DNA of 64,000 bases, from the IMG/VR virus record IMGVR_UViG_3300029983_000007, positions 186,001 through 250,000 of that record. One strand, 5' to 3'. The notes beneath the pieces were generated by a model. The model worked only from the letters and a program-made list of their open reading frames with translations. It ran no database searches and was not told where the DNA came from. The position numbers and the translations under genes are program-made. Positions 1 to 64,000 of the stretch are shown piece by piece (within the stretch, counting starts at the first letter, position 1; every line of letters starts with the position of its first letter).

Positions 1-46
1 ATTATTCATTATAGATATTATTGGTTTTTTACAATAATATAAATCA

Positions 47-346
47 TCAATCTTTGGATTCATTATCTAAATCACTTTTTAAATAATTAGCTAATCTTTG
101 AATTTTATATGCATCATCAGGATTAAAAATAAATTCATCAAATGCTCCATATTTGCACCTATATCCAAATATATATTTAACTCCGTGTTTTAATCTACTC
201 CAAAATGAACCTCTATTTAAAAGTACATGAGCATAGCACATTGGATAACTTTTACCAGTTTCATTTGTATCTTCATCATATAAGAACACAATTTGATGAT
301 CTGTTGAATGACAACTACAAATTAATATATCTTCTTTCTTTTTCAT
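47..346 (-). CDS. hypothetical phage protein
   Basis: 99-aa ORF with an N-terminal CSCH motif; no recognisable family. Confidence 0.6.
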   Translation of the reverse strand: MKKKEDILICSCHSTDHQIVFLYDEDTNETGKSYPMCYAHVLLNRGSFWSRLKHGVKYIFGYRCKYGAFDEFIFNPDDAYKIQRLANYLKSDLDNESKD

Positions 347-496
347 AATTTAATATTTTTTTTTAATAATTCTTCTAACTCGTTTATAGTATTTTCACAT
401 AATATAGTTTGTTCTCTTACTCTAAATCCTCTTGTCCACGAGTATTTTTTGTCTGTTAAATGTAATTGTTCTTTTCTTAATTCAATTAATCTATTT

Positions 497-1400
497 TCAA
501 TCAATTCTTCCATTATTTAATTTTTCTAATTTTCTTTTTCTATATCCTTGATGATCACTAAAATATTCAGAAAATAGATTGTTTTTTCTATCTGTTTCAA
601 GCCAAAATGCATACTTATCATCATCAGTATAATTTATTGATATTATAACTTCATCTGATTTGCTATCATTGTACATAGTTTTAGTAGCAGATTTTGTGTG
701 ATTAACAGTGTATATGTTATTTTCTTTGAATATTAATTTTTCATCAGATTTTCTATATACATCTTTTGTACAATAAACTTTATCTCCTGCGTTTAGTATT
801 TTTACTGACATTCTATAAATAATTTTTCTAATTTCATTTTTCTATATTCTTTTATGCTCATAAAATATTCATAATAATTCCATCCATATGCATTTTTTAG
901 ATTAAGAGTATAAAAAAACCCATTACTTTCAATTGAAACTAAACTTTCTATACCTTTCTGCTTATACACAAAATGAACAATGTATACATTGTTCATTTTC
1001 ATGACTAATGTATTATCAAAATCATAAAAATCATTTATGCAATAAACTTTATCTCCTTGCTTTGGTATTAACTTCATTGTTTCAATATATTTAATAATTT
1101 TCTTTTTCTTTTTTTACTAATCCATTTATTTCTATTAAAATCAAATACATTTTTTATAATATTGTCACTTGGATTATTTGTGACAGTTTTGCATTCTTTT
1201 AAATCAATCCAACAATGTGATATTCCATCTTCTGAAACATAACCATAAAAACCAGGTAGATAACAACGAGTATCATGATCTGGTATATCATATTCAGTAA
1301 TCAATTTAAATTCTTGAACCTTACCAATAGGTTCAACTGTTGAATTGAATGTAAAGTGAATAATATTACAATCTTTTATCCATTCTTCTATTTCTGTCAT
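497..1400 (-). CDS. three small overlapping ORFans with C-terminal RKxKL-type tail (497-811, 802-1077, 1074-1400)
   Basis: Overlapping stop/start junctions; tails GYRKRKLEKL, EYRKMKLEKL, KKRKRKLLNI; the first two start with GDKVYC like the 5.5-8.8 kb family. Confidence 0.75.
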
Positions 1401-1432
1401 ACTATATAAAGTTAATTAAAAATAATGAGATT

Positions 1433-1609
1433 TTACTCATTATTATCATTTTTTTTGTTATCTTTGTTTATTAAGTATGTAATATATTCTGATTTTGATA
1501 AATTATTTTCAATTAAATAAGTTTCTAATTTTTCATTTAACTCTTTGTCAATAGTAATACTCATCGTTGTTTTTTTATTTTCCTTTTTTGGTCTACCTAC
1601 GTCTGACAT
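1433..1609 (-). CDS. ribbon-helix-helix (CopG/Arc-like) DNA-binding protein
   Basis: Translated by hand (below ORF-track cut-off): MSDVGRPKKENKKTTMSITIDKELNEKLETYLIENNLSKSEYITYLINKD..., alternating beta strand then helix and SKSEYI helix, typical of RHH. Confidence 0.65.
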   Translation of the reverse strand: MSDVGRPKKENKKTTMSITIDKELNEKLETYLIENNLSKSEYITYLINKDNKKNDNNE

Positions 1610-1688
1610 ATTGTTTTTTATTTTTATAGTAAAATAGAAAAAAATGGTTTATTTTTATTTATATATAACAATAAAATAACAATTTAAT

Positions 1689-1853
1689 ATGAAGAAAATT
1701 AAAACTAAAGTAGCAATATCAATCGCAATAGATAAAGGAATGAATGAATATCTATCAGAAAACTTTGAAAATAAGTCAAAATATATTGAGCATTTGATAT
1801 ATAAAGATTTAGTTGAAAATAATATAATAGAAGAAAATAAATATAAAATGTAA
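1689..1853 (+). CDS. ribbon-helix-helix DNA-binding protein
   Basis: 54 aa MKKIKTKVAISIAIDKGMNEYLSENFENKSKYIEHLIYKDL...; its TAA overlaps the ATG of the endonuclease (TAATG). Confidence 0.65.
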   Translation: MKKIKTKVAISIAIDKGMNEYLSENFENKSKYIEHLIYKDLVENNIIEENKYKM

Positions 1854-3151
1854 TGGGTAAAAAATCAAAAAATGATGTTTTTATTAAAAAGGCAATAGAG
1901 GTACATGGTAATAAATATGACTATAGTTTAGTAGAATATAAACATAATCAAACAAATGTTGAAATTGTGTGTAATGATTGCGGATATAAGTTTCTAAGGA
2001 CTCCACATTATCATCTAAAAAGAAATATTAACAATGGTTGTAAAAATTGTTATTCATTAGCAAGAATATTAACTACTGATATCTTTATTGAAAAAGCAAT
2101 AGAGGTACATGGGAATAAATATGATTATTCTTTAGTTAAATATGAAAAATCGAAGACTAAAATTAAAATTATTTGTCCAATTCACGGAGAGTTTGAACAA
2201 ATACCGAATTCTCATTTATCTGGACATGGGTGCGACAAATGTGGAAGTTTTTCGACAACATATAATTTTATAATAACAGCAAAAGAAATTCATTGTGGTA
2301 AGTATGATTATTCTTTAGTTAATTATATAGATAATAAAACTAAAGTAAAAATTATTTGTCCAACTCATGGTATATTTGAACAAACTCCAGGTGGACATTT
2401 ATTTGGTAGAGGATGTGAAAAATGTGCATTTGATGGTAGAAGAATATTATTAGAAGATTTTATAAAAAGATCAAAAAAAATACATAATGATAAATACGAT
2501 TATTCTTTAGTTGAATATTGTTATTCAACGGAAAAAGTAAAAATTATTTGTCCAACTCATGGTATATTTGAACAAACTCCAAGTGGACATTTAGTAGGAA
2601 AAGGATGTTCAAAATGTAAATTTGATAAACATAGATTATCTACTGATGAATTTATAAAAAGATCAAAAAAAATACATGAAGATAAATATGATTATTCTTT
2701 AATTGATTATATAGATGTTCATAATAAAGTAAAAATTGTTTGTCCAACACATGGTATATTTGAACAAAAGGCAAATTCTCATTTACATAATCATGGATGT
2801 CCGTATTGTAATGAAAGCTTTGGAGAGAAAAAAATAAATAGTTTTTTAAAAAATAAAAAAATATCATACATCAGAGAATTCTCATTCGATGATTGTGTAG
2901 GTAAAAATAATGTTAAATTAAGATTTGATTTTTATCTTATTAAATATAATATTTGTATTGAATTTGATGGTAAACAACATTTTATTGCGCCTGAACAATG
3001 GGGAGGAGATGAATATTTATTACATTCTAAAAAATTAGATAAAATAAAAAATGAATATTGTAAAAATAACAATATTCATTTATTAAGGATAAAATATACA
3101 AAAATTAATTATATTGATATAATATTATCTAGACTTTTAAAACTTTTATAG
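1853..3151 (+). CDS. homing-type endonuclease with about six Zn-binding repeats and a C-terminal Vsr/PD-(D/E)xK-like domain
   Basis: Repeats HGNKYDYSLV-Y...KVKIICPTHGIFEQTP..HL.G.GC.KC; C-terminal RFDFYL..YNICIEFDGKQHF...DKIKNEYC. Confidence 0.8.
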   Translation: MGKKSKNDVFIKKAIEVHGNKYDYSLVEYKHNQTNVEIVCNDCGYKFLRTPHYHLKRNINNGCKNCYSLARILTTDIFIEKAIEVHGNKYDYSLVKYEKSKTKIKIICPIHGEFEQIPNSHLSGHGCDKCGSFSTTYNFIITAKEIHCGKYDYSLVNYIDNKTKVKIICPTHGIFEQTPGGHLFGRGCEKCAFDGRRILLEDFIKRSKKIHNDKYDYSLVEYCYSTEKVKIICPTHGIFEQTPSGHLVGKGCSKCKFDKHRLSTDEFIKRSKKIHEDKYDYSLIDYIDVHNKVKIVCPTHGIFEQKANSHLHNHGCPYCNESFGEKKINSFLKNKKISYIREFSFDDCVGKNNVKLRFDFYLIKYNICIEFDGKQHFIAPEQWGGDEYLLHSKKLDKIKNEYCKNNNIHLLRIKYTKINYIDIILSRLLKLL

Positions 3152-4763
3152 AATTAATAAAGTGATTAGGTAATATATTAGAATTATATTTCAATAAATC
3201 AGAAAAATTTGAATCTAATATGAAAGTTTGACAATAATCAGTTTCACTGCGAATTCCGCGGCCAACTTCTTGAATTGTGTTAACACAGGCATTCCAGGCA
3301 TACCATTCAGGCTTAATTTTTTGTCTAGCTTTAATTTTTTTAGAACCAAGATTTGCGAAACTAATTTTTAGCACTATTTGAAAACGAGCTAACTCATCGT
3401 CTAATGAAATTCCTTCCATCATTGATGGACTGACTAAAACTGTTGCAGTTGTGCTTGTTAAATGTTTTTCAAGTATTTCATTTCTATCTTCAGTTGTATG
3501 AAATAATAGTCTTTCGTCCATAATGGTTTCTTTTAACCATTCTGTTATTTCATAATTTGATGTGTGAATTATACCTTTTTTATCTTTATATTTTGCTAAT
3601 ATTTTTTTTATCCATGGTACTTGATTTTTGAATGTCTCTTCTTTACTATAAAAAGACATCTTACCAAGCTTCATATAAAATATTGGATGATTCTTCAATT
3701 CAAACGGAGATTCAACTTCATAATAGCTTGTTAAATCTTCATCCAGTCCATTAATGAAACCAAACATCTTAGGATCCAATATTGTTGCAGACATGAAAAT
3801 TATATGATCATATTTTGACCAAACATATTCATTAAGGTACTCATATACTAATATATGTTCAGTTACCAACTCTATCCCACTATAATTCTTTTCAGTTTTA
3901 GATTTATTGATATCAAGAACTACATTATCAGGATCATTTTTATATGACTCAAATAAATGTTTAAACGCCAACAATTTACTATCAATATTTTGTAAATATT
4001 TAGATAATTCAACTTTCTGTTTTTGTTTTGATGAACCAGCAATATCTGACTCAAATTGTGTTCTTTTTTTCTCTAACATTGGAATTAACTTTCTTTCTAA
4101 AAATTCTAAATATTTGTCTAAAAATTTAATTTTTGATATATATTTACTATCAATTTCATCAATTTCTTTTAAACCAAATCCGCATTTTTTTAATGTTTTT
4201 GAACTTAATTTTGATGATAAGTAGGATGAGAATGTTTCTTCGAAGGATTGACATTCATCAATTATAAGTACATTACCATCTCTTCGTTTTAGTGTTTCTG
4301 TTTGAAATAATGATAATGTGTCAAATAGATGAAAATTTGTTAAGCCAATATCTCCAGATATCCATGAATTTTTTGCAATATCATATGGACATGCATCACA
4401 ATGTTTTTTCATTATTGTACATAATTCTTTAGCTGTACCACAATCGCAATCAAAATCTTTACAATAATAGTTAGATTTGCCCTTGTAATTGTTAATAAAC
4501 GGAAAATCTTTTATGTACTGATCTTGAAGAATCTTAGAACCTGTCAAAACGTCGAATTTTGCATCAGTATTCACAAATCCCCTATACCAATTTGCAAACA
4601 TCATAACAAGAAACGATTTTCCTGTTCCAGTAGGTAAGTTGCTCAATATGAATCTTTTGCCATTAGTTATACTGTCTTTCATGAAGTTTAATGCCTCAAC
4701 TTGATACGTTTTTGGTTCATATTTCAGAGGGAAAAAAACTTTTTTATCGTCTACTTTAATCAT
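3129..4763 (-). CDS. DinG/Rad3-like SF2 DNA helicase
   Basis: Walker A LPTGTGKS, Walker B IIDECQ, SAT, Cys cluster C-x4-C..C..C...CPY, C-terminal QEVGRGIRSETD...ILDS. Confidence 0.85.
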   Translation of the reverse strand: MIKVDDKKVFFPLKYEPKTYQVEALNFMKDSITNGKRFILSNLPTGTGKSFLVMMFANWYRGFVNTDAKFDVLTGSKILQDQYIKDFPFINNYKGKSNYYCKDFDCDCGTAKELCTIMKKHCDACPYDIAKNSWISGDIGLTNFHLFDTLSLFQTETLKRRDGNVLIIDECQSFEETFSSYLSSKLSSKTLKKCGFGLKEIDEIDSKYISKIKFLDKYLEFLERKLIPMLEKKRTQFESDIAGSSKQKQKVELSKYLQNIDSKLLAFKHLFESYKNDPDNVVLDINKSKTEKNYSGIELVTEHILVYEYLNEYVWSKYDHIIFMSATILDPKMFGFINGLDEDLTSYYEVESPFELKNHPIFYMKLGKMSFYSKEETFKNQVPWIKKILAKYKDKKGIIHTSNYEITEWLKETIMDERLLFHTTEDRNEILEKHLTSTTATVLVSPSMMEGISLDDELARFQIVLKISFANLGSKKIKARQKIKPEWYAWNACVNTIQEVGRGIRSETDYCQTFILDSNFSDLLKYNSNILPNHFINSIKVLKV

Positions 4764-4968
4764 TTAAAGATATTTTTATTTAGTATAGGTGATTTCATGA
4801 TAATTGTTTTTGAAACTTTATAATAATTTGTATTTATAATAGCAATGAAAGAACAAAAAAAGCTTATTGATATAAAGTCGAAAAAGAAGTTGATTTCAGT
4901 AACTGAAAAAACATATGTTGGTTTTGATGTTATAGAATTTAAAAGTGGTAAATATTATAAATTGAAAT

Positions 4969-5452
4969 ATGAATGATAATAGATATTATTGTAAAAAAAA
5001 TTATTATAATAACTTCACAAAAGGATGTTATTATGATATTTGGATAGATCATAACAAGGATTCAAGTTATCTAATAAATTGGATAAATAATAATGTTTAT
5101 AATGTAAACACCATCTATGTTATATATGGATCTGAAATGGATAAAAATTTTAATAGCTATTTTATATTAGCTACTATTCATGATAGAAAAATAAAATTAA
5201 AAATATTAAATGAAGACTAAAAAATATTATTGTAAAAAATCATACGATAGCATTACTATAGGTAATTATTATGATTGTGGAACATCAACTAATGATTTAA
5301 TTTATGAAATTTCTGGAAAAAACAAAAAAGGTTTTGACTTTAATATGATATATGACAATAAATCTGATATTTATAAATATTTTAATGATTATTTAATATT
5401 AGCTATTATTCACGACAGAAAAATAAAACTAGAAAAAATTAGGTTATCTTAA
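4969..5452 (+). CDS. two paralogous small proteins with RKxKL-type tail (4969-5220, 5210-5452)
   Basis: Shared YYCKK...G.YYD...Y.ILA.IHDRKIKL. Confidence 0.75.
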
Positions 5453-5494
5453 TTTTTTTCATTATCTTAGTATTACAAAATATTAAATTTAAAA

Positions 5495-8400
5495 ATGGAT
5501 CAAAATATTAAAATAGGTGACAAATTTTTATGTAAAATGAATTATTGTTATATAATATTACAAAAATTTCATGAAGGTGTAGAATATGAAGTATATGATA
5601 TAAAAAAAATAGACAATGGCTGCGGTTTTTATTATTATTCCTATTCAATGATAGATAATGTTGACTTTAAGTTGTTATATGTGATTGAGTATGAATTAAA
5701 TAATATATTTTACTCTGGTAAAGAAATGAGAAAAATTAAATTAGAAAAATTGAATGAAAAATCATAATATTAAAATTGGTGATAAGTTATTATGTAAAGA
5801 TGATTGTTGGATTCCTAATATATGCTATCATAAAGGTAGAGAATATGAAGTATTTGATTTAAATAATTATTCGTACGTAATAATAGATAGAATTAACAAT
5901 GAGAGATTATTTATTGATGAATCAGAATTAAATTTAGTTTTTTATACTAATCAAGAAATGAGAAAAATTAAATTAGAAAAATTAAATGAAAAAATATAAT
6001 CTTAAAATAGGTGACATATTGTTATGTAAAAAAGATTATATTTATAGTAAAATCTCTTTTAGTATAAATAAAAAATATGAAATAATTCAAATTGTTTATA
6101 ACTCGCTTGAAAATAACAATAATTCGGTTTACTATTATGTATATGACGATAATAATAGTAGCATAGAAATTAGAAATGATGAAGATATGAATAGATATTT
6201 TTACACTAACCAAGAAGTCAGAAATATGAAATTAAAAAAAATTTATGAAGAATCAGAATCTTAATATTGGTGATAAATTATTATGTAAAAATTATTTAAA
6301 AACAGAATATTCTAGTTTAATAGAAGGTGATTATTATTTATTAGTTGATTTTGAGATATTTAATCATGAAGAATATTGTGATGTTAATTATACATTTTAT
6401 GATGAATATAATTATGATGATTATGTATATTATATAGATGATAATAATCATCACTCGTTTTCAATATTAGATGAAAAAGATTTATATAAGTATTTTTATA
6501 AAAAAAATGAGATTAGAAATATGAAATTAGAGAAATTAAAAAATGTTTAAGCAGAATCTTAAAATTGGTGATAAGTTGTTATGTAAGATAGATTATTGGA
6601 CAACAAAAATTTATTTTTTTGAAGGTAGAGAATATAATATATGTGACATAGAAATTGATTATGCAGATGAGAATGATTATGCATATTTTATAATGGATGA
6701 GAATAAAAACCGTGTGTTATTTATGATATTAGATGATTTAGATTCTTTTTTTTATACTAAGAAAGAAGTTAGAAATATCAAAATAAAAAAATTGAAAAAT
6801 GCATAATATTAAATTTAAAATAGGAGAAAGAATATTATGTAAATGCATTTTGCATCAAAACTTCGAATATTTTATGTTAAATAAATATTACACAATTTAT
6901 TCAATTGAAGTGTCAACCATAGGTAATTCATATTATCATATGACATTATAAAATAGCGATTTGCAGTCTATTTGTTCAGATGAATCTGTTTATAATTATT
7001 TTTATACTAACCAAGAAGTCAGGAATATGAAATTGAAAAAATTAAATGAAGAATCAAAATCTTAATAAAGGAGATAAAATATTATGTAAGAATGATATAC
7101 ATAATTCAAGAATTAATTTTACAAAAGGAATAGAATATTATATTGTAGCTATAGAACATAAAAATGATAATTATGATGATGATGGTAGTAATTATTACTA
7201 TTATATATCTGATGATAACTCTCAAATAATAGTTAGTGAAAATGAAAGATTATTTTATAATTATTTTTATACTAACCAAGAAGTCAGGAATATGAAATTA
7301 AAAAAAATAAATGATGATAAATAATTTTAAAGTTGGTGATAAGTTATTATGTAAAAAAGATTATATTACAAAATATTCAAGGTATAAAAAAAACAAATAT
7401 TATTATATTGAAGATATTGATGATCCTGTTTATGATTATGAAGAATATTCATATTATATAAATGATGATAATAATAATAATATTTATTTTTGGAAAGAAT
7501 ATGATTTATATGAATATTTTTATACTGCACAAGATGTACGAAAGCTTAAATTGAAAAATCTTTATGAAGAATCTGAATCTTAAAGTTGGTGACAAGTTAT
7601 TATGTAAAACTAACCTTTGTTCTTTGCTAGTTAATTACTTTAATAAGGATAAATATTATATTGTTTGGGATATTAAAAATTTTAAAGATTATTCTCAGAA
7701 TTGGACTTGGACTTGGTATTATATAATTGATGAAAGAGATTGTCCTTATTCTTTTAGTAAAATGGATGATGATTTATATGATATTTTTTATACTAAAAGT
7801 GAAATTAGAAAAATGAAATTGGAAAAATTGAAAAATGAAGAATATTAAAATAGGTGATAGATTATTATGTAAAAAAAGTCTATTTAACTCATCAATGACA
7901 TATTTTTATGCGAGAGAATATTACACTATTAATGAAATTCAATCAGAGAGTGATGGAGAATATTCATATTATATAATTGATAATAATGGCTATACTATGC
8001 CTTTTTCTTTTAATAATAACACTTTATATGCATATTTTTACACTAAACAAGAAATGAGACATATGAAATTAAAAAAAATTTATGAAGAAGCAGAATCTTA
8101 AAATAGGTGATAGATTATTATGTAAAGAAAGTTTTTTTGATTCAGATGATCCATATTTTCATGTAGATGATTATTGTATTATTTATTATATTCAAAAGTA
8201 TGTTACTAATGAATATTATTATTATATTTCAGATGAAAATAATAAACGATATCCTTTTAGATTTAGTCCTGATTTATTATTAACGTATTTTTATACTAAA
8301 CAAGAAATTAGAAATATGAAATTAAAAAAATTAGAAAAATATGAATAATTTTAATGACTATGATAACATATTATGTAAAAAAGATTTAATTGCTAATGGT

Positions 8401-8836
8401 CAGATATGTTTTATAAAAGATGAGTATTACATTTATCGTGAAAATTTAGGTAATGTTATTGATTTGTTTGGATGCTGTATTTATGGTGAAACTAGTGATA
8501 GATACCCATATTATTTAACTAAAAAAGATTTACTGGGTCATTTTTATACTAAAAATGAAATTAGAAAAATTAAATTGAATAAAATTTATGAAGAAGCAGA
8601 ATCTTAACACAGAAGATATATTATTGTGTAAAAAAGACTATTTAATATATTCTGTTGTTGTGTTTCATAAAAATAAATATTATTATAATAGATTTAATAA
8701 ATCTCATGTTTGTTGTACTATATGTGATGATGATTCATTTGAACATTTGCTTAGTTATGACGAGGTATCTGAGCATTTTTACACTAAACAAGAAGTTAGG
8801 AAAATTAAATTGAAAAAATTGAATGAATGTCAGTAA
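5495..8836 (+). repeat. tandem array of 13 paralogous ~81-101 aa genes (12 intact, 1 broken)
   Basis: Starts at 5495, 5754, 5986, 6245, 6543, 6799, 7046, 7311, 7564, 7835, 8082, 8341, 8588; N-terminal (K/N)(I/V)GD(K/R)(L/I)LCK is conserved (degenerate in the last two) and so is C-terminal FY(T/S/K)xxE/DxRxxKLxK[LI]; middles are divergent; successive genes overlap. Confidence 0.9.
6799..7065 (+). pseudogene. array member with an in-frame TAA at 6949-6951
   Basis: MHNIKFKIGERILCK...YYHMTL*NSDLQSICSDESVYNYFYTNQEVRNMKLKKLNEESKS*; both family ends are in one frame. Confidence 0.85.
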
Positions 8837-8957
8837 AGTTTATTTTTATTAATAACTATTAAAAAAATATAACACAAAAAACATTTTTATTTTAACTAAG
8901 TATATATTATATGAATAATAATTTCAATTTAGTTGTAAATAAAAATAATAAAAAATA

Positions 8958-9125
8958 ATGGAATCTGAAAAAGAACCGCTCACAGTATCTGAACAAAATC
9001 ACAGAATTATTTCATTACTGGAAAGTATTAAAGATCAACTCATCATTCTGACTGATGTAGAAAGAAATAAAGATACAAAGAATAGTGTGTTGGAATATAT
9101 TAGAAATAGAAAACAACAATACTAA
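8958..9125 (+). CDS. small hypothetical protein (55 aa)
   Basis: MESEKEPLTVSEQNHRIISLLESIKDQ...; A-rich upstream region, followed by a terminator. Confidence 0.55.
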   Translation: MESEKEPLTVSEQNHRIISLLESIKDQLIILTDVERNKDTKNSVLEYIRNRKQQY

Positions 9126-9156
9126 AAAAGAGAAGGTTAAAGCCTTCTCTTTTTTT
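9124..9156. terminator. intrinsic (probably bidirectional) terminator
   Basis: AAAAAAGAGAAGG-ttaaag-CCTTCTCTTTTTT hairpin with T tract. Confidence 0.8.
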
Positions 9157-9165
9157 GTTGTTTAA

Positions 9166-9197
9166 TTTGGTAGTTTAAAATATTTAGATTACTTTTG
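9166..9197 (+). promoter_or_regulatory. Bacteroidota sigma-A-type promoter for the cas7-cas5-cas6 operon
   Basis: TTTG (9166-9169), 20 nt, TACTTTTG (9190-9197); matches the TTTG-N19-21-TAnnTTTG consensus. Confidence 0.8.
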
Positions 9198-9237
9198 TTG
9201 TTGATAAAAACAATTATAAAAACATTAAAAAAATTAT

Positions 9238-10323
9238 ATGAAAAAAGTAAGAAGCATTTTATTTAAAATGGAATTAAAAGGCAACGGAGTTGTTAATTTT
9301 GATAGTAATGATCAAAAATATCTTTGGAATGAAAATACAAAAGGTACTGGTCAAGAAAGAGTTAATCACAATAATGTCAGCTTTGCTAAAAAACGTTGGT
9401 ATAAAAATGATGACGGTACAATTGATAAAAAATTGATTGTTTCAAGTAACTGTCTTAGGTATTCAATATTTTCTGATGATACTTTATTTCAATCACCAAA
9501 TATAATTAATAATAGTTTTTTACTAAATTCAATGATTGCCACTCCAGGTTTAATTTGTCGTGGATATATGTTTGCAGAAAAAGATCCATCAAAATCATAT
9601 AAACGATCTAGTGTATTGAATATTACAGATGCTGAACAAATAAATAATTCGATATCTACATTAGAAACTTTTAGTCGTAGTGGAGAAAAAATTGTTGATG
9701 AAAACAAATCTGACACAAGTTTCTTCAAAAAAGAAACAGTAGGTAATATTGTATATGAAGCGATAGGTAGTATTGATATGATGCAAATTCAATTTGTTAG
9801 TTGTGATCAACTATTTGATAGGATGGCATTAAATCCAGATATATTTCCAGATTATAAGAAATTTCTTTCTACTAAATTACCAAATTTCAATTCTGAACTT
9901 AGTTATTATCAAATTAAAGGTAGTGCTATTGAACTTCCTGAATATGGTTTTATGTTATCAAATGAAAATGTGATATTTTTAGTAAAGGATTTATTCACTA
10001 AAATGTTAAACTTAAAAATTCGAAAAGCATCTGCATTTGCTGAAGTTTCTTCTATCAAATATAAAATTGTTAATGATCCATTTGAAGATAAATTTAGTGA
10101 TGAAGACGGCTGGTTGGAATTGAATAAAAACGTTATTGAAACATTGAATTTTGATAATGAGGACTTCTATGAGAAATATGATTTTGATGCTGCTAAATCT
10201 TTAAGATTAGAATTAGAAGATGCTGCAAAAGCCAGAAAAGATGCTAATAAAGATGCTGCAAATTTAAAAAAAGAAGAAGCAAAATCTAAAAAAGAAAAAA
10301 AAGTAGAAGAAACTGAAGAATAA
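9238..10323 (+). CDS. cas7: CRISPR-associated Cas7-like backbone protein (divergent)
   Basis: N-terminal strand-G..N, VSSNCLRY (ISxxxlR-like), RGY...KRSS.L.ITDA, then ETFSR...DTSFF..E..G..Y...G.ID, the Cas7 RAMP pattern; first gene of an operon with cas6 beside an array; charged helical C-tail. Confidence 0.75.
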   Translation: MKKVRSILFKMELKGNGVVNFDSNDQKYLWNENTKGTGQERVNHNNVSFAKKRWYKNDDGTIDKKLIVSSNCLRYSIFSDDTLFQSPNIINNSFLLNSMIATPGLICRGYMFAEKDPSKSYKRSSVLNITDAEQINNSISTLETFSRSGEKIVDENKSDTSFFKKETVGNIVYEAIGSIDMMQIQFVSCDQLFDRMALNPDIFPDYKKFLSTKLPNFNSELSYYQIKGSAIELPEYGFMLSNENVIFLVKDLFTKMLNLKIRKASAFAEVSSIKYKIVNDPFEDKFSDEDGWLELNKNVIETLNFDNEDFYEKYDFDAAKSLRLELEDAAKARKDANKDAANLKKEEAKSKKEKKVEETEE

Positions 10324-10334
10324 TAAAAAATAGC

Positions 10335-11210
10335 ATGAAATATTTAAAGTTAAGTTTCAGAAATGCTGGCTTCTATACTGTTAATAAAAATACTAAAGAC
10401 TTTATGTTTGATATAAATGGTCAGCACAAAAGAAAAGATGTATTATATGGTAAACAGCAAAAAGTTAGTATTTCTGTTAATCAGATAAGTAATATGTTAC
10501 ATGTTTTAATGGGCGAAAGACCAAGTGCAACATATCGTGATACTTTAATAAATCCGATAAATTCTATTTTTCAAACTGCTAATAAATCATACATTAAGAT
10601 TTATACCTCATTTTTTATAAATAAAAATAAAAATGTGAAATATTATCCTTCTGAAAGTGTTACTATTAGAAAATCAGTTTGGAATAGTTTTAATCCTGCA
10701 CCAGATTTAGTTTATTGGAAAAGAGTTGAGAATTTTTTAACTAATGATATAGATAATTCATTATATCTTGAATTTGTAAAAATATTAAATTCTATATTAG
10801 AATATGATGTATTAAAAAAAACATTTTTAGATGTTATTGATGAATTGATAAAAAATCATAAAAATCATAGTTTAATTAACACTTTTAAATTAAAACTTAA
10901 AGAATCAATGAAAGTTCCAATGATTAAAATATTGGATGGTGAATATGATGGCACTATGAATAAAAATAGTAGAACAATGTTGACTACTAATTTTGGTGTT
11001 GATAAGATTACTAGATTGAGTGGTTCTATTATAATACCAGTTGAAGAATATGATATTGAAAAAATTAGGAATTCAAAAGGTTCTGTTACTTTATTAGACG
11101 GTGGAGTAGTGTGGATTGAAGATTTGATAAATGATTATGAATTTGGAGTTAGAGAACTTGAAGAATATTTACCTATTAATAAATTAGAAGAATATGAGAA
11201 TAATATTTGA
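10335..11210 (+). CDS. cas5: Cas5-like protein with large central helical insertion
   Basis: N-terminal MKYLKLSFRNAGFY...QISNMLHVLMGERP resembles the Cas5 first strand and 'sal.Gll.ailG' helix; C-terminal LSGSIIIP...VTLLDGG.V.I resembles the Cas5 RRM end; lies between cas7 and cas6. Confidence 0.55.
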   Translation: MKYLKLSFRNAGFYTVNKNTKDFMFDINGQHKRKDVLYGKQQKVSISVNQISNMLHVLMGERPSATYRDTLINPINSIFQTANKSYIKIYTSFFINKNKNVKYYPSESVTIRKSVWNSFNPAPDLVYWKRVENFLTNDIDNSLYLEFVKILNSILEYDVLKKTFLDVIDELIKNHKNHSLINTFKLKLKESMKVPMIKILDGEYDGTMNKNSRTMLTTNFGVDKITRLSGSIIIPVEEYDIEKIRNSKGSVTLLDGGVVWIEDLINDYEFGVRELEEYLPINKLEEYENNI

Positions 11211-11907
11211 ATTTACAGAAAATACATCATTAGTACCAATTAATAATCAGTCATATATGAATTATTATATTCAAAAATGTCTTGGCGACAATAATAAATA
11301 TCATGATTCTAAGAATGATTATTCTATTTCTTCATTATATGGAGGTAAGTTAACAGATGATGAATTACATTTATCTTTCAAAAATGGAGGCATTATTGTT
11401 GTAACTTCAAAAAATGAAGAATTCTTGAATACTTTGATATGTGGTGTGATGTCTAATAAAGAATTAAAATGGGGAATGAAATTTGATAAAATTAATTTCA
11501 TTTCTGAAATTTTTAGAAATGGCTGGAATCATTTTGCTACATTATCTCCTTTTATTATTAAAAAATATATTGATAAAAAGAATTATACCTTTTCAACTTT
11601 GAATGATTCTGATTTTGTAGATACTGTAAAAAAACATATTATAAAAAAATTGAGTAAAATTTATAATGGTATAAATTTAACAGATTTTGATGTTAAAATA
11701 ATCAATCATCCTTCTCATAAAGTAAAAAAAATAATGGTGAAGAATGTTAAAAATGAAGCTAATCAATGTCAAGTCAGTATATTCTGTTCATCAGATGTAG
11801 CAGAAAAAATTTACAATTTAGGTATAGGTCAATCAACTGGTTCAGGATTTGGAACAATTTATAAAACAGAAAATAGAGATAAATATAATTTAGAATTGAA
11901 AAAATGA
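11194..11907 (+). CDS. cas6: CRISPR-associated endoribonuclease Cas6
   Basis: YHD..N.YSIS.L.GG, TLSPFII, C-terminal Gly-rich loop GIGQSTGSGFGTI. Confidence 0.95.
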   Translation: MRIIFEFTENTSLVPINNQSYMNYYIQKCLGDNNKYHDSKNDYSISSLYGGKLTDDELHLSFKNGGIIVVTSKNEEFLNTLICGVMSNKELKWGMKFDKINFISEIFRNGWNHFATLSPFIIKKYIDKKNYTFSTLNDSDFVDTVKKHIIKKLSKIYNGINLTDFDVKIINHPSHKVKKIMVKNVKNEANQCQVSIFCSSDVAEKIYNLGIGQSTGSGFGTIYKTENRDKYNLELKK

Positions 11908-11999
11908 TTAATTTTAATCTAAATGATATTGTTACAAGTGATTTTTTAAATTATAAATCACTTGTAATGTTATGTATATCTGTCAATTATGAATAATGA
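11908..11999 (+). promoter_or_regulatory. CRISPR leader with a 13-bp inverted repeat
   Basis: AT-rich non-coding stretch next to the first perfect repeat; TTACAAGTGATTT (11932-11944) / AAATCACTTGTAA (11955-11967). Confidence 0.65.
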
Positions 12000-13222
12000 A
12001 CTGATACTTATATAATTCCGCAAGGGAATCACAACAATGTGGAATGTAACTGGAATTAATGTTTTACTGATACTTATATAATTCCGCAAGGGAATCACAA
12101 CGAATATGCAGAATATTCAAAAAAGAGAATAACTGATACTTATATAATTCCGCAAGGGAATCACAACACAACAGATAATGGAAATAAATTACAAGTTACT
12201 GATACTTATATAATTCCGCAAGGGAATCACAACTCTAGCAGTGCAATAGAGCCAGCCCAATCAACTGATACTTATATAATTCCGCAAGGGAATCACAACT
12301 ATAAATAACAAAGAACTAATGAAAAACTCACTGATACTTATATAATTCCGCAAGGGAATCACAACTCAGCCTGAATTTTACCTTTACCCATCATTACTGA
12401 TACTTATATAATTCCGCAAGGGAATCACAACTAAAAATAACCATCTAATAATTGAGACATAACTGATACTTATATAATTCCGCAAGGGAATCACAACTGA
12501 TGTGATGATATACAGAAAAAAAAATAACTGATACTTATATAATTCCGCAAGGGAATCACAACATCATTCTATTGATTGTTATATTTCTTCTAACTGATAC
12601 TTATATAATTCCGCAAGGGAATCACAACATCTTTTCTATATAATATATTTTCATATTTACTGATACTTATATAATTCCGCAAGGGAATCACAACATCAAA
12701 AAATGTAATTCTATATTTATAATTACTGATACTTATATAATTCCGCAAGGGAATCACAACATATATTTTCTTTAAACTGCTCAATGATGAACTGATACTT
12801 ATATAATTCCGCAAGGGAATCACAACATTGCGTACGACTCATATAATTCAACACAAACTGATACTTATATAATTCCGCAAGGGAATCACAACAGCCCATA
12901 TGTACACCCTATTTAGTGGTACACTGATACTTATATAATTCCGCAAGGGAATCACAACTGCGCTTGAGTTGTTGAATTTGCTGCAAAAACTGATACTTAT
13001 ATAATTCCGCAAGGGAATCACAACTTTAATGCTTTTGCAAATTTTGGCATAATAACTGATACTTATATAATTCCGCAAGGGAATCACAACATTGCAGTTT
13101 GATACATTTCAAAATAAGAAACTGATACTTATATAATTCCTTGATGGAATCACAATATTGAAAAAATAGAAAAGTTGATACAATAAACTAATAATTATAT
13201 CATTCCGTAAAGGAATTTAAAA
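12000..13222 (+). CRISPR. CRISPR array: 17 identical plus 2 degenerate 36-nt repeats, 18 spacers
   Basis: Repeat ACTGATACTTATATAATTCCGCAAGGGAATCACAAC at 12000, 12066, 12132, 12198, 12264, 12330, 12396, 12462, 12527, 12593, 12659, 12725, 12791, 12857, 12923, 12989, 13055; degenerate copies at 13121 and 13187; spacers all different, 30 nt (one 29 nt); internal hairpin ATTCC-GCAAG-GGAAT. Confidence 0.99.
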
Positions 13223-13234
13223 TATTAAAAATTA

Positions 13235-13266
13235 TTTGTATAATCAAATAAATAATAGTATATTTG
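13235..13266 (+). promoter_or_regulatory. Bacteroidota-type promoter for cas3
   Basis: TTTG (13235-13238), 20 nt, TATATTTG (13259-13266). Confidence 0.8.
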
Positions 13267-13290
13267 CATGTTATAAAAAATTATTAAAAT

Positions 13291-15564
13291 ATGATAGAAA
13301 CATTAGTGTCTAATAGTAATGGAGTATCTTTAAAAACTCACTCGTTAGCTGTTCAAAAAATAGCAGTTATAATGGCTGAAAGATTAGGATTACCAATTGA
13401 TATACAAAATGCTATATCAAAAGCTGCTTTGTTACATGACATTGGAAAATCTTATATTCCTTTTCAAAATTATGTATCAAAAAAAGTTGTATCTGAAGAG
13501 TTTACTAATAATAAAATATTTCATCATGAAATTTCATGGGCTATACTTAGATATCTTATGAATATTGATAAAGATTATAATTATAGTATTTTATATTCTA
13601 TATATTGGCATCATTCCAGAGATATGAGTAATAAAAATAAAGAATATGCATCATCGATATTAGAAAAATTAACAGATGATGATAAACAAAGAGTATTAAC
13701 TGTGTATAATGAATTAACTGGTGAAAATAAAGTTTTATCAGATCTTGATGTTAATATCATGAATGATAAAATTCCTGATTATTATATAAATAAAGATGAT
13801 AAAATTTGTTCATTGAATATTATTGTTATGTCTTGTGTAGTTTCTTCAGATAGATATGTATCATCAATAAATATAGACCAGAATAAAATTTTAATTGATG
13901 ATAATTATTGTAATGAAATTGTTGATTCTATAGATTATTCTCCTACAAAAAATTATATAACACCAAAAAATTATGATATTGATCGTTTTAATTATCAATT
14001 ATCTTGTGCTGGTGATATAAATAGTAATCAAACTTCTGAATTGAAAGCACCTGCTGGTTATGGTAAAACTATTAATGGCTTACTTGCTTGGATTAAATCT
14101 GGGAATAGAAAATTAATTTGGGTTTGTCCAAGAAATACAATAGCGGAAACTCTATTTGATGGTGTTAAAAATGAACTTAATGCATTAAGTATCAATAATA
14201 TTAGTGTTGAATTGTTTCTTACTGGAGAAAGACGTGATATTTATAATGAAAACAATAATATAGATTTCACATCGGATATTATAATCACTAATATTGATAA
14301 TTTTTTGACTCCTACCATTAATAATTTTGTTAGAGATAGAATGTACTCATTATTATCAAGTTATGTTATTTTTGATGAATTTCATGAATTAGTTGCGTCT
14401 GAGCCGTACTTTGCTTGTTTTGTTAATATCATGAATGTTAGACATAGATATACAAATAGTAAAACATTACTGATGAGTGCGACCCCTACAATGATGACAA
14501 ATTTATGGGATAACTCAATTAAAGGAACTGCTATTTTACCAAATGAAACTAATCATTATAATGCTGCTCATTCTAAGAAATTTAGAATAAATTTCTTAGA
14601 TGATATAACTTTAGTAAATCCTCAACTAAATAGTTTATTTATAACAAATTCAATAAAATCTTCTCAAACAAAAACTATTGATGACGATTATTCAGTTATA
14701 GCGCATAGTAAATATATGATTGATGACAGAAAGTGTATAATTGATAGTATATTTGATATGTATGGTAAAAATAAGAAGATTCAAAATAAATTAGATGTTA
14801 TATCTGCGCCATTGATTCAAGCTGCTATGGATTTATCTTTTGGTATTATGACTGAAATTCCTAAATCTCCAGAAGATACATTTCAAAGATTGGGTAGACT
14901 TAATAGATGGGGAGAATATGATGTAGTTGATTATAATATTTTAGTTAATATTAATGATAAAAAAATAAATTTAAGTGAATTAGCTTCAATTAATCTTACT
15001 TATGACATAAAATTAAATAAATTGTGGATTGATTATTTAAAAAATAATATTATTGATAAATATGAATATACATTAGATGAATTGTACATTAAATACAATG
15101 TTTTTAATTCAATGTATAAAAAAGAAATAAATGAATATATTAATGATAGATACATTAAAAGTAGAGAATCATTATCTAAATTATTTCCAAGAAAATATAT
15201 AAATAAAGATACAAAAAAAATAGTATCATCAGGTTCTAAACTTAGGGACAATGGATCAAATAATATTTATTGTATATATAAAATATATAATACTGATGAG
15301 TATACAGATGTATTTAGTATTGATTCTAATGGTTCAGATATGGATAAACATGAAGATAATACTACTCAAACTAATCAGATTCGTTCTATTAAGAAATTGT
15401 TAACTGATAGTAGATTTGAATATAATAAACATAGATTATTAACAGGTAACAAATTTACTAGTAATAAATTATTTGAATCTGCAAAAAATCCTAAGACTCC
15501 ATATATTTGTTACCATAAAGAATATCATCCAAAATTAGGGCTTATATCAATTTATTTATTATAA
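13291..15564 (+). CDS. cas3: CRISPR-associated HD nuclease/SF2 helicase Cas3
   Basis: HD domain: LKTH, ALLHDIGK, HHEIS, WHHS, SSDR; helicase: APAGYGKT, DEFH, SAT, QAAMDLS, QRLGRLNRWG. Confidence 0.95.
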   Translation: MIETLVSNSNGVSLKTHSLAVQKIAVIMAERLGLPIDIQNAISKAALLHDIGKSYIPFQNYVSKKVVSEEFTNNKIFHHEISWAILRYLMNIDKDYNYSILYSIYWHHSRDMSNKNKEYASSILEKLTDDDKQRVLTVYNELTGENKVLSDLDVNIMNDKIPDYYINKDDKICSLNIIVMSCVVSSDRYVSSINIDQNKILIDDNYCNEIVDSIDYSPTKNYITPKNYDIDRFNYQLSCAGDINSNQTSELKAPAGYGKTINGLLAWIKSGNRKLIWVCPRNTIAETLFDGVKNELNALSINNISVELFLTGERRDIYNENNNIDFTSDIIITNIDNFLTPTINNFVRDRMYSLLSSYVIFDEFHELVASEPYFACFVNIMNVRHRYTNSKTLLMSATPTMMTNLWDNSIKGTAILPNETNHYNAAHSKKFRINFLDDITLVNPQLNSLFITNSIKSSQTKTIDDDYSVIAHSKYMIDDRKCIIDSIFDMYGKNKKIQNKLDVISAPLIQAAMDLSFGIMTEIPKSPEDTFQRLGRLNRWGEYDVVDYNILVNINDKKINLSELASINLTYDIKLNKLWIDYLKNNIIDKYEYTLDELYIKYNVFNSMYKKEINEYINDRYIKSRESLSKLFPRKYINKDTKKIVSSGSKLRDNGSNNIYCIYKIYNTDEYTDVFSIDSNGSDMDKHEDNTTQTNQIRSIKKLLTDSRFEYNKHRLLTGNKFTSNKLFESAKNPKTPYICYHKEYHPKLGLISIYLL

Positions 15565-15636
15565 TTTGATTAATACAATTATTACCCTCATCTTTGTACA
15601 CAATATTTTTAATAACTCACACTAAATAGTAAAATT

Positions 15637-15873
15637 ATGGGTAAAACACATAAAACATTAGTAAAAGCTAGTTATTTTTTAGAAAGAAAACTGGTAAAAT
15701 ACATTTCAAATCCAATAGTATATATTGAAGAAGATGGTATTAATGAGAAGAGTTTAAAGATACATTTAGATAATCCAAGCACAAGTTTAATTCATAATAT
15801 TAATGAATGTGCGAATGAGACATATTTAAGATTTGGAATTAAGACAGTAATAAGAAAATACATAACTAATTAA
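15637..15873 (+). CDS. small hypothetical protein
   Basis: 78 aa; own promoter-like TTTG(15565)-N20-CATCTTTG and a downstream terminator. Confidence 0.6.
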   Translation: MGKTHKTLVKASYFLERKLVKYISNPIVYIEEDGINEKSLKIHLDNPSTSLIHNINECANETYLRFGIKTVIRKYITN

Positions 15874-15905
15874 AAAAGAGAAGAGTTAAATCTTCTCTTT
15901 TTTTT
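15872..15905. terminator. intrinsic terminator closing the cas3/ORF78 region
   Basis: AAAAAAGAGAAGA-gttaaa-TCTTCTCTTTTTT. Confidence 0.8.
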
Positions 15906-15956
15906 GTTTGTGTCAAATATTATCCTTACATTTGTAAATAATTTTAAATAAATATC

Positions 15957-17921
15957 ATGACAAAAAGTAATAATATCAATAATGTTAAACATCCCATTAT
16001 TAGAACAAAAAGTTTACGTAATGGTTCTGTAACAAAAAACAACAAGTCATATATAAGAACATATGATTTAAGTCGTTATAGTAATGATCAGTTAGTGAAT
16101 GCATTATATAGCAAAAAGTGGAACACAAACAGAAGAAGATTTATTGCTGATATATACTATTTATTAGATGAAAGGATTGCAGCAGGAAAATGTACTAAAT
16201 ATGAAATTGACAATTTGAAATATTTAGCTAATATAAAAAAGCATAATATAGTAAAATCTGTCAATAATAATAGTAGAACAACTACCACAAATACTACAAT
16301 TCCAGTCTCTAATAGTTTAGTTAGTTTAAAATATCGTATCAATAGTTTATCAAATGAAATATTTCGTATTACTGGTGCTAGATTTAAAAAGCTAAACAGG
16401 ACTGATGATGTATCAGATAAAGCACATGTATTTTATGATCAGATTTTTGCTTCATTACATTGTATACATAATATGTTGATGGCAAAAGATAATTATAAAC
16501 ATAGTAGATATAATATGTTAACTGCAGAAACTCAAGCAGGAAAAACAGGAGTTGTTCGTAATGTAATATTTTTATTGGAAACTTATCCTAAATTGAGAGA
16601 ATATCTTGGTTTAGAATTTGGAGGTAGCGTAATAATAACTCCAATGTGTGACAATGCAAATAAAGAACAATTAAAAACTGATATTTCACATGGCGAATGC
16701 AGACAAGACAATCAAAAACTTTTAAAGTCAAAAGGAATCATGCATAATCCAGATATGCTTAGTTGGTCAAGAAATAATCAATATGGAAACTTGCATGACT
16801 GTATTATATTTGTAGATGAATCTCACTTAGCATCAGGTGTTAGTGGTGCTATGAATAGTTATCTTCAAAAAAATAATATAAATTTGAATGGCTCTACTAA
16901 TTTATCTAAAAATAACATTTTTTTATTCACAATATCAGCTACTCCATATGAAGAGCATGTTGGTAATTTGTTATTTAAAAAAAAGAATACAATAGAGTTA
17001 GCTCATGGACCTAATTATAAAGGATTGGATTATTTTTTGAAAAACAATTTTTTTAGACAATCATTTGATTTGTCAACTACTGAAGGTGAGAATCATTTTA
17101 AGAATGAAGTAGAAAGTTTCAATCATAAAATTGGTTATTATATTGTCAGAATAAATATTAGTACAGATACTGATAATTTGATACCAGAAGGATTTTCAAC
17201 TTTAACATATTTTGAGAAAGATAAAGAAGTTATTAATGAAACATTGAGAAAAATACCTGATACACCTACTCTTATATTTGTAAAAGAGAAAATGAAACAA
17301 TCATATCAATTAGATAAACAAAATATTGTAATGATGTTTGATAGATCAGTTGTTCATGATTCTGATTATAGAACAAGTTTTATTGTACAAAGTTTTGCAG
17401 GTAGATTTTGTGGATATCATAATTATAATGCTATTATATACACAGAAATAAATGATGTGAAACTTCATTTAGATTATTTAAAAAATAAAAATCATGTACC
17501 ACACTGTAAGCGTGTTAATAATGATAAGAAATTTTCATTCAAGGAAAAAAATAAATCACAGCAGTCATCATATAGTAATAAAAATGACTTATCATATGCA
17601 AATAACTTTACATTAAAGATTGGATATAAAACACAGAATGATGGTTATATAACATTAAACAATAATATCATAACAATATATTTAGATAATAAGAGGAATT
17701 TAGTATTATCTAAAAAATCAAAAGTTGAAACAGAATTTCTTTCTTCTTATATTGAAGACTATGTTGTTTGCTCAGATATTAAAACACCTTGTAATTCATT
17801 TTTAGATGCTAAGAATGCACTTGAATCGTATTGTAAGATAGTATCATCAAAAACAAAAATTGATGATGTGAAAACAAAAAATGGTAAAAAATTCATTGAA
17901 TTATTGGAGTTTAATTTTTGA
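15957..17921 (+). CDS. SF2 helicase-like ATPase (DExH), reminiscent of Z1-domain/restriction-associated helicases
   Basis: AETQAGKTG, IFVDESH, ISATP, QSFAGRFCGY; basic N-terminal extension; promoter TTTG(15903)-N20-TACATTTG. Confidence 0.65.
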   Translation: MTKSNNINNVKHPIIRTKSLRNGSVTKNNKSYIRTYDLSRYSNDQLVNALYSKKWNTNRRRFIADIYYLLDERIAAGKCTKYEIDNLKYLANIKKHNIVKSVNNNSRTTTTNTTIPVSNSLVSLKYRINSLSNEIFRITGARFKKLNRTDDVSDKAHVFYDQIFASLHCIHNMLMAKDNYKHSRYNMLTAETQAGKTGVVRNVIFLLETYPKLREYLGLEFGGSVIITPMCDNANKEQLKTDISHGECRQDNQKLLKSKGIMHNPDMLSWSRNNQYGNLHDCIIFVDESHLASGVSGAMNSYLQKNNINLNGSTNLSKNNIFLFTISATPYEEHVGNLLFKKKNTIELAHGPNYKGLDYFLKNNFFRQSFDLSTTEGENHFKNEVESFNHKIGYYIVRINISTDTDNLIPEGFSTLTYFEKDKEVINETLRKIPDTPTLIFVKEKMKQSYQLDKQNIVMMFDRSVVHDSDYRTSFIVQSFAGRFCGYHNYNAIIYTEINDVKLHLDYLKNKNHVPHCKRVNNDKKFSFKEKNKSQQSSYSNKNDLSYANNFTLKIGYKTQNDGYITLNNNIITIYLDNKRNLVLSKKSKVETEFLSSYIEDYVVCSDIKTPCNSFLDAKNALESYCKIVSSKTKIDDVKTKNGKKFIELLEFNF

Positions 17922-18048
17922 TTTTTTATTAACTACTATTAACAAAAAAATATAAATTTATATTGTATATTTTTTGCTTATTTAAATAATTTTTAGTATC
18001 TTCGATAGAAAGATATTAATTATTAATTTAAAAATTTAAAAATATAGC

Positions 18049-18825
18049 ATGAATTTATTGAATATTGAGCAAAACGTTGAAAAACAAGTAGTAAAATGTG
18101 AACACATAGTAGGAGCAAAGATTAAAACTAAATGGACTAAAAATGATGTTATTATAGCTTTTCTTTATACAAAATTTACATTAAGAAAAGTTGGAGTTAC
18201 AGATGAAGCTACACAACTTGAGAATTTTGTTAATGAATATATTGGTTCTATTTCGAACTCATTGAAAATGGAATCACTGAATATTAAATATTTATTGTGT
18301 TTAAAACATAATGAGCAACCAGAAGGATTAGAACATTATTCAAAAACACAGGAACTTGTTGTTAATGAATATGATAAATATAGTGAGAATGAATTATCAG
18401 AAATTGTAAACTTAATATTAGACAGTATGACTGAAGAAGAAAAATTGAAAAACATGGAAATGGCGGATGGAGTTAATGCAGAGATTAATGCAGAGAAAGA
18501 AAAACATCGTTTAGAAGTTCTTGCAAAAAAAGAAGAGAAAGCAAGATTAGCTCTTGTTAAAAAAACTCAGAAAGAAAAATACACAACCACATCAACAGAT
18601 TATAAGCCAATGACATTTAAGCAGATGAATCCATCCAAGAAAAAATATGTTGCTAGCATTGTGAGTAATGTATTTGCAAATATTGGAGATGTTCTTGATC
18701 ACAAAAAATATGGCAAAGGCTCTGTTAAAGATATAGTTGGAGACAGAATTACAATTAACTTTCGTGATAAAGCAGTAGGAAGTAAAATTTTATTGTTTGA
18801 TGAAAAGTTTTTCAATTTAGTTTAA
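18049..18825 (+). CDS. helical N-domain plus coiled coil plus C-terminal PcrA/UvrD-like Tudor (SH3-fold) domain
   Basis: KWTKNDVIIA...SLKMESLNIKY shared with 23223-23972; C-terminal IGDVLDHKKYGKGSVKDIVGDRITINF. Confidence 0.55.
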   Translation: MNLLNIEQNVEKQVVKCEHIVGAKIKTKWTKNDVIIAFLYTKFTLRKVGVTDEATQLENFVNEYIGSISNSLKMESLNIKYLLCLKHNEQPEGLEHYSKTQELVVNEYDKYSENELSEIVNLILDSMTEEEKLKNMEMADGVNAEINAEKEKHRLEVLAKKEEKARLALVKKTQKEKYTTTSTDYKPMTFKQMNPSKKKYVASIVSNVFANIGDVLDHKKYGKGSVKDIVGDRITINFRDKAVGSKILLFDEKFFNLV

Positions 18826-18926
18826 ATAATATTAAATGCAAGAAAACACCAGATTTAATCTTGTGTTTTTCTTGCATAATTGAATTATTATTAGTATATT
18901 TGTATATAAAATAATAATAATAAAAT

Positions 18927-19304
18927 ATGATTTATAGAAAAATAATATTAATATTAATCTGTGTTATTTTTAGTATATCATGTACAAGTAAAAAAGACAG
19001 AAGAACTGAAAAATATATTGAAAGTAGTCTAATATCAAAAATATCTGAATATCAAAAAAACAATAATATTTATGCTACATATACATATGATGAAATGAAA
19101 TCATCTATTGTTAATGATAGTATAAGTTTTTATGTTTTAAATTATGATATTACTGATATGTATGGTATAAAAAGAAAATCTTTTGTTTATGGATATTTCA
19201 ATATGAATACTGGATATGATGTGACAGATGAAGATGGTTATAATGATGATAGTGATGATAGTTATGATAGTTATGATAGATTTATGAATACCCAAATTTT
19301 TTAA
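18927..19304 (+). CDS. putative lipoprotein
   Basis: Basic N-terminus, hydrophobic stretch, lipobox-like FSISC. Confidence 0.55.
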   Translation: MIYRKIILILICVIFSISCTSKKDRRTEKYIESSLISKISEYQKNNNIYATYTYDEMKSSIVNDSISFYVLNYDITDMYGIKRKSFVYGYFNMNTGYDVTDEDGYNDDSDDSYDSYDRFMNTQIF

Positions 19305-19308
19305 TGTT

Positions 19309-19677
19309 ATGGTGCTTGGTAAATTATATCGTAAAGATTTAAATAAAAATGAAAAACAAGTTTATGATCATGTTAAAAAATTGAGACACGGTGAACTTGT
19401 TGGATTCACAATAGGTAATAAAAATGGTGATGATTCTTTTATTTGGAAACTAAATTTTAATGGAATAGAAAAATGTGAATTATATGGCAAATCACTCTAT
19501 GATAATAAACAATATTCTTTTAAATTTGTAACTGAATATGATGGTTACACAAGTAAATTGTCTAATTTTGATTATATGCTAATATATGTAATGAATTGGT
19601 ATTATAATTGTATTGATGAATATTTGATAATATCTTCACGTAGGAAAAAATTAATTCAAATTAATAACAAACTATAA
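19309..19677 (+). CDS. hypothetical protein with RKxKL-type tail
   Basis: C-terminal SRRKKLIQI. Confidence 0.6.
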   Translation: MVLGKLYRKDLNKNEKQVYDHVKKLRHGELVGFTIGNKNGDDSFIWKLNFNGIEKCELYGKSLYDNKQYSFKFVTEYDGYTSKLSNFDYMLIYVMNWYYNCIDEYLIISSRRKKLIQINNKL

Positions 19678-19731
19678 TATTTACAACTATTTAAAAACCT
19701 CATACTGATTAGGTTAAGTGTAATTTTAATT

Positions 19732-20241
19732 ATGAAAAAAATTGGAATATTTTTGTTGTGTATTTTATTTTTAGTGTCATGTCAACTAAATGATTCAAAA
19801 AAAACGGAAGAATGTAAAGTTGAAAAACAAAATTTTAAAGGTTTTTGTGATTTAATGATTGGTTCAGATTTCAAATCTATACCATCATATAATAAATTTA
19901 AAAAAACGAATGAAGATTTGTATTATGCTGATACATATGAATTATCTAAAGATATTGGTTGTGTTTCTTTTGTTCGTGTTATGCTGAAAAATGGTAGAAT
20001 AAAGGATGTAGGATTTACAAGCAGCAGCATATCAAATAAAAATAAATTAGATTCATGCTTTAAATCATATAATTCAATCTATTTAAATCTTTCACCTTCT
20101 AATAAAAATAGAAAAGACTATAAATCAAATGATGATGTCATAATAACAACATTAATATTAAATAGTGAATATTTATATCATATGTATGGTCATAATCCAA
20201 TTAATTATTTTTATTTTGATTCAACTGGATTAGGTATCTGA
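19732..20241 (+). CDS. putative lipoprotein
   Basis: MKKIGIFLLCILFLVSC signal peptidase II-type signal. Confidence 0.65.
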   Translation: MKKIGIFLLCILFLVSCQLNDSKKTEECKVEKQNFKGFCDLMIGSDFKSIPSYNKFKKTNEDLYYADTYELSKDIGCVSFVRVMLKNGRIKDVGFTSSSISNKNKLDSCFKSYNSIYLNLSPSNKNRKDYKSNDDVIITTLILNSEYLYHMYGHNPINYFYFDSTGLGI

Positions 20242-20312
20242 TTAATATCTGGTAATAAAAAAGAGAATATTTTAATATTCTCTTTTTTTTATATATACAA
20301 CAAAAAAATCTC

Positions 20313-20573
20313 ATGAAAATATATAATTGTTTAAAAAAGGTAAATACTGAGGTTGAACCAACTGAAGTTGAATGTAGTCAAGCTGAATATTGTCCAACAT
20401 ATTTAGCATATTTAGGTAAATATGGTGAAGGATCAAAAGAAATTAAAATATGCAAAAATTCAGATTCTGGATATTGTACTAAATATCATCTCATAAATCA
20501 ATATAAATGGAATGAATTGACTGATGAAGAAAAAATAAAATTGGTAAAAAATATTATCATAAAGGAAGAATAA
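20313..20573 (+). CDS. small Cys-containing hypothetical protein
   Basis: 86 aa ORF after a TTTTTTTATATATA motif. Confidence 0.55.
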   Translation: MKIYNCLKKVNTEVEPTEVECSQAEYCPTYLAYLGKYGEGSKEIKICKNSDSGYCTKYHLINQYKWNELTDEEKIKLVKNIIIKEE

Positions 20574-20574
20574 T

Positions 20575-20829
20575 TTAATATTCTAAATCATTAGAGTTTA
20601 ATTTGTCAATTTTGTCTTTTCTATCTTTTAATAAGAAATATTTATTCTCATCTACAAATAATCTACAAGATATACTATCATTAACTATATCATTAAAATA
20701 TGGACTATTTAAATTGTCACATGTTGTGTGAGTACTCTCATTATTATTAAATTCTTTACATAAATCATCTAGTAATATTGAAGTGTGTGAGTATTTTGAA
20801 TACATACAGTTTAAGCAGTTATCATTCAT
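20575..20829 (-). CDS. small Cys-rich protein with RKxKL-type tail
   Basis: CLNC...C...C...SC; tail DRKDKIDKL. Confidence 0.6.
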   Translation of the reverse strand: MNDNCLNCMYSKYSHTSILLDDLCKEFNNNESTHTTCDNLNSPYFNDIVNDSISCRLFVDENKYFLLKDRKDKIDKLNSNDLEY

Positions 20830-20842
20830 GTGTTGTTTTTTA

Positions 20843-22015
20843 TTATAGGTTAAATTTACTTGTATTTATTAAATAATCAAATTCTTTCTCTATTTTAGGA
20901 TTTAAAATGTCTTTAATATATTTTAAATTATCTATGTTGTCATCTAATATTGTTTTCTGATAGTCATATGATTTTAATATACTAATATCCATATGTCTTA
21001 ATTTTGATATGATAGATGGATATTGTTTCATTTTATTAATCCAAAAATCCTCATTGTAATTAGTTATGAATTCAGTAGTGAATGAATTTTCATATTTACC
21101 ATCATAATTACTTATAATCCAATATGCTAATTCTAAATACTTTGTACTTAAAATTTTACCATTTCTATAATACTTAAAAGGTAATCCTTGTATTATAGAA
21201 TAACCTTTATCTTTTACTTTATCAAGTATAACTCTTACAAATCTATCTAATTTTTCACTTATCATTAATGAAATCAAGTTATCTAATCTATATTGATATT
21301 TATCTTCTGAATGTGTAGCATATGAAGAAAATGAATAATCTTCCTCAATATTTTTAGAGTTAACTAAAAATGATACCGCATCTAAATTACCTTTATGAAT
21401 AACATTATAAATATGCCTATATGTTACTGGTACTCCTAAATTGATTAGATATTTTATAACATCAGGTTTGTCGTTGTATTTTGTTGCATAATCTATACAA
21501 TTTTCTGGTGCTCGTGAAAATGTAGCATCTTTCTTTTTATTCGGATCTAATCCTGTGCTAATTAAAAACTTAACAATATCTAATTTTCCTTTAAAACAAG
21601 CAGTCATTAATAAATCTTGATTGAAAGTTACTCCTAAATCTTTTAATAATTTGAATTTTTTGACATCTGAATTATGGTATACAAGATTATTTAAAAATTC
21701 TGGTTCTTTAATTAATGCTTTATAAATATTATCATTTTTTAATATAGATTTGAAATAAATATAAGGTAGTTCACAAACTGCTGTGTTATTTTTTGAAAAT
21801 TTTTTTGCTGGTACATAATCAACTAATTTGACTGCTAATTCTGGAAGCTCTCTACAAGCAAAATAGAATAATCTATCTTCTTCGTATTCTGTTATATTCT
21901 TTGTGTTGATAATATTTATATAATGATTAACATCAATAATAGATTTAAAATCTTCATAAAAGCTATAAAATACTGGCTTTGTCTTTTTCTCATATATTTT
22001 AAAATTTGTTATCAT
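20843..22015 (-). CDS. ankyrin-repeat protein with KFNL tail
   Basis: LMTACFKGKLDIVKFLISTGLDPN, CIDYA...VIKYLINLG, IHKGNLDAVSFLV; likely start MITNFKIYE at 22015; ends TSKFNL. Confidence 0.7.
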   Translation of the reverse strand: MITNFKIYEKKTKPVFYSFYEDFKSIIDVNHYINIINTKNITEYEEDRLFYFACRELPELAVKLVDYVPAKKFSKNNTAVCELPYIYFKSILKNDNIYKALIKEPEFLNNLVYHNSDVKKFKLLKDLGVTFNQDLLMTACFKGKLDIVKFLISTGLDPNKKKDATFSRAPENCIDYATKYNDKPDVIKYLINLGVPVTYRHIYNVIHKGNLDAVSFLVNSKNIEEDYSFSSYATHSEDKYQYRLDNLISLMISEKLDRFVRVILDKVKDKGYSIIQGLPFKYYRNGKILSTKYLELAYWIISNYDGKYENSFTTEFITNYNEDFWINKMKQYPSIISKLRHMDISILKSYDYQKTILDDNIDNLKYIKDILNPKIEKEFDYLINTSKFNL

Positions 22016-22037
22016 ATCATTATATATAAAAAACAAT

Positions 22038-23094
22038 TTAAAATTTTCTTTCGGTTTCCATTCTTTTCAATGTTTCATATGGTGTTTCTCCTTTTTTCAT
22101 TGTGTAGCTACATCCAGTTGTACCTCCTTTCCAGGTACCTTTTCTTTCACCTATATCATCACTAAATTCTATTTCAATGTCTTTCCTTATTAATCTAATA
22201 TACTTCAACCAAGTGAGCCATTTCCATCTCCATTCTCTTTCTTCTACTCTAATAGTTGCTAAACAATTTTGTTCTTCACCATATTTTGTTGTATATTTGT
22301 AAGTATATGTTTCAGAAAAAATAATATCTTTCCATTTTGGATGATTCCAAAACTCCATATTCCTTGATTTTCTTGTTTCACTAAGCCAAGTACCATCTTT
22401 GACTAGACAGCTTGTTCTTATCCATTCCCAATGCCAAGGTAGATAAAAAGATTTGTATGTATAACCATAATTTACACTAAATTGCTTATCAGAAAAAGAT
22501 ATACCATATGTTGGTGGAGTAGATTCATCATATAGATTCTTAGTGTATTTTATTTCTATTTTTGATTTTTTATCAGACAATGTTGATAATTTATCTTTTC
22601 TAATATCTTTAATACTTTTTTTTATTTTAATTTTTTTATAATGTCTCCATGGTAGATTTATAAACAATTTCCCCCATATAAAATATATTTGAAGATTTGG
22701 ACTTGGATCAAAATATCCTGCTATATGGTATTTTAAACTAAAACCACTCCAATCAGGAGTAAATTCAATATATTTATTTTTAAATGGTTTCAACTTCAAG
22801 TCTTGTTAATTTTATTATTCTTTTAACTAATATAATATTCTCTGGTAATTTTATGTTGTATAATTTTGTTAATGTGTCTTGTTTGAAATGAAATCCGTGA
22901 TCATAATCATATGCAATTTTTGCAAATTCGTCACCAGCATTCATCCAATCCATCCATTCAACTCCGCTATTATCTAAGCCATATGAAACACATTGTTTAT
23001 ATAGTTTCAATATTGCTGTTCTATTTTTTATAAATTTAGAGTAGTTGGTTTCTCTTTCGTCGTATTCCATGTTCATATTAGTATAAAATATCAA
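22038..23094 (-). CDS. two hypothetical proteins (22038-22799, 22780-23094)
   Basis: Overlapping ORFs of 253 and 104 aa; no family recognised. Confidence 0.6.
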
Positions 23095-23222
23095 ATATGT
23101 TTTTAAATCTGATATATTTAATAGTAAAGATAGTAAAGATAGTAAAAATAATTTGAATTAAAAACACAAAAATTAAATATGTTTTTCAAAAAATTATATA
23201 TACTGAAAAATAACAGTTAAAT

Positions 23223-23972
23223 ATGAGAAATTTGAAGAGTTTTAACCAAATGTTTGAATATGCCACAGGTAATAAATTGAAAAATAGATGGACAAAAAAT
23301 GATGTAATTATTGCATTATATTATGAAAAATTTGGATTGAGTAAAATTGGCATTGAAGATAGTAAAGTTGAAACCTTTGTGAATAAATATATTGGTTCAA
23401 ATGAACCGTCATTAAAGATGGAAGCACTAAATATAAGATATGCATTAGGAATAAAACATAATGAAGAACCAGAAGGATTATCAAGATATTCAAAAACTTG
23501 TATGGTAGTAGTAGATGAATATGATAGTTACACTGAATCAGAATTGAGAGAAATAGTAGAAGATATTATAGACAATACTACAGAAGAACAAATAGCTATA
23601 AATGTATCACAGGCTGAAAATCAAAGAGAAGAAGTTCTTAAAAGAAGAGAAGCAAAAAGAAAAGAAAAAGAACTTAATCCAAGTAGAAGAAGAGGAAGAC
23701 CAAGTCTTAGTGATGTTGAGATGAAACCTATGCCTAATGATGATTCAACTGATTCATATGGTAGACCAATATCTAAACTTGATAATATACAAACAGATGA
23801 ACAATCATTTGTTCAAGTTGGAGATGTACTTAATCATATTAAATTTGGTAGAGGTGAAGTAATGTCAGTAAATGGTAATTTGATTGAATTGGATTTCTTT
23901 GAAAATGATTTAGGATTAAAAAAAGTAGTATTTAAACCTGAATTATTTAAATGGACACCTGATTCATTCTAA
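23223..23972 (+). CDS. paralog of 18049-18825 with AT-hook-like motif and C-terminal Tudor-like domain
   Basis: RWTKNDVIIA, SLKMEALNIRY, RRRGRPS, VGDVLNHIKFGRGEVMSVNGNLIELDF. Confidence 0.55.
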   Translation: MRNLKSFNQMFEYATGNKLKNRWTKNDVIIALYYEKFGLSKIGIEDSKVETFVNKYIGSNEPSLKMEALNIRYALGIKHNEEPEGLSRYSKTCMVVVDEYDSYTESELREIVEDIIDNTTEEQIAINVSQAENQREEVLKRREAKRKEKELNPSRRRGRPSLSDVEMKPMPNDDSTDSYGRPISKLDNIQTDEQSFVQVGDVLNHIKFGRGEVMSVNGNLIELDFFENDLGLKKVVFKPELFKWTPDSF

Positions 23973-24027
23973 ATGAACCTTTAAAAATAAATATATAAAT
24001 AAAAATTCAAAAAACAAAAGAATTATT

Positions 24028-25362
24028 ATGACGCAAATAATCAAACTAAACAATCAACCTGAAAACTTAATCAGTCAATTAAAAGACAAAGAATTATTAA
24101 TATATGAAGATATTCAAGGCTCTCAAATATTTGTAAAATGGGATGGTACAAAATTCTTAATAAGACCAAAATCAATTAGTAACACAGATCTAAATTTTGT
24201 AGATCTGGCTATTCAAAAGTATTATAATAATGTATTTCAATATATTTATACCCTTCCCGATTTTGTAACTAATTTACTATCAAAGAATTGGTGGTTCTGT
24301 TTTGAGTATTTTCCAGATAATCAACCAGGTAACATAGAATATAAAAAAATTCCAAAGAACAATCTAATTTTAACTTGTATAGTTAAAGGTACAAAATATA
24401 AATATAATTATAATGAGATATTAGAATACTCTAAATTATTTAATGTAGATTCTTTACCAGTGATATTTAAAGGTAAATTGAACGATAAACAGTTAGAAGT
24501 GATAAACTTGTTCTTACATACATCAGAAGAAGATTTGGAGTATGTTTATGGTGAGTCTAACTTTGCATATTTTTTCTATAAGATATTAAATCCTCAATTA
24601 AATAATTCATTTTTAATGGATGGCTTCAATGACAATTTGGAAAAAATAATAGTTAGAATAAATGGTGATGATGAATTTTCATTTGAGATATTAAATCCAT
24701 CTTATGAAAGAATGAATCTTGATAGTAAAACAGATTACTTAGAAAATTATTCATTAATATTGCTAAATTTTTTAGAATTCATACAACTAATAAGTTTTGA
24801 GAAAGTTAAGCTTAAAGAAATAACAAAAGAAGAATTATATATTGAATTAATTTCAGCTATATTTAATGATTATGTTGAAAATATTACTAAAGAAATAAAG
24901 GATTGGAATTTAGCTATTCCTACATTTTTCTCAGAAGATAAATTTAAAATTAATACATTTTTGTTGAAAAATGATAAAACTATTGATTATATAAAATCTG
25001 ATGATAAAATTGAGTATATTTTTAAACTTATTTTGAGTTCATTTAATAAGAAATTGAAGAAGCCTATTGGCATTTTTAATGATAAAACACTAGAATTGTT
25101 TAATAGTGACGTAGATAAAATATCTATTTATTTAGATAATATATTAAAAGTAAATCGTGAATATTTACTTAAAAATAATGATTTGTTGAATTTTAAGGAT
25201 TATTTCAATGTTAATTTCAACACTGATTATAATGATATGATTTATCCAGATGTTTCAAAATTAGGTGCAGAAATACCATCAGGAGGAGAAAAAAAGAAAG
25301 AAAATCCAAAAGACACATTAAAAGGTGGTATACCAATTGATTTAAAGAAAGGTAAATTCTAA
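24028..25362 (+). CDS. possible RNA/ATP-dependent ligase-fold protein (degenerate)
   Basis: YEDIQGSQIFV resembles ligase motif I (KxDG) but lacks the Lys; FCFEYF resembles motif III; EKIIVR resembles motif IV. Confidence 0.35.
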   Translation: MTQIIKLNNQPENLISQLKDKELLIYEDIQGSQIFVKWDGTKFLIRPKSISNTDLNFVDLAIQKYYNNVFQYIYTLPDFVTNLLSKNWWFCFEYFPDNQPGNIEYKKIPKNNLILTCIVKGTKYKYNYNEILEYSKLFNVDSLPVIFKGKLNDKQLEVINLFLHTSEEDLEYVYGESNFAYFFYKILNPQLNNSFLMDGFNDNLEKIIVRINGDDEFSFEILNPSYERMNLDSKTDYLENYSLILLNFLEFIQLISFEKVKLKEITKEELYIELISAIFNDYVENITKEIKDWNLAIPTFFSEDKFKINTFLLKNDKTIDYIKSDDKIEYIFKLILSSFNKKLKKPIGIFNDKTLELFNSDVDKISIYLDNILKVNREYLLKNNDLLNFKDYFNVNFNTDYNDMIYPDVSKLGAEIPSGGEKKKENPKDTLKGGIPIDLKKGKF

Positions 25363-26356
25363 TTTATAATAGACAATAATTCAGAATAATCTTTGTTTAT
25401 AACAAATATAAAATTAAAGCCATTATTTATAGTGGCTTCTTTTTTAGCTTCATTTTTTTCTTTTTCAAGTTCGTAAGTATAACTACTTTTAATTTCAACT
25501 ATCAAATTATAATTAGGTAAATAAAAATCAGGATAATATTTTTTATTTTTATTATCAAAAATATAATCAATATATTTAGCATTTTCTATTTTATAATCAT
25601 CACTAAAATTAATAAGAAAGTCTAACTCATAAGTTCCTCTATATAAATATTGCTTATATTCTTTTAATTGAAATGCTGATTTTTGAGACTTTTTAAAAAT
25701 TTCATAATTTTGTATAGGATATTCTACGCCATATCGTTCTAAATTTATATTTTTAATTTTTTCTTTAATTTCATAATTTTGTATAGGATATTCTACGCCA
25801 TAATCAGCAAGACTTTTTTTATTTTCTTATTTTTTATTTCTTGATTTTGTGAATTATGTTCAACCCCATATCGTTCTAAATTTGTTTTCTTACTTTTTTC
25901 ATTAATTTCATAATTTTGTAAAGCACACACCGTGCCATATTTTTTAAAATTTGTTTTTTTAATTTTTTTATAAAATTCAATATTTTGTGTTGGATATTCT
26001 ACACCATATTTTTCTAAATTTGTTTTTTTGCATTTTTCATTATATTCTTTTGTTTTTGAATAATTATAGACACCATATTTATTTAACATTATTATTTTAA
26101 CTTTTTCTTGACCACACGCACTTGAGCATGAATAGAAATTGCATTTTATGAAACTTTTATAATAAAATCTATATTCCATTATTTTTTCATTACCACATAC
26201 ATCACATTTAACAACAATTTTTTGACTACTACCTTTAGATAAATCTTCTGTATTTATTTCAATGATATCTTTTAATTTGCACTTATATCCTTTTAATATT
26301 AACTCATAAATATTTTTTTTATTGACTTTAATTATAATTTTATTAGTTAATATCAT
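25359..26356 (-). pseudogene. repeat-containing PD-(D/E)xK endonuclease split by a -1 frameshift
   Basis: 5' ORF has CKC, CDVC, CSSAC and KYGVEYPTQN repeats; the -1 frame past the A7 run (about 25814-25820) continues ...DYGVEYPIQN..RYGVEYPIQN...YYPDFYLPNYNLIVEIKSSYT...* (TAG at 25359-25361). Confidence 0.8.
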
Positions 26357-26535
26357 AATATTATCATTTTTTTCTGAAGTTCTTCTTTGATTGTAGAACT
26401 TTTACATAATTCAGATATTATACAATTCTCTAAGAATTTAGAACGGTTAGAAACTGTGTTATTTATAGTTTCTAATAATTCAGGATTTAATGATATTGAT
26501 ATTATAATTTTTTTATTCTTAACTTTCATAATCAT
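26353..26535 (-). CDS. ribbon-helix-helix DNA-binding protein
   Basis: KKIIISISLNPELLETINNTVSNRSKFLENCI; similar to 1689-1853; overlaps the endonuclease start. Confidence 0.65.
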   Translation of the reverse strand: MIMKVKNKKIIISISLNPELLETINNTVSNRSKFLENCIISELCKSSTIKEELQKKMIIL

Positions 26536-26642
26536 TTAGTATTTTTATTGTATATATTAATAAAATAAAGTCTAAAAATGCTAATAAAATAGCATTTTTT
26601 GTTAAAGTTATAATATTCAGAACATTAATAAAATAAACTTTT

Positions 26643-26834
26643 TTGAATTTTATTTATATTAGAATAAAAAATATAATGCGTAAAAAAGTGTCTGATGAAA
26701 ATAAAAGAAAGCATGTTTCATTCTCAATTGATCCAGAAGTTTATGAATTATGGAAGAAATATTGTGAAGATAATGATATTGAGAATTATTCTGAATATAT
26801 TGAGAAAATTATAGTTGAAAAAATGAAAAAATGA
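26643..26834 (+). CDS. ribbon-helix-helix DNA-binding protein
   Basis: ENKRKHVSFSIDPEVYELWKKYCEDNDIENYSEYIEKII; similar to 1433-1609; real start is probably the ATG near 26677. Confidence 0.65.
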   Translation: MNFIYIRIKNIMRKKVSDENKRKHVSFSIDPEVYELWKKYCEDNDIENYSEYIEKIIVEKMKK

Positions 26835-27109
26835 AAATAGAAGAATTAAAAATTAACCAAACAATAAAATACAAAAAAGAAATACCAGATGTTTTATCAA
26901 TAGATAAAGAATATATTATTACATATAGTAGTTATCTTGGTACTGATATTGTGTCTATTAATAGGAAAAAACGAAAATCTATGAATATTATTGCAATAAA
27001 ATGTGATGATGACGAAATTCATGATTTTTTTCAGAATGAATTTGAAGAATATTTTTATACTGAAAAAGATTATAGGAAAGAGAAAATAATTAAATTGAAT
27101 TATATTTAA
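26831..27109 (+). CDS. small protein with RKxKL-type tail
   Basis: YFYTEKDYRKEKIIKL. Confidence 0.65.
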   Translation: MKIEELKINQTIKYKKEIPDVLSIDKEYIITYSSYLGTDIVSINRKKRKSMNIIAIKCDDDEIHDFFQNEFEEYFYTEKDYRKEKIIKLNYI

Positions 27110-27165
27110 TTTAGTATTATCATATAAAAATGCACCATTATCAATAGTATCGATAATGGTGCATT

Positions 27166-27980
27166 TTATATGTTAAATTTATTTGTTATTATTCTAATTT
27201 CTGATATAAATCTATATGCAAGCCAGTCCTCTAAAATTGCGCCAGTTTCAATATCTTTAACATCAACACAAAAATCATCAATATCTTCTATTGTTAAGTA
27301 TTGATGCTCAATCATAATAGTTTCTTTTTGGTGCTCACTATCTTCATTATAAATTCTTAATACTAAGTATTTTTTACCTTTTTGTGGTTCACTATACATA
27401 TTATCATATCCACCATGAATACAAGTGACTTCATCTCCTAATGAGAAATATATATCATTATAATGTTCGAATATTTTAAAGTCTTTTATCATAAGTTAAA
27501 TTTGTTTGCTGTTTTATTCAATTTAAATTCTTCGAATTCTTCTGGTGTTAATACTCCAGTTGTTTTAAATATTACATATCCTTCGTTTTTTAAATCTTCT
27601 GTGAAATCTTTAATTTGATAATTTGGATAATAAAATACTTCAGACCAATCTTCATTACCTTCATCTGTATATTCACCTTCATCACTAAAATAATATCCTA
27701 TTGTAATACCAGGTGATTCACTCATAAATCCAAGTTGAGAAATATCACTAAATAATACTATTGATGAATTTGATACAATATCATCAAACAAATTTAAATA
27801 ATCACTTTCAACTTCATAATCAGAGTTATTAATTTCTTCTTTTCCTTCTTCTGTTAATGATATTTTTAAATTACCATTTTCTAATCTTTTCAATGTTAAA
27901 TATTCACCATTTCTTAATTCACTATCATCAAGTGATATCATATTTTCGTTTACATTAAATTTATTAAATTTTGTTATCAT
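27166..27980 (-). CDS. two FE/KFN-tagged proteins (27166-27492, 27489-27980)
   Basis: MIKDFKIFE...TNKFNI; MITKFNKFNVNE...ANKFNL. Confidence 0.75.
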
Positions 27981-28078
27981 ATATTAAATTTTTTTGTATC
28001 AAAATGTAGTTTCATTTTTTCTATGAAATCAGACATTACAATTTTTGGATTTTTCTTTATTTCTTCTAGATATATATT

Positions 28079-29004
28079 GAAGTCGTCTTGACTTTTTGAG
28101 GAGGGAAACAATATTTAAAAGAAGGGAACGTTTTGTATGCGACAAAACAACAATAACATTCCCTTCATGGTGTACCAAGTACTTGACAAAGATACAATAA
28201 GAATTGAAATACTGCCTCATTTATCGGTAGCAAAAAGAGGTTTTAAGACCACAAGTTGTCTGATTGAAGTAGTAAATAGCATTTTATATAAGCTGAAAAC
28301 AGGCTGTCAATGGTATCTGTTGCCAGTAAGAAGTTTGTTCTCAGATGTAGTCTTAAGCCATAAAACCATTTTTGGTCATTTTCGCAAATGGTGTAAGAGT
28401 GGTGAGTGGGAATACTGTTGGACGAAAATACTGGAAAAATACAAGTCGTTCTTGGATTTATCTAGTGCCGACTTGGATGGTAGTCATGCCACAGCACTTC
28501 GCGGAGGCGAAGAAGTGGCTTATCAGGGTAGGAAGAAAAGGAAAACGACAAATTCTTTGTTTCTTTCTGACCGACAGGGTTTACCTTTAGCTTTATCAAA
28601 TCCAATTGCAGGTAACCATAATGATTTATATGCAATTGAGAAATCCTCAGAAGAACTATTTTCAACTTTAGGGGAGGCAAAGATTAGTACAGATGGTCTT
28701 TTTATTAATGCTGATTCTGGTTTTGATTCAAAAAACTTTCGATCGATTTGTGAAAAATGGGGAGTAATTCCCAATGTTGCTTTCAACTATCGCAATGGTG
28801 AAAACAAAGATGAGTATTTATTAGATGATTTACTTTACAAACAAAGATACGTCATTGAAAGAACAAATGCTTGGATGGACAGTTTCAGATCGCTGCTTAA
28901 TAGATTTGATTATACGGTTTCAAGCTGGAAAAGCTTCAATTACATAGCTTTTATGATTATATTATTCAAGAAAATTAAAACTAACAAAAAGTCAAGATGA
29001 CTTC
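28079..29004 (+). mobile_element. IS5-family insertion sequence, 926 bp
   Basis: 19-bp terminal inverted repeats GAAGTCGTCTTGACTTTTT / AAAAAGTCAAGATGACTTC (1 mismatch), 3-bp direct repeat ATT on both sides, GC content above the flanks. Confidence 0.92.
28137..29000 (+). CDS. tnp: IS5-family DDE transposase
   Basis: LYKLKTGCQWYLLP, FRKWCKSG, LDGSH, GNHND, ADSGFD, RYVIERTNAWM. Confidence 0.95.
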   Translation: MRQNNNNIPFMVYQVLDKDTIRIEILPHLSVAKRGFKTTSCLIEVVNSILYKLKTGCQWYLLPVRSLFSDVVLSHKTIFGHFRKWCKSGEWEYCWTKILEKYKSFLDLSSADLDGSHATALRGGEEVAYQGRKKRKTTNSLFLSDRQGLPLALSNPIAGNHNDLYAIEKSSEELFSTLGEAKISTDGLFINADSGFDSKNFRSICEKWGVIPNVAFNYRNGENKDEYLLDDLLYKQRYVIERTNAWMDSFRSLLNRFDYTVSSWKSFNYIAFMIILFKKIKTNKKSR

Positions 29005-30061
29005 ATTATATGATTCACTTATATCATCTCCTGAAACACCATCATTATTATATTCTGATATTTTATCAGATAATCTTTCATTGAAAGTTTCATTTAGATC
29101 TTTTGTGCTTCCATTGTAACCATAGTAAGGTTGTGAATAATCAATGACATCATCTTGATAACTATCATCATATTTTTTTATGATAAATTTAGCTTTATAT
29201 GCATCAGTTTTTGTGTCAAATTTTAACCATAACATTGGTTCTTTACTGTTGTTATAATTATTCCATTTTATAGAATCTCTTGATACTCCAAAAAACGAAT
29301 ATGCCTTACCAATTATATCACTCCAAGCTTCTGCTTCATCTGCTGCTTCATGTCCTGAGCGAATACAATCTAATAACATTCCTTTAAGTTCATCCATATC
29401 ATATTCTTCTATTATATCAACTATATCAGAGTAATCAGAAATATTGTCAATATCTTCAATATCAATATCAATATTATTATTAATTAGTTCAAGAGTGAGT
29501 AATACCTTAATTATATCTATATTTTCTTTATCCAAAGTCATGTTATCATTAATACTAAAACTTGAGTCGTTATATTGAAATAAATCATATGCGTCACCAG
29601 ATAACATTGTTGAGATAAAATTATCTGATGTATTATCACCAATCTTAAAATAGTCAGAAAAAAAAGGAAAATCTTTAACAACTAGCCAATAATCATCATC
29701 ATCTTTTACTATCTCTTTACATTTTAGATTTTCTCCATAATAATTCAACAACTCAACATTGTCTTCGATTGTTTCTTTCAAATCAATATTATCATCTTCT
29801 AATGTATAAAAATCTCCTCTATAAAAATCAAATACCATTTTATCATCATTTTTGTTATTTGTATTTAAAAAAATGTTAGAAAAATTCCCTTTATATGAAT
29901 CCATATTAATATTACCATCTTTTGACCATTCAGTTAATGCATCAAATGAGTTTGCTTTTTCTATTTTCCAATTTTCATTTTCGAATAGTATTGTGAAATC
30001 TCTATTAGATTGCTCTAAATTTGAATCATTTATTTCCTTGAAATAATATAAATGTTTCATG

Positions 30062-30935
30062 TTATATGTTGTATTTTTTTGTTGTTTTATATATTTCTAT
30101 TCCACCAACCTGATAAATACAATTTAATAAATAAGAAATACTATCTACATCACCAATGAATCCTGGATTTGAATCGTCATCAAGATTATTTATTGGAAAT
30201 CCTTCAATAAATAATGATTCATCTAATCCTCCTGATTGCGCACCACTATTCCAAATTGTATATCTTACACCAAATATTTTAACTAATGCATAAGCACCTT
30301 GATATAAATCATGCACCCTGATATCATCAATTTTTAATATGTTATCATTGTATAATTGAGATATTATTTCAGTTAAACTCTCTTGTAAATAATAAATCAA
30401 TGTTGATTCTTCACTGTCATCGTCAGGATTGTCTTTAACATATTTCCAATTAATATGTCTGTTCAATTCACCTGATTCATATATTTTTAAGTGTTTCATA
30501 TTTTTATATGTTAAATTTTTTTGAAGAAAGATATATTTCTATACCACCAGATTTATAAATATCATTTAATAAATCTGATATTTCTTCAACATCTCCTTTA
30601 TAGCCAGGTATTTCATCTTCATCCATATTATTTATAGGAAATTTTCCAATGTATAAATAATCTAATGAATATATTTCACTTATTCTATAGTTTTTGTTAA
30701 ATATTCTAACTATAGCATAAGCGCCTTGAGATAAATCAAATCCTCTGATATTTATTATTTCTACTATATTATCATTATCTAATAAAGATACAACTTCTTC
30801 TATTTTATTTTGTAAATCTTTAATTAAACTAGCTTCATCACTATCATCATCAGGATTGTTTTTGACATAATTCCAATCAATATCTTTACTCCATTCACCA
30901 GTTTCATAGATTTTATATGATTTTATGTGTTTCAT
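30062..30935 (-). CDS. tandem paralog pair with FE/KFN tags (30062-30499, 30504-30935)
   Basis: Shared W.YVK.NPDDDS.E..LI..LQ...QGAYA...FPINN...GGIEIY..KK(Y/F)NI. Confidence 0.8.
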
Positions 30936-30965
30936 TAAAATATTTTTTATTTATATATAAAAAAA

Positions 30966-30997
30966 CTTGCACAATAAAAAAATTTATATTATCTTTG
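30966..30997 (+). promoter_or_regulatory. Bacteroidota-type promoter upstream of the small ORF and tRNA cluster
   Basis: CTTG, 20 nt, TATCTTTG. Confidence 0.65.
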
Positions 30998-31116
30998 TAT
31001 TGGTTTTTAATGTCTATTACTTGTTGTGAAACAAATGACGTTTAATTTTAATTTCATAATTAAAAAAACTCTCACTGATGAAAATTCAGTGAGAGTTTTG
31101 AAAAATTAAAAATATA

Positions 31117-31320
31117 ATGAAAGAGTTGATAGATGATAGTTTAGTTCCAGGTAGAGGATATTATTATTTACTAGATTGGAATGAATCTGATAGATGGGAA
31201 ACAATGTTCAGACTATTCGAAAAAACCAGACTGTGTGATTTAGAATTACATGAATACATACAGTTGCTTGAAATTGCAACAAAAAAAGATTTAGAAGCAT
31301 TAAAAATAGAAAAAACTTAA
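31117..31320 (+). CDS. small hypothetical protein
   Basis: 67 aa ORF with A-rich upstream region. Confidence 0.5.
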   Translation: MKELIDDSLVPGRGYYYLLDWNESDRWETMFRLFEKTRLCDLELHEYIQLLEIATKKDLEALKIEKT

Positions 31321-31513
31321 TAAAATTATATTACTATATACATTACAATAAAAAATTAAAATTCTTATGAATAACAATATCTCAAATATGATTCAGCAAC
31401 AACAACAAACTTACGTTTGATTGGGTTAGCATCATGTTTGTTTTTCACCCAATCCTGAAATGGTTTGGGTTTTTTTGTGCCCAACTTTTTAAGTTGGGTT
31501 TTTTGTTAAATAC

Positions 31514-31584
31514 TGCTCTATGTTGTAATGATAGCAATCAGGAATTTGGATCCTGCAGATTAGGTTTGAGTCCTAATAGAGCAA
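31514..31584 (+). tRNA. trnQ: tRNA-Gln(UUG), atypical
   Basis: Acceptor TGCTCTA/TAGAGCA, anticodon arm CAGGA-ATTTGGA-TCCTG, T arm TTAGG-TTTGAGT-CCTAA; A19/U56 compensatory pair; no encoded CCA. Confidence 0.8.
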
Positions 31585-31598
31585 CAACACAATGTCAC

Positions 31599-31683
31599 TG
31601 CCTTGTGATGGAATTGGTTAAACATGTCAGTCTTTGAAACTGATGCTCATATGAGCTTGTGGGTTCGAATCCCACTAAGGCGA
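31599..31683 (+). tRNA. class II-like (long variable arm) tRNA with Gln anticodon UUG
   Basis: Acceptor TGCCTTG/TAAGGCG, D loop AATTGGTTAAA, anticodon arm TCAGT-CTTTGAA-ACTGA, variable hairpin GCTC-ATAT-GAGC, T arm GTGGG-TTCGAAT-CCCAC. Confidence 0.85.
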
Positions 31684-31693
31684 CAAATTATAT

Positions 31694-31766
31694 TGTTCAT
31701 TAGCGCAATTGGTAGAGCGTCAGATTCTGGATCTGAAGGTTGAAAGTCCGAATCTTTCATGAATAA
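31694..31766 (+). tRNA. trnQ: tRNA-Gln(CUG)
   Basis: Acceptor TGTTCAT/ATGAATA, D arm GCGC-AATTGGTA-GAGC, anticodon arm TCAGA-TTCTGGA-TCTGA, T arm GAAAG-TCCGAAT-CTTTC. Confidence 0.8.
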
Positions 31767-31775
31767 CAAATACAT

Positions 31776-31847
31776 TCTCATATTGTATAACGGCTATTAC
31801 ATTTGTTTTTGGAACAAATAATCTAGGTTCAACTCCTAGTGTGAGAA
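31776..31847 (+). tRNA. trnQ: tRNA-Gln(UUG)
   Basis: Acceptor TCTCATA/TGTGAGA, anticodon arm TTTGT-TTTTGGA-ACAAA, T arm CTAGG-TTCAACT-CCTAG. Confidence 0.8.
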
Positions 31848-31885
31848 CAAAAAACTCTGAAATTTAAATTTCAGAGTTTTTTTTA
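31848..31885. terminator. bidirectional terminator after the tRNA cluster
   Basis: AAAAACTCTGAAATTT/AAATTTCAGAGTTTTT inverted repeat. Confidence 0.75.
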
Positions 31886-32142
31886 TAATCATTGTACTTT
31901 TTTAAGAATTCCTCATCATTTGATTTATTAAATTTCATTTGATATTGTAATATTTGACCTAATTCTATTCCAGATAATTCACCTGAATCAAAGCCAAGTT
32001 CTTTTATTATTTGAAATATTGTTTTGTTTTTCATATCTTCTTTACTTGTTGTTCTGAATTTGAATTCTAATTCCATTGCTAATTTTTTAATTTTTTCAGG
32101 AATATCATATTCAAAAAATTCATAAACTTTAATATGCTTCAT
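31864..32142 (-). CDS. small protein with N-terminal FE tag
   Basis: MKHIKVYEFFE; TTTTTTTATATATA upstream. Confidence 0.6.
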   Translation of the reverse strand: MKHIKVYEFFEYDIPEKIKKLAMELEFKFRTTSKEDMKNKTIFQIIKELGFDSGELSGIELGQILQYQMKFNKSNDEEFLKKYNDYKKNSEI

Positions 32143-32251
32143 ATGTTATTTTTTATGATATATATAAAAAAAATAAGTGCTATAATTTGTGTTTAGATCT
32201 TCACAGACATATTCACATAGCACTTATTACCAATAATCATTTATGACGACA

Positions 32252-35200
32252 TTAAATTTTTATGTTGTATATTTCAAGTATAGTTTTTATGTCAAGTTTG
32301 AGAAATTCCTCAAAATCTTTTTCTATGACATCATATTTTTTGCATTTAGTTGTTAAAGATTTATATATGTTTGTAACTATTTTATCTGAATTTTGAGTTT
32401 TGTTGATATCAGATAATGATTTTGATAATCCTTCTAAGAAGATAACAAGTTTTTCTTTTTCTGAATATTGTGTAAATTTTCTAATATTTCCAGTTTCAAT
32501 TTGAATTCCATTAATATTATCTAATTTTAATTTTCTTTGCTCACTTATAGAAATCTCATCAAATTGATATGAATACATATTTTTATTTATTCCTCTTAAT
32601 TTTAGATAGTGATAATCAAATGTATATCCTCTTTGACGTTTCTTAAATTGCAATTCTACATAATAAATTGCTCCTTCTTTTGTTTGAATTGAGCTACTGC
32701 GATTACATCTAACATATTGTCCAGTATAGTCTATATTATCAGTATCTAATGTTTTTGATTTTACTATGAAAGTATCATGTACATACAAATAATCACCATT
32801 TTCTAATTTAAAATTAATAGCTGAATAATATGTTAAGCCTTTTATTAAAACTCGTTTTTCTTTATTTGTACTTGCTCCAGTATCATATAATTCAATAGCA
32901 TAATATTCTCCACCTTTTATTAATTTTATTGAACTTTTTGGGTATACACAAATAACTTTCAATGGTGATTTTAATATTGTAGTGTGGTCCATTTATTATT
33001 TTTATTTATGTTTTAATCCAAATGTTATACCTATCTGCATTCCAGATAAATATGATTTTATCATTTCATTTGTATTATTACCTTGAGTAGAATATCTAAG
33101 ATCATTGTCAATTAATACTATTCCAGTATTACCTGTAATTATTACATTTATTGACGGTATTATATTTTTGATATCACGTATCATGAATTCAATATCTATA
33201 TTTAGTAGCATAATTTTTAGAATATGATATTATATATGTTTGTTAATAATAATATATCTGGAATTTTGTAAAATAACAAATTTATTATTATTATAGTTAA
33301 AATTGGAATTGAAAAAAATGAGTCAAAAAATATAAATGCTTTTATAAAAATTTTATTTTTTATGTATTTGAATACAATAGTTTTTATAAATGACATACAT
33401 ATTAACACTAAAAATAAATTTGAATTTATTGTAAATAAGCCAATAAGTGTTAATAATGTATAGATAATATCTATTAGTGTCATTTTAGAAAAAAATAATA
33501 ATATATTAGAATTCAGTTTTTTAGTAATATTTTTACCATAATAAACTGATATCATATTAATTCTATAAAACATTTTAAATTTTATACTTTTGTGAATTTC
33601 AAATGAAAGACACATTCCTATCAGCAATATAAATATTAAATTAATCATAAATTTTTTCCTCTATATGGTTCAATACTTGGTCCTGTACTAAATCCCCGTT
33701 CTAATATTGTACCCATGTACTTGTATTCTTCATTTTTGCTCATGTCGTTGAAATCTTTTTCTGATGCGCACCATACTAAGGTGTCTCCGTATAAAAATAG
33801 ATAGTAATTCATATTATTTATTTATTAATTAATTTGTTAATTTATTAATTTTTTGCTTTCTTATATCCTTTATATCATCTAATATGACTTCAACTGAGTC
33901 ATCCATTGATGATTTTGAAATAGATGAGTCAACAGTGTAATTACTTTTGTCCTTTTGAGCTTTCCAAAATTCATGTCTTATGACTTGTATGATATCATAC
34001 GCTTCTCTGCATGTTTCATCAACTTGTTTACTGTGAATACCAAAATATGCACTATAAAAAGTACTATCACCAGTAATTAAATATTTTATTTCACTTAATC
34101 TAGTTTTTATTTCTCTTGTTCTATCATGAAGTTTTGCCCAATCTGGAGATAATTTCAAATTTTTGACATCTTTCCATTTTTTTACTTCATTACCATTACC
34201 CCAACTACCTTCTGTTTTTATATAACTTTTACCAATCTCTACAATTTTTCCTCTCATTGTTTCATCACCAACTTCAAGTTGTTTTTTATCTGTAAATTGT
34301 TCAGTTATAGAATTATCAATTGTTGGATGATTTAAAACTTCATCTAATTGAAGCATTCCAATTCTCGAATATAAATCAAGAGATTTTTGAATTAATCTTA
34401 GTTGTTTGTTTGATAATTTTATGATTGCCATTAGTTATTTGATGTATACTAAGTATGTAATTGTTTTGTCTTTGTAAGGTGAGACTTGAAAACGAAATCT
34501 ACTGTCATCGTTTTTATCTTTCTCTGTGATGTACATATAATGTTCAGAGTTCATGTTAGTCCAATCATCAAATTGTTCTTTTGTATCAAATTCTGGTTCC
34601 ATGCCACCATGAAATTCATCAGAAATAGCTTCTTTAATAGCAATAAAACAATCATCAGGAATAGGATTTGACTTATCAACGCCTGATTTGTCTAATATAG
34701 TACCGATAACTCCTACCATTTGATTAAAGTAAAGATATTTACATTTTGATAATTCATCTAGTGCAATAGCACTAACTTTTTGATAACTTACTTTCATGAT
34801 TTTAATAATTTATGAATAATGAATAAACTGTTTTATTTCCTATTTCTTCTTTATAATCTTCTATGAATTTTTCAACCCAATATTGAAAAGTTGTAACATC
34901 TTTTTCTCCTAATTCAATTAATGGATAAGCTATTGGAGTTTCAAACATATCTGAATGTCTATAATCTTTTTCCATGTCACAAACGTCATCCCAATCCCAT
35001 CCAGAATTTTGAGATACATAGTCTATTAATATAGAGTTATCAATGCATAAATCAAATTCAAAATTTATTTTCATGATACTAAATATTTATTATTGTAAAT
35101 AGTTTCAATATCAATACATTTTATTTTTATAAATGATTTAATTCTATCTATTCTTCCTGATGAAACTTCTGTTTGGTTAGATATGTTAAATAGAATATAA

Positions 35201-35794
35201 GATTTATCAAATCCCATAACAACAAGTCTTAAGTCATATTTTTTTTGTTCATATATAACAGACTCTTTCAATTCTTTTAGTAGAATTGTTTTTTGATCTG
35301 ACAAATCAATTACTTGTTGTATTTTATCTTCTGTTTTCATAATGCAAAGATATACATAATTTTTGACACAAAAAAAAGTTAACCAAAAATTAATAACTTT
35401 TTAAGATTATTTAATAGTTCGGTAAAAATGATGAAAAATAATGAAATCATTCATAGTTTATTTTTTATTTATTTATAGAATTGTAATAATTCCAAAATAA
35501 TTTATTATCACGTGATAATATAGACATATGTTCTTCCCATGAATAATGTTCCTCTTCAGATTTTTCAAATTTTGTTTCAATATATCGTTCTAGATTATTT
35601 GATGCTGATTTATAAAATTTATCAAAATATTTACATTTTTCTTTATCTGTAAATTCAGATAATTCTTTGATTGCAGATTTTTTTTCACCTAATTTTTCTT
35701 TTAAATCTAATTGTTCAAGTTCTTTTGTCTTTGATTCAATTTCTTTGATTAGTTTTTCTCTTGTATTTTCTGCGTCTGTTTTAATTTTTTTCAT
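32252..35794 (-). CDS. run of co-oriented hypothetical genes (32252-32992, 33002-33211, 33217-33648 membrane protein, 33829-34431, 34435-34797, 34802-35074, 35071-35340, 35465-35794)
   Basis: Closely packed ORFs with A-rich starts; 33217-33648 has four hydrophobic segments; 33829-34431 ends DIRKQKINKL. Confidence 0.7.
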
Positions 35795-35803
35795 ATTTAT
35801 TTT

Positions 35804-36580
35804 TTAAAATGGATAATCATTTTTAATATCAGATTTATAATATTTTTCATATTCATCATCAGTCCATATTTTATAATTATAGTTAGGTTTTAATTCTAAT
35901 GATAATATTTTCATCATTCTTTCAATTTTAATTTTTTTATTATTAATTAAATTGGTTATTCGTATATAATAAGATGGTTCTAAATTAGTCCAGCCTCTTT
36001 TAGTTAACTTATTCTCTCTGAAATTTGTTCTCTCTATATTGTATAATGTTGCCCAGTTATTAACTTGAAATGTTTTTGATAAACATTGAATTATAGCATC
36101 TTTACAAGATTCTTTAAGTAATATTATATCATAACATTTTTCAATAAAAACACCACAGCAGGACAAATCAACATTTTTAATTAGAGAATAATATGCATTT
36201 TTATAAAGTTTATATGCATCAAGTTTCCTTACGTCTCCAAATGATGGTCTGATTATTTGAATAATTTTATTGTTTTTATTTATTAATGTCCAAGGATCTT
36301 GAATAATTGATATTCCTTTATACATATTTAATGTATCTATATCATACAAATCTATAATTTTATAATCTTTACAATTAATTAAAAATGTTCTTAGTATTTC
36401 TGCAGATTTAGGCATACAAAGAATATCCACATCGTGAATATCAAGTCCTGCTATACTATCTCTAACCGCTCCTCCATATATGGTGATACAATCTGATTGA
36501 TTAAATAATTCCTTTATATCGAATTCAATATATTCTGTAATTTTTTTTGTAATATTATTTGTAATTTCTTCTAATTTCAT
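35804..36580 (-). CDS. Pol-beta-family nucleotidyltransferase (CCA-adding/poly(A) polymerase head-like)
   Basis: YGGAVRD..AG..IHDVDI motif; later DLSC.G equivalent to DFTIN. Confidence 0.7.
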   Translation of the reverse strand: MKLEEITNNITKKITEYIEFDIKELFNQSDCITIYGGAVRDSIAGLDIHDVDILCMPKSAEILRTFLINCKDYKIIDLYDIDTLNMYKGISIIQDPWTLINKNNKIIQIIRPSFGDVRKLDAYKLYKNAYYSLIKNVDLSCCGVFIEKCYDIILLKESCKDAIIQCLSKTFQVNNWATLYNIERTNFRENKLTKRGWTNLEPSYYIRITNLINNKKIKIERMMKILSLELKPNYNYKIWTDDEYEKYYKSDIKNDYPF

Positions 36581-36583
36581 ATT

Positions 36584-37135
36584 TTAATAATAACCATTGT
36601 TCCATTTAAATATATTTTTTGAATTAAAGTCAACAATAGGATTTGAATCAATTTTATAAGATTCTATAACTAAGTCAACAAAAAAATCATCATCTATATT
36701 TTCTGCTATTGTTTTTGCGAATTTTTTATTTGAATCATCAATATCTTTCAAACTGCAACTGATACAATTATCTATAGCTTCATCATATTCAGAAATTATC
36801 ATTCCTGTGCAAGCATATGGAATTTTATATCTTCTGAAAAACTGATCAGCATAACACCATATTCCTACACACTGTTTATCTCTAATAAATTGAACCATAC
36901 TTGAATCTATGATAAGACTTTTTTTATCAGCAGATAATAGCCCGTTAGAACAGCCATGACCCATCATAATAATTCTATCATGAGATTTTATTAATCTCTT
37001 GAGTTTAGATTTTGATGGTAATGATCTAATAACTGTCCAATCTTTATTTTTATAAATTTCAGATAATGAATCAGTTGTTCTATCTATTGGATGAATGACC
37101 AAAGTTTTCATGTTCTTCATATAAACTTTCTCCAT
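36584..37135 (-). CDS. alpha/beta protein, possible clan CD (caspase/CHAT-like) peptidase fold
   Basis: RIIMMGHG followed about 35 aa later by VGIWC. Confidence 0.35.
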   Translation of the reverse strand: MEKVYMKNMKTLVIHPIDRTTDSLSEIYKNKDWTVIRSLPSKSKLKRLIKSHDRIIMMGHGCSNGLLSADKKSLIIDSSMVQFIRDKQCVGIWCYADQFFRRYKIPYACTGMIISEYDEAIDNCISCSLKDIDDSNKKFAKTIAENIDDDFFVDLVIESYKIDSNPIVDFNSKNIFKWNNGYY

Positions 37136-37395
37136 GAGTGATTGATTTTAATATTGTGATAAATATAATATCTAATAATATACCTGATAAAAAGCCTAGT
37201 AATGCACCAGTATATGACCAAAAAAATGATCCTATTAAACAAAATATGATAGGATATCCAATGATAACAGAGATTGTAATTATTGCTTTCTTTTTCATGA
37301 TTTTTTATTTGATGATTAGAGTATTATATTTTAGACAAAGATACAATAATATTTTTGAATAAAAAAACTATAGTATAAAAATTATATATAATGAT

Positions 37396-38578
37396 ATGAA
37401 AATTTTAAAATTTTATGAAAGTTTAACAGATGACGTAAAAATAGGAGATTATGCATTGATGAAAATTGCTGTTTATAATAGTTTTGTGACTAGCGATAAG
37501 ATATACTATAAATATATAAATACAACAATTGGTAAGATATGTAACATACGTAAATATAATGGAATTAATATTTCATATGAAAATGTTCCTTATGAAATTA
37601 AAGGTTATTTTTGTAACAATTCTGATGGTTTATATGAAAGAAATTTTAGTAATGATGAACTATTCGAATATGGTAAAACAATAGAGGAATTACAACTGAA
37701 ATTACAAACAAAAAAATTTAATATATGAAATATTTGAAATATTATGAAAGTTTAACAGATAATTTAAATGTTGGTGATTATGTATTGATTAAAATTAACA
37801 TATCTAAATATAATCAAAAACAAATAGAAACAGAAAATTTTATAAATAGTACTATTGGCAAAATATATAGTATTGATAATAGATACATAAATACTGATAT
37901 TCGTGTATTATATGACGATGTACCTGAAAGTATCAAAAGTTATTTTAATATTAAAAATGGTTTATGTATAAGAAGTTTTGATATTGATAGAATAGTTGAT
38001 CATAGTAAAACAATAGAAGAATTAAAAATGAAAATAGAAACAAATAAATTTAATATATGAAATATTTAAAAAATTTTGAAGGAAGAGAATCTGATTATAG
38101 TAAAAAGGATAAATATCAATATTTAGAAATAGAAGAAGAAAAAATGATTAGTGATTTTATCACTGATTATATAAAAAACTTGAATATTTTAGATAAAATT
38201 GATAAATTAACATTATCTGAATTAGAATCAGATAGATTTGAATATAGAACAATATTCAATAATCTTATTGGAATAAACAACTCATATACTGAGCCTAATA
38301 GTTTTTATAGAAATATAGACAATTTTATTAAAGAACATAAAATTGAATCATCTATTACTACTAACCGTAATACTGTGTTTAAAATTGAAGATAAAATGTA
38401 TAAATACTACAAACCTGAATTTATTAAAAAAGTAGACAATAGAATAATTGAATTTGTGTCTAATATAACAGATTTAGCTAAATTTAAAAAATATTATGAG
38501 AAATATTCAAACAATTTTAGTTCTAAGGTAAAAGGAGCTTTTGATTTTATGTTTAACGCTGATAAATTCAATTTGTGA
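37396..38578 (+). CDS. three FE/KFN-tagged proteins (37396-37728, 37725-38060, 38057-38578)
   Basis: MKILKFYE..TKKFNI; MKYLKYYE..TNKFNI; MKYLKNFE..ADKFNL; ATGA overlaps; the first two share the GDY-hydrophobic..IGKI..Y.NVP.E core. Confidence 0.8.
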
Positions 38579-38622
38579 AAATTTATATATAGTTTATAAA
38601 ATAAAAATAAAAATAAAAAATT

Positions 38623-39135
38623 ATGAAAAAAATTAAATATTTCGAATCATTTGTATCAGAAAATATTGTATCAGAAAATATTGTATCAGAAAATGTTAAA
38701 GATAAAGTAAATGAAGATGTTGAAGATAAAGTAAATGAAAATATATGGGCTGAGTTATTTTCTAATGTATCATCATTGAGTTCAATTGAACAAGTTTATT
38801 ATTGGCTAGGTATTTCAATTGATGCTGTTGCTGTAGGTTTAATAGGAAAAAATATTGCATCAGTAGCTACTAGTGGTGTAGTTGAATTGTTGAAAAATAA
38901 CAAATTAGGTGAACGTGGTAAGGAGTTTGCTGAAATGATTACAAGACTAGGACAAAAAGGCGCTTCATTATTTAAAAGAAAAGATGTTGATGAAGAAGTT
39001 GTGGAAGAAGTTAATATTGAATTAGCACATTACAACGATATTATAGACAGATTAAAACAAGGTGAATTGGGAATAGAAGGTGTTAATCTTGCTAAAAAAG
39101 TAGAAAATGCACAAGAAGCTGCTGAAGAAGTATAA
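38623..39135 (+). CDS. acidic protein with N-terminal FE tag and VSENI repeats
   Basis: MKKIKYFESFVSENIVSENIVSENV. Confidence 0.65.
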   Translation: MKKIKYFESFVSENIVSENIVSENVKDKVNEDVEDKVNENIWAELFSNVSSLSSIEQVYYWLGISIDAVAVGLIGKNIASVATSGVVELLKNNKLGERGKEFAEMITRLGQKGASLFKRKDVDEEVVEEVNIELAHYNDIIDRLKQGELGIEGVNLAKKVENAQEAAEEV

Positions 39136-39536
39136 TAAAATATTATTTAATAACATGAAAAAAGTCATTCTTATATTTAAGAATGACTTTTTAATTTTTT
39201 TTGCTTTTTTGGCTTATCTATTATATTTTATATTTTATATTTTATCTATTATATTTTATATGTTATTATCTCGGTGGTGAGTTACAACTATTTTTCATAT
39301 TATCTATCTTTATTATTATATCTATTTTTGATTTATCTATTTTATATATTTTATATGTTAGTTTATTGGCGGTGAATTACAACTTTTTTCCATATTAAAC
39401 AATTTTGTTAGAGTGAATATATTTAGTTTTAATTACAGTACAAAGATACTTAGTTTTTTTGATATATGAAAATTATATTATAATTATAATAATAATTTAG
39501 TATCTTTTAATATAAATATATTATTTATGACACTAA

Positions 39537-40560
39537 TCAATTATTATCATTTTTTTTATATTTATCAGGATTACGTTTTTTATCATTAATAATGAAAGAT
39601 GATATTTTATATACTTCTGATATAATATTTTTATTACCTGGTAATTTTAAATATTTAATCTTTACTTTATTATCTGGATTTAAAATCTCATCTTCAATTA
39701 ATTCCATTGCAATTGATAAACAAAAAATATGAAGATCTCTAATATCTTCATTTTCTTTTTCATATTTACAAGCATAATCATAACTTATTGGCTCAGAAAC
39801 ATCAATATTATTAATCTTGTTGAGTTTACATTTTCTGATTAATTTGTTAGATGAACTTATTTTATTAATAGTTACTTTCATATTCTGTTGAGTTTAATTC
39901 TCCAATTTTCAACATCCTGATTAACAAATTTGAATCTTTAAATGAGTGTGTAGAATATCTAACTCTTTTGTTAATAAATGTTTTGTTAGATGTAAAATAA
40001 GATATACCAGAGCAACTAACATTAATTTTACTACCACATTTTTTATTCATTGAGAATACACCAGGTGTTTTTATATAATTAATTTCTGGTTTTGATAAAA
40101 TACATTTTTTATATAATGTATAGTTTTCACTCCTGAATTTTTGCTGCCATACAATATAAATTTCATCTTCATTAAAATTTATATTATCTAAAAAAGATTC
40201 TAGTTCTGTGCTAGATGTAATGATCAAATCAAATCCTTTTTCAGTTTGATTAACCATTTTGAAGATGTCTTTATCTTTTTGATTGATTGTTATAAATTTT
40301 TTCATTATTATATGTTTTAAAATTTAATGCAAAGATAATACATTTTTTTAAATACACAAAATAATAATATATTTTTATTTGGATAATATTGGAGTGTTCA
40401 ATAAAGCATATGATAGTGTAATGACAAATAATATAGTTATAATTATCAATCCAGATATTTTATATGCTGCTGATTTATTACCAAGTTTAATGTTGAATAA
40501 AACTAAAATCATCATTATTACTAAATATAGAATGTTTGTTATAAATATAAATGAATTCAT
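39537..40560 (-). CDS. three small hypothetical genes (39537-39881, 39865-40305, 40375-40560 membrane protein)
   Basis: ORF track; minus-strand promoter TTTG-N19-TATCTTTG at 40330-40360 precedes 40305. Confidence 0.6.
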
Positions 40561-40701
40561 TTATTATCAATTGTTTTTTATTTGTATTTTATTTATTATT
40601 AAAAGTTTATATATTATTTAAAATATGTATATTTAAATAAAAAAATAATTAATGAAACAAAGGTGTTCAAATCGTCTATATTAAAGAAAAAATAATATTA
40701 A

Positions 40702-41886
40702 GTGGTTTCAAAATCTAGTGATTATATTTGGCAATTTGTTTCAAAGGATTTTCAGTATTTAACGCAAATAAAAAAATTAGAATATAAAGGTGTGAACTTA
40801 CAATGCTCATATCTTATCAATATCGTACATGAACTTATTATCAAATATTATTTTAGTAATAATACAGATTCTAAGTTTAAATTATCATCACTCATATTGA
40901 AAAAAAGGTATGGAGAATATTATAATTATTACATAAATTATTTATGTGAGCAAGGATTCATGGTAATGGTTTCTAATTATTGTGTTGGTAAAAAAACTAA
41001 GACATATAAATTAAATATTGATTATACATATGATGTATTAAGATGGAAAAATTATGATACAAAATTATTAAAAAAAATAAATAATAGATACGAAACATCT
41101 ATAACTGAGATGAGTTTTAGCTCTATCCAAGTAGGTATAAGGAGTAAGATAATAGAATCATTAACCAAGATTGATATTGATTATAAAGGAGCTTTAAAAC
41201 TACTTAATGATAGAAGGAATAGTGGTGAGATGTGTGAGCCAAAATATCAAAAGAATTTAATATCAGTTGAAAATATAAATTCAAAAAGTATATATTTTAA
41301 TTTTGATGATTATGGCAGATTTCATACAAATTTTACAATTCTTAAGAAAGAAATTCGTAATCAATATTTAAGTATTGATAATGAGATGATTTCTGAAATT
41401 GATATTAAGAATTCTCAGCCATTATTCTTTGCTGTTCTATTAAAAAAAGAACTGCCACATATAAATGGTGATACTAAAAGGTATTTTGATTTGGTGAAAG
41501 AAGGTTTAATTTATGAAGATATTATTAATAATTCAAAATTAACTGAAAGGTATGAGGCTAAAGAACTTATGTACAAAGTTTTATTTGGTAATAATTTAAA
41601 AACTAATAAAAAATTGAATAAAATATTTCAGAAATTATATCCATCTGTTTATGAGTATATTTTAGAATTTAAAGATAAAAAAAACAATTATAAAGAATTA
41701 TCTCATGAACTTCAAAAAATGGAGAGTGATTTTGTGTTTAATACCGTATTAAAAGAAATTTATGAAACATATCCTGATATTATATTGTTTACTGTTCATG
41801 ATTCAATAGTATGCTCTAATTCTAATTATAATAAAGTTAAAGTAATATTTGATAAACATTTTAAAGAATTGATTAAAAATTTATAA
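40702..41886 (+). CDS. minimal family-A-related polymerase (TV-Pol/PolA palm-fingers only)
   Basis: GRFH, motif A EIDIKNSQP, motif B R..AK..MYKVLFG, LQKMES, motif C TVHDSI; no exonuclease domain. Confidence 0.7.
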   Translation: MVSKSSDYIWQFVSKDFQYLTQIKKLEYKGVNLQCSYLINIVHELIIKYYFSNNTDSKFKLSSLILKKRYGEYYNYYINYLCEQGFMVMVSNYCVGKKTKTYKLNIDYTYDVLRWKNYDTKLLKKINNRYETSITEMSFSSIQVGIRSKIIESLTKIDIDYKGALKLLNDRRNSGEMCEPKYQKNLISVENINSKSIYFNFDDYGRFHTNFTILKKEIRNQYLSIDNEMISEIDIKNSQPLFFAVLLKKELPHINGDTKRYFDLVKEGLIYEDIINNSKLTERYEAKELMYKVLFGNNLKTNKKLNKIFQKLYPSVYEYILEFKDKKNNYKELSHELQKMESDFVFNTVLKEIYETYPDIILFTVHDSIVCSNSNYNKVKVIFDKHFKELIKNL

Positions 41887-41902
41887 TTTTTAATCAATTT
41901 AT

Positions 41903-42568
41903 TTATATGTTAAACTTTTTTGTGTTGTATATCATATTAACACTTTTAAATTCATTGCACAATTCTTCTATTATTTTAAGATTTGATTTTTTCATCAAAT
42001 GATATATAAAATCATATCCTTTATTGTCTTTTATTTCTATATTTGGTTCTTCTTTGAGAAGATTTTTTATCATTTTCAAAGAAACATTGATATCTATTCT
42101 TATCTCTGAATTTTCTGCAACTTTAATTAATGGAGTTCTATTAAAAATGTCTGTTTGTTTATTTAAATCTGTTAAAGGTATTAGTATATGTAAGAAACTC
42201 CAGAATTTATTTATATAATCTGTTGACTGATGTTCTAATCCTTGTAATTTATCTATCATTTTAAACATTGCAGAGTCATTATCAAATGGAAATTTTCCAA
42301 GTTCTGGTGTATAAGAAAATATATTTGAATCTGCTCCTTTATCTAAAAGTATTTTACCAAATTCAAATCCACTGTTATTAATAGCAATTAATAATGGAGT
42401 CCAACCATTATCAATTTCTTGATAATTGATATTCACGTCTGGATGTTCATCAAGAAATTCTATAAATTTTGGTAGCATAAATTGATTTTCATGATAGCAT
42501 AAACTTATAAGCCTTTTTTCGTCCTCATTATTATTTATGATATTTTCAAAATATTTTAAATGCTTCAT
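41903..42568 (-). CDS. ankyrin-repeat protein with FE/KFN tags
   Basis: GWTPLLIAINNSGFEFGKILLDKGADSN, RTPLIKVA..IKNLL..PNIEIKDNKG; MKHLKYFE...TKKFNI. Confidence 0.75.
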   Translation of the reverse strand: MKHLKYFENIINNNEDEKRLISLCYHENQFMLPKFIEFLDEHPDVNINYQEIDNGWTPLLIAINNSGFEFGKILLDKGADSNIFSYTPELGKFPFDNDSAMFKMIDKLQGLEHQSTDYINKFWSFLHILIPLTDLNKQTDIFNRTPLIKVAENSEIRIDINVSLKMIKNLLKEEPNIEIKDNKGYDFIYHLMKKSNLKIIEELCNEFKSVNMIYNTKKFNI

Positions 42569-42569
42569 A

Positions 42570-45500
42570 TTATAAGTTAAATTTGTTTGTTGTGTTTTTA
42601 AACTCCCAATCTACTATCCATTTATCAAGTTCAACTTCTTCGTTCAATTCACAATAAACTAAATCAATTTTTATTGATCTATTTCTAGCACAGAACGCCT
42701 CATATAAGTCATTAAGATTATCCATTGCACTAAATTCTCTTAACATATCGTTATTGAATTTATCATCATCTCCATGATTATGATATACTTCATATATTAA
42801 ATTTTTAAGATGAATAAATCCTTGAAGTTCATTATTACAAAGATATACTTCTGGATTATCATTATTATCATTACTTATAATTGTGCAATAATTACTCCAT
42901 TCCTCATTATTTATTTCTTCAAATATTTTAGTGTATTTTCCATTATTATAAGTTAAATTTTGACAAGTCATTTCTTCTTTGTTTAGCATTTGTATATGAT
43001 TGCTTACCTTGTTCATCTCCACCTTGTCTTTTATTTTTATCAATCAAACCTACTAGCCAAGATTCCATTGAACTTGAACTTTTACCTTCAATATCTTCTC
43101 TTGCTTCTTTTGGTAGCCATATATTATACATTTTTATTTCTGGTTGAAATCTTGATCTTATTTCTAAACCTGCCATTGATGATAGACTATGAAGATCTGG
43201 TGTAATTCTAACCATATTTTCAATATCTAACTCCTTTTTGTATAATCCTCCTTTTGTTTCTTTAAATTTGTCTGATGCAAGGAAAACATAAAAATCGTGT
43301 GTTTCATAGTCAGGATTTTCACTTAATAAATCTCCTAGAATGTCAACTTTTTCTTGTTCTTTCTTAATCTGTTCTTCATCTTTAGCTTCGTAAGTTTTCA
43401 TGTGTTTCATATTTTTAATTTGTTTATTTTATATGTTAAATTTATCTAAATTTATAAACATAGATACATCTATATTATCTGATAATGAATCATAAATTTT
43501 TTTTATAAGTTTTAAACTAATTCCATTTGGAATGCCAGAAAACTCATGTTTTTTCAATGATTTCATTGTTTTAAGTACTAAGTTATTTTTAATAATATAG
43601 TCTTTAATATTAATATTAAGAGGAGTAAATTTCAACCAATTTGTCCATTCAATTAAATAATAAAAATCTTTTGTGTTTCTATTATCATGAAATAATAAAA
43701 ATACTAAATTATATTTTGAATTCTTATTGTCACCTATGTAACAGCAAATTGTTTCATCTTGTATATACATTTGTCCTGGTATCAAATTTGGATATCCAAT
43801 CATATTGTCATACTTGTTTTCAAATTCTTTAATATGTATCATATATTAAATTTTTTTGATAATAATGCTATTTCAATATCTTCTTTGTTTTCAGAATTCA
43901 CTATTATTGTTCCATACCTGGTTCTTTTGAATATTTTACCAGTTTCTTCATCAAATCTAAACCATGGGTGCTGTATTTCATATGGTACATTTTCATACTC
44001 TATAGATACGTTATCAAATATTTTCTTAGGATCTTCTATTTCTATAATTCTACCGATATTATTATTTATAAAATACATAAATTCTTTTGAACCCATACCT
44101 CTGTATCCATGAATATTAGCTAATGCATAATCTCCAATTTTTATATCCTTTTTATTGTAATTTTCAACTGATTTTAAGTGTTTCATAAGTTAAATTTTTC
44201 TGCTTTTAATGTTGCATTAAAACTATCTTCTAAATTAGTCAATAATGACTCTATTTCATTTGATGGTATAATATAGTTACAATATCCATGTGTAGAATTA
44301 TCTATTATATAATTATAAAATATTGTTTTTATCAAATCAAATAGTATATAGTCGTTTGCTGTTTTGCTTTGTATTACAGTAGCTAATCTATAGTTATTGT
44401 CATAATCTAAATTTAATACAATTTCAAATAAACAATAAGAATAATAAGAATAATCTATAATTATCTTATCATGAGAATCAACTTTCATCTTTAGTGTTGT
44501 TTTATTCTCTTCTGTGATATCTAATTTTTTAATTAATGATAACAGTTTTTTAAATCTATCACCTATATTATATAATGTATTATTTAATGTTTTTAAATCT
44601 CCATTTTTGACTACTTTTTTATATCTGTGAATATATTTCATATTATAAATTAAATTTATTTGAATCAATATATACTCTCAATTCATCTTCACTATCAGAC
44701 CAATATTTTAGTTCTGACATTGGAAATTCCGCAGTACATCCTATTGATTTACAATATATTAAAAAATGAGATTCATCTACAATAGAATCAATTTTAAATA
44801 TGCTACTTTTTGATTCTTCGTAAAAATCTAGATTGCTTGTTATATATCGTTCAGATTTTATTATTACATAATCTCCTTCTTTTGGATATGTGTGAACCAT
44901 TTCATATGTTTTAAGATATTTCATTTAAATGTTAAATTTTTTTGACAATAATAATGCTTCCAAATCTTCTTTATATTTAGATTCATGAGTGATTTCATAA
45001 TTTCTAGTACTATAGGTACTATCTTTTCCTAATATGACATTAAAAGGTATTATTTCTTTATCATATTGTACTTTTATTGAGTTTTCATTTCCTATCGGAT
45101 TTATATGTATTGCAACTATTTGTCCAATATTATTATTAAAAAATTTTCTTTCATTAGGAGTAACAGAACAAGGATATATTATTACATAATTTCCTATTCT
45201 TTCTTTTTCCTCTGATGTTAATTGTTTTTCAAATGATTTTAAATATCTCATAAATCCATCAATCTGTTTGTGTAAAGATAATAACAAAAAGCAGTAAATA
45301 TCTTATCTCTTGAATAATTTTCAACTAAAATAGGAATATTTAAATATTCTTTATATTTATCAGATATACCATCTTCAAAATTAACTATAAAATCATCAAA
45401 TATGGTGAGTGAATTGTCCATTATAATCTTAGAATAAATTTTATAAGGATCTTTATCTTTTGACTTTTGTTTAAATTCATCTGCTGTTTTTGCTCTTTCT

Positions 45501-46485
45501 ACATTTATAAATAATATTTCACGAATTTCATCTGCACTTATATTTGATTGAACATTTTTTAAATGATTTACAATAATATCTGATATAATATTTGCTTTTT
45601 TGCCATACATATTTTTAACAATTCTTGTGAAGTTTTCTGCAAAATCTATTTTAAATTGATTTGTGAATTTATCGAATTCTACTTCAGACTTTTTTATTTT
45701 TCTTTCTGCTGAATAGTCAGATAACCAACCACCTGATACAATAACATATGATTTACATCCCCTTTTAATTTTACTTAAAATATCAGTTATTGTTGTTTTT
45801 ACTCTATCTACTTTTTTCCAATCTTCGTTTCCAAAATCATCTCTTTCTATCAATTCAAATGTTTCAATATAATATTCTGATTCATGTGAGAATGACACAA
45901 ATATTTTATCCTTGCAAATGGATATTATCAAATTATTTGTTGGTTCTGTTAAATATTTGATTATTTCTTTTTTAACTTTCAATGATTTCCATTCTGCATC
46001 ACTTGAAATTTCATAATTTCTTTGCATACTTTTCATTACAGAATTTGGTACTCCTATATTAGTAAGAGATGTCTTTTCGAAAATTTTATATGTTTTTATG
46101 TGTATCATATGTTAAATTTATTTGTATCAAGTTTTATTTTTAAAATTTCTTTATTTTTATCGAATGAAATTTCATTGTTAATACTCTGTATATTAAAATC
46201 AACTGTGAATGTTGCAATTGCATAGTTTTCATTATAATTAAATTTTCTAAATTTAGATAATATATTTTTTGGTATATTATCATATTTAATATGTAAAATC
46301 CAAATGTTATTCAAGCATTCACATTTATTTATCATTACACCTATATTATTGTCAATGAAATTTTTTGCGTCATCAGTATATATAGTTGTATGGTCTTCAT
46401 CTAAATATTTAGATGATATTATAATATAATTATTATAATTTGGTATTTCATTTTTATTCTCAAATATTTTAAAAATTGTAATCAT
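42570..46485 (-). CDS. operon of nine FE/KFN-tagged small proteins (42570, 42946, 43429, 43839, 44183, 44643, 44925, 45248, 46105)
   Basis: N-termini such as MKHMKTYE, MIHIKEFE, MKHLKSVE, MKYLKTYE, MRYLKSFE, MIHIKTYKIFE, MITIFKIFE; eight end in KFN[IL]; overlapping junctions; (TA)n run upstream near 46508-46523. Confidence 0.8.
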
Positions 46486-46619
46486 AAAAAATTAATTTTC
46501 AATTTTAATATATATATATATATTAAATTTGAAAGTAGAATTTTTAAAATTAATTAATTAAAAAATCATTTTTTTTATTTAATATATAATACAAATAATA
46601 AAAAAAACAAATTAAAAAT

Positions 46620-46982
46620 ATGAAAAGAACGAAAATTATAGATGGCGCATTTTTTAGCTACCAACCAACTGGAAACACAGCACCTTGGGGTGAAGGATAT
46701 GAATTTCATGATGATGAATCAGAAATTTTAAATTATCCAGGTTTTGAAATAACAGGTATGAGAACTATTACAGATCATTTTATTACAGGAACTACTACAT
46801 TAGTTGATAATGATGTTTATGTTGATTACAAATATTTGTCTGGTGTTACTGTTGTAACAGGTACTGTTAGTATTTATGAATACCCTACAACAACTACAAC
46901 AACTACAACTGTTGTGCCAACAACTACAACAACTACAACTGTTGCGCCAACAACTACAACTACTACGACTGTTGCACCATAA
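46620..46982 (+). CDS. putative virion protein with Thr-rich C-terminal repeats
   Basis: PTTTTTTTV(V/A) three times; TTTAATATATAA upstream. Confidence 0.55.
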   Translation: MKRTKIIDGAFFSYQPTGNTAPWGEGYEFHDDESEILNYPGFEITGMRTITDHFITGTTTLVDNDVYVDYKYLSGVTVVTGTVSIYEYPTTTTTTTTVVPTTTTTTTVAPTTTTTTTVAP

Positions 46983-47044
46983 ATTAGTTAAATAGGTTTT
47001 TGATATAATGTAACTAAAAATATTAATATATAAAAGAAAACGTT

Positions 47045-47284
47045 ATGTTAGAAAAAATCAAATTATTTTTTAAAAAAGTTGGAGAGGTATCTGTATCTTT
47101 GTTTAATAAGTTTATAATATGGTTTAAGACAAATTGGTTTATGATTGTTAATTATATCATAATAGTGGTATCTTATTCTATTATTTATGGTAATGATGCT
47201 GCTATTTTTGCTGAAACTTTATTAGGACTTTGGATATTTGTTTCAATTGCTTATGGAGGATATAAAATATTCATTAAGAAATAA
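47045..47284 (+). CDS. small two-TM membrane protein
   Basis: Two hydrophobic segments, basic C-terminus. Confidence 0.55.
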   Translation: MLEKIKLFFKKVGEVSVSLFNKFIIWFKTNWFMIVNYIIIVVSYSIIYGNDAAIFAETLLGLWIFVSIAYGGYKIFIKK

Positions 47285-47339
47285 AAAAAAGCCACTGAAT
47301 TTTATTCAGTGGCTTTTTTATAATTAATATAACTATATT

Positions 47340-48311
47340 TTATTCTTCACTATCAATATCAAAGAAATTATTAGCATCATCATCATCTCCTCCAAAAGTA
47401 TCTTCGTTGTTTTTAACATTTTTTGATTCTTTTGTTGAAACATTGTCATTAGATGAGCTTTCTGCTTCTTTTTTAGCAAAAGATGTTTCATTACCAGAAA
47501 TAATGTCAAGTATTTGAGATACTTTATATTTATCTTCAGCTAACCATTCTTTTGGTTGATGATCTTCAAGATCTACTGTACGTTCTTTCAAAAACGACAT
47601 AACTTTTTCTTTAACTTTAGGATTTGTGATTTTATTCTTTCCTGTTTTTTCGTCAATTTCAACTGGAACCTTAGCTAATCCCTTTGGTGTCATAATTTTG
47701 ATAGGAGATACTTCTAAGAAAGTACTTGAGTCATAATTAGGATATTCACCAAGTTGCTTCATAACCAATTTAAAATCCCTTCCGTTTGCGAGATCGAAAA
47801 CATTGCATGGATCACCAGAAATACCATCTTTTTGATCTTTGATTTTTTCTTTGATTTTGTAACCATAAGGATAGATTAAAATCTTACCTTCTGCATCACG
47901 ATTTTGTTCATCTTCAACAACTAAAATATAAGAATAATATTTAGTACTTCTACTAATTAATTCTGCTTTTTCAACTTCAGATGCGTTTTTTGAGTTCTTC
48001 AATTTCCAATACATTGTACAGATATCACATTTGTCTGTGAAATTTTTCATACAATCATAGTAACCTTGAAGTTCTGGATGATTTTTAAAATCAACATAGT
48101 GTTGATGTTTTTCGATTGCAGATAATGATACTTTACCATCTTTTGTAAGATTAGGTAAAAACCTAATGGTTGCAACATAACCTTTCTTTTTGTCAGTAAT
48201 TTTTGGACGATAAATACCATCTAAACTACCACCTTTTTTTTCTAGAAAATCTAGTGTTTCGCTTTGTGCGTCAATTGAGTCGAATAAATCGACATTTTCA
48301 AATTCTTTCAT
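47340..48311 (-). CDS. T4 gp32-like single-stranded DNA-binding protein
   Basis: IRFLP, C.IC, S.KYYSYILVV.D, G..FKL, YPNYDSS.F, acidic C-tail DDDDANNFFDIDSEE. Confidence 0.85.
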   Translation of the reverse strand: MKEFENVDLFDSIDAQSETLDFLEKKGGSLDGIYRPKITDKKKGYVATIRFLPNLTKDGKVSLSAIEKHQHYVDFKNHPELQGYYDCMKNFTDKCDICTMYWKLKNSKNASEVEKAELISRSTKYYSYILVVEDEQNRDAEGKILIYPYGYKIKEKIKDQKDGISGDPCNVFDLANGRDFKLVMKQLGEYPNYDSSTFLEVSPIKIMTPKGLAKVPVEIDEKTGKNKITNPKVKEKVMSFLKERTVDLEDHQPKEWLAEDKYKVSQILDIISGNETSFAKKEAESSSNDNVSTKESKNVKNNEDTFGGDDDDANNFFDIDSEE

Positions 48312-48415
48312 GCCTTTAATTTTTTTTTTTATAGCCTTTTAGCTTTAAATATTCCAAACCTATTAAAGTTTGAAACATTTATAATTTATATATGAGAATA
48401 TATAAAAAGTTTGAT

Positions 48416-48760
48416 TTAATTTTTAAAAATATATTTAATCCAAGAAAAACATTTCCTATTTTTTAAATAATTTGAATTTTTACTATTTGAATAAGCTTCT
48501 CTTTCAAATGATATATTTCTGTATGCATCTTTATAAAAAAACATCTTTATGAACCATTCAATTAAATAGAACAAATAAAATATTATTATTAACATTTCTA
48601 TTTGTTGTCTCCAATGAATTTTTTCATGATCAATTGTGTCTTTATCTTCAATGTTTTTAACAAAAATACCAAATGGACATAGTGTTATTCCAACAACGTT
48701 ATTTCCTATTAAATGTATTAAAAATTTTGTAAATAGTTTAATTTTTGGTTCAAAAATCAT
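48416..48760 (-). CDS. small zincin-like HExxH protein
   Basis: GITLCPFGIF, IDHEKIHWRQQ, ISFEREAY. Confidence 0.6.
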   Translation of the reverse strand: MIFEPKIKLFTKFLIHLIGNNVVGITLCPFGIFVKNIEDKDTIDHEKIHWRQQIEMLIIIFYLFYLIEWFIKMFFYKDAYRNISFEREAYSNSKNSNYLKNRKCFSWIKYIFKN

Positions 48761-48769
48761 AATTATTGA

Positions 48770-49198
48770 TTAAATTAAAAAAATGTTTATACTCATCTCT
48801 TTATCTTTATTATAAATATCATCATAATTATATCCAAGAGATTCAAGTTTTATTGATAACATATTTTTTAAATTGTATAAATTAAATATCCAAAAGTTTG
48901 AATAAAACGAATCATATTCATCATAATTAAATATGTCAACATTCTCAATTTCTTTTAGTGTTTGTTCTAAAAAGTCAACACAGAATTCATCATATGAATA
49001 TTGATATTTTATTTCATTATCATACAATTCTTTGTTAATTAAGCATATGGTGTTTTTATATGACTTGTAATCCTCAACAAATGAATTAACTAATGCTTCT
49101 TTTATTACCTTTTTTCTTTCATAAATTCTCATATTTTTATATATTATTATTTTTATTTGTAAGTTGGTAATTTTTATATATAATAATGAAAAAAGCAT
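48770..49198 (-). CDS. hypothetical protein
   Basis: ORF track; probable start MRIYE at about 49132. Confidence 0.5.
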   Translation of the reverse strand: MLFSLLYIKITNLQIKIIIYKNMRIYERKKVIKEALVNSFVEDYKSYKNTICLINKELYDNEIKYQYSYDEFCVDFLEQTLKEIENVDIFNYDEYDSFYSNFWIFNLYNLKNMLSIKLESLGYNYDDIYNKDKEMSINIFLI

Positions 49199-49207
49199 CT
49201 AAATTAA

Positions 49208-51592
49208 ATGAACGTAACTCAAGGAGTTTTTAAAAATACTAGTATCTATGGAATGACATTTATAGATAAATACTCAGGAATAAAATCAATTATAACAAGT
49301 GAAGGCTATATGTCTAAATTTTTAGATAAGGCAAATACTAATACATCTCAAACATCTACTATTTTATCAGATGATAATACTTATTATAACATAGTTGAAG
49401 ATTGCACTTTAAATAATTGTAATATTGAGACTGGTAGATTTATTAATTGTATTATAACTGGAAATAATGATATGTCAAATTATATAAAAAACGGATATTT
49501 TAGTGGCTGTACATTTTATAATTATGTTATTGATGACGGTAAATTTGTTGGCTGTTCAATGGATGATACTAATATTTTCAATAATGGTTTTTGGGATAAT
49601 GAAAATTCTGATTTTTCATGGACAAAACCATGGACAAGTGGAGTATGGAATAGTGGTAAATTTGATAATCCTTATGGCTGGTATGGTGGAACATTTAATG
49701 GTGGAACATTTGAGAATAGTTATTGGTCAGGAGGTACTGCCAACGGAGGTACATTTATTGGTATAAAATGGCATGATGGACTAGTACGTTATGCTGATTT
49801 TATTGATGAATGTATATTCGAAAATGGTGTGTTTAATAATGGAACATTTACAGATAGTTCATTTAATGGAGGTTATTTTAATGGAGGTACAATGAAGAAT
49901 TCAAATATTTATGGTAGTTCAGTGAAGTCTGTTATAAATGGAGGAATAATTTTTAATTGTAATATTGATGGAGATGTTGATATTAATGGTGGATATTTTG
50001 AAAATGATTCAAATTTATATTCAATATATAATGCAAATGTATACAATTCAAATATGTCAAATTTAAATGTCATAGGTGGTAATTTTTATAATGGAAATTA
50101 TAAAAATATAATTTTTTATGGAGGTGATATATTTAACGGTTTCTATTATAATATAAATTCATCAGTATTAAAAATGCTAAGTGAAGATGGAAATTTTTTA
50201 ATAATGGAAGATGGTAGTAATGCATTATTTGAAGAAAGTGCAAATGAATTATTATTTGGATTAACTATTCATAATGGAACATTTAGAAATAGTATATTTG
50301 AAGATACAAATATAAAAAATGGAAATTTTACTAATTGTTATTCAAAAAATAGTCTTTTTGAATATAGTGTATATACTGATGGAAATATGCTTGATTGTGT
50401 TTGGAGAGATGGATATTGGAATGATGGAGCATTTATTACTACTATGATAAATTCAGGATCATCAAATTCATTAGCAATAAATGTAAATGCAACAACAACA
50501 TCAACTACTACAATTTATTCTAGTCCAACCACCACTACAACTACTACTTACTCTGGTTTAACTACTACAACCACCACTACAATGTTAGGTACATTTATAA
50601 TAAATAGTATTAATTATAGTGAATTGTTTGATAATTCTGTCGATATTAAATTTAGTGGAGTACCATCAGGATCAACAACTATCATAATTTATTGCTCATC
50701 AGATGGAATAAATTACGATTTTAGTTCAGCAGGTAATGTAGTTTCTCCTAGAAAATTTAGTTTAAATGGCAAGCCAAATACTACATTAACATTTAAATTG
50801 ACAGCATTAGGAGGTATTAGTCCAGTAGATTCAAATATTTACTTATTTAATAATGTAAATACAACTACAACTACTACATCTTCATATAATCCTATATCTT
50901 CTGTAGATTTAACTGAAAAATCTATGTATTCATTATATATGTTTATTTATGGTGGAGTTCCTCCATATACATATACATTTTCAGCATATCCTGAAACTTG
51001 TGGATCATTGTCAATAAGTCCTGGTACAACAAACATAAATAGTAACACACTATCATATACAGCTGGAAATTATATCGGCGCGATATATCATGTTGTTGCA
51101 TCTGTTCATGACTCAGTAAACACATTACATAATGTATATTCTAATGAGTTGATAGTAACTATGACATGTTTAGTTCCTAATACATTAATTACAATGTTTG
51201 ATAATTCAACTAAGTTATTAAGTGATATTAATATTGGAGATAAGTTGTTATCAATTTCTAATGATGCATATGTTGAATCCAATGTTACTAGTAAGTCAAC
51301 ACATCTTGTTTTTAGTATAGTTAACATTAATCAAGGTTTATTAGAATCATCAGAAGGACATGTACATTTAATTAAAATTGAAGATTCAATAATTGAAATA
51401 GATGCAATAAATCTTAAAGTTGGTGACATTTTAATAAATAAAGATAAGCAAGAAGTTCCAATAACAAGCATATCGATAGTAAATATGGAGCAATTAGTTA
51501 TAAATATATCGACTGATTTAGGTACATATATAGCGAACAATATACTAACACATAATAAATCTATTTGTCGTGAGCAAATTCAATTGATTTAA
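49208..51592 (+). CDS. large virion-type protein: Gly/Asn beta-helix repeats, Thr linkers, Ig-like modules, C-terminal Hint domain
   Basis: GGTFNGGTFENSYWSGG repeats; C-terminal TCLVPNTLITM..K..SDINIGD..L...GH...LKVGD.L...VINIST...TYIANNILTHNK matches Hint blocks A, B, F and G. Confidence 0.7.
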   Translation: MNVTQGVFKNTSIYGMTFIDKYSGIKSIITSEGYMSKFLDKANTNTSQTSTILSDDNTYYNIVEDCTLNNCNIETGRFINCIITGNNDMSNYIKNGYFSGCTFYNYVIDDGKFVGCSMDDTNIFNNGFWDNENSDFSWTKPWTSGVWNSGKFDNPYGWYGGTFNGGTFENSYWSGGTANGGTFIGIKWHDGLVRYADFIDECIFENGVFNNGTFTDSSFNGGYFNGGTMKNSNIYGSSVKSVINGGIIFNCNIDGDVDINGGYFENDSNLYSIYNANVYNSNMSNLNVIGGNFYNGNYKNIIFYGGDIFNGFYYNINSSVLKMLSEDGNFLIMEDGSNALFEESANELLFGLTIHNGTFRNSIFEDTNIKNGNFTNCYSKNSLFEYSVYTDGNMLDCVWRDGYWNDGAFITTMINSGSSNSLAINVNATTTSTTTIYSSPTTTTTTTYSGLTTTTTTTMLGTFIINSINYSELFDNSVDIKFSGVPSGSTTIIIYCSSDGINYDFSSAGNVVSPRKFSLNGKPNTTLTFKLTALGGISPVDSNIYLFNNVNTTTTTTSSYNPISSVDLTEKSMYSLYMFIYGGVPPYTYTFSAYPETCGSLSISPGTTNINSNTLSYTAGNYIGAIYHVVASVHDSVNTLHNVYSNELIVTMTCLVPNTLITMFDNSTKLLSDINIGDKLLSISNDAYVESNVTSKSTHLVFSIVNINQGLLESSEGHVHLIKIEDSIIEIDAINLKVGDILINKDKQEVPITSISIVNMEQLVINISTDLGTYIANNILTHNKSICREQIQLI

Positions 51593-51627
51593 TAATACAT
51601 TAAATTATAAAATAAAATAAAATAAAT

Positions 51628-51999
51628 ATGCCAATAACATCTTCTGTAATTATAGATAGATATCCAAATGGAGATATTGCATCAGGACAGTTAGTTGATT
51701 TTTTTATAACTAGCGGTTACACATCATATTCCACATATAAATGGTATTTAATATCAGGTAGTACAAGTACTTTAATTAGTACTCAAAGCGGTTGTACTGT
51801 ATTATTTAGTGATATCGGAAATTTTTCAGTGAATTTAGAATTATCTAATTATCCAGAATCTTGGACTGGAGGACATTTCTATGGTGGAGATTTTGAAGGA
51901 TTTTTTGGAGGAGGCACATTTAATTATGGTAAATTAAATGGCTATGATATTAATAAAATAAACACTAACAATAAAATATTTATTGAAAAAATAATTTAA
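51628..51999 (+). CDS. putative virion accessory protein (PKD/Ig-like plus GGxF repeat)
   Basis: YSTYKWY, GNFSVNLELS, WTGGHFYGGDFEG.F.GG.F.YG. Confidence 0.45.
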   Translation: MPITSSVIIDRYPNGDIASGQLVDFFITSGYTSYSTYKWYLISGSTSTLISTQSGCTVLFSDIGNFSVNLELSNYPESWTGGHFYGGDFEGFFGGGTFNYGKLNGYDINKINTNNKIFIEKII

Positions 52000-52044
52000 A
52001 TTAAACTTATAATTTTTTTAATAATAAAAATAAATAAAAATTAA

Positions 52045-52851
52045 ATGGAAAAAAATTTAGAATTTATAAAAAAATACTATCCTTTATTGTTTTTTGTTAT
52101 GATTGTATTGTTGTCAGTGGTTCTTTTTCAAACTTGTTCGAATCTAAGTAAAGAAAAAGCAAATAATGAATTTCAATCTAAATTATATACACAAAATATT
52201 AGAGCAATGACTGATAGCGTATCAAAAGAATATAATAAAAAATTAGATGCTTATGAGTTTACAAAAGATAACTTAGTTTTAAATAAATTATCAGATTTGG
52301 AACAATATAACAAATCGTTGTCAGACCAATTAAAAAATGTAAAAGGAGATGTATTATCTGCTATACAATCAAATGTTGAAGGAAATCTTGGAGGTATACA
52401 AGGTTCAAACAATTTAGCAGTTTTAGATAGTGCATCAAATCATTATGGGTTAAAGTTTTCAACTAATTATGTTGATAGTGGATTTAGACAAAAAATTGTT
52501 GGAACAAGTAAATTTTATGCTATTCCAAATGAAAGTACAAAGAAATGGAATATTAAGCCTGACGTTACTGTTCTTGATACAAATTTGACTAGTATTAGCG
52601 TAACTTATGGATTTAAAGACTTGAAAAATAAATATCAAGTATTTGCAATATCTAAATCACCAAAAGTTCAAGTGACAGATTTAACTGGCGGATATTTTAT
52701 TGATAAGCAAATTGTACCACCTGCAAAACCAAAAAAATGGGGAATTGGACCTTATGGAGGATTTGGATTAAACACAGCACCTAATTTAGGTAATCCACAA
52801 TTTGGTTGGAGTATAGGATTTGGCTTACATTATAATATTTTACAGTGGTAA
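52045..52851 (+). CDS. membrane-anchored coiled-coil protein (spanin/lysis-accessory-like)
   Basis: N-terminal TM, coiled coil, C-terminal KKWGIGPYGGFG...W.IGFGLHYN. Confidence 0.4.
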   Translation: MEKNLEFIKKYYPLLFFVMIVLLSVVLFQTCSNLSKEKANNEFQSKLYTQNIRAMTDSVSKEYNKKLDAYEFTKDNLVLNKLSDLEQYNKSLSDQLKNVKGDVLSAIQSNVEGNLGGIQGSNNLAVLDSASNHYGLKFSTNYVDSGFRQKIVGTSKFYAIPNESTKKWNIKPDVTVLDTNLTSISVTYGFKDLKNKYQVFAISKSPKVQVTDLTGGYFIDKQIVPPAKPKKWGIGPYGGFGLNTAPNLGNPQFGWSIGFGLHYNILQW

Positions 52852-53509
52852 TATGAAAATAGATTTTAATATAAACGAAAAAAATTCTATAACAATAACA
52901 GTTATAGAATTATCAAACAACAGAAAACGCATTTCAGTGCCATTGGATACTTTAAGTCGTAAAAAAACAAAAATGGCTATAGATATATTAAGAAATATTG
53001 ATAATAATTGGCTAAATAAACAAATTTATATTAAAAAACGTGAAAATCGTAAAAATAAATTAACTGAAATATGGAAAATATGATACCAAATAAAAATGGA
53101 AGAATTTATCCTAAAGAATTATTTGAAAAATACTTAGATGAATATAATAGAACTATATTTAAGCAATTAATAAAATCAGAAAGAAAAACTAAATTAAAAA
53201 AAATAGAAAATGTACAATTCAGAAATGACTGAATGGGATAATATAAAAGAATTCGTTAATTTACATATTAAATTTACTAGAAGAGATTTATATGTTTATG
53301 GATTTTCTAGAACAGGAGAGCAATATATTTTACTTTTGAAGCATGTTGGATTTGTAAATAAAGTAGATATTGCTAAATATGAGAGATTGTGTAAAATTCC
53401 TGATACATTATCATCAACTAAAATATCTAATTTGGTAAAAAACAAATATAATTGTGTAAAATATATTAGAAAAATTAAATTAATAAATATTAAAACTCTT
53501 TACGATTAA
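52820..53509 (+). CDS. three small RKxKL-tailed proteins (52820-53083, 53080-53232, 53210-53509)
   Basis: Tails ENRKNKLTEI, ERKTKLKKI, YIRKIKLINI; 53080-53232 translated by hand: MIPNKNGRIYPKELFEKYLDEY... Confidence 0.65.
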
Positions 53510-53523
53510 GTAAAGAGTTTTTT

Positions 53524-54816
53524 TTATATGACATTCATTATAATTGTGTTGCTAACATAAATACCACTCATTACACATAAAACTTCAGCATCGTTTGGTA
53601 TTGAATAAGGTGAAGATGTATATAAATTATTATTTGTACCTACTAAAAATCCATTAACATACCATTGAAATGACGGATTTACATAGCAAGACGAAAATGC
53701 ATAAAAATTAGCACTATCATAATTATGAATAGTAGTAAAATCAGTATTAATTTCAAATAATGGTGGAGTGACTTCTACAGTGATATTATTACTTGTATAA
53801 TTAATATTAAAATCATTATCTCTAACAACACAATAAACAACATCATCTGTGTTGAAGTTATTGTATGAAAAAATTTTATTATTTGTTCCTACAGAAAGTG
53901 AAATTCCATTTCTAATTATAAACCATTGATAATTAATATTTTGAGAATATCCTAAATTTGTTGATGTAAAAATTATAGAATTATTCGAGCAAATAGGTAC
54001 TTTATTATTAACAAAATTAATTGGAATATTAGAAGATATAGTTATATTATTATTACCTGAAATTAGTGATATATTTTGAGTTTTTTTCTCATCTGAATTT
54101 ATATGTACTGTAACATTATTTATAATATAGCCATCTTTATAGCTCTTTATTATATTATCACCTTTCACTGAATTTAAAATATAATATCCATTTGAATCTG
54201 TTGTGTGTATTCGTTTTGATCCTGATAATGTTACCATTACACCTGGTGTTGGAATTCCATTTATACTAACAATACCACTTATTGTTGAGAATCCAACATT
54301 TAGAATGTTGCAATTATAGAATACAACTCCATCAGATACTGATTTATATAAATAGCCTCCTCTGCATGATATTTTACTAATTTGTTGATATTTTAATGAA
54401 TATCCAGATGGTATGTCATTATAATGTCTATTTATTACAATTTCATTTTTTGATTGATTTACATATAATATTTTATATCCTAAATAATATCTATTGCTAC
54501 CCTCATCAGGAACAGACGGATTTTCAAGATTGAAAATGTTTGACATTGATTTAGTTGATGCATATGTAATATATGCAGTATCTCCTACAACGAAATTACT
54601 TTGAACTTCAGTGTAAATTTTTATATAACCGTTCCAATTTGAATAAATTTCTAATATATTAACAGCATTCTTGATATTAATATAGTCATTAGTTTTTTGT
54701 GCTACTTGAGATTTTATTAAATTTATGTTACCATTCAATGATGACGATACATTTGATGATGTTACTCCAGATGTATTTACTGTTATTCTATTTGTTGATA
54801 ATTTTATTGTTGGCAC
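53524..54816 (-). CDS. putative virion/tail protein with Ig-like (carboxypeptidase-regulatory-like) domains
   Basis: ISGIV...GVMVTL....TTDSNGYY.L...GDN.I...KDGY; repeated YQW...G..VGTNN modules. Confidence 0.55.
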   Translation of the reverse strand: MPTIKLSTNRITVNTSGVTSSNVSSSLNGNINLIKSQVAQKTNDYINIKNAVNILEIYSNWNGYIKIYTEVQSNFVVGDTAYITYASTKSMSNIFNLENPSVPDEGSNRYYLGYKILYVNQSKNEIVINRHYNDIPSGYSLKYQQISKISCRGGYLYKSVSDGVVFYNCNILNVGFSTISGIVSINGIPTPGVMVTLSGSKRIHTTDSNGYYILNSVKGDNIIKSYKDGYIINNVTVHINSDEKKTQNISLISGNNNITISSNIPINFVNNKVPICSNNSIIFTSTNLGYSQNINYQWFIIRNGISLSVGTNNKIFSYNNFNTDDVVYCVVRDNDFNINYTSNNITVEVTPPLFEINTDFTTIHNYDSANFYAFSSCYVNPSFQWYVNGFLVGTNNNLYTSSPYSIPNDAEVLCVMSGIYVSNTIIMNVI

Positions 54817-54941
54817 GATACTAACTATTATTTTTCTTATATATAAAAAATATTAATTTCAATTAATAATAGTGTATATATTTGGTAATATATTTATAAG
54901 TAACTATCTTTATATAATTAATCAATTAAAAATTAAATACT

Positions 54942-56078
54942 ATGTGGATAAAAATTAATGATGTACCTTTACATATGAGTTTAATCATAAACATTAGTAA
55001 AATTGAAAAAATAAATAGTGATAATATTAATCAATTCTTTGATAGATTTCGTACATTTGATTTATCAAATGTACGTCATAGAAATAGTATTGATATTGTT
55101 GAACGTGGGTTTAAATTAGAACGTGTATATAATCATTCTAAACAAAACAGTATAGGTGAGCTATGTCATTATGAAAAAGGTAATTTTCCTGGTGAAATTA
55201 TTATAAAAGAATCAAATTTTAAAATGAATAGTGACAAATATTTATTTGAAGTTAATTATAAAAAAATGAATGATGATGAAATATATAAAATATCATCAGA
55301 AATATATGACACATTTGAAGATGCAGAAAAAACACAAGACTTTTTATTATCAAAAATGAACGATATTGAAATGTCAGTAAGTAATATTAAAATATAATAA
55401 TATAAAAATGTGGATAAAAATTAATGGATTACCAATACAAGTCAGTTCAATTAAAAACATAAGTAAAATTGAACAAATATCAGAAGATATGATAATTAAA
55501 TACTATAATAAAAGTTCAAGAAACAGGTTTTATAGTTCAGATGATATTAGTGAAAGCAGTAAAATTCAATATGTTAATAAATATATTACGTCAAATAACA
55601 AATCAACTGGAAACGTAATTAATTATTTAAAAAAAGAAGATGGTTCAGATGATTATGACCATATTATAAAATCCACATTTAAATTGAATTGTGACATATT
55701 TATATTTTATATTTGTGCAGAAGAAATATCATATTCTGAAGGTAAATGTAATTTATTTAATAATAATATTTATTCAAAAATTTTTGATACAATTGAAGAA
55801 GCGCAAGTTGTTCACAATAACTTATTGACAAAATTAAATGAAATTGAAATGTCACTTGTCAATATTGAAATATAAAAATGAATTATAATGATATTTATAA
55901 GATTCCAAATATATCTGAGCTAGATAATTTAGCATATAGATTATATTGGAATGATAATCGTACATGTTTTGAAGGAAATGTAAATTTTTTAAAAAACCGT
56001 ATTAAATATATTAAATATTATGACTCAGCAAATCTATATTTAAGGAAAGAAAAAATAAAAAAACTCAGTAAGATTTGA
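54942..56078 (+). CDS. paralog pair MWIKIN... (54942-55397, 55408-55875) plus a small RKxKL-tailed ORF (55878-56078)
   Basis: Shared MWIKIN..P...S.I.NISKIE.I and S.I.DT.E.A......LL.K.N.IEMS..NI.I. Confidence 0.75.
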
Positions 56079-56095
56079 TTCTTACTGAGTTTTTT

Positions 56096-56935
56096 TTAAT
56101 AGTTCATTACAATTATTTCAACTGATGTTTTTTTACCATTCTTTGAAATTTTATCATAATCAAAATTGAGTTCTTTATATCTAAATCCATCTCTTATTAA
56201 TTGATTTAATAACCAAGATTTTTTATTGTTGTGTTCTAGTAATCCACTAATCATAAATGTAGAACCATCTTTGCTCAAATTTAAAAGATAATCGTGTAAT
56301 TGAATATCCATCTCTTGTTGATATACAACATTGTACCCAGCCTCTGAGATTTGATTTTTTGATATGTTTCCATTGGTATCTTCACAGTACCCATATGGCG
56401 GATCAGCATATATAAAAGATGGCTTTAATATTTTAATATCATTGAAATTTTTATTACTAAAAACAATTTTATCTTTATATTTTCTTATATGTTCAGTGAA
56501 CTCAATTACTTTTTTTTCTGTGCTATTATTCCATGAGCGATTTCCCCACGTCTGATTAAAGTCACCTGACTTGTTAAATCTCATCAAATTAGAGTTACAA
56601 CATAACATCAAAGCCCATAATCCTTCAGGCGTTTTATTTTTATTGTAATCTTCCCTTAGTTTTATGTAATCATCTTGATTTTCTTTATTAGGACATAACA
56701 TTTTAGTTTTTTTAATTATATCATCAGATTCAAGTAATCCTTTATGTATTCCTATTAAATCTGATATTATATCATTAGCTAGTACTTTTATATATTTGTC
56801 TACAACATTTGTATATATTGACCCACCTCCGCAGAAAAGGTCAATAAAATAATCTTTAGTATAATCCATCTCTGGTATTAATTGATCAAGAAGTTTGTAT
56901 TTGCTTCCAGTATACGAAAATGGTGTATTTATCAT
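56096..56935 (-). CDS. DNA N6-adenine methyltransferase (Dam/D12 class)
   Basis: PFSYTGSKYKL, DLFCGGGSI, ANDI, F.YADPPY. Confidence 0.9.
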   Translation of the reverse strand: MINTPFSYTGSKYKLLDQLIPEMDYTKDYFIDLFCGGGSIYTNVVDKYIKVLANDIISDLIGIHKGLLESDDIIKKTKMLCPNKENQDDYIKLREDYNKNKTPEGLWALMLCCNSNLMRFNKSGDFNQTWGNRSWNNSTEKKVIEFTEHIRKYKDKIVFSNKNFNDIKILKPSFIYADPPYGYCEDTNGNISKNQISEAGYNVVYQQEMDIQLHDYLLNLSKDGSTFMISGLLEHNNKKSWLLNQLIRDGFRYKELNFDYDKISKNGKKTSVEIIVMNY

Positions 56936-57189
56936 TTGTTGTTAGATTTGTTGTTAGTTTTTGATGATGTGCACTTATTAGTTTTTGATGATGTATTAAC
57001 ATTTAAACTTTTAATTATTAATAATTTACTTCTTCTTTCTTTTTTCAAAAAAGAATCTTTAATTGCTTTTGATGTTTTAACTGATGCGATAATATAAGAC
57101 TAGTCATTGGATACTATCATTCTATTTTCTTCCAAATATGAATCACTATATATGATAATCCCTTGTAAAGTAAAATATTTATTCAGCAT
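56932..57189 (-). pseudogene. RKxKL-family gene with an in-frame TAG (57100-57102)
   Basis: MLNKYFTLQG...VSND*SYIIASVK...KKERRSKLLIIK...NK*; start and stop overlap the neighbouring genes. Confidence 0.6.
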
Positions 57190-60100
57190 TGTATTTTAGT
57201 ATTTCTATTATTTTATTATTTCTTTGTTCTTTAATGTTTATAAAATATTTATCAATATCACATTTAAGCCAAATTGAACATTCTTTTTTTATTGTTTTTT
57301 GTTTTTCATCAAATGTAGAAACTGTATCATTATTTAAGTGTTCTATTACGTTTTTAATTTTGTTATTTTCTATATAATAATATTTTTCTTTAATATAAAA
57401 TATTTTATATTTTTCATTAAAAGTATATTTTTCTGATGTAAAATGATTACTCATATTAATATCCTTCACTAAAATCAAAATATCTCCAATTTTATACATT
57501 TTAATTTTTAATTAAAAATAAATCAAATTTACTTGCTACTTCTTTTAATCTATTATTAATGTCTTCAACTACATCATCATACTTATCAATAGTATTTTTA
57601 TTATCCATAAAATACACTTCCCAAAGCCAACCTCTTAGCTCTTGTAAATCACTAAAAGTTTCTATTAATTCTGATGCTTTAATAGGGTCATCTGAATATA
57701 ATTTTATAAGTAATTCAGAATAAGGCTCTATGCAAACAACTGAACTTATTTCTATATAATTATCTTTTTTATATACTTCTATATCAACTATAGATATTTT
57801 TTTATATTTTAATCTAAAATTCATTTTATAATTTTTTATTTTAATATTTTCCATTTATTTATTTTATTTAGTCTAGTTAATTTATTTAAACGTATAATTT
57901 TATCAGTATATCTATATTCACAATTATAATCCCAATTAGTATATGCTAAAAAAATTCCCAAGAAATGAATATTTAAGTCAAAACAGGTGTCTTCCTTACG
58001 TCCTTTCTTTGCTCCATTTGTACTACAATGAAAAAGTTTCCAGTGTTTTTTGTGATAACTTATTGATATTGATTTGCTACAATATCGTTTCTTACCATTA
58101 ATTTTTTTATTAAACCAGATTGTCATTTTATGTCATTAGTTTTCTTTGATAATTACTTAAATATTTTTCATTTGTGTGAGGATCACCATATTTGTCAATT
58201 GGAATTTTTTGTTATAATCCTTTCCAACTATTTCCAACTGTAAAATTTCTAACTGTTAATAGATTATTTTTGCTTAATGCAGTGAAGAAATCTCTTGAGT
58301 GAGCATTATATACAGTTTGTCCTACAAAAACTTGTGCTTGATTTTATAAAATAATTATCCATTTAATTTTATTATTTTTTTCTTTCTAGTAATTTTTTTA
58401 AGTAATTCTATCTCATCTAAAAATAATTTATCTGGATTATTTATATCATCACTATAAGTAACAATTTTTTCGTCATTAAGATATATACATTTAAATATAT
58501 ATGGACCGTTATTACCTTGAAGATAATTTATTTCTAGTCTTAAAATATCCTTTGTGTATGTTGTAATATCATACTCAAATAAATCTTTCTTCTTAATTAA
58601 CAAATGATTATATTTTTTACCAATAATAACAATTTTGTTATTATATTCTATACAGCAATAATTTTCACGCTTTTTTATTCTGTTTGAATTTATGTAAACG
58701 CCAAAAGTGTAACCAGAACCATTTAAAATATAAGATTCATAGATATAATATTCTTTATTTTCTATTATAATTGAATATTCATTTTCGATAAATTCAAGTT
58801 TAAATTCACTCTTCATATAATTTGTTTAATTTTCTCAATTTGAATTTTCTGATTTTATTTTTATATTTTGGATCATATTTTTCCCAATGAGAATAAAATT
58901 TATTTAATAGTATATTTAAATCAATTTTATCTCCATTCTTTTTTTGATGGTAATACATTAATATTATAGATGATATATCATCAGGATGATCTATAAAATA
59001 ATTATCAATAAACCAGTTTTTCAATTCGCTTTTTTCTTCCCATAATTTAAAATTATTTCTTACCCACATACCTAACCCCATATGTGAAATTGATATTGAC
59101 TCTTCTTCATTTGTTTTTAGCCAATCTTTTTTTCCAACAATGTCTAAATTGTCAATAATTTTATATGTTTCTTCTAAGTTATTTGGAATTTCAAATTTGA
59201 TCATTTATACTATAGTTTATTTTTTTGATTTTTTCTCTTCTATAATCTGATAGACTTTGTGTGTGTAGTGTGAGATATTGAGATTCTACAGTAGAACCAA
59301 TTGGAACAATTGTATAATGAAATGTATATTTTGTTTCTATTGGAGTTTCAATTTTATCAAATACAATATTTTTTTGTTCATCTACGAATACAAAACAATG
59401 CACACCAACACCATCATTATGAATTTGATTTGTACGTCCTAATATAACACAATCCTCTTTTAATGAATTATCTATTTCGTATTTAACTCGATTAAGATCA
59501 TAGATATATTTGTATAAAAAATTTTTAGTTTTAGAATTTGATACATAAAAATTAGGTGGTCCAATTCTGCCTGCCACTGCTATGTAGCTACCTGCTGCTG
59601 TGATTCTACTACAAATATTATTTTTTATTTTTTTTGGTTTATCAGAATAGGATTCTTGACTATATTTTTTATCAATTTCTTCTAATATAATATCATAAAT
59701 ATCAATTTTTTTAATATCATTTTTTAAATTTTCTCTGTTTTTGTTACCTAATTCTAAAATAATAGGTATAAATTTACTTCTCATTTCATTGTTTATAATA
59801 GATTTAATATGTATAGTTAATTGTTCATCTGTATATATATTATTAGTAATAGTGAAGTTAAATTTGTTAAGATTTATATTTTTACTACACATATTAACAG
59901 CAAATGTATTTGGATATATAGATTCATTGATTGCTCCCATTGTTGAACTTGATGGAGTTGTCATATTTGAAAAATTTGTGTCCAGATAACTAATCTGTGG
60001 CATTAAACTATTAACTGGAAATATTGTGAACATATCATTCTCTAATTCTGATAAATTAATTTTTTTATTCATTCTGATTTATTATTTTTTTCAATTTAAA

Positions 60101-60514
60101 TTTTCTTAATTTACTAGGATTAAAAAATTTTTGTAAATATTCTGCATATGCTACTATACTCAATAAATATTCTTCTTTATTATAAATAATATTATTTATA
60201 TACAAAATTGAGTCATTATATTCTTTTTCAGAGAATTTTTCAAAGTTACATTTTTTTAAATGTTCAAAATTTTCAGTATATTTTTCTAATTGATTAATAG
60301 TTTCCATGTTATATTTTTTTTGTTCTTTTGCTATTGATAATAAATATTCAGAGTAACTTATAGTATTTTTGTCTCCTATCATTATAATAGTTTTAAAAAA
60401 AATAATCATATTATAATATTCTAAATAAGATAAACCATATCTTGTAATAAAAAAATTATCATTCATTATAACTGCATATTTTTCTAATTGTTTACTGATT
60501 TTATTATTTTTCAT
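57179..60514 (-). CDS. operon of mostly RKxKL-tailed genes (57179, 57501, 57836, 58355, 58806, 59191, 60065)
   Basis: Tails EQRNNKIIEI, IIRLNKLTRL, ITRKKKIIKL, KIRKFKLRKL, YRREKIKKI, KLRKFKLKKI; 58806-59204 has HMGLGMWVRNNFKLW..HPDDISSII (DUF6794-like from memory). Confidence 0.7.
59191..60072 (-). CDS. degenerate T4 gp23/gp24-like (HK97-fold) capsid-protein-related protein
   Basis: RITAAGSYIAVAGRIGPPNFYVSN resembles the gp23 'EA..IA..T.RG.GNFIIAS' segment; IFPVNSLMPQISY resembles VQPM.GP.G.IF. Confidence 0.35.
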   Translation of the reverse strand: MNKKINLSELENDMFTIFPVNSLMPQISYLDTNFSNMTTPSSSTMGAINESIYPNTFAVNMCSKNINLNKFNFTITNNIYTDEQLTIHIKSIINNEMRSKFIPIILELGNKNRENLKNDIKKIDIYDIILEEIDKKYSQESYSDKPKKIKNNICSRITAAGSYIAVAGRIGPPNFYVSNSKTKNFLYKYIYDLNRVKYEIDNSLKEDCVILGRTNQIHNDGVGVHCFVFVDEQKNIVFDKIETPIETKYTFHYTIVPIGSTVESQYLTLHTQSLSDYRREKIKKINYSINDQI

Positions 60515-60592
60515 TAATAAGAATTTATTTTTATTTTTTATAGAAAGAAAAAAGCTTTTAGTTTTTTAATATATAAAGAAAAAAGAATTTTA

Positions 60593-61174
60593 ATGGAAAA
60601 ATTTACACAGATAAAAGATAAGCCAGTTATACCAGATGAAGAAACGTTATTTGATGGTAAATATTTAGATGTGATTCAATATAAGGAGACTGAAATACTA
60701 AAAGGGCACGATTGTGTTGCCATATTGCCATATTTCAGGGATGAGGCTACATTTCTTATGAGATTAGAATATCTTCCTGCATATCAATATAAAAATAAAG
60801 AAATTCCAAATCTTAGAAATGTGACTAATTATTTGACTGTTATTACTGGAGGAATTGAAGAAAATGAAACACCAGAACAAACAATAAGAAGAGAATTATA
60901 TGAAGAAGGAGGTATAGTTTTAAATAATTTGTATCAATTTGATGTTGAAGGTCCATTCTTCACTGATAAATATAGTACAACTCAATTATATCTTTGCTTT
61001 TTAGAATTACCAGTTAATACTTATCGTCAAATGAAACCACCTACTGATGGCTCTAAAAATGAAAAATTATCTAAATGTATAAGAGTTTCTATATCAGATG
61101 TTAATCAAATAGTAAATAATGATTTAGTTACTAAATGTTTAATTACAAAATTATTAAAAAGAATTGAATCATAA
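60593..61174 (+). CDS. NUDIX hydrolase
   Basis: Nudix box GGIEENETPEQTIRRELYEEGG. Confidence 0.9.
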   Translation: MEKFTQIKDKPVIPDEETLFDGKYLDVIQYKETEILKGHDCVAILPYFRDEATFLMRLEYLPAYQYKNKEIPNLRNVTNYLTVITGGIEENETPEQTIRRELYEEGGIVLNNLYQFDVEGPFFTDKYSTTQLYLCFLELPVNTYRQMKPPTDGSKNEKLSKCIRVSISDVNQIVNNDLVTKCLITKLLKRIES

Positions 61175-64000
61175 TGAATCATTTGAAAACATTTGAAAAA
61201 TTGAATGAAAATGAGCCAGAAGTTGGTGATTATATACTTGCAAAATGGAAAAATGCTGCTGATGATCATCCTGCTAATATTTTTGTAGCAAATAATATAG
61301 GTAAATTGATAAAAATTGAAATTGATAAATATGATGTTGTATTTTTTTTAGTAAAATATAATAATATACCAAAAGAGTTAGAATTATATAAATCTATGAA
61401 TAATAATACTTCTTTTGAATTAAAAAAAGAAGATTTAATAAAATGGAGTAAAAATGAAGAAGATTTAGAAATGATATTACAATCAAACAAATTTAACTTA
61501 TGATTACAAAATTTAAAATATTTGAAAATGTCAATGAAAATGAGCCAGAAGTAGGTGATTATGTGATTGCATCTTCAAATGATTTTCTTATTGATTTAAA
61601 TGAATTCACGAAAAATAGAATTGGTAGATTATATAACATATTTAAGCCTTTGTATGTAGATGATTTATCATACACTGTCATATATGATAATATACCAAAA
61701 GAGTTAGATTGTTATACATTTAAAGTATATGATGAAGAAGCAATATCATTAGACAAAGAAGATATAAAATATTGGTCTAAAGATAAAGAAGATTTAGAAA
61801 AAATATTAATGACAAATAAATTTAACTTATGAAACACATTAAAGAATATAAAATATTTGAAGGAGAATACTACACAGATTATGAATTACAAGAATTTAAA
61901 AATAAATTGCCAAAATTTGCAAGATTTATTAGGAGATTCATAATTCAATTTGGTTATGATTGTGTTGATATGAGTGAAGGAGATGATATTCAATTTTCAT
62001 TTTATGCTAAAAATACTAATAAAGTATTATTTTCTATAATGACTGGAAATGATGAGTATTTTGTATTAGATTCATTTAGAAATAGTAATAATATTATAGT
62101 ATCAGAAATACCTGAATACTTAAAAACAATAAACGGAATTAGATTTAATAAACAAATATTAAATTCTGATGAATATGAATATTATATCACAGGTGATGTT
62201 GATGATGTTATCAATCAAATAGGCAAAGATAAATTAATTATGTTTGCAAGCGCAAAAAAATTTAATGTGTAATGAAGTATTTAAAAACATTTGAAAATAT
62301 TAAAAAAAGTCTTAATTTAGGAGATTATGTAATATGTGAAGAGATACCATCTAATGGATTAGAAAAAAGAAATTTCAAAGATGTTATTGAATTTGAGAGA
62401 TACAACATTGGTAAATATGTAAAGAGTATTAATGGAAATGGGAAATTCAAATATGCAATTTATTATGATAATATACCTCAAAAATTTAAAGATAAATTTT
62501 TTATGAGAGAAGGTGATATAGATAAATATTGTAGAGTAATGTCTAGAAAAGAAATAATTTTTAATTCAAAAAATAAAGAAGAATTAGAAGCAATAATTAA
62601 TGCAAATAAATTTAACATATGAAATATTTAAAAACATTTGAAAAAAAATCTAAAAATATTAGTAATGTTGATGATATTAAAAAATTGTTAAGTCATTTAA
62701 TTGAGATTTTCACATATTATGGTATTGATTATTCAAACTACTATGAAAATAGAAAATATGAAACAGAGTTTCATTCTTCTGGTACAACACTGTTTGAAGT
62801 TTCAGTTGATACTGTTCTTGGTAGTCACTTATCTATTCATATATTCAATGGTGATCCATTTTATATCTTTCTGTTGTTTTATTTTAAAAACATTAAAGAG
62901 TTAAAAATTGATTTTGAAAGTAACACTAAGATAGTATTTGATATAATAGGAGATGTGGATAATATTATTGAACAAATAACAAATGATGACATTGATTCTA
63001 ATTTTAAATTACATAATTCAGTAAATAAATTTAACTTATGAAGTATATAAAGAAATATGAAAAAATTGTAGAATATGATGATATAGAAATATCAGAAGGA
63101 TCATATTGGATTATTTATGGAAGTGTATATGATGCAATATTAATTCTTAAAAAATTCAAAAAGTTATTTCCAAGTGATGAATATGAACTTGATATAAATA
63201 GAACAATAAATAGATTATATAAAGATAAAGGAAGAAATATTATTGGAGTGTATTGTTATTTTAGTTCATATGATTTTTCTTATTCATTATTAAAAAATGA
63301 AGAAGATAAAATTAGAATATATAATAATTGGCTAAAAGTTGATGTATATGACTTTAAAGGTGAACTAAAACTAGTTAATCATGAATTAGTATTAGATGAT
63401 TCTGAGAAAATAATGCTTGATAATATAAACAAATTTAATATATGAAATACATTAAAACATTTGAAAAAGTTATTTATCCATTACTATATAAAGAAGGAGA
63501 TTATGTTTTATTAGACACGGAGAAAATAAATAAAAATAATAAATCTAATAATTATACTGATCAAAATATTAATTATGATAATAGATTTGGAATTATAAAC
63601 ACACAAGAATTTGATGATAGTTTTCCATTTCCGTATTTGGTTAAAACATATGCAGCAGGAGAAGATGAAGAAGGACTAAATACCTCAGATAGTGAAATAG
63701 TAAGATTAATGACGCCAGAAGAAATTAAAAATTTCAAAATAAAAATTGATGCAAATAAATTCAATATATGAAATACATTAAAACATTTGAAAATAAAAAT
63801 AAAGTATTTAAAGTAGGACAATATGTAATTGCTGAAAATATACCATATAAACCAAATCTTAAAAGTTTTTTTAATGATAATATAGGATTAATTATTAAAA
63901 AAGAAAAATATACTAATAGTATTAATGTAAAAATCACAGAATACATTGTAAAATACGAAAATATTCCAGATAATATAGAAACATATTTCATGAAAAACTC
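61174..64000 (+). CDS. operon of FE/KFN-tagged small proteins (61174, 61500, 61829, 62272, 62619, 63038, 63442, and 63768 truncated by the window end)
   Basis: MNHLKTFE, MITKFKIFE, MKHIKEYKIFE, MKYLKTFE (x2), MKYIKKYE, MKYIKTFE (x2); seven complete members end in KFN[ILV]; overlapping junctions. Confidence 0.85.

Follow-up and report, generated by a model that had tools for sequence, protein, structure and literature searches.

A phage-borne type I-F2-like CRISPR system with a type II-C-style array and its possible dependence on host Cas1–Cas2

A lineage of huge phages carries a minimal class 1 CRISPR effector beside an array that resembles, in its repeats, spacers and leader, the arrays of type II-C loci. 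No adaptation genes were found near the array in this phage family, yet its arrays grow at the leader end. Given this lack of spacer-writing genes and the presence of II-C integration signals in array and leader, the phage most likely borrows Cas1–Cas2 from its host. From comparison of sequences, we propose that a host type II-C Cas1–Cas2 probably writes the spacers of the phage array in trans.

A minimal I-F2-like module in a huge phage

The window, as we call the 64-kb stretch of DNA analysed here, comprises positions 186001–250000 of the 330,208-bp contig IMGVR_UViG_3300029983_000007 (~23% G+C). Its source is a huge phage of roughly 330 kb; genes for a gp32-like SSB and an Acb3 anti-CBASS protein lie in the window, and a T4-type major capsid protein, IF3 and Thg1 are encoded at related loci. 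The phage host is probably a member of the Bacteroidota. An IS5 transposase at 28137–29000 has Bacteroides ISBf6 as its nearest match (60% identity), with elements of other Bacteroidota next, and the only two non-viral contigs that carry the system are both Bacteroidota MAG contigs.

Four cas genes and the array lie on the same (+) strand, in the order Cas7fv-like, Cas5fv-like, I-B-type Cas6, array and Cas3 (Table 1). They encode what appears to be a minimal I-F2-like complex, with a Cas5fv-like and a Cas7fv-like protein and neither large nor small subunit, together with an HD-helicase Cas3; the module contains no Cas8, Cas11, Cas1, Cas2 or Cas4. A first-pass annotation of this DNA, made from the sequence alone, had placed a class 1 effector next to the array, and the genes found there agree. 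The effector type needed correction: it is I-F2-like with an I-B-type Cas6 and not an I-B system, as Cas6 is the only I-B-like component, Cas7 is of the fv type and Cas8b is also missing from the module.

The Cas7 protein matches the NCBIfam Cas7fv model with an E value of 9e-31 and a score of 107, which falls under the curated cutoff of 200 and thus marks it as a divergent member of Cas7fv. It also matches the PADLOC Cas7fv model (E 7e-24), the precomputed Pfam annotation assigns it to PF28157 (Cas7fv-like), and the profile of its family matches chain C (Cas7fv) of PDB entry 5O6U (E 1e-30). The Cas5fv-like protein, which had no sequence-family match in profile searches, is the probable 5′-handle binder and PAM reader. 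Its gene, cas5x, lies directly 3′ of cas7 in 25 loci. The best PDB fold match of its AlphaFold model (pLDDT 79) is 5O6U chain F (336 residues, I-Fv Cascade), with Cas5 chains of I-B and I-E ranking next; the match to chain F (E 3.6e-5, prob 0.99) has a TM-score of only 0.28 and is for this reason moderate evidence only.

Cas6 matches the PADLOC Cas6b model (E 1e-35), and its C-terminal G-rich loop reads GSGFG. Cas3, which matches the PADLOC Cas3fv model (E 1e-61), has no Cas2 domain; its HD domain is N-terminal, from residue 14, and its motifs are intact (H17...HD49, the Walker A sequence GYGKT256, and DEFH362). One further open reading frame, o654 (15957–17921), was considered as a large subunit and rejected, being conserved only in the related locus L012 and having no family match.

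Table 1. Features of the CRISPR locus, in coordinates of the window
Feature	Position	Strand	Basis or remark
cas7fv-like backbone subunit, 361 aa	9238..10323	+	NCBIfam, PADLOC, PDB and Pfam matches
cas5fv-like subunit (cas5x), 291 aa	10335..11210	+	Fold comparison; conserved place after cas7
cas6, I-B/III-type endoribonuclease, 237 aa	11194..11907	+	TIGR01877 E 8e-21; Pfam Cas_Cas6_C
A6 tract	11899..11904 (−101..−96 from first repeat)	+	Within last codons of cas6
Leader, 92 nt	11908..11999	+	Read from sequence
Leader inverted repeat	11932-11944 / 11955-11967	+	Read from sequence
T6 tract in leader	11942-11947 (−58..−53)	+	Read from sequence
CRISPR array	12000..13222	+	19 × 36-nt repeats, 18 spacers; newest end 12000, degenerate end 13222
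cas3, 757 aa, HD nuclease and SF2 helicase	13291..15564	+	Pfam HD, DEAD, Cas3-like_C_2; TIGR01596, TIGR01587

Copies of the module were found at 42 IMG/VR loci, most of them on contigs of 100–600 kb, and the Cas7 homologues form 86 clusters that are almost all metagenomic. Across 26 distinct loci, Cas3, Cas7, Cas5x and Cas6 are the only widely shared families; the other recurring families are a transposase-like/Zn-finger ORF, present in six loci, and tandem paralogs specific to L012, and beyond the four cas families none extends to more than six of the 26 loci. Four distant relatives (L047, L048, L051 and L052) have the same effector with a Cas6e- or type IV-like Cas6, and their arrays combine 28–32-nt repeats ending in AUUGAAA(G) with 32–35-nt spacers; in two of them (L047 and L048) there is no leader between cas6 and array. 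Since the same effector occurs with other arrays, the Cas7fv complex does not impose the 36/30 architecture of the phage family. The resolution of the Cas7 tree is too low for a count of origins of the 36/30 array; L045 falls there on a long branch with the other group.

The array, its RNA strand and its likeness to type II-C

An independent parse of the array returned exactly the geometry first described for it, with 36-nt repeats and spacers that are 30 nt long in 17 of 18 cases and 29 nt in one (12498–12526). Seventeen of the 19 repeats are identical copies of ACTGATACTTATATAATTCCGCAAGGGAATCACAAC; repeat 18 has five mismatches to it and repeat 19 has nine. The reverse complement of the repeat opens with GTTGTGATTCCCTT, and the degenerate repeats, at the 3′ end of the + strand, become the 5′-most ones when the array is read in the GTTGT orientation, so that the minus-strand reading of the first-pass annotation holds for both the start of the repeat and the direction of decay. 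A 21-mer of the repeat occurs 17 times in the window, against 0.00 expected from 100 shuffles, and the 66-nt period of the array was found both by TRF and by a second repeat search. Independent JGI assemblies of other samples (L003 and L005) contain the identical array, spacer for spacer; the three-repeat arrays of Logan contigs L006 and L007, which are probably products of assembly collapse, were left out. In a promoter scan of leader and array no score rose above those of shuffles, and there is no terminator. Throughout the phage family the repeats, of which 17 are distinct, are all 36 nt long, and the 229 unique spacers comprise 196 of 30 nt, 25 of 29 nt, seven of 31 nt and one of 28 nt. 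Decayed repeats are always at the downstream end on the cas strand.

The 17 distinct repeats have a variable 5′ half, a 5-bp hairpin formed by positions 16–20 and 26–30, and the invariant tail AAUCACAAC (A28-A-U-C-A-C-A-A-C36). The hairpin is fully paired only on the + strand. Pair 19–27 covaries between CG, UA and AU; pair 20–26 is CG in 11 repeats and UG in six, and the UG cases become A–C mismatches on the minus strand. Overall, 84.7% of hairpin cells are paired on the + strand versus 75.3% on the minus strand. This covariation and the U–G pairs identify + as the RNA strand. Transcription along the + strand, starting from the leader that adjoins cas6, is strongly indicated, as is recognition of the short conserved hairpin by the I-B-type Cas6. 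The 8-nt tail AUCACAAC starts directly after the invariant closing pair U18–A28, which is the usual position of Cas6 cleavage. An internal hairpin with an 8-nt handle had been suggested from the first reading, and the covarying hairpin and the placement of AUCACAAC, as in a Cas6 substrate, speak for both. The accompanying idea of a hybrid repeat survives in altered form, as the putative integrase end coincides, nucleotide for nucleotide, with the crRNA handle and the two are not separate modules.

For comparison, we scanned metagenomes for two GTTGTGATT units 65–67 nt apart, excluding units with C at position 11, the base that never varies there within the phage family. The scan yielded 120 loci with 40 distinct 36-nt GTTGTGATT repeats. 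Twenty-seven of the loci are 3 kb or longer; 23 of these carry Cas9 (1225–1395 aa), type II Cas1 and/or Cas2, with PDB matches at E values of 4e-42 for Cas9, 4e-37 for Cas1 and 1e-13 for Cas2, and none of the 27 carries the phage cas genes. Spacers of the scan loci are 30 nt (452), 29 nt (97), 28 nt (14) or 31 nt (10) long. Because this set was chosen by GTTGTGATT and a 65–67-nt period, only the remaining features are independent. Positions that the scan did not impose agree between phage and type II repeats at T26, A32, C33, A34 and Y36; A34 occurs in 17 of 17 phage repeats and 39 of 40 type II repeats, and the leader-proximal terminus is ACA-N-Y in both sets. Read in the GTTGT orientation, the type II loci also have their decayed repeat 5′-most, and their leader adjoins cas2; this is the polarity of the phage arrays. 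Position 11 differs, being C in all phage repeats and G in all 40 type II repeats, although the scan itself excluded C11.

The leaders resemble each other in the placement of two homopolymer tracts. A run of at least five T at −58..−53 is found in 11 of 17 phage leaders and 11 of 17 type II leaders (background 5.4%), and a run of at least five A overlapping −101..−96 in 12 of 17 and 10 of 17, respectively (background 5.5%). The correlation of base profiles between the two sets peaks at shift 0 (z 3.1). Two observations count against in-trans adaptation here: the T tract is absent from six of the 17 phage leaders, and in type II loci with 36-nt repeats both tracts lie inside the 3′ end of the cas2 coding sequence. 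In type II loci with 47-nt repeats (L172 and L190/L216), both tracts are non-coding at similar distances, with the A-run at −104..−99 in L172 and L190; a type II locus with a 48-nt repeat (L206) shares only the T tract, at −60..−55, and has its A-run at −85..−80.

The II-C style attributed to the array at the outset is thus borne out by the 36-nt repeat, the spacer spectrum (30>29>31), the leader-distal GTTGTGATT, the leader-proximal ACA-N-Y, the polarity, and the distances of the poly-T and poly-A leader tracts, and type II-C loci (L062, L063, L079 and L125) are like the phage arrays in all of these respects. Unlike those loci, the phage has no cas9, cas1 or cas2 beside its array, a Cas6 hairpin occupies the interior of the repeat, where C11 stands in place of G11, and transcription starts from the leader side. 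Nor does it have an anti-repeat, in that no second copy of the GTTGT half of the repeat, with up to three mismatches, occurs elsewhere in the window. The Bergeyella Cas13b repeat, which ends in ...GGGTAATCACAAC, was left out of the evidence. The type II repeat of Prevotella intermedia ends in ...CTAATCACAAC (PMC5608340). Published results on Flavobacterium columnare agree with the comparison made here, its II-C and VI-B repeats both being 36 bp long with a common leader-distal GTTGT; elsewhere, II-C repeats of other species exceed their VI-B counterparts in length by about 11 bp (PMC8092290).

Adaptation genes and the origin of new spacers

Searches with Pfam, PADLOC and NCBIfam gave no match to Cas1, Cas2 or Cas4 among the ORFs of the 64-kb window; for 73 window ORFs the Pfam listing gives all 17 families, and the rest of the ORFs fell under the other profile searches. 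None was present among the matches listed for 21 distinct related loci, in flanks reaching 10 kb from the array, where a true Cas1 could be expected to rank high and a weak Cas2 match could be hidden. HMMs of type II Cas1 and Cas2, which we built from the proteins of the type II loci found in this analysis, reached best E values of 0.31 and 0.13, respectively, against 916 kb of phage sequence in six frames. A motif scan for type II Cas1 across IMG/VR, which detects Cas1 proteins with two type II motifs, gave 42 loci, none of them on the window contig or on other contigs of the family. The absence of phage cas1 and cas2 supposed in the first-pass annotation therefore extends to the window, to the matches listed for the 21 flanks and, for type II-like Cas1, to the family contigs.

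These results bear directly on whether the II-C-like array might be explained by an adaptation module of the phage itself (type II-like or with another Cas1–Cas2) that lies outside the window. The full family libraries covered 64 of ~330 kb, and other huge viral contigs (L206–L212) do encode type II-like Cas1 adjoining arrays. We nevertheless regard such a module as unlikely, as the IMG/VR scan found no Cas1 on the family contigs, many of which are 200–600 kb long, no adaptation gene was listed within 10 kb of the array in the related loci, and almost all CRISPR systems of huge phages lack Cas1, Cas2 and Cas4 (Al-Shayeb 2020, PMC7162821).

The repeat tail is open to a second interpretation, which counts against adaptation in trans. 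Its conservation could be explained by handle binding of Cascade alone, the 8-nt handle normally being the most conserved part of type I repeats. Extended to the whole locus, this would reduce the resemblance to II-C to chance or to a relic: the ...CACAAC tail, as a diverged AUUGAAAC-type handle, and the 36/30 geometry would be intrinsic to the Cas6/Cascade lineage, and the spacers would come by an unrelated or unknown route. The handle AUCACAAC agrees with the classical AUUGAAAC at five of eight positions, and repeats of the more distant relatives end in AUUGAAA(G). However, Cascade does not set the repeat length, the spacer spectrum, the leader-proximal end or the leader tracts, all of which match type II, and the distant relatives with the same effector have shorter repeats, longer spacers and no such leader. 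We consider this explanation doubtful, and somewhat more so than a module elsewhere in the phage genome.

Two sister phages with the same repeat (L042 and L043) have trailer-side spacers in common and three private leader-side spacers each. As they differ only in leader-end spacers, acquisition is ongoing and polarised, at the cas6-proximal end. An array that was captured once from a class 2 locus of the host and then stopped growing would need no integrase, and would fit the identity of the window array in all full assemblies from several samples. It is very improbable in view of these private spacers, of the 229 unique spacers across lineages, and of leader-end repeats that are clean where decay is confined to the trailer side. 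That the array works for Cas9 or Cas13b of the host, or as a decoy, and does not supply the phage complex, is scarcely credible: although its repeat termini and geometry are those of II-C and VI-B arrays (PMC8092290), it sits between co-oriented cas6 and cas3, its hairpin covaries and has wobble pairs that work only on the cas strand, there is no anti-repeat with up to three mismatches elsewhere in the window, and C11 sets its repeats apart from those of type II, within a scan that excluded C11.

In the in-trans mechanism that we favour, host II-C Cas1–Cas2 would integrate spacers into replicating phage DNA, perhaps with Cas9 choosing the PAM. The II-C signals that the phage would offer to it are the 36-nt repeat, the leader-distal GTTGTGATT, ACA-N-Y, a T tract at about −55 and an A tract at about −100. 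Cas6 would cut the transcript 8 nt before the spacer, giving a crRNA with the 5′ handle AUCACAAC, a 30-nt guide that would correspond to five 6-nt Cas7 segments, and a 3′ hairpin; a Cas5–Cas7(×5)–Cas6 complex would carry this guide and recruit Cas3. With II-C-like termini and a Cas6 hairpin in the middle, the repeat would be a chimera, of which the leader-distal terminus doubles as the crRNA handle. On a broader scale, a lineage of huge Bacteroidota phages may well split immunity with its hosts, over two genomes and two CRISPR classes, the phage supplying a minimal I-F2-like Cascade and Cas3 with an adapter array, the host II-C Cas1–Cas2(–Cas9) writing the spacers, and the II-C terminus being co-opted as a handle.

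The position of the PAM is a difficulty for in-trans adaptation. A type I complex needs an adjacent PAM, and II-C PAMs are spaced by 4–5 nt. By the II-C rule, spacers point their PAM end towards the leader (PMC8092290). As the phage array is read from the leader, this rule would put the Cas9 PAM 5′ of the protospacer, on the flank that type I complexes inspect, and there it would be displaced by the N-stretch of 4–5 nt. Searches for protospacers gave no match for any of the 229 family spacers in 0.9 Mb of examined sequence, only chance-level matches (E at least 0.04) for four arrays against GenBank phages, and only self matches for four window spacers searched as exact 24-mers in IMG/VR.

A candidate donor occurs in sample 3300029998, which contains both the phage (L003) and a type II-like cas1–cas2–array locus, on a contig of 37–38% G+C with Bacteroidota-type genes. 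The array of this locus has 47-nt repeats (GTTGTTTATCAAG...GCAAATCACAAC) with the termini GTTGTTTATC...AAATCACAAC, spacers of 30 nt, and up to 17 repeats in sister samples. Compared with the repeats of the phage family, its leader-proximal 9 nt TGTTTATCA are identical to those of L036, and the distal AATCACAAC also matches. The 47-nt length of its repeats counts against in-trans adaptation here, as does the absence of cas9 from the examined flanks of the locus, and none of its 16 spacers matches the examined phage sequence; the donor link is accordingly circumstantial. One AT-rich spacer of this array was searched in IMG/VR and had no match there.

Relation to known systems and implications

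The I-F2 (I-Fv) system of Shewanella putrefaciens CN-32 (5O6U; PMC4937334, PMC12956352) has the Cas7fv backbone of the phage system and the same gene order, cas7-cas5-cas6-array, and the two probably also have in common a Cas5fv-type subunit and the lack of Cas8 and Cas11; the Cas3fv model is also the best match of the phage Cas3. Unlike I-F2, the phage system has a Cas6 of I-B/III type instead of Cas6f, a repeat and spacer geometry of 36/30 instead of 28/32, and the handle AUCACAAC, and it is phage-borne. I-F2 encodes Cas1 and a Cas2-3 fusion, whereas the Cas3 of the phage is without a Cas2 domain and no Cas1 was found in the window.

The precedent for adaptation in trans is the VI-B (Cas13b) arrays of F. 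columnare, which acquire spacers through II-C Cas1–Cas2 (Hoikkala 2021, PMC8092290). Those arrays are like the phage array in having no adaptation genes of their own, 36-nt repeats, 30-nt spacers, a leader-distal GTTGT and positioned poly(A)/poly(T) leader tracts, as well as in transcription from the leader and in spacer acquisition. The phage effector differs from VI-B in being a class 1, DNA-targeting Cascade with Cas3 and not Cas13b, and the integrase, as judged from sequence, would have to come from another genome.

Among phage and plasmid systems, the CRISPR systems of huge phages without adaptation modules (PMC7162821) are, as here, phage-encoded, compact and mostly devoid of Cas1, Cas2 and Cas4, and for those whose repeats resemble the host's, use of Cas proteins from the host has been proposed (PMC7162821). 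That suggestion concerned phages with host-like repeats and no effectors, whereas in the present phage a complete class 1 effector stands beside class 2 integration signals. The type I-F system of ICP1 (PMC10161043) is likewise phage-encoded, but has its own Cas1 and Cas2/3. Plasmid IV-A3 systems, as cited in PMC8092290, share leader, repeat and PAM with the host I-E system and so provide a case of a mobile element that mimics the array signals of its host; that case stays within class 1, whereas the present one would cross classes and would involve a lytic-type phage. Phage CRISPR systems without adaptation genes and adaptation in trans are thus both already known. The apparent novelty is the pairing of a class 1 effector with an array and leader of class 2 style, a pairing conserved in a phage lineage, with a II-C terminus that doubles as the handle.

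The system would provide a compact Cascade of three proteins with a 30-nt guide, and its natural chimeric substrates make recognition by II-C Cas1–Cas2 directly testable. If the proposal is true, it would define the parts of the II-C repeat and leader that are needed for integration, namely both termini, the length and the tracts at about −55 and −100. This would also be the first class 1 effector to use arrays made for a class 2 integrase, as well as the first virus to rely on the adaptation machinery of its host to arm itself, and it would explain how the many CRISPR systems of huge phages that lack Cas1–Cas2 continue to gain spacers.

Leader and array variants

The leader that precedes the phage array in the window carries a 13-bp inverted repeat (TTACAAGTGATTT / AAATCACTTGTAA; 11932–11967), the upstream arm of which covers the start of the T tract; the remaining T residues fall within the loop. 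The majority of leaders in the family of loci that share this cas module have a different hairpin, which follows the T tract and precedes the first repeat. The array itself also varies within the family: in one relative (L045; array at 12122–12760), every 36-nt repeat is followed by a 15-nt duplicated tail (TAAGGTAATCACAAC), which results in 51-nt units and spacers of approximately 29 nt.

Genomic surroundings of the cas module

Several other genes of the window were annotated, on both sides of the cas module (see table). The 14 tandem paralogues have no family match; the motif common to them is GDKLLCK...YF-YT..E.R..KLKKL, and in the sister phage L012 the same paralogue family is expanded to 15 copies. 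This phage also retains the DinG/YoaA-like helicase, at 88% identity; as the other family loci do not conserve the helicase, its association with the CRISPR module is unproven.

Genes in the window outside the cas module
Feature	Window position	Strand	Remarks
DinG/YoaA-like helicase	3129–4763	−	Full-length match to PADLOC type IV-A-associated DinG model, E = 7e-57
Tandem paralogous ORFs (n = 14)	4969–8836	+	80–101 aa each; directly 5′ of cas operon
Ankyrin-repeat protein	20843–22036	−	Adjoins Acb3
Acb3 anti-CBASS protein	22038–22799	−	Pfam, E = 9e-48
IS5/ISBf6-like transposase	28137–29000	+	GC-richer island, ~30% versus 23%
tRNA-Gln genes (n = 4), tandem	31514–31848	+	Anticodons: three UUG, one CUG

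Acb3 and the ankyrin-repeat protein look like a counter-defence cluster. One of the UUG tRNA-Gln genes is 86 nt in length. The top matches of the transposase are Bacteroides plasmids, and the gene is useful as a marker of the host phylum. The closest relative, L009, has a TnpB/Cas12f-like OrfB_IS605 gene (1–1216, minus strand) 8 kb 5′ of its cas module.

A 711,471-bp contig is also listed as carrying the exact Cas7fv-like protein of the phage (P0001; 9238–10323), a length that exceeds those of the IMG/VR (330 kb) and JGI (326 kb) contigs. Either the phage genome may be larger than these two contigs or the 711,471-bp assembly may be chimeric.

Type II-like adaptation genes in other loci

A bacterial locus (L190 and L215–L220), found in the sample series that also yielded the phage, encodes type II-like cas1–cas2 together with an array of 47-nt repeats, with an AraC-like gene upstream. 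No cas9 was found in the flanks examined, and the locus may be an orphan adaptation module. Type II-like Cas1 also adjoins arrays on other huge viral contigs (L206–L212; 139–217 kb), in which 48-nt repeats are combined with 30-nt spacers or 36-nt repeats with 28-nt spacers. Some huge phages therefore have adaptation genes of their own.

Follow-up and report, generated by a model that had tools for sequence, protein, structure and literature searches.

Tagged genes in the window and in the record

The sequence comes from an uncultured peat phage, and the window (the whole stretch analysed, 64,000 nt) lies within a 330,208-bp record that represents about 46% of a genome of ~0.7 Mb. Between positions 20843 and 64000, 24 complete ORFs end in [x]K[FY]N[ILV] (hereafter the C-tag), and one more, starting at 63768, is cut at its 3' end (Table 1). 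About 22 of the 24 also start with MK[HY][LI]Kx[FY]E or MIxxFK[IL][FY]E (the N-tag). A preliminary description of this DNA had put the number of tailed proteins at about 25, most of them beginning MK(H/Y)(L/I)KxFE or MIxxFKIFE. Both statements hold, although the figure covers the window alone and the record has 102.

Table 1. Tagged genes and associated features in the window
Position	Strand	Feature	Length (aa)	Termini	Remarks
20843..22015	-	tagged gene	390	MITNFKIYE...SKFNL	ankyrin core; solitary
22021..22033	-	T-run+ATATATA promoter-like motif			6 nt upstream of 20843-22015 gene
27166..27492	-	tagged gene	108	MIKDFKIFE...NKFNI	
27489..27980	-	tagged gene	163	MITKFNKFN...NKFNL	
28981..30060	-	gene with N-tag-like start	359	MKHLYYFKE...	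no KFN tail; outside N-tag count pattern
30062..30499	-	tagged gene	145	MKHLKIYE...KKYNI	
30504..30935	-	tagged gene	143	MKHIKSYKIYE...KKFNI	
30952..30965	-	T-run+ATATATA promoter-like motif			head of 30935-28981 operon
31864..32142	-	N-tag-only gene	92	MKHIKVYEF...	promoter-like motif 32159-32173
37396..37728	+	tagged gene	110	MKILKFYE...KKFNI	barrel subfamily
37725..38060	+	tagged gene	111	MKYLKYYE...NKFNI	barrel subfamily
38057..38578	+	tagged gene	173	MKYLKNFE...DKFNL	tail TTC AAT TTG TGA; no downstream start overlap
38623..39135	+	N-tag-only gene	170	MKKIKYFES...	
41903..42568	-	tagged gene	221	MKHLKYFE...KKFNI	ankyrin core; AlphaFold model 2
42570..43016	-	tagged gene	148	...NKFNL	N-terminus uncertain because of overlap with upstream gene
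42946..43410	-	tagged gene	154	MKHMKTYE...SKFNL	
43429..43842	-	tagged gene	137	MIHIKEFE...DKFNI	
43839..44186	-	tagged gene	115	MKHLKSVE...KKFNI	barrel subfamily
44183..44641	-	tagged gene	152	MKYIHRYK...EKFNL	
44643..44924	-	tagged gene	93	MKYLKTYE...NKFNL	barrel subfamily
44925..45251	-	tagged gene	108	MRYLKSFE...KKFNI	barrel subfamily
45248..46108	-	N-tag-only gene	286	MIHIKTYKIFE...	within array
46105..46485	-	tagged gene	126	MITIFKIFE...NKFNI	heads 8-gene array; promoter-like motif 46517-46527
60562..60575	+	T-run+AATATATA promoter-like motif			precedes NUDIX gene 60593-61174
60593-61174		NUDIX gene			head of 10-gene tagged array
61174..61503	+	tagged gene	109	MNHLKTFE...NKFNL	
61500..61832	+	tagged gene	110	MITKFKIFE...NKFNL	
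61829..62272	+	tagged gene	147	MKHIKEYKIFE...KKFNV	
62272..62622	+	tagged gene	116		barrel subfamily; AlphaFold model 1; profile query (alignment row one)
62619..63041	+	tagged gene	140	MKYLKTFE...NKFNL	corresponding site in related phage L023 has no ORF of at least 50 aa
63038..63445	+	tagged gene	135	MKYIKKYE...NKFNI	counterpart not found in related phage L023
63442..63771	+	tagged gene	109	MKYIKTFE...NKFNI	
63768..64000	+	tagged gene, 5' portion		...NKFNI	cut by window end; genome 249768-250094

Across the whole record, 102 of 580 crude genes have a K[FY]N[ILVM] C-terminus, against 0.76 expected by chance from the proteome-wide tetrapeptide frequency. The motif is C-terminal in 102/102, internal copies of the tetrapeptide numbering just 29 per 99,767 residues. 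The two tags go together: 84 genes carry the tail and an N-tag (MK[YH][IL]Kx[FY]E or variants), 18 the C-tag only, 7 the N-tag only and 471 neither (odds ratio 314, p = 4e-74). Two-ended tagging is confirmed, and with over 100 small, fast-evolving proteins it is more extensive than first noted. Within the N-tag, position 7 is Phe or Tyr in 74/102 and position 3 Tyr or His in 68/102. The part of the C-tag common to all subfamilies comprises about six residues, [ATS][NKD]K[FY]N[LI]; the helix that precedes it differs between subfamilies and is specific to each.

The cores had been described as unrelated. This is correct in so far as distinct folds carry the tags, namely a chromo/SH3-like (chromo/Tudor-like) barrel, ankyrin repeats and a DMP19-like match. 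However, some cores are related, since BLASTP yields subfamilies of 24, 10, 3 and 2 members, with 54 proteins having no paralogue match below 1e-5. AlphaFold models of one barrel and one ankyrin protein (models 1 and 2 in Table 1) each reached a pLDDT of 83, with values of 42 and 50 for the N-tags and below 60 and below 50 for the final residues; in neither monomer model were the termini paired. Both tags are thus predicted to be exposed termini, modular across unrelated folds.

Constraint, distribution and gene junctions

The invariant Asn of the tail is encoded by AAC and AAT at 51:51, compared with 13:87 genome-wide, and third codon positions are free, which bears out the earlier remark that the tail survives synonymous changes. 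Among orthologues, dS was 0.446 for the N-tag, 0.441 for the C-tag and 0.451 for the cores (core dN/dS ~0.41). Moreover, 41 of the 102 tails have no downstream start overlapping them. The example originally singled out, AAA TTC AAT TTG TGA at 38578, is indeed present and is followed by a 44-nt gap, with no gene overlap. Since the Asn codons are evenly used, the tags match the cores in dS and these 41 tails lack an overlapping start, the constraint acts on the protein.

A profile of the barrel subfamily matched 2,725 clusters (50% identity) among viral and metagenomic sequences, and K[FY]N[ILVM] was kept in 142 of the best 148 matches. The junction pattern occurred in more than 116 stretches of IMG/VR and gave 0 matches in 185,579 prokaryote genomes; no member of the family was seen outside viral and metagenomic sequence. 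A complete 640-kb relative (G041) encodes 12-13 N-tagged proteins, scattered on isolated single genes, but the KFN tail is absent from it, so the two tags are separable. An N-tagged ORF is present in 37/78 head-module loci of wider relatives, and in one such locus examined it lies directly before the portal gene. This distribution indicates that the N-tag predates the C-tag and is tied to the head module. It also weighs on the idea that the two tags bind each other, within or between molecules, giving head-to-tail oligomers or mixed assemblies. Their strong co-occurrence would fit such pairing, as would N-tag variants that hold KFNE or K-x-F-E and so resemble KFN[LI]; however, a whole genome has the N-tag without the C-tag and the modelled termini are unpaired, and we regard mutual binding as very improbable.

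The next family gene lies within 30 nt downstream for 69 of the 102 tailed genes, and overlaps in 54 of these. Non-orthologous junctions have 36-82 nt in common at 77-98% identity, and differences between the record and the related phage L023 start and stop at junctions. The conserved ends might then owe their existence chiefly to gene-array dynamics, as a by-product or a tool, with little function for the peptides: the ~45-nt junction (tail codons, ATGA overlap and N-tag codons) would provide the homology for unequal crossing-over and cassette exchange, act as a translational-coupling element, or do both. The occurrence of the C-tag in the clade with tandem arrays, while the relative without it has scattered single genes, is also in keeping with this. 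Against it, the residues are fixed while third codon positions vary freely, tags and cores are alike in dS, 22 tails keep the motif with no same-strand gene within 30 nt, the tail is conserved across the barrel clusters, and the isolated genes of G041 bear the N-tag. On these grounds junction recombination, though real, looks secondary, and we consider it improbable as the main explanation. DNA-level recombination cassettes (PeSL or integron-like) were rejected, as the flanks vary synonymously as much as the cores despite the crossovers at junctions.

Head genes, putative promoters and possible partners

T4-type head genes are present on clade contigs that also bear tagged genes, and one of these contigs was recovered from the sample that yielded the record; none of these head genes was found on the 330-kb record itself. 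The capsid protein is PF07068 Gp23. The prohead protease (phrog_207, E = 4e-31; S77/S80 Pfam matches including PF20034 Peptidase_S80) is fused to a scaffold-like part, and portal, gp4 and a gp55-like late factor are likewise present. In relatives, gp4 ends in KKFN[VL] and the protease-scaffold in F[KR]N[ILV], whereas 0/1,452 other proteins end in [FY]K or K[FY] followed by N[ILVM]. In the window's own clade gp4 ends differently, and the protease-scaffold tail, FDKLNS, bears a weak likeness to the cargo tail (top 5% by PSSM).

A T-run+ATATATA motif precedes 12/18 array heads compared with 55/223 other genes (OR 6.1, p = 4e-4), and the host-like TAnnTTTG motif is found at only 1/18 array heads. 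Motifs of the T-run+ATATATA type also stand before portal, protease, capsid and tail-fibre-like genes. Judged by these motifs, tagged arrays and head genes belong to one putative promoter class, which is not the host-like one. ATATATA is the commonest upstream motif in G041 (138/484 upstream regions), and the class may therefore not mean strictly late.

These observations bear on the alternative that the tagged proteins are unpackaged cytoplasmic effectors, with cores that bind host targets and tags that act as handles for some other common partner. Candidates for this partner are a chaperone of phage or host origin, an adaptor or protease, a compartment built by the phage, or a secretion route; a protease might provide timed degradation, or be handed the bound host targets. 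A variable binding domain with a short exposed tag would also suit adaptor systems. F-N-[LI]-COOH fits the pattern of class II PDZ ligands, hydrophobic-x-hydrophobic at a free C-terminus, and a protein end that is Glu-rich at positions -14 to -11 and hydrophobic at -3 is reminiscent of C-terminal secretion signals. The proteins are acidic (median pI 5.3), and the C-tag is missing in the complete relative with the same head-module gene order. However, the 330-kb fragment, with its ~46% of the genome, contains no PDZ (PDZ_2) or ClpP gene, the arrays share the promoter class of the head genes and not the host-like one, the head-module loci of relatives contain N-tagged ORFs, and the junction is absent from the prokaryote genomes searched. 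We judge a cytoplasmic role unlikely, albeit by no means negligible.

A proposed packaging model and known systems

The explanation that we tentatively favour, and hold to be just short of an even bet, is that the tagged proteins are cargo packaged by means of an N-terminal signal like the capsid targeting sequence (CTS) of T4 and carry, at the C-terminus, a second signal peculiar to the clade. The N-tag M-K-[YH]-[IL]-K-x-[FY]-E, after which comes a polar linker, would be the counterpart of the T4 CTS. By attaching to the scaffolding core of a T4-type prohead it would bring cargo made late into the head, to be delivered together with the DNA. For the C-tag [ATS][NKD]-K-[FY]-N-[LI]-COOH, the reader would recognise the free C-terminus and would probably be part of the prohead, for example the portal or neck, or the inner capsid surface. 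In this view a T4-related megaphage has a very large, fast-evolving repertoire of small proteins built on binding domains. A difficulty for the model is that more than 100 different cargo species, and probably over 200 in the full genome, would to our knowledge be unprecedented. Late expression, packaging, any cleavage, delivery to the host and the identity of the receptors are what we infer on this model.

The analogy to the T4 CTS, already drawn in the preliminary description, gains circumstantial support from the T4-type head genes, the common promoter motif, the exposed tags and the rare N-tag variant MKKYNQFINE, and is weakened by the missing cleavage site and the acidity of the set. This variant has all four key residues of the T4 CTS, at positions 4 and 7 (targeting) and 8 and 10 (processing). 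The full Y4-F7-[IL]8-E10 pattern is rare, being found in 10/402 tailed ORFs of related contigs and in 2 genes of the record. Trimming after FE had also been proposed. The sequence lends no support to cleavage there, as the main N-tag variant is devoid of an [ILV]-x-E site and enrichment of these sites is not seen (38% versus 30%).

In T4, the CTS of 10 residues suffices for packaging, and Alt carries a propeptide at each end (PMC9026906); the internal proteins of T-even phages, a varied group of defence proteins, have nothing but the CTS in common (PMC3012670). The tagged set resembles IPI, IPII, IPIII and Alt in that small proteins which evolve quickly and are otherwise dissimilar have a short N-terminal leader in common. 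As in T4, the leader is aromatic at position 3 or 4 and has Phe/Tyr at position 7 ahead of a Glu, and rare variants (MKKYNQFINE, MKTYQQFNE) nearly match T4 MKTYQEFIAE. Head assembly with gp23, a gp21-type protease and a scaffold core is a further likeness, here seen in the genes of clade contigs. Unlike the 3-7 members in T4, the tagged set has more than 100, in tandem arrays; its proteins are acidic whereas T4 internal proteins are basic; its main N-tag variant lacks the [LI]-x-E site cut by gp21 in T4; and nothing in T4 corresponds to its invariant C-terminal K-F-N-[LI].

Giant phages (phiKZ, SPN3US-type) are reported to pack dozens of proteins, which are processed after Glu by a prohead protease of the S80/S77 type (PMC7411985, PMC10052503). 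The Peptidase_S80 matches of the clade protease recall these inner-body proteins, which however have long propeptides instead of a common 8-residue tag, and for which no common C-terminal tag is known. The C-terminal docking peptides of HK97-fold shells (encapsulin cargo-loading peptides, scaffolding proteins, HK97 prohead protease) are comparable in that a short C-terminal peptide on unrelated cargo would dock within such a shell, and the protease-scaffold and gp4 of the relatives end in related tails (FKN[ILV], KKFN[VL]); the consensus is a different one, and the scaffold tail of the window's clade is FDKLNS. Finally, PeSL cassettes in T4-type hyperplastic regions and integron-like arrays consist of small ORFans with short conserved flanks that undergo cassette gain and loss. 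The tagged genes are likewise small ORFans in arrays with turnover at junctions, but their flanks are coding and are constrained at the amino-acid level.

Two terminal tags on small proteins of the record

Crude gene calling on the 330-kb record (first ATG, greedy non-overlap) yielded 580 genes (91% coding). The shared tail and start reported in the preliminary description are real: 102 of these genes end in K[FY]N[ILVM], where 0.76 would be expected, and there are only 29 internal copies of the tail tetrapeptide. Within the C-terminal tag (C-tag), K at -4, F/Y at -3 and N at -2 are present in 102/102 and L/I at -1 in 101/102, preceded by N/K/D at -5 and A/T/S at -6. The N-terminal tag (N-tag) of the same 102 genes has M1, then K2 in 72, Y/H3 in 68, I/L4 in 70, K5 in 70, any residue at position 6, F/Y7 in 74 and E8 in 67, and runs directly into a polar, unconserved stretch. 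Of two minor forms, MIT[ND]FK[IL][FY]E has this core displaced by one residue; the other is MKxx[KQ][FY][NE]E. Co-occurrence of N-tag and C-tag is strong (both, 84 genes; C-tag only, 18; N-tag only, 7; neither, 471; p = 4e-74), and the tagged genes lie in 23 groups of up to 10 members, most of them joined by ATGA overlaps.

A start-site or overlap artefact was ruled out by free codon use and by tails that lack an overlapping start. The invariant Asn is encoded by AAC in 51 cases and AAT in 51, versus a 13:87 ratio elsewhere in the genome; the tail Phe is TTT in 72 and TTC in 20, and the last codon is ATA, TTA, CTA or TTG. The motif is unchanged in 41 tails with no overlapping downstream start, and in 22 with no same-strand gene within 30 nt, in agreement with the earlier claim that the tail survives synonymous changes and lack of overlap. 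In seven orthologous family pairs compared between the record and the related phage locus L023 (about 80% DNA identity), dS was 0.446 for the N-tag, 0.441 for the last 15 codons and 0.451 for the cores. A pure DNA or RNA element as the main cause is ruled out by the Asn codon use and by the equality of tag and core dS. Core dN/dS was about 0.41 when pooled and 0.2-0.7 for single genes, against 0.08 for a neighbouring NUDIX gene, so the cores are fast-evolving yet under purifying selection. Codon balance, overlap-free tails, equal dS and core dN/dS together point to constraint on the tags at the level of protein.

Recombination has nevertheless left its mark on the junctions, that is, the tail codons, the overlap and the N-tag codons that follow. 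Non-orthologous junctions have stretches of 36-82 nt in common at 77-98% identity, and differences between the record and L023 start and stop there; among the cassettes compared, one lacks an intact ORF in L023 and two lack a counterpart in it. This is the pattern expected if array mechanics were the main cause of the conserved ends, an explanation we judge quite improbable in view of the protein-level constraint. We read junction recombination as a secondary consequence that aids expansion of the family.

The cores had been described as unrelated. This holds to the extent that barrel, ankyrin and other cores differ and that 54 members have no paralogue match below 1e-5, but BLASTP also recovers subfamilies of 24, 10, 3 and 2 members. 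The 24-member subfamily is modelled as a small beta-barrel with a C-terminal helix (pLDDT 83), with a weak likeness to Tudor and chromo-barrel domains (Foldseek E no better than 0.02), and ankyrin repeats characterise the 10-member subfamily and three further members. One tagged 222-aa member matches the DMP19 DNA-mimic family over a short stretch (E = 3.7e-6), and may have an anti-restriction or anti-nucleoid core; another has weak ExoX_C and CBM39 matches, and the remaining cores gave no Pfam or PHROGs match. In both structure models, which were built on shallow alignments, the N-tag is the lowest-confidence part (pLDDT 42 and 50) and the last 5-6 residues are unstructured (pLDDT about 60, and below 50). 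The helix preceding the tail is subfamily-specific (SKNKEELExxI vs KYPxxYKxYLMKK), so the common C-tag comprises only about six residues. A single homologous fold with conserved ends is ruled out, because the barrel and ankyrin cores differ and the termini lie outside either fold. As modelled, short exposed terminal peptides on unrelated binding domains look like a targeting or recognition signal; that such peptides serve to assemble the proteins tag to tag seems to us highly improbable.

A metagenome protein of 243 aa (P0008) is a natural fusion of two barrel-family members, in which the tail of the first copy has decayed to ...DASKLQVN and the internal N-tag (KHLKLYE) and final KYNL are retained. 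Another paralogous family in the window has ~12-14 genes for products of roughly 90 aa, which start like MKNQNLKIGDKLLC and end like KLEKLNEK, without a KFN tail. Their IGDK[LI]LC is reminiscent of GDYV[IL], with which the tagged barrel subfamily starts.

The phage, its relatives and the distribution of the tags

The window covers bases 186001-250000 of the record, an IMG/VR virus sequence (330,208 bp, linear, 24% G+C) from JGI sample 3300029983, and the DNA runs containing the window are peat metagenomes. The record encodes a phage-type DNA polymerase, collagen-like tail fibres and a UvsW-like helicase, as well as the T4-specific small ORFs Phage_30_3 and T4_Y16D. Given these genes, a CheckV completeness of 46% and the presence on contigs of up to 711 kb of a protein identical to one of its products, the record is about half of a T4-related phage genome of roughly 0.7 Mb.

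A contig overlapping the start of the record (L155) encodes the translation and rescue factors IF3 and SmpB, and NAPRTase, which with the NAD synthetase of the record makes a pair of NAD salvage enzymes; both kinds of function are typical of very large phages. Among the 13 tRNAs of the record, several are unusually long (82-90 nt) and four are tandem tRNA-Gln genes.

A profile of the barrel subfamily matched 2,725 clusters (50% identity representatives) at E <= 1e-3 and 1,640 at E <= 1e-10; among the best 148, the K[FY]N[ILVM] end is kept in 142, most commonly as KYNL, and the strict N-tag in 124. All clusters looked up were unnamed metagenome proteins, and the nearest ESM Atlas clusters were 100% viral. 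When searched as a degenerate IUPAC DNA pattern, the junction went unmatched in 185,579 prokaryote species genomes; IMG/VR yielded more than 116 stretches, and the 116 retrieved loci contained 402 distinct tailed ORFs. No homologue of the family was found by tblastn in cultured phages, the 735-kb phage LR756501 is without it, and the literature searched made no mention of the tag motifs.

The protease-scaffold protein is widespread, with 121 loci in IMG/VR. One complete relative (G041; 639,979 bp, with terminal repeats and a protease about 48% identical) has 12-13 proteins that start MK[YHF][IL]KxFE, scattered singly and with an ATATATA motif ahead of 8 of 12, and the K[FY]N[ILVM] end is missing from all 974 of its proteins. 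Among wider relatives, 37 of 78 head-module loci hold an N-tagged ORF, most often a recurring one of 157-158 aa (M[KR]H[LI]RKFEEL...), which in the locus examined, L224, directly precedes the portal gene. N-tags without tails in the complete relative and N-tagged ORFs at head modules argue that the N-tag is the older and separable element, tied to the head module and able to work without the C-tag; the latter arose within the clade of the window, where tandem arrays and a large expansion accompanied it.

Similar tails are found on head proteins of the relatives. Their protease-scaffold proteins end in F[KR]N[ILV] (FKNI 27, FKNL 11, FKNV 3, FRNI 2) or in FRRV, FKKI or FKSI, and their gp4 homologue ends in KKFN[VL], extending past the ITE..L core common to T4-like gp4. 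Endings of the form [FY]KN[ILVM] or K[FY]N[ILVM] are absent from the 1,452 other proteins of the two genomes. This is a hint that a C-terminus of the K/F-N-hydrophobic type makes a contact in head assembly in the lineage. Within the window's own clade, however, the scaffold ends in FDKLNS and the gp4 end is different; here the cargo tail is only weakly like the scaffold tail, and mimicry was set aside.

Promoter classes and head genes of the clade

Two upstream motifs predominate on the record, and define promoter classes by motif alone. TAnnTTTG lies 20-27 nt before the start codons of 55 genes, including those for the Cas3-like helicase and NAD synthetase, and matches the -7 box of Bacteroidota promoters; MAG labels of clade head proteins, however, disagree on the host (Saprospiraceae for P0330, Candidatus Dojkabacteria for P0182). 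The other motif, a T-run and then (A)ATATATA, stands before 57 genes, among them the two collagen-like tail-fibre genes and that of a TIG-domain protein. Among the 18 family array heads preceded by a gap, the ATATATA motif is present in 12 and TAnnTTTG in one, as compared with 55 and 54 of 223 other genes (ATATATA enrichment, OR 6.1, p = 4e-4). On clade head contigs the same motif is found on the portal, protease, capsid-protein, 267/300-aa and tagged 102-aa genes. The late promoter of T4 is TATAAATA and, given a gp55-like factor, the ATATATA class looks like its counterpart, with the caveat that in the complete relative the motif occurs in 138 of 484 upstream regions. Just ahead of the motif, both the protease and the capsid-protein genes have a conserved element, AAAATAGAAAAAAATGACATTTTT, possibly an additional regulatory site for the head proteins made in greatest amount.

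No gp21 or gp23 family was found on the record or on five large related fragments. Peptidase_S77 matches (25-26 bits) were found on four smaller clade contigs that bear tagged junctions, one of which (61 kb) is from the same sample as the record. The head-module contigs have only a homing-endonuclease family in common with the record (up to 87.5% amino-acid identity), as expected if they are non-overlapping parts of similar genomes. The link between the record and the head-module contig rests on common sample, composition, tag family and endonuclease family. Gene order on the clade contigs resembles the T4 head gene cluster (Table). The scaffold-like part of the protease protein, about 490 aa, contains ~12 copies of the 14-residue repeat YSEYIAENLDxxIx, followed by an acidic Pro/Glu-rich stretch, and closes with a conserved ...FDKLNS. 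In two contigs the tagged 102-aa gene directly precedes the protease gene.

The N-terminus of the clade capsid protein carries an invariant WMAEYAEMH. The endonuclease-like family has 13 members of 330-630 aa (DUF723/DUF4379), the gene at window 1853-3151 and 12 paralogues genome-wide; its copies in related contigs match homing/HNH endonuclease PHROGs and, at up to 87.5% identity, interrupt the head module beside the portal, protease and capsid genes.

The window further contains a CRISPR-like array, for which repeat search gave 16 overlapping copies at 66-nt spacing (~18 repeat units) of CTGATACTTATATAATTCCGCAAGGGAATCACAACAT, separated by spacers of about 30 nt. Three unnamed genes (361, 291 and 237 aa) precede the array and a Cas3-like HD-helicase (PF18019, PF22590) comes immediately downstream; the whole looks like a phage-borne type I-like CRISPR-Cas locus.

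Table. Positions and database matches of features of the record and of clade head contigs
Feature	Position	Match or detail
Tailed genes	window 20843-64000	24 complete, plus 1 cut
Tagged DMP19-like member	L002:2774-3439 (genome 19774-20442)	
Second paralogous family, ~90 aa	window 4969-8836 (+)	
Similar small genes	window 497-1077 (-)	
Endonuclease-like family member	window 1853-3151	
Endonuclease-like paralogue (example)	genome 150228-151868	
CRISPR-like array	window 12000-13170	
Genes flanking the array	window 9238-11907 and 13291-15564	
TAnnTTTG motif (example)	upstream of window 13291	
tRNA-Gln, four in tandem	window 31514-31848	anticodons TTG x3, CTG x1
gp55-like late factor, clade contigs		48% identical to relative matching phrog_234
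gp4 head completion protein, clade contigs		phrog_218; 2,388 phage records by tblastn, mostly T4-like genera
Portal, clade contigs		phrog_213
Protease, about 790 aa, clade contigs	L147:13149-15530 (contig G030)	phrog_207, E = 4e-31; PF03420 and PF20034; fused to scaffold-like part
Capsid protein, 609 aa, clade contigs		Pfam family Gp23
AAAATAGAAAAAAATGACATTTTT sites	L147 about 13070-13100 and 15545-15575; L149 upstream of 14429 and 16878	

Candidate roles of the tags

Ten N-terminal residues are enough in T4 to load foreign proteins into heads; in this capsid targeting sequence (CTS), residues 4 and 7 serve targeting and residues 8 and 10 processing, and the T4 protein Alt has propeptides at both ends (PMC9026906). 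Since the tags follow the same logic on a T4-type head, the best-supported mechanism is CTS-like loading, to which we give slightly under an even chance: the N-tag would direct late-made cargo into the head. A fuller scheme strikes us as rather unlikely as a whole. Here an ancestral CTS-like N-tag would be joined by a new K-F-N-[LI]-COOH tail copying the gp4 and protease-scaffold tails, such that essentially any small domain could be head-loaded and delivered with the DNA, giving 100-200 or more packaged anti-host proteins, cassette-shuffled at junctions.

The number of cargo species that packaging would entail is unprecedented, and counts against it, as does the acidity of the tagged proteins. 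Nor was the suggested cleavage 'after the FE' upheld, as [ILV]-x-E sites are not enriched in the N-terminal 22 residues and the main N-tag variant is without one. Even without packaging, an invariant C-terminal tetrapeptide and an eight-residue N-tag on unrelated folds point to a common reader, which might act outside the virion. We consider a non-virion reader unlikely; neither PDZ nor ClpP was found on the record, a fragment 46% complete by CheckV.

If the tags do serve loading, the variety of proteins packed by this phage lineage far exceeds that of any known virion, and the role of one gene in six of a 0.7-Mb phage genome would be explained. The pair of peptides would also offer a natural means of placing arbitrary proteins in a very large capsid. 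As a simple sequence rule, the tags can predict candidate packaged effectors or anti-defence proteins in uncultured megaphages, and one subfamily alone is already matched by about 2,700 clusters at 50% identity.

The internal proteins of T-even phages are likewise diverse defence proteins, with the CTS as their only common part (PMC3012670). In contrast to T4 CTS cargo, the tagged proteins are acidic and their main variant has no [ILV]-x-E; the EYIAE of the clade's scaffold repeat recalls the EFIAE of the T4 CTS.

Follow-up and report, generated by a model that had tools for sequence, protein, structure and literature searches.

Leader-peptide (ribosome-mediated) transcription attenuators control several amino-acid operons, among them those with the leaders trpL, hisL, pheL, leuL, thrL and ilvL, and are represented in Bacteroidota by the Rfam family Bacteroid-trp (RF01692). 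They combine a short ORF containing a run of cognate codons, overlapping alternative hairpins and an intrinsic terminator just upstream of the regulated genes, the read-out depending on ribosome position. The pheST (pheM leader) attenuator of E. coli phenylalanyl-tRNA synthetase adjusts a component of the translation apparatus to the availability of the cognate charged tRNA, although it is cellular and Phe-specific and controls a synthetase, not the tRNA itself. T-box riboswitches also report the state of one tRNA species by transcription attenuation and control genes of that amino acid's translation supply, but they bind uncharged tRNA directly and need no ORF. In phages, tRNA arrays, some members of which carry anticodon-loop changes, supplement or replace host tRNAs (T4, T5, mycobacteriophage C1; PARIS and retron evasion; PMC10264068, PMC11555353, PMC11464382), and they are not known to be gated by a cognate-codon leader. 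tRNA genes themselves are normally thought to be controlled by promoter strength and growth-rate signals.

Here we analysed a 64,000-nt stretch (hereafter the window; positions 186,001 to 250,000 of IMG/VR record IMGVR_UViG_3300029983_000007) of a huge peat-bog phage, in which four tandem tRNA-Gln genes lie behind a glutamine-rich mini-gene. As in the trp/his-type systems, we found a short ORF with cognate codons, mutually exclusive hairpins and intrinsic terminators immediately upstream of the genes. In contrast with those systems, the regulated genes would be tRNA genes and not biosynthetic enzymes, the element is phage-encoded, and the sensed residue would be Gln, for which we know of no leader-peptide attenuator and found none; nor did we find such a control described for tRNA genes. 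Moreover, the regulatory codons lie upstream of segment 1 and the stop codon overlaps it, so that the 1:2 pairing is the antiterminator and the system is predicted to be ON without translation; it also comes in 3-segment and 5-segment versions. No sequence match to any Rfam leader was found, and no T-box hit was obtained up to E = 5 over 31250-31520.

The four tRNAs had first been noticed in a sequence-only reading, and the observation held. ARAGORN called four + strand tRNAs at 31514-31585 (UUG), 31599-31684 (UUG, 86 nt), 31694-31767 (CUG) and 31776-31848 (UUG), which scored 49.5, 51.9, 58.3 and 57.3 bits, respectively, with Rfam RF00005 (gathering score 29). All four carry the YUG anticodon with U35 and G36 of tRNA-Gln. 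Cloverleaves confirmed U1 in all four (U1-A72 in copies 1, 3 and 4, U1.G72 in copy 2), A73 in all, A32 in copy 1 only, a TTTGAGT T-loop and no GG in the D-loop of copy 1, and a TCCGAAT T-loop in copy 3. The claim that the bodies are divergent also held, since pairwise identity among the four was 51-63%, the same as between different isotypes in this genome. The proposed A19-U56 compensation in copy 1 is plausible, but the numbering in its short D-loop is ambiguous. Homologues in relatives carry compensatory stem changes and all pass the tRNA gathering score, indicating constrained genes and not chance matches; aminoacylation with glutamine was not assayed.

The features that had been read as non-canonical turned out to be of host type. 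U1-A72, A73 and the G37-A38 loop (TTCTGGA) are the tRNA-Gln features of the lineage of the likely host, Paludibacter (Bacteroidales), whose tRNA-Gln genes also end ...A-C-aa. The ACAA tail in place of CCA is not Gln-specific, as all 13 ARAGORN-called tRNAs of the phage genome end N73-C followed by an A-rich stretch. Copy 1 (A32, G37) is host-like, with 71-75% identity to Paludibacter tRNA-Gln, and its homologue in the L011-type relatives carries CUG instead. The anticodon loop of copy 3 is identical to that of the host tRNA-Gln(CUG), whereas its homologue in L133, a divergent lineage recovered from metagenomes, carries UUG. Copy 4 shows a compensatory T-stem change in the L011 type. Copy 2 (A37) has a long, class II-like variable arm with a 5-bp stem, which the earlier reading had not noted, and shares its anticodon stem and T arm with the phage's own tRNA-Tyr (70% identity, identical anticodon stem). 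Its acceptor stem matches that of a short-arm tRNA-Gln in the distant relative L016; it is conserved in the L007 and L011 types and is the only UUG copy in the L007 type.

The earlier reading had also missed what lies just upstream. A leader mini-ORF, MNNNISNMIQQQQQTYV (31367-31420, +; 17 codons plus TGA), lies 94 nt upstream of the tRNA-Gln cluster and starts with ATG in an A-rich, SD-less context typical of this phage's genes. It contains five consecutive Gln codons (31394-31408, +), one CAG followed by four CAA, so that both codon types read by the downstream tRNAs are present. It is the only ATG mini-ORF with a run of at least 4 Gln in 330 kb of this genome on both strands, and no other tRNA group in the genome or in the relative L006 has a codon-run leader. 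In relatives the mini-ORF is conserved as MNNNILNMIQQQQQTYV, MKNLFNTVQQQQQMNSV and MKNLLNTVQQQQQISV, each followed by a stop. The Gln run is invariant in all five sequence variants except for a synonymous CAA/CAG change in the fifth codon, 6 of 7 substitutions are at third codon positions (P about 0.007), and the one indel is 3 nt. This coding signature points to translation, unlike a T-box, but translation itself has not been observed.

The stop codon (31418-31420) overlaps the first of five + strand segments with alternative pairings. Segment 1 (31414-31426, CGTTTGATTGGGT; core GATTGGGT, 31419-31426) pairs with segment 2 (31447-31462, ACCCAATCCTGAAATG) through 8 core pairs plus a lineage-specific extension, with a dG of -12.7 to -16.1 kcal/mol in all variants. 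Segment 2 can alternatively pair with segment 3 (31465-31476, TTGGGT plus a T-run) to form intrinsic terminator T1 (-10.0 to -11.1 kcal/mol), a modest hairpin of 6-8 pairs, 3 of them G-C. Segment 3 can also pair with segment 4 (31480-31487, CCCAACTT) as a second antiterminator (-7.7 kcal/mol), a hairpin that a terminator-like scan listed at 31465-31484. Segment 4 with segment 5 (31491-31504, AAGTTGGG plus a T-run) forms intrinsic terminator T2 (-7.1 to -11.6 kcal/mol; scan hit at 31479-31499, 9 pairs), which ends 9 nt before tRNA 1. Segment 4 is present in the window, L007 and L011 types and absent in L016 and L133, which have one terminator only. The 1:2 pairing was more stable than 2:3 in all five variants, masking segment 1 yielded the terminators, and the fold z-score was -2.55. 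However, for the window sequence the equilibrium MFE favours the terminators even when segment 1 is free, and in the full-length fold T2 forms alongside 1:2, so the switch has to be kinetic, as in trp.

A leader-anchored and a tRNA-anchored scan of IMG/VR returned the same 12 related contigs, while a DNA search of the locus against INPHARED phages gave no match. In a metagenome scan with at least 120 motif hits, 4 of the 120 examined had tRNAs downstream and all four were tRNA-Gln clusters, adding the single new lineage L133; further relaxed scans added none, and none of the 138 unrelated Gln-run plus T-run sites examined had a tRNA downstream. The system recurs in three deep lineages (flanking proteins 78% and 48% identical), which keep the five Gln codons, an ORF length of 16-17 codons, the TGA overlapping segment 1 and the 82 nt from the first Gln codon to the end of the segment 3 T-run, a distance that is the same in all five variants, while the other residues differ. 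Several compensatory changes were seen: the middle pair of 2:3 goes from C-G (window) to U.G (L016) to U-A (L133), a T..A pair in 4:5 becomes A..T in the L007 type, and the extensions of 1:2 are lineage-specific and complementary. With only five variants from three lineages of one phage clade, covariation lacks statistical power and these events leave it undecided whether the pairings are supported by covariation; they were tabulated by script because the MAFFT alignment mis-registered segment 2 in L016 and L133, and no formal covariation statistic was computed. Population variants in contigs from four DNA runs, which were fragmentary, fall in loops and non-Gln codons.

Regarding transcription into the leader, an orphan ORF of 67 aa (31117-31320, +), possibly co-transcribed with it, has no Pfam or PHROG match; among ten neighbouring ORFs these searches found only an IS4/5 transposase. 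A sigma-70-like site lies at 31089-31118 and a Bacteroidota-type TAtcTTTG at 30990, but their assignment as promoters is an inference and the promoter is not identified. A conserved A-rich block, TAAAAATAGAAAAAACTTAATAAAA (31301-31325, +), has a 21-nt core invariant between the window group and L016. It is a candidate promoter or UP-like element, although its distance to the ATG varies between lineages and no function is assigned; a role as a general phage promoter was rejected, since there is only one copy in 330 kb at up to 1 mismatch. No promoter-like site was found between the terminators and tRNA 1.

We consider it probable, and hold this reading with reasonable confidence, that the four genes form one operon gated by a ribosome-mediated transcription attenuator that senses decoding of Gln codons. 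What the analysis shows is that transcripts entering from upstream carry the Gln-rich ORF and then meet one terminator (L016, L133) or two (window type), ending 9 nt (window) to about 40 nt (L133) before the first tRNA, without a promoter-like site in that gap in the window; the mechanism that follows is inferred. When Gln-tRNA(Gln) is plentiful, the ribosome would run to the TGA stop, where its footprint, about 12-13 nt beyond the A-site codon, would cover segment 1, so that T1 and T2 form, transcription stops and no tRNA is made. When Gln-tRNA is scarce, the ribosome would stall on the Gln run with its leading edge at or before segment 1, the last Gln codon lying 12-13 nt before the segment 1 core. 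Segment 1 would then pair with segment 2, in a hairpin that is transcribed first and is more stable than 2:3, and segment 3 with segment 4, neither terminator would form, and RNA polymerase would read into the tRNA-Gln genes. A search for RNA runs gave none; there are no expression, 3'-end or charging data, the response of read-through to limiting Gln-tRNA was not measured, and neither the RNA polymerase that transcribes this region nor its coupling to ribosomes in a Bacteroidota host is known. The design would be ON without any translation, unlike classical trp/his attenuators. Consistently with feasibility, phage genes start without SD, as the leader does, and the candidate host lineage has a Bacteroid-trp leader (RF01692, 54.4 bits); as the fold of that leader is dominated by a strong terminator, comparing architectures left the matter undecided and only its presence is used here. 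The host's own tRNA-Gln genes have no similar leader.

Such a circuit would be a negative feedback loop between Gln decoding capacity and tRNA-Gln supply, the shortest possible one. If true, it would extend leader-peptide attenuation to a new class of target, a new amino acid and a virus, show that an uncultivated huge phage of a Bacteroidota host relies on transcription-translation coupling, imply that Gln-tRNA availability is a variable, limiting quantity during infection, which makes the tRNA-warfare hypothesis directly testable for this isotype, and provide a compact natural sensor of Gln decoding for engineering. The analysis also corrects the sequence-only reading: the apparently exotic tRNA features are mimicry of the host's tRNA-Gln identity set (U1, A73, U35-G36). 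Why Gln in particular runs short is not resolved; candidates are host or competitor tRNA nucleases, the phage's CAA bias against a CAG-preferring host, and glutamine (nitrogen) limitation.

The interpretation given in the sequence-only reading, strong selection for Gln decoding as nuclease insurance or as raw material for recoding, was partly supported. Dedicated selection on Gln decoding is supported, since the cluster is conserved in every relative found (2-4 copies, always one CUG plus one to three UUG) and is the only tRNA group with its own cognate-codon leader/attenuator. That reading had, however, accepted in advance that it would be refuted if all isotypes in the genome were similarly multiplied and grouped, and by this test it is weakened, as multiplication on divergent bodies was not special to Gln but is general in this phage group: L006 has Ile x4 (+1 UAU), Asn x3, Asp x3, Cys x2, Glu x2 and Met x2, and its same-anticodon copies are as divergent (mean identity 0.61) as different-anticodon pairs (0.56). 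An ordinary constitutive array for codon compensation, with a fortuitous mini-ORF and hairpins that merely terminate or insulate the upstream gene, would fit this generality, the many tRNAs commonly carried by huge phages, and the contrast between a 24% GC phage that uses CAA for 87% of its Gln codons and a candidate host that prefers CAG (57%). We nonetheless regard it as unlikely. Gln is only 2.35% of phage codons, and absolute CAA demand rises only about 1.4-fold (1.5% to 2.0% of codons), against about 3-fold for AGA, ATA and TTA, so codon compensation was rejected as the full explanation and demand does not explain constitutive multiplicity. Moreover, expression needs read-through of the terminators, a chance ORF would not keep its Gln codons, length, frame and stop overlap across lineages with 48%-identical flanking proteins, and leader and cluster co-occur in 12 of 12 contigs. 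TAG-to-Gln recoding is not supported and appears very improbable, even as a relic, although CUG is one base from CUA and TAG is a rare stop (9 of 285), as expected at 24% GC. Table 11 already puts 86% of the genome in ORFs of at least 100 aa, the largest ORFs do not grow meaningfully under TAG, TGA or other recodings, and no CUA, UUA or UCA anticodon was found in the tRNAs examined, CUA and UUA being absent from the window, the genome fragment, the relatives and the homologous clusters of all five variants.

Insurance against a host or competitor nuclease that depletes tRNA-Gln, with the attenuator making the copies an inducible counter-defence, was not tested; it is compatible with the attenuator, would address why Gln is concerned and remains a tentative possibility. 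Phage tRNAs rescuing nuclease-depleted host tRNAs are documented for other isotypes (PMC10264068, PMC11555353, PMC11464382), the three UUG copies differ from the host UUG anticodon loop at positions 32, 37 or 38 and one carries an extra arm, low codon demand argues for a supply-side problem, and an ON-when-stalled switch fits sudden depletion. On the other hand, no nuclease was identified in host or phage and there is no cleavage evidence, no tRNA repair ligase was found in the 46%-complete genome fragment (the PF09511 search being uninformative, since it hit none of the 14 control genomes), the CUG copy keeps the host loop exactly, and divergent same-anticodon copies occur for many isotypes without any leader. 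In its fullest form, which we consider doubtful although not excluded, this would be the first attenuator found to gate tRNA genes: the phage would monitor how fast ribosomes read Gln codons and, when host tRNA-Gln is destroyed or withheld, for example by an anticodon nuclease triggered by infection, switch on structurally diversified replacements, including a long-arm one, as a self-limiting counter-defence whose design may be more widespread among phage tRNA genes. Alternatively, the same attenuator might read the glutamine (nitrogen) status of the cell through GlnRS charging, and not tRNA abundance, tuning the phage programme to nitrogen-poor peat conditions. The habitat is peat and bog lake, and the host uses GlnRS directly (glnS at 697-720 bits in 5 of 5 Paludibacter MAGs; no GlnRS/GluRS was found in the phage fragment), so charging tracks free glutamine. 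However, this seems unlikely, since tRNAs do not supply glutamine, the response would not relieve amino-acid shortage, and no nitrogen-metabolism gene is in the operon.

We also considered whether copy 2 is not a Gln acceptor but is charged by TyrRS, LeuRS or SerRS and deliberately misreads CAA, given its long variable arm, A73 and Tyr-like core; SerRS and LeuRS ignore the anticodon (compare allo-tRNAs, Mukai et al. 2016, PMC5389517). Like allo-tRNAs, copy 2 combines a long variable arm with an anticodon that normally belongs to class I tRNAs, but it has a normal 7/5 acceptor/T branch, not 8/4 or 9/3, and its acceptor end is Gln-like, not Ser-like. We judge this possibility very unlikely, because its acceptor stem begins with U1 like all the Gln copies and equals that of a normal short-arm tRNA-Gln in L016, and because it sits in the Gln-gated operon. 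Other long-arm tRNAs of this genome keep isotype-typical discriminators (Cys U73, Asn G73). Downstream of copy 4, a hairpin flanked by an A-run and a T-run (31849-31884), bidirectional and terminator-like, closes the tRNA operon, and this operon end is conserved in the related contig L002.

ARAGORN identified exactly four tRNAs in the 64-kb window, all on the + strand, at 31514-31585 (anticodon UUG), 31599-31684 (UUG), 31694-31767 (CUG) and 31776-31848 (UUG), and the Rfam tRNA model scored them at 49.5-58.3 bits, against a gathering score of 29. The sequence-only reading, which had described four tandem glutamine tRNAs on four unrelated bodies, was therefore correct in its observation. Cloverleaf models confirmed most of the details that it had listed, with U1 and A73 in all four tRNAs, A32 in copy 1 only, a TTTGAGT T-loop and a D-loop without GG in copy 1, and a TCCGAAT T-loop in copy 3. 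Pairwise identities among the four were 51-63%, no higher than between different isotypes of this genome. A feature that had gone unnoticed is that copy 2 is 86 nt long with a 5-bp variable-arm stem, and that its anticodon stem and T arm are almost those of the phage's own tRNA-Tyr (70% identity, among the two highest pairs in the genome).

The window corresponds to bases 186001-250000 of a single 330,208-bp IMG/VR virus record at about 24% GC, rated 46% complete by CheckV, so that it represents a fragment of a very large phage, whose tRNA inventory is a lower bound. Moreover, Rfam detected further tRNA-like genes not called by ARAGORN (29-43 bits), outside the window at 54948-55027, 56420-56591, 58720-58875 and 320914-321013 of the record, and the intergenic sequence around 56244-56601 and 58300-58700 showed more tRNA-like stretches, indicating that the tRNAs of this phage are under-called. 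Hallmark genes included a T4-type gp32, helicases and a Cas3-like HD-helicase (window 13291-15564, +; HD domain, DEAD helicase and Cas3 C-terminal domain; CRISPR arrays and other cas genes were not looked for). The standard genetic code fits the genome, and phage genes lack Shine-Dalgarno motifs and have A-rich leaders. The sequencing runs that contain it are peat and lake-water metagenomes. An IS4/5-family DDE transposase at 28137-29000 (+), in a locally GC-richer patch, was 98% identical to a copy in a Paludibacter MAG and 85-88% identical to several others, and is multi-copy in Bacteroidales MAGs; it indicates recent host-to-phage transfer and is the best clue to the host, which we infer to be Paludibacter or a close Bacteroidales relative. 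All five Paludibacter MAGs examined encode a genuine GlnRS.

Comparison with this candidate host showed that the features regarded as non-canonical are host features. Paludibacter tRNA-Gln genes read TGTCTTA...TAAGACA-A-C-aa, with U1-A72, A73, no encoded CCA and the anticodon loops TTCTGGA (CUG) and TTTTGGT (UUG). All 13 ARAGORN-called tRNAs of the phage end in N73-C followed by an A-rich stretch, and the phage encodes a PolyA_pol/CCA-adding-type nucleotidyltransferase (72.8 bits; 294792-295205 of the record, minus strand, outside the window), which fits with all phage tRNAs lacking an encoded CCA. Copy 1 was 71-75% identical to host tRNA-Gln and the anticodon loop of copy 3 was identical to the host CUG loop, while the three UUG copies differed from the host UUG loop at positions 32, 37 or 38.

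Similar multiplication of other isotypes had been named beforehand as an observation that would count against Gln-specific selection. In L006, a related contig, a 20-kb stretch carries 22 tRNAs, with Ile x4 (+1 UAU), Asn x3, Asp x3, Cys x2, Glu x2 and Met x2. Same-anticodon copies (mean identity 0.61) were about as divergent as different-anticodon pairs (0.56), which weakens the argument from multiplicity. Many normally class I isotypes occurred as long-variable-arm tRNAs of 82-89 nt (Cys, Met, Asn and Glu in this genome, at 56716-58286 of the record, outside the window; Asn, Asp, Glu, Met and Cys in L006, at 16420-18249), often beside a short-arm copy of the same anticodon and with isotype-typical discriminators (Cys U73, Asn G73); this is conserved across lineages and has no known function. 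Codon demand did not explain the choice of Gln either. Gln represents 2.35% of phage codons, with CAA:CAG at 87:13, and although the host sample prefers CAG (57%), absolute CAA demand rises only from about 1.5% to 2.0% of codons, whereas AGA, ATA and TTA rise about three-fold.

What distinguishes the Gln cluster is a Gln-codon leader followed by a putative attenuator. Directly upstream lies a mini-ORF at 31367-31420, which reads ATG AAT AAC AAT ATC TCA AAT ATG ATT CAG CAA CAA CAA CAA ACT TAC GTT TGA and encodes MNNNISNMIQQQQQTYV*. It is the only ATG mini-ORF with a run of four or more Gln anywhere in the 330-kb genome, on either strand. Its stop codon overlaps the first of five segments (segment 1, 31414-31426), which can pair in alternative ways: segment 2 (31447-62) pairs with segment 1, as an antiterminator, or with segment 3; segment 3 (31465-70, followed by a T-run) forms terminator T1 with segment 2 or pairs with segment 4; segment 4 (31480-87) pairs with segment 3, as a second antiterminator, or with segment 5; and segment 5 (31491-98, followed by a T-run) forms terminator T2 with segment 4. 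The first tRNA starts 9 nt after T2 and no promoter-like site was found between them, so that the tRNAs can be transcribed only by reading through these terminators. Hairpin energies in all five sequence variants ranked 1:2 (-12.7 to -16.1 kcal/mol) above 2:3 (-10.0 to -11.1 kcal/mol), masking the ribosome footprint at the stop codon left only the terminators, and the region folded better than 197 of 200 shuffled sequences.

Searches with flanking proteins and DNA-pattern scans yielded five distinct versions of the locus from three deep lineages: the window type; the type of contig L007 (six contigs, with only two tRNAs, the long-arm UUG plus a CUG); the type of contig L011 (four tRNAs, with the CUG in copy 1 instead of copy 3); contigs L016, L006 and L048 (three tRNAs and one terminator, the flanking protein being 48% identical); and contig L133, from a bog-lake hypolimnion (four tRNAs and one terminator). 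The leaders are MNNNIS/LNMIQQQQQTYV*, MKNLFNTVQQQQQMNSV* and MKNLLNTVQQQQQISV*. All versions conserve the five Gln codons, the fifth varying synonymously (CAA/CAG), the overlap of the TGA with segment 1, and a distance of exactly 82 nt from the first Gln codon to the end of the first T-run. Six of seven substitutions inside the ORF were at third codon positions (P about 0.007) and the only indel was 3 nt, while non-coding substitutions lay in loops or were compensatory. The middle pair of the 2:3 stem changes from C-G (window) to U.G (L016) to U-A (L133), the 4:5 stem shows T..A to A..T in L007, and each lineage extends 1:2 with its own complementary sequence (CGTTT/AAATG, CGTCTGA/TCAGACG and TCT/GGA). 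These compensatory changes come from only five variants of three lineages, and no formal covariation statistic was computed. Variants in other sequencing runs avoided the Gln codons and segments 1-3. A 21-nt A-rich core within 31301-31325, upstream of the leader, was identical between the window group and the distant L016, only loosely similar in L133 and unique in the genome; it lies at a variable distance from the leader ATG, and its role is unexplained.

The association between leader and tRNAs was specific. A leader-anchored scan and a tRNA-anchored scan of IMG/VR returned the same 12 contigs; among the 120 relaxed motif hits examined in metagenomes, four had tRNAs downstream and all four were tRNA-Gln clusters, whereas none of 138 unrelated Gln-run plus T-run sites examined had a tRNA downstream. 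Every cluster keeps exactly one CUG and one to three UUG copies, all above the tRNA gathering score. Comparison of L011 (10627-10878) with window 31514-31767 showed the CUG anticodon in copy 1 in the former and in copy 3 in the latter, with UUG in the other copy, and copy 3 keeping its acceptor stem but having a replaced body, which suggests anticodon switching and body swapping under selection for one CUG per operon. In L133 (777-938, minus strand), two tRNAs of the operon have 6-nt anticodon loops containing UUG (CUUGAA, CUUGAC) and still scored 40.7 and 54.8 bits as tRNA; they could be unusual decoders or decaying copies. Host tRNA-Gln genes have no such leader and sit behind TAnnTTTG promoter elements, and the other tRNA groups of the phage and of L006 have no codon-run leader.

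The mechanism is inferred, by analogy with trp/his attenuation. In this view, a ribosome that decodes the Gln run quickly would reach the stop and cover segment 1, so that 2:3 and, where present, 4:5 would form and transcription would end. A ribosome stalled on the Gln codons would leave segment 1 free. From established knowledge of ribosome footprints, its leading edge is about 12-13 nt past the A-site codon, which places it at or before 31419; 1:2 would then form first, 3:4 would follow, and polymerase would continue into the tRNA genes. We consider this attenuator reading likely, although there is no experimental evidence for it. As in trp, the switch must be kinetic, because equilibrium folds still favour the terminators in the window version; unlike trp and his, the system is predicted to be ON without translation. 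The mechanism is feasible in this host lineage, as a Paludibacter MAG carries the Rfam leader-peptide attenuator Bacteroid-trp (RF01692, 54.4 bits) in its trp-operon region.

The interpretation offered by the sequence-only reading was supported only in part, and our analysis did not resolve why Gln should be the amino acid sensed. Depletion of tRNA-Gln by a nuclease, which it had proposed, is supported only in general by previous studies (PMC10264068 and related work); the mismatch in CAA/CAG preference between phage and host, and glutamine limitation sensed through GlnRS charging, are the other options. Its alternative suggestion, that the cluster provides raw material for TAG-to-Gln recoding, was not supported.

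Ribosome-mediated attenuation is a classical mechanism; what is new here is the regulated target, the amino acid, the viral setting and the segment logic. Full-text literature searches found no leader-peptide attenuator described upstream of tRNA genes and none for Gln codons, which does not mean that none exists. Elsewhere in the genome, an ORF with four repeats of a DPRYLSGEL-like motif (56798-57750 of the record, minus strand, outside the window; not analysed) is inserted between tRNA-Cys and tRNA-Met, possibly as a homing-endonuclease-type insertion in the tRNA array. The window also encodes an ankyrin-repeat protein (20843-22036, minus strand) and a pentapeptide-repeat protein (49208-51592, plus strand), in a phage of a bacterial host.

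What the first reader, a model, noticed from the sequence alone, without database searches (positions are those of the whole stretch)
31599..31683. Leu/Ser-type long-variable-arm tRNA carrying a Gln (UUG) anticodon
Seen: an 85-nt tRNA with a GCTC-ATAT-GAGC variable hairpin, a Leu-like D loop (GGAATTGGTTAAAC), A73, a U1:G72 pair and loop CT-TTG-AA. Established: tRNA-Gln is class I; LeuRS and SerRS largely ignore the anticodon and read A73/tertiary shape or the long arm. Inference: it may be charged with Leu or Ser and mistranslate CAA codons (allo-tRNA-like), or act as a nuclease decoy.
Basis: partly seen in the sequence, partly recalled or inferred. Interest (0 to 1): 0.7.

Follow-up and report, generated by a model that had tools for sequence, protein, structure and literature searches.

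The report
Long-armed glutamine tRNA in giant phage
A giant peat-bog phage carries a real, conserved tRNA that has the long-armed shape normally reserved for leucine/serine tRNAs but a glutamine anticodon and a glutamine-type acceptor end, so it most likely delivers glutamine rather than causing mistranslation, and it belongs to a widespread, apparently undescribed family of such tRNAs in large phages.

Summary
Window 31599-31683 is an 85-nt class II (long variable arm) tRNA with anticodon UUG, U1·G72 and A73. It matches the Rfam tRNA model at 51.9 bits and sits among three ordinary tRNA-Gln genes in a 330-kb phage fragment that uses the standard genetic code. Contigs from three further peat metagenomes, a second co-occurring strain and another assembly all carry TTG, so this is not a sequencing error.

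Its body is closest to phage tRNA-Leu. Its anticodon loop is a Leu(UAG) loop with A35U. Its first two acceptor pairs, however, have changed from the Leu type (G1-C72, C2-G71) to the Gln type (U1·G72, G2-C71).

It belongs to a homologous family found in at least 35 mostly large viral contigs. The family shows strong covariation, including in the variable arm. G2-C71 is nearly invariant, the 1:72 pair is never G-C, and N73 is often G or U, which is incompatible with LeuRS.

Across phages, 44 of 45 distinct long-armed UUG tRNAs lack G1, against 12 of 66 Leu tRNAs. CAA sites in the phage's proteins evolve like polar Gln sites.

Best reading: a Leu-derived, class II-shaped tRNA-Gln charged by host GlnRS. 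Charging is untested, so Leu or dual charging, or a decoy role, remain possible.

The parts
31599..31683 (+). Class II-shaped tRNA with Gln anticodon UUG (85 nt to A73; no encoded CCA).
   Evidence: ARAGORN; Rfam 51.9 bits; covariation in family alignment A1.
31599..31605 (+). Acceptor 5' strand TGCCTTG. It pairs with 31676-31682 (TAAGGCG), giving U1·G72, G2-C71 and C3-G70.
   Evidence: Sequence. Leu relatives have GCCCTTG/CGAGGGC. Pair 2:71 is G-C in 13 of 14 family members, and pair 1:72 is never G-C.
31608..31625 (+). Leu-type D arm: 3-bp stem ATG/CAT and loop GAATTGGTTAAA, with one more nucleotide after G18G19 than typical Leu tRNAs.
31627..31643 (+). Anticodon arm TCAGT-CTTTGAA-ACTGA, with anticodon TTG at 31634-31636. 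The loop equals a phage Leu(UAG) loop, CTTAGAA, with A35 changed to U.
   Evidence: TTG is confirmed in other metagenomes.
31644..31658 (+). Long variable arm T-GCTC-ATAT-GAGC-TT: 4-bp stem and tetraloop, 15 nt, the same length as in Leu tRNAs.
   Evidence: Both basal pairs covary across the family.
31659..31675 (+). T arm GTGGG-TTCGAAT-CCCAC with a canonical T loop.
31683..31683 (+). Discriminator A73. This is the same base as in the three neighbouring class I tRNA-Gln genes and in the candidate host's tRNA-Gln. It is also the Leu discriminator.
31514..31585 (+). Class I tRNA-Gln(UUG), first gene of the four-tRNA cluster (acceptor TGCTCTA, A73).
31694..31767 (+). Class I tRNA-Gln(CUG).
31776..31848 (+). 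Class I tRNA-Gln(UUG).
31479..31499 (+). Terminator-like hairpin followed by a T run, immediately upstream of the tRNA cluster.
31850..31885 (.). A/T-flanked hairpin (AAAAAACTCTGAAATTTAAATTTCAGAGTTTTTTTT) just downstream of the cluster. It is probably a bidirectional terminator.
   Evidence: Read directly from the sequence. The terminator scan did not flag it, because the stem has few G-C pairs.

Best explanation
This is a functional glutamine tRNA built on a class II (long variable arm) scaffold.

Origin: it most likely arose from a phage tRNA-Leu(UAG)-type gene by alloacceptor remolding. Three changes are visible. The anticodon changed A35 to U (UAG to UUG). The first two acceptor pairs changed from G1-C72/C2-G71 to U1·G72/G2-C71. 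The D loop gained one nucleotide.

Proposed working: it is transcribed with three class I tRNA-Gln genes as a small tRNA cluster and processed by host RNases. It receives CCA after transcription, because the gene encodes none and the phage carries a CCA-adding-type nucleotidyltransferase. The host GlnRS then charges it with glutamine. GlnRS reads U35/G36, needs a weak 1:72 pair and G2-C71, and binds with the variable-arm side facing solvent. The tRNA then reads CAA, and possibly CAG, as Gln.

Benefit: it raises UUG-decoding capacity for a very AT-rich phage, in which about 87% of Gln codons are CAA against about 48% in the candidate host. It also gives the phage a tRNA-Gln whose shape differs from the host's, which may keep Gln decoding going if host tRNA-Gln is depleted or cleaved.

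Shown here: the structure, conservation, Leu-like ancestry, Gln-type acceptor features, family distribution, and the Gln-like nature of CAA sites.

Inferred: the aminoacylation outcome, expression and processing, and any anti-defence benefit.
For: 1. It is a real, conserved tRNA.

2. The body is Leu-derived. The 5' half is 86% identical to tRNA-Leu(UAG) of Aeromonas phage APT65, whose loop CTTAGAA differs from CTTTGAA only at position 35. The nearest bodies in the phage tRNA set are all Leu.

3. The acceptor end has been switched. Leu relatives have GCCCTTG/CGAGGGC; this tRNA has TGCCTTG/TAAGGCG. The candidate host tRNA-Gln begins TGTC with A73, and the adjacent class I tRNA-Gln begins TGC with A73.

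4. It belongs to a homologous family: 12 distinct sequences in 35 of 44 viral contigs from a complete scan. In the 14-sequence alignment built from that family, pair 1:72 is U-A 8, U·G 3, A-U 1, G·U 1, A·C 1, and never G-C. Pair 2:71 is G-C in 13 of 14, while pairs 3-7 vary freely. N73 is A, G or U.

5. Across all distinct phage long-arm UUG tRNAs (n=45), position 1 is not G in 44, against 12 of 66 Leu tRNAs (Fisher p = 1e-18). N73 is not A in 28 of 45, against 2 of 66 Leu tRNAs (p = 2e-12). Class I Gln tRNAs show the same U1 and G2-C71 pattern.

6. A D-loop scan that did not fix the anticodon found three more UUG members, one CAU member and no Leu anticodons.

7. Codon test: at 179 aligned CAA sites, related phages have Q 61%, E 15%, K 7%, N 4%, R 3% and L 2%. 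The phage uses the standard code.

8. Closest relatives (L323 in 3 contigs, L321 in 7 contigs) differ only in loops or by a pair-improving U66C change, while neighbouring proteins are only 47-92% identical.

9. The candidate host, Paludibacter, has a GlnRS-type gene. No aaRS was found in the phage fragment.

10. Published experiments show that a class II tRNA-Ser amber suppressor became a glutamine acceptor after two acceptor-pair changes. E. coli GlnRS relies on the acceptor stem, N73, U35 and G36 (review PMC9976931).

11. Codon demand: CAA is 21.0 and CAG 3.0 per 1000 codons in the phage, against 15.6 and 16.9 in host-like loci. The Leu(UAG) codons CTA and CTG are rare in the phage.
Against: - No charging, expression or proteomic data exist, and no RNA run was listed.
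- This member keeps A73, A15, U48 and G18G19, which are the main E. coli LeuRS determinants. LeuRS ignores the anticodon, so some leucylation cannot be excluded.
- It has A10-U25, whereas E. coli and the candidate host tRNA-Gln have G10, a GlnRS contact.
- Its 1:72 pair is U·G rather than the canonical U-A.
- It has A37 where the host and the neighbouring tRNA-Gln genes have G37.
- The discriminator of long-arm UUG tRNAs matched that of class I Gln tRNAs in the same locus in only 11 of 18 cases (permutation p = 0.09).
- Family members with G73 plus a long arm plus G2-C71 could in principle be SerRS substrates.
- The host assignment rests only on a shared IS transposase.
- Several retrieval patterns fixed the UUG anticodon, so anticodon invariance is partly by construction.
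Confidence: 0.55

Rival explanations
1. Leu-charged, or dual Leu/Gln-charged, missense tRNA. Host LeuRS recognises A73 and the Leu-type tertiary core, ignores the anticodon, and loads Leu. A fraction of CAA codons would then be read as Leu, as with the nematode nev-tRNAs.
For: - The body is Leu-type, with A73, A15, U48, G18G19 and a Leu-length arm.
- E. coli LeuRS needs neither the anticodon nor the long arm (PMC9976931).
- nev-tRNAs set a precedent: class II tRNAs with Gly or Ile anticodons that are charged with Leu (PMC3333845 abstract).
Against: - The first two acceptor pairs were converted to the Gln pattern, which takes four substitutions, two of them compensatory.
- The extra D-loop nucleotide puts U, not A, at position 20a. 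A20a is essential for E. coli LeuRS.
- Homologous family members have G73 or U73.
- CAA makes up about 87% of Gln codons and sits at polar sites, with Leu at only 2% of aligned positions. Leu insertion would therefore damage the phage's own proteome, yet the gene is conserved.
Confidence: 0.2
2. A non-decoding role. The tRNA-shaped RNA would act as a decoy or sponge for a host tRNA-targeting defence nuclease or toxin, or as a cofactor or primer for a phage enzyme, rather than serving mainly in translation.
For: - Phage tRNAs are known to counter tRNA-cleaving defences (abstracts of PMC10264068, PMC11555353 and PMC13096335).
- Four different bodies carry Gln anticodons in one cluster.
- Large phage tRNA arrays often carry a long-arm and a short-arm version of the same anticodon.
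Against: - All translation-relevant features are kept and covary: a 7/5 acceptor/T helix, U33, a 7-nt anticodon loop, a canonical T loop, and Gln-type acceptor identity. A pure decoy would not obviously need synthetase identity elements.
- No Gln-specific nuclease is known or was found for this host.
Confidence: 0.15
3. Ser-charged tRNA. SerRS would recognise the long arm and ignore the anticodon.
For: It has a long variable arm and G2-C71. C2-G71 is an anti-determinant against SerRS in E. coli tRNA-Leu.
Against: - It has A73 rather than G73.
- The arm is only 15 nt with a 4-bp stem, as in Leu tRNAs. The candidate host's tRNA-Ser genes are visibly longer (88-91 nt against 83-85 nt for its tRNA-Leu), which implies longer arms.
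- It has U1 rather than G1.
Confidence: 0.04
4. An assembly or sequencing error, or a decaying pseudogene of tRNA-Leu(UAG).
For: The loop differs from a Leu(UAG) loop by a single base.
Against: - The identical sequence occurs in an independent contig and in three other samples, and a second strain keeps TTG.
- The family is conserved with compensatory changes.
- Relatives differ only by loop or pair-preserving substitutions.
Confidence: 0.02

Closest known systems
Bacterial tRNA-Gln (GlnRS substrate), including the experimental conversion of a class II tRNA-Ser amber suppressor to glutamine identity (review PMC9976931)
   Same: It has a YUG anticodon with U35 and G36, a weak first pair with U1, G2-C71, and the same discriminator as the host's tRNA-Gln. 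The experiment shows that GlnRS can accept a long-armed tRNA once the acceptor pairs are changed.
   Different: Natural tRNA-Gln is class I, with a 4-5 nt variable loop. This one has a 15-nt arm, a Leu-type D arm, A10-U25 instead of G10, U·G instead of U-A at 1:72, and A37.
Bacterial and phage tRNA-Leu, especially Leu(UAG)
   Same: The D arm, the variable-arm length and position, the T arm, A73 and most of the anticodon arm are the same. The 5' half is 86% identical to Aeromonas phage APT65 tRNA-Leu(UAG).
   Different: The anticodon is UUG, not NAG or YAA. The acceptor end is U1·G72/G2-C71 instead of G1-C72/C2-G71. The D loop has an extra nucleotide.
Alloacceptor tRNA remolding / anticodon shifts (PMC4783518, PMC3923123)
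   Same: The body is more related to another acceptor family than to tRNAs that share its anticodon. The anticodon substitution is accompanied by changes to identity elements.
   Different: Remolding has been described in mitochondria and eukaryotic nuclear genomes, usually within class I. Here it occurs in phages and crosses the class II to class I boundary.
Nematode nev-tRNAs (PMC3333845) and other non-canonical V-arm tRNAs of eukaryotes
   Same: They are class II tRNAs whose anticodons are neither Leu nor Ser.
   Different: nev-tRNAs keep Leu identity and are charged with Leu. This family has lost the Leu acceptor pattern, and often A73, and has gained Gln features. It is also bacterial-viral, not eukaryotic.
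allo-tRNAs (PMC5389517)
   Same: They have a long variable arm with diverse non-Ser anticodons, and were found in metagenomes and some phages.
   Different: allo-tRNAs have 8/4 or 9/3 acceptor/T helices, Sec-like D arms and mostly G73 or U73 Ser identity. This tRNA is a canonical 7/5 tRNA with a Leu-type D arm.
Phage tRNAs that escape tRNA-targeting defences (PMC10264068, PMC11555353)
   Same: It is a phage-encoded isoacceptor whose sequence differs from the host tRNA, including anticodon-loop positions 32, 37 and 38.
   Different: The known cases differ by point changes in class I bodies. Here the whole architecture class differs, and no cognate nuclease is known.

Membership tests
tRNA (Rfam RF00005, canonical 7/5 cloverleaf) | Score above the gathering threshold. 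Seven-bp acceptor stem and 5-bp T stem, with U8, A14, G18G19, U33 and a GTTCRANYC-type T loop. | tested here: met
   51.9 bits against 29; ARAGORN structure; 99.4% of cells paired across 14 homologues.
Class II (long variable arm) tRNA | Variable region of 10 nt or more that forms a stem-loop. | tested here: met
   15 nt, GCTC-ATAT-GAGC. Both basal variable-arm pairs covary.
Bacterial tRNA-Leu | Leu anticodon (NAG or YAA). | tested here: not met
   The anticodon is UUG in the window, in L003, in three other metagenomes and in all family members.
Bacterial tRNA-Leu | Discriminator A73. | tested here: met
   A at 31683. However, many homologues have G73 or U73.
Bacterial tRNA-Leu | Tertiary core used by E. 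coli LeuRS: A15-U48, G18G19 and A20a, in a Leu-type D loop. | tested here: inconclusive
   A15, G18G19 and U48 are present. One extra nucleotide follows G19, which puts U at 20a. The identity rule comes from PMC9976931.
Bacterial tRNA-Leu | Typical acceptor end with G1 paired to C72 or U72. | tested here: not met
   U1·G72 and G2-C71 here. Of 66 phage Leu tRNAs, 54 have G1 and only 1 has U1.
Bacterial tRNA-Leu | Leucylation by LeuRS. | not testable with these tools
   This needs a biochemical assay.
Bacterial tRNA-Gln (GlnRS type) | Anticodon YUG (U35, G36). | tested here: met
   TTG at 31634-31636.
Bacterial tRNA-Gln (GlnRS type) | Weak first pair with U1 (canonically U1-A72). | tested here: met
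   U1·G72 here. The family has U-A, U·G, A-U or A·C and never G-C. Class I Gln tRNAs have U1 in 36 of 38. The exact U-A pair is not present in this member.
Bacterial tRNA-Gln (GlnRS type) | G2-C71. | tested here: met
   G2-C71 here and in 13 of 14 homologues. The host tRNA-Gln and the neighbouring class I Gln tRNA have it too.
Bacterial tRNA-Gln (GlnRS type) | The same discriminator as the host's tRNA-Gln. | tested here: met
   A73 in this tRNA, in the three neighbouring Gln tRNAs and in the two Paludibacter tRNA-Gln genes. Across phages the match is 11 of 18, which is not significant.
Bacterial tRNA-Gln (GlnRS type) | G10 (the 10-25 pair contacted by GlnRS). | tested here: not met
   A10-U25 here. 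In the family it is A-U in 7 and G-C in 7. The host tRNA-Gln has G10.
Bacterial tRNA-Gln (GlnRS type) | Class I architecture (variable loop of 4-5 nt). | tested here: not met
   15-nt arm.
Bacterial tRNA-Gln (GlnRS type) | Glutaminylation by GlnRS. | not testable with these tools
allo-tRNA | 8/4 or 9/3 acceptor/T-stem composition. | tested here: not met
   7/5.
Bacterial tRNA-Ser | G73 and a long arm whose stem is longer than in Leu tRNAs. | tested here: not met
   A73 and a 4-bp, 15-nt arm. The candidate host's tRNA-Ser genes are 88-91 nt, against 83-85 nt for its tRNA-Leu.
nev-tRNA-like missense class II tRNA | A class II tRNA with a non-Leu, non-Ser anticodon that retains full Leu identity. 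| tested here: inconclusive
   The first part is met. Leu identity is only partly retained: A73 is kept, but the acceptor pairs are switched and the D loop is altered.

The most novel reading that the evidence does not exclude
Large phages may systematically uncouple tRNA architecture from amino-acid identity. On this reading they maintain a parallel, shape-shifted tRNA set: class II-shaped Gln, Asn, Glu, Met, Pro, Thr and Lys tRNAs, and class I-shaped Leu tRNAs, often next to a normally shaped copy with the same anticodon. Host synthetases would still charge these correctly, but nucleases that read tRNA shape would not recognise them. Those could be host tRNA-targeting immune nucleases, or a phage nuclease that destroys host tRNAs. 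The long-armed tRNA-Gln family would be the commonest member of this set.
Probability: 0.25. Interest if true: 0.85.

Novelty: new variant of a known kind. Interest (0 to 1): 0.62.

Why it matters
Textbook rules say that in bacteria only Leu, Ser, Tyr and Sec tRNAs have a long variable arm.

A conserved phage family of long-armed tRNAs with a Gln anticodon and Gln-type acceptor elements would be a natural counter-example. It would be the natural counterpart of the classic laboratory switch of a class II suppressor to glutamine identity. It would also be a clear case of alloacceptor remolding across the class I/class II boundary in viruses.

The practical consequences are threefold:
- tRNA annotation pipelines that infer identity from shape will mislabel these genes.
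- The family offers GlnRS substrates with a free arm that could carry tags or orthogonal handles.
- Together with the short-armed Leu tRNAs and the long/short pairs in huge-phage arrays, it gives a concrete, testable lead on why phages carry redundant tRNAs. The candidates are codon supply, escape from tRNA-targeting immunity, or both.

If the tRNA were instead charged with Leu, it would be the first phage-encoded proteome-wide missense tRNA.

Tried and rejected
- **Stop-codon recoding.** Rejected. Stop-to-stop ORFs of 100 aa or more cover about 86% of the genome under code 11, and reading TAG or TGA as sense adds no long ORFs.
- **Scan GGAATTGGN{11,16}CTTTGA.** It gave almost only chance hits, with 2 tRNAs in 116 loci.
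- **Discriminator match test.** Comparing N73 between long-arm and class I Gln tRNAs of the same locus gave 11 of 18 matches, p = 0.09. This is not significant and is not used as support.
- **Phage-encoded synthetases.** Searches for GluRS/GlnRS, class Ia and class IIa families found none in the 330-kb fragment, which is about 46% of the genome, so absence is not shown.
- **Cultured phages.** None has a family member. The best matches are Leu tRNAs.
- **Cellular genomes.** A pattern search in 401 Bacteroidales genomes gave one match, and it is not a tRNA.
- **Expression.** No RNA sequencing run was listed, so expression is untested.
- **Parental Leu gene.** ARAGORN at relaxed thresholds called a weak Leu(UAG)-like 81-nt candidate at genome 58382-58462. 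It has three acceptor mismatches and is not similar to this tRNA, so it was rejected as a parental copy.
- **Literature.** Six full-text searches found no description of long-armed tRNA-Gln in phages. Absence from the held library does not prove novelty.
- **Complex prediction with GlnRS.** Not attempted, because the tool gives no verdict for RNA partners.
Full report
**Context**

The window is bases 186001-250000 of a 330,208-bp IMG/VR virus record. It has 24% G+C, and CheckV estimates it to be 46% complete. So it is a fragment of a very large phage.

The phage uses the standard genetic code. Stop-to-stop ORFs of at least 100 aa cover about 86% of the genome under table 11. Reading TAG or TGA as sense adds no long ORFs.

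An IS4/5 transposase at window 28137-29000 is 98% identical to one in a Paludibacter MAG. The same IS appears to be multicopy (many matches at contig ends) in an uncultured Bacteroidales bin. The host is therefore probably Paludibacter or a related Bacteroidales bacterium.

The phage sequence occurs in at least 13 peat metagenome runs and in some lake-water runs.

**The observation**

The 85 nt at 31599-31683 fold into a canonical 7/5 cloverleaf with these parts:
- Acceptor TGCCTTG/TAAGGCG, giving U1·G72 and G2-C71.
- A 3-bp D stem with loop GAATTGGTTAAA.
- Anticodon arm TCAGT-CTTTGAA-ACTGA, with TTG at 31634-31636.
- A 15-nt variable arm, T-GCTC-ATAT-GAGC-TT.
- T arm GTGGG-TTCGAAT-CCCAC, then A73.

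ARAGORN calls it tRNA-Gln(ttg), and Rfam's tRNA model scores it 51.9 bits.

- An independent contig (L003) is identical.
- Contigs from three other peat samples match 31450-31878 exactly.
- A second co-occurring strain has T31618C in the D loop but keeps TTG.

**What surrounds it**

It is the second of four adjacent tRNA genes that all carry Gln anticodons: UUG, UUG (long arm), CUG and UUG, at 31514-31848. Hairpins bracket the cluster.

Elsewhere the same phage carries long-armed tRNAs with Met (CAU, 88 nt), Asn (GUU, 89 nt, next to a normal 75-nt Asn) and Glu (UUC, 86 nt) anticodons. The finding is therefore one instance of a pattern, not an isolated oddity.

No GluRS/GlnRS, class Ia or class IIa synthetase was found in the fragment. 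A CCA-adding-type nucleotidyltransferase is present, which fits tRNA genes that lack an encoded CCA.

**Ancestry of the scaffold**

- The 5' half is 86% identical to tRNA-Leu(UAG) of Aeromonas phage APT65. That tRNA's anticodon arm, CCAGT-CTTAGAA-ACTGG, differs in the loop only at position 35.
- I compared acceptor, D arm and T arm with about 470 other phage and candidate-host tRNAs. The five nearest bodies were all Leu.
- The variable arm has the length of the candidate host's Leu arms, not of its longer Ser arms.

**The acceptor end is not Leu-like**

The nearest Leu tRNAs have GCCCTTG/CGAGGGC, that is, G1-C72 and C2-G71. This tRNA has TGCCTTG/TAAGGCG, that is, U1·G72 and G2-C71, with positions 3-7 of the 5' strand unchanged. 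The conversion takes four substitutions, two of them compensatory.

The result is the pattern of the Paludibacter tRNA-Gln genes (TGTCTCA... with A73) and of the adjacent class I tRNA-Gln (TGCTCTA... with A73).

The D loop also has one more nucleotide after G18G19 than typical Leu tRNAs, which puts U at the position of A20a. According to the identity review PMC9976931:
- E. coli LeuRS depends on A73, A15-U48, G18G19 and A20a, and not on the anticodon or the arm.
- E. coli GlnRS depends on the acceptor stem, N73, the 10-25 pair, U35 and G36.
- A class II tRNA-Ser amber suppressor was converted to glutamine identity by changing two acceptor pairs.

It is established structural knowledge, not tested here, that class I synthetases such as GlnRS bind with the variable region facing solvent.

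**A homologous family**

A complete scan of IMG/VR for the D loop plus the UUG anticodon loop found 44 contigs. Thirty-five of them hold an ARAGORN-called long-armed UUG tRNA, giving 12 distinct sequences. Most of these contigs are 100-350 kb.

The closest relatives (L323 in 3 contigs, L321 in 7 contigs) differ from the window tRNA only in loops or by U66C, which turns G7·U66 into G7-C66. The neighbouring proteins are only 47-92% identical.

For 14 aligned members fitted to the class II cloverleaf:
- 99.4% of cells are paired.
- 18 of 22 pairs show double changes.
- The covariation score is 0.786, against 0.273 for shuffles (0 of 500 reach it) and 0.13-0.19 for slid controls.
- Both basal variable-arm pairs covary.

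Two acceptor pairs behave differently from the rest. Pair 2:71 is G-C in 13 of 14 members, although pairs 3-7 change freely. Pair 1:72 is U-A 8, U·G 3, A-U 1, G·U 1 and A·C 1, and never G-C or C-G. N73 is A, G or U.

A weak first pair plus a fixed G2-C71 is the Gln signature. G73 or U73 is incompatible with Leu identity.

**The wider picture**

The distinct tRNAs pooled from these loci compare as follows.

| Set | n | Position 1 | 2:71 | N73 |
|---|---|---|---|---|
| Long-arm UUG | 45 | U 42, A 2, G 1 | G-C in 38 | G 20, A 17, U 8 |
| Class I Gln | 38 | U 36 | G-C in 25 | A 25, G 8, U 5 |
| Leu | 66 | G 54, C 9 | not compared here | A 64 |

The Fisher test for a non-G first base (long-arm UUG against Leu) gives p = 1e-18. 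For a non-A discriminator it gives p = 2e-12.

Many long-arm UUG tRNAs are plainly ordinary tRNA-Gln bodies with a hairpin inserted in the variable loop. For example, the L005 tRNA aligns end to end with class I tRNA-Gln of cultured phages. Others, like the window's, are Leu- or Ser-type bodies with a Gln-type acceptor end. Class II-shaped tRNA-Gln therefore seems to have arisen more than once.

Of 86 non-canonical long-arm tRNAs, 84% form a hairpin of at least 3 bp in the variable region, against 39% of shuffles.

The same pattern found no tRNA in 401 Bacteroidales genomes. No cultured phage has a family member.

**What CAA means in this phage**

I aligned window ORFs to syntenic genes of related phages, which gave 67 distinct HSPs. 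The 179 CAA positions align with Q 61%, E 15%, K 7%, N 4%, R 3% and L 2%. By contrast, TTA aligns with L 78%, I 8%, S 3% and F 3%. CAA sites are therefore polar, Gln-like sites.

CAA is 21.0 and CAG 3.0 per 1000 codons in the phage, against 15.6 and 16.9 in Paludibacter loci. CTA and CTG, the codons of a Leu(UAG) tRNA, are rare in the phage.

A tRNA inserting Leu at CAA would therefore hit the phage's main Gln codon throughout its proteome, yet the gene is conserved. A Leu(UAG) gene, on the other hand, would be of little use to this phage and so free to be recruited for another role.

The candidate host has a GlnRS-type gene.

**Conclusion and limits**

The best-supported reading is a Leu-derived, class II-shaped tRNA-Gln(UUG) that the host GlnRS charges and that reads CAA. 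It would add decoding capacity for an AT-rich phage and provide a tRNA-Gln of a different shape.

Not shown: aminoacylation, expression (no RNA run was listed) and any anti-defence benefit.

This particular member keeps A73 and much of the Leu core, has A10 instead of G10, and has U·G rather than U-A at 1:72. Partial leucylation therefore remains a live rival, which I put at about 0.2. A decoy role gets about 0.15. Ser charging and artefact are unlikely.

The discriminator-matching test was not significant. Several retrieval patterns fixed the anticodon, so anticodon invariance is partly by construction.

**Novelty**

Six full-text searches found allo-tRNAs, nev-tRNAs, alloacceptor remolding and phage tRNAs that evade nucleases. 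None described long-armed tRNA-Gln in phages.

I rate it a new variant of a known kind. It is a non-canonical variable-arm tRNA, but one with a canonical 7/5 frame and switched, Gln-type acceptor identity. It is widespread in large phages.

Noticed in passing
G000 contig 1, 57751-57838, 57990-58078 and 58201-58286 (minus strand; locus L001): The same phage has three more long-armed tRNAs with class I anticodons: CAU (88 nt), GUU/Asn (89 nt, adjacent to a normal 75-nt tRNA-Asn that also has G73) and UUC/Glu (86 nt). The Glu tRNA's body is nearest to ordinary tRNA-Glu, and the Asn tRNA's top hit is tRNA-Asn. That looks like an arm inserted into a normal body rather than a Leu scaffold.
   Followed up: partly
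Many phage loci, e.g. L338, L343, L347 and L333; also L465 (published 642-kb uncultured phage LR756502.1, 398897-404974): tRNA arrays of large phages often hold two copies of the same anticodon with different architecture. Examples are long and short Gln(UUG), Asn(GUU), Pro(UGG), Thr(UGU), Leu(UAA), Leu(UAG) and Leu(AAG).
   Followed up: partly
L120 1500-1576 (Aeromonas phage APT65 tRNA-Leu(UAG), 77 nt), plus 25 distinct short-arm Leu tRNAs in the fetched phage loci: This is the opposite anomaly. These phage tRNA-Leu genes have a Leu-type D arm and A73 but only a 4-5 nt variable loop, which makes them class I-shaped. They are annotated simply as tRNA-Leu in GenBank.
   Followed up: partly
window 13291-15564 (+): A 757-aa ORF with an HD domain, a DEAD/ResIII helicase domain and a Cas3 C-terminal domain. 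It is a Cas3-like nuclease-helicase encoded by the phage. I did not look for a CRISPR array or other cas genes.
   Followed up: no
window 28137-29000 (+): An IS4/5-family DDE transposase, 98% identical to one in a Paludibacter MAG. The same IS appears to be multicopy (many matches at contig ends) in an uncultured Bacteroidales bin. Local G+C is 0.30 against about 0.22 in the neighbouring windows. It is a recent host-to-phage (or phage-to-host) IS transfer and a useful clue to the host.
   Followed up: partly
G000 contig 1, 58720-58788 and 58807-58875 (minus strand): Two identical 69-nt tRNA(CAU) copies in tandem. They have an initiator-like GGG/CCC anticodon stem but a shortened, irregular T arm. 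Rfam scores each 42.6 bits, and ARAGORN finds them only at relaxed settings.
   Followed up: no
G000 contig 1, 294792-295205 (minus strand); window 35804-36580 (-): There is a clear PolyA_pol/CCA-adding-type nucleotidyltransferase (72.8 bits) elsewhere in the phage. A second ORF 4 kb from the Gln cluster gives only a weak match (about 17 bits). The tRNA genes lack an encoded CCA.
   Followed up: partly
window 31514-31585 and 31694-31767: Two of the neighbouring class I tRNA-Gln genes have non-canonical elbows. The first has no G18G19 and a TTTGAGT T loop. The CUG tRNA has TCCGAAT, with C at position 55. The long-armed tRNA has the most canonical D and T loops of the four.
   Followed up: no
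G000 contig 1, 320693-321145 (locus L002): tRNA-like genes with very long insertions. One is a 90-nt call with anticodon AAA and an A/T-rich 21-nt variable region. Another is a 100-nt Rfam hit with a roughly 30-nt insertion at the variable position. These may be introns or degenerate copies.
   Followed up: no
window 47340-48311 (-) and 3129-4763 (-): A T4 gp32-like single-strand DNA-binding protein and a DinG/XPD-type helicase. These are ordinary replication genes and confirm the phage context.
   Followed up: no
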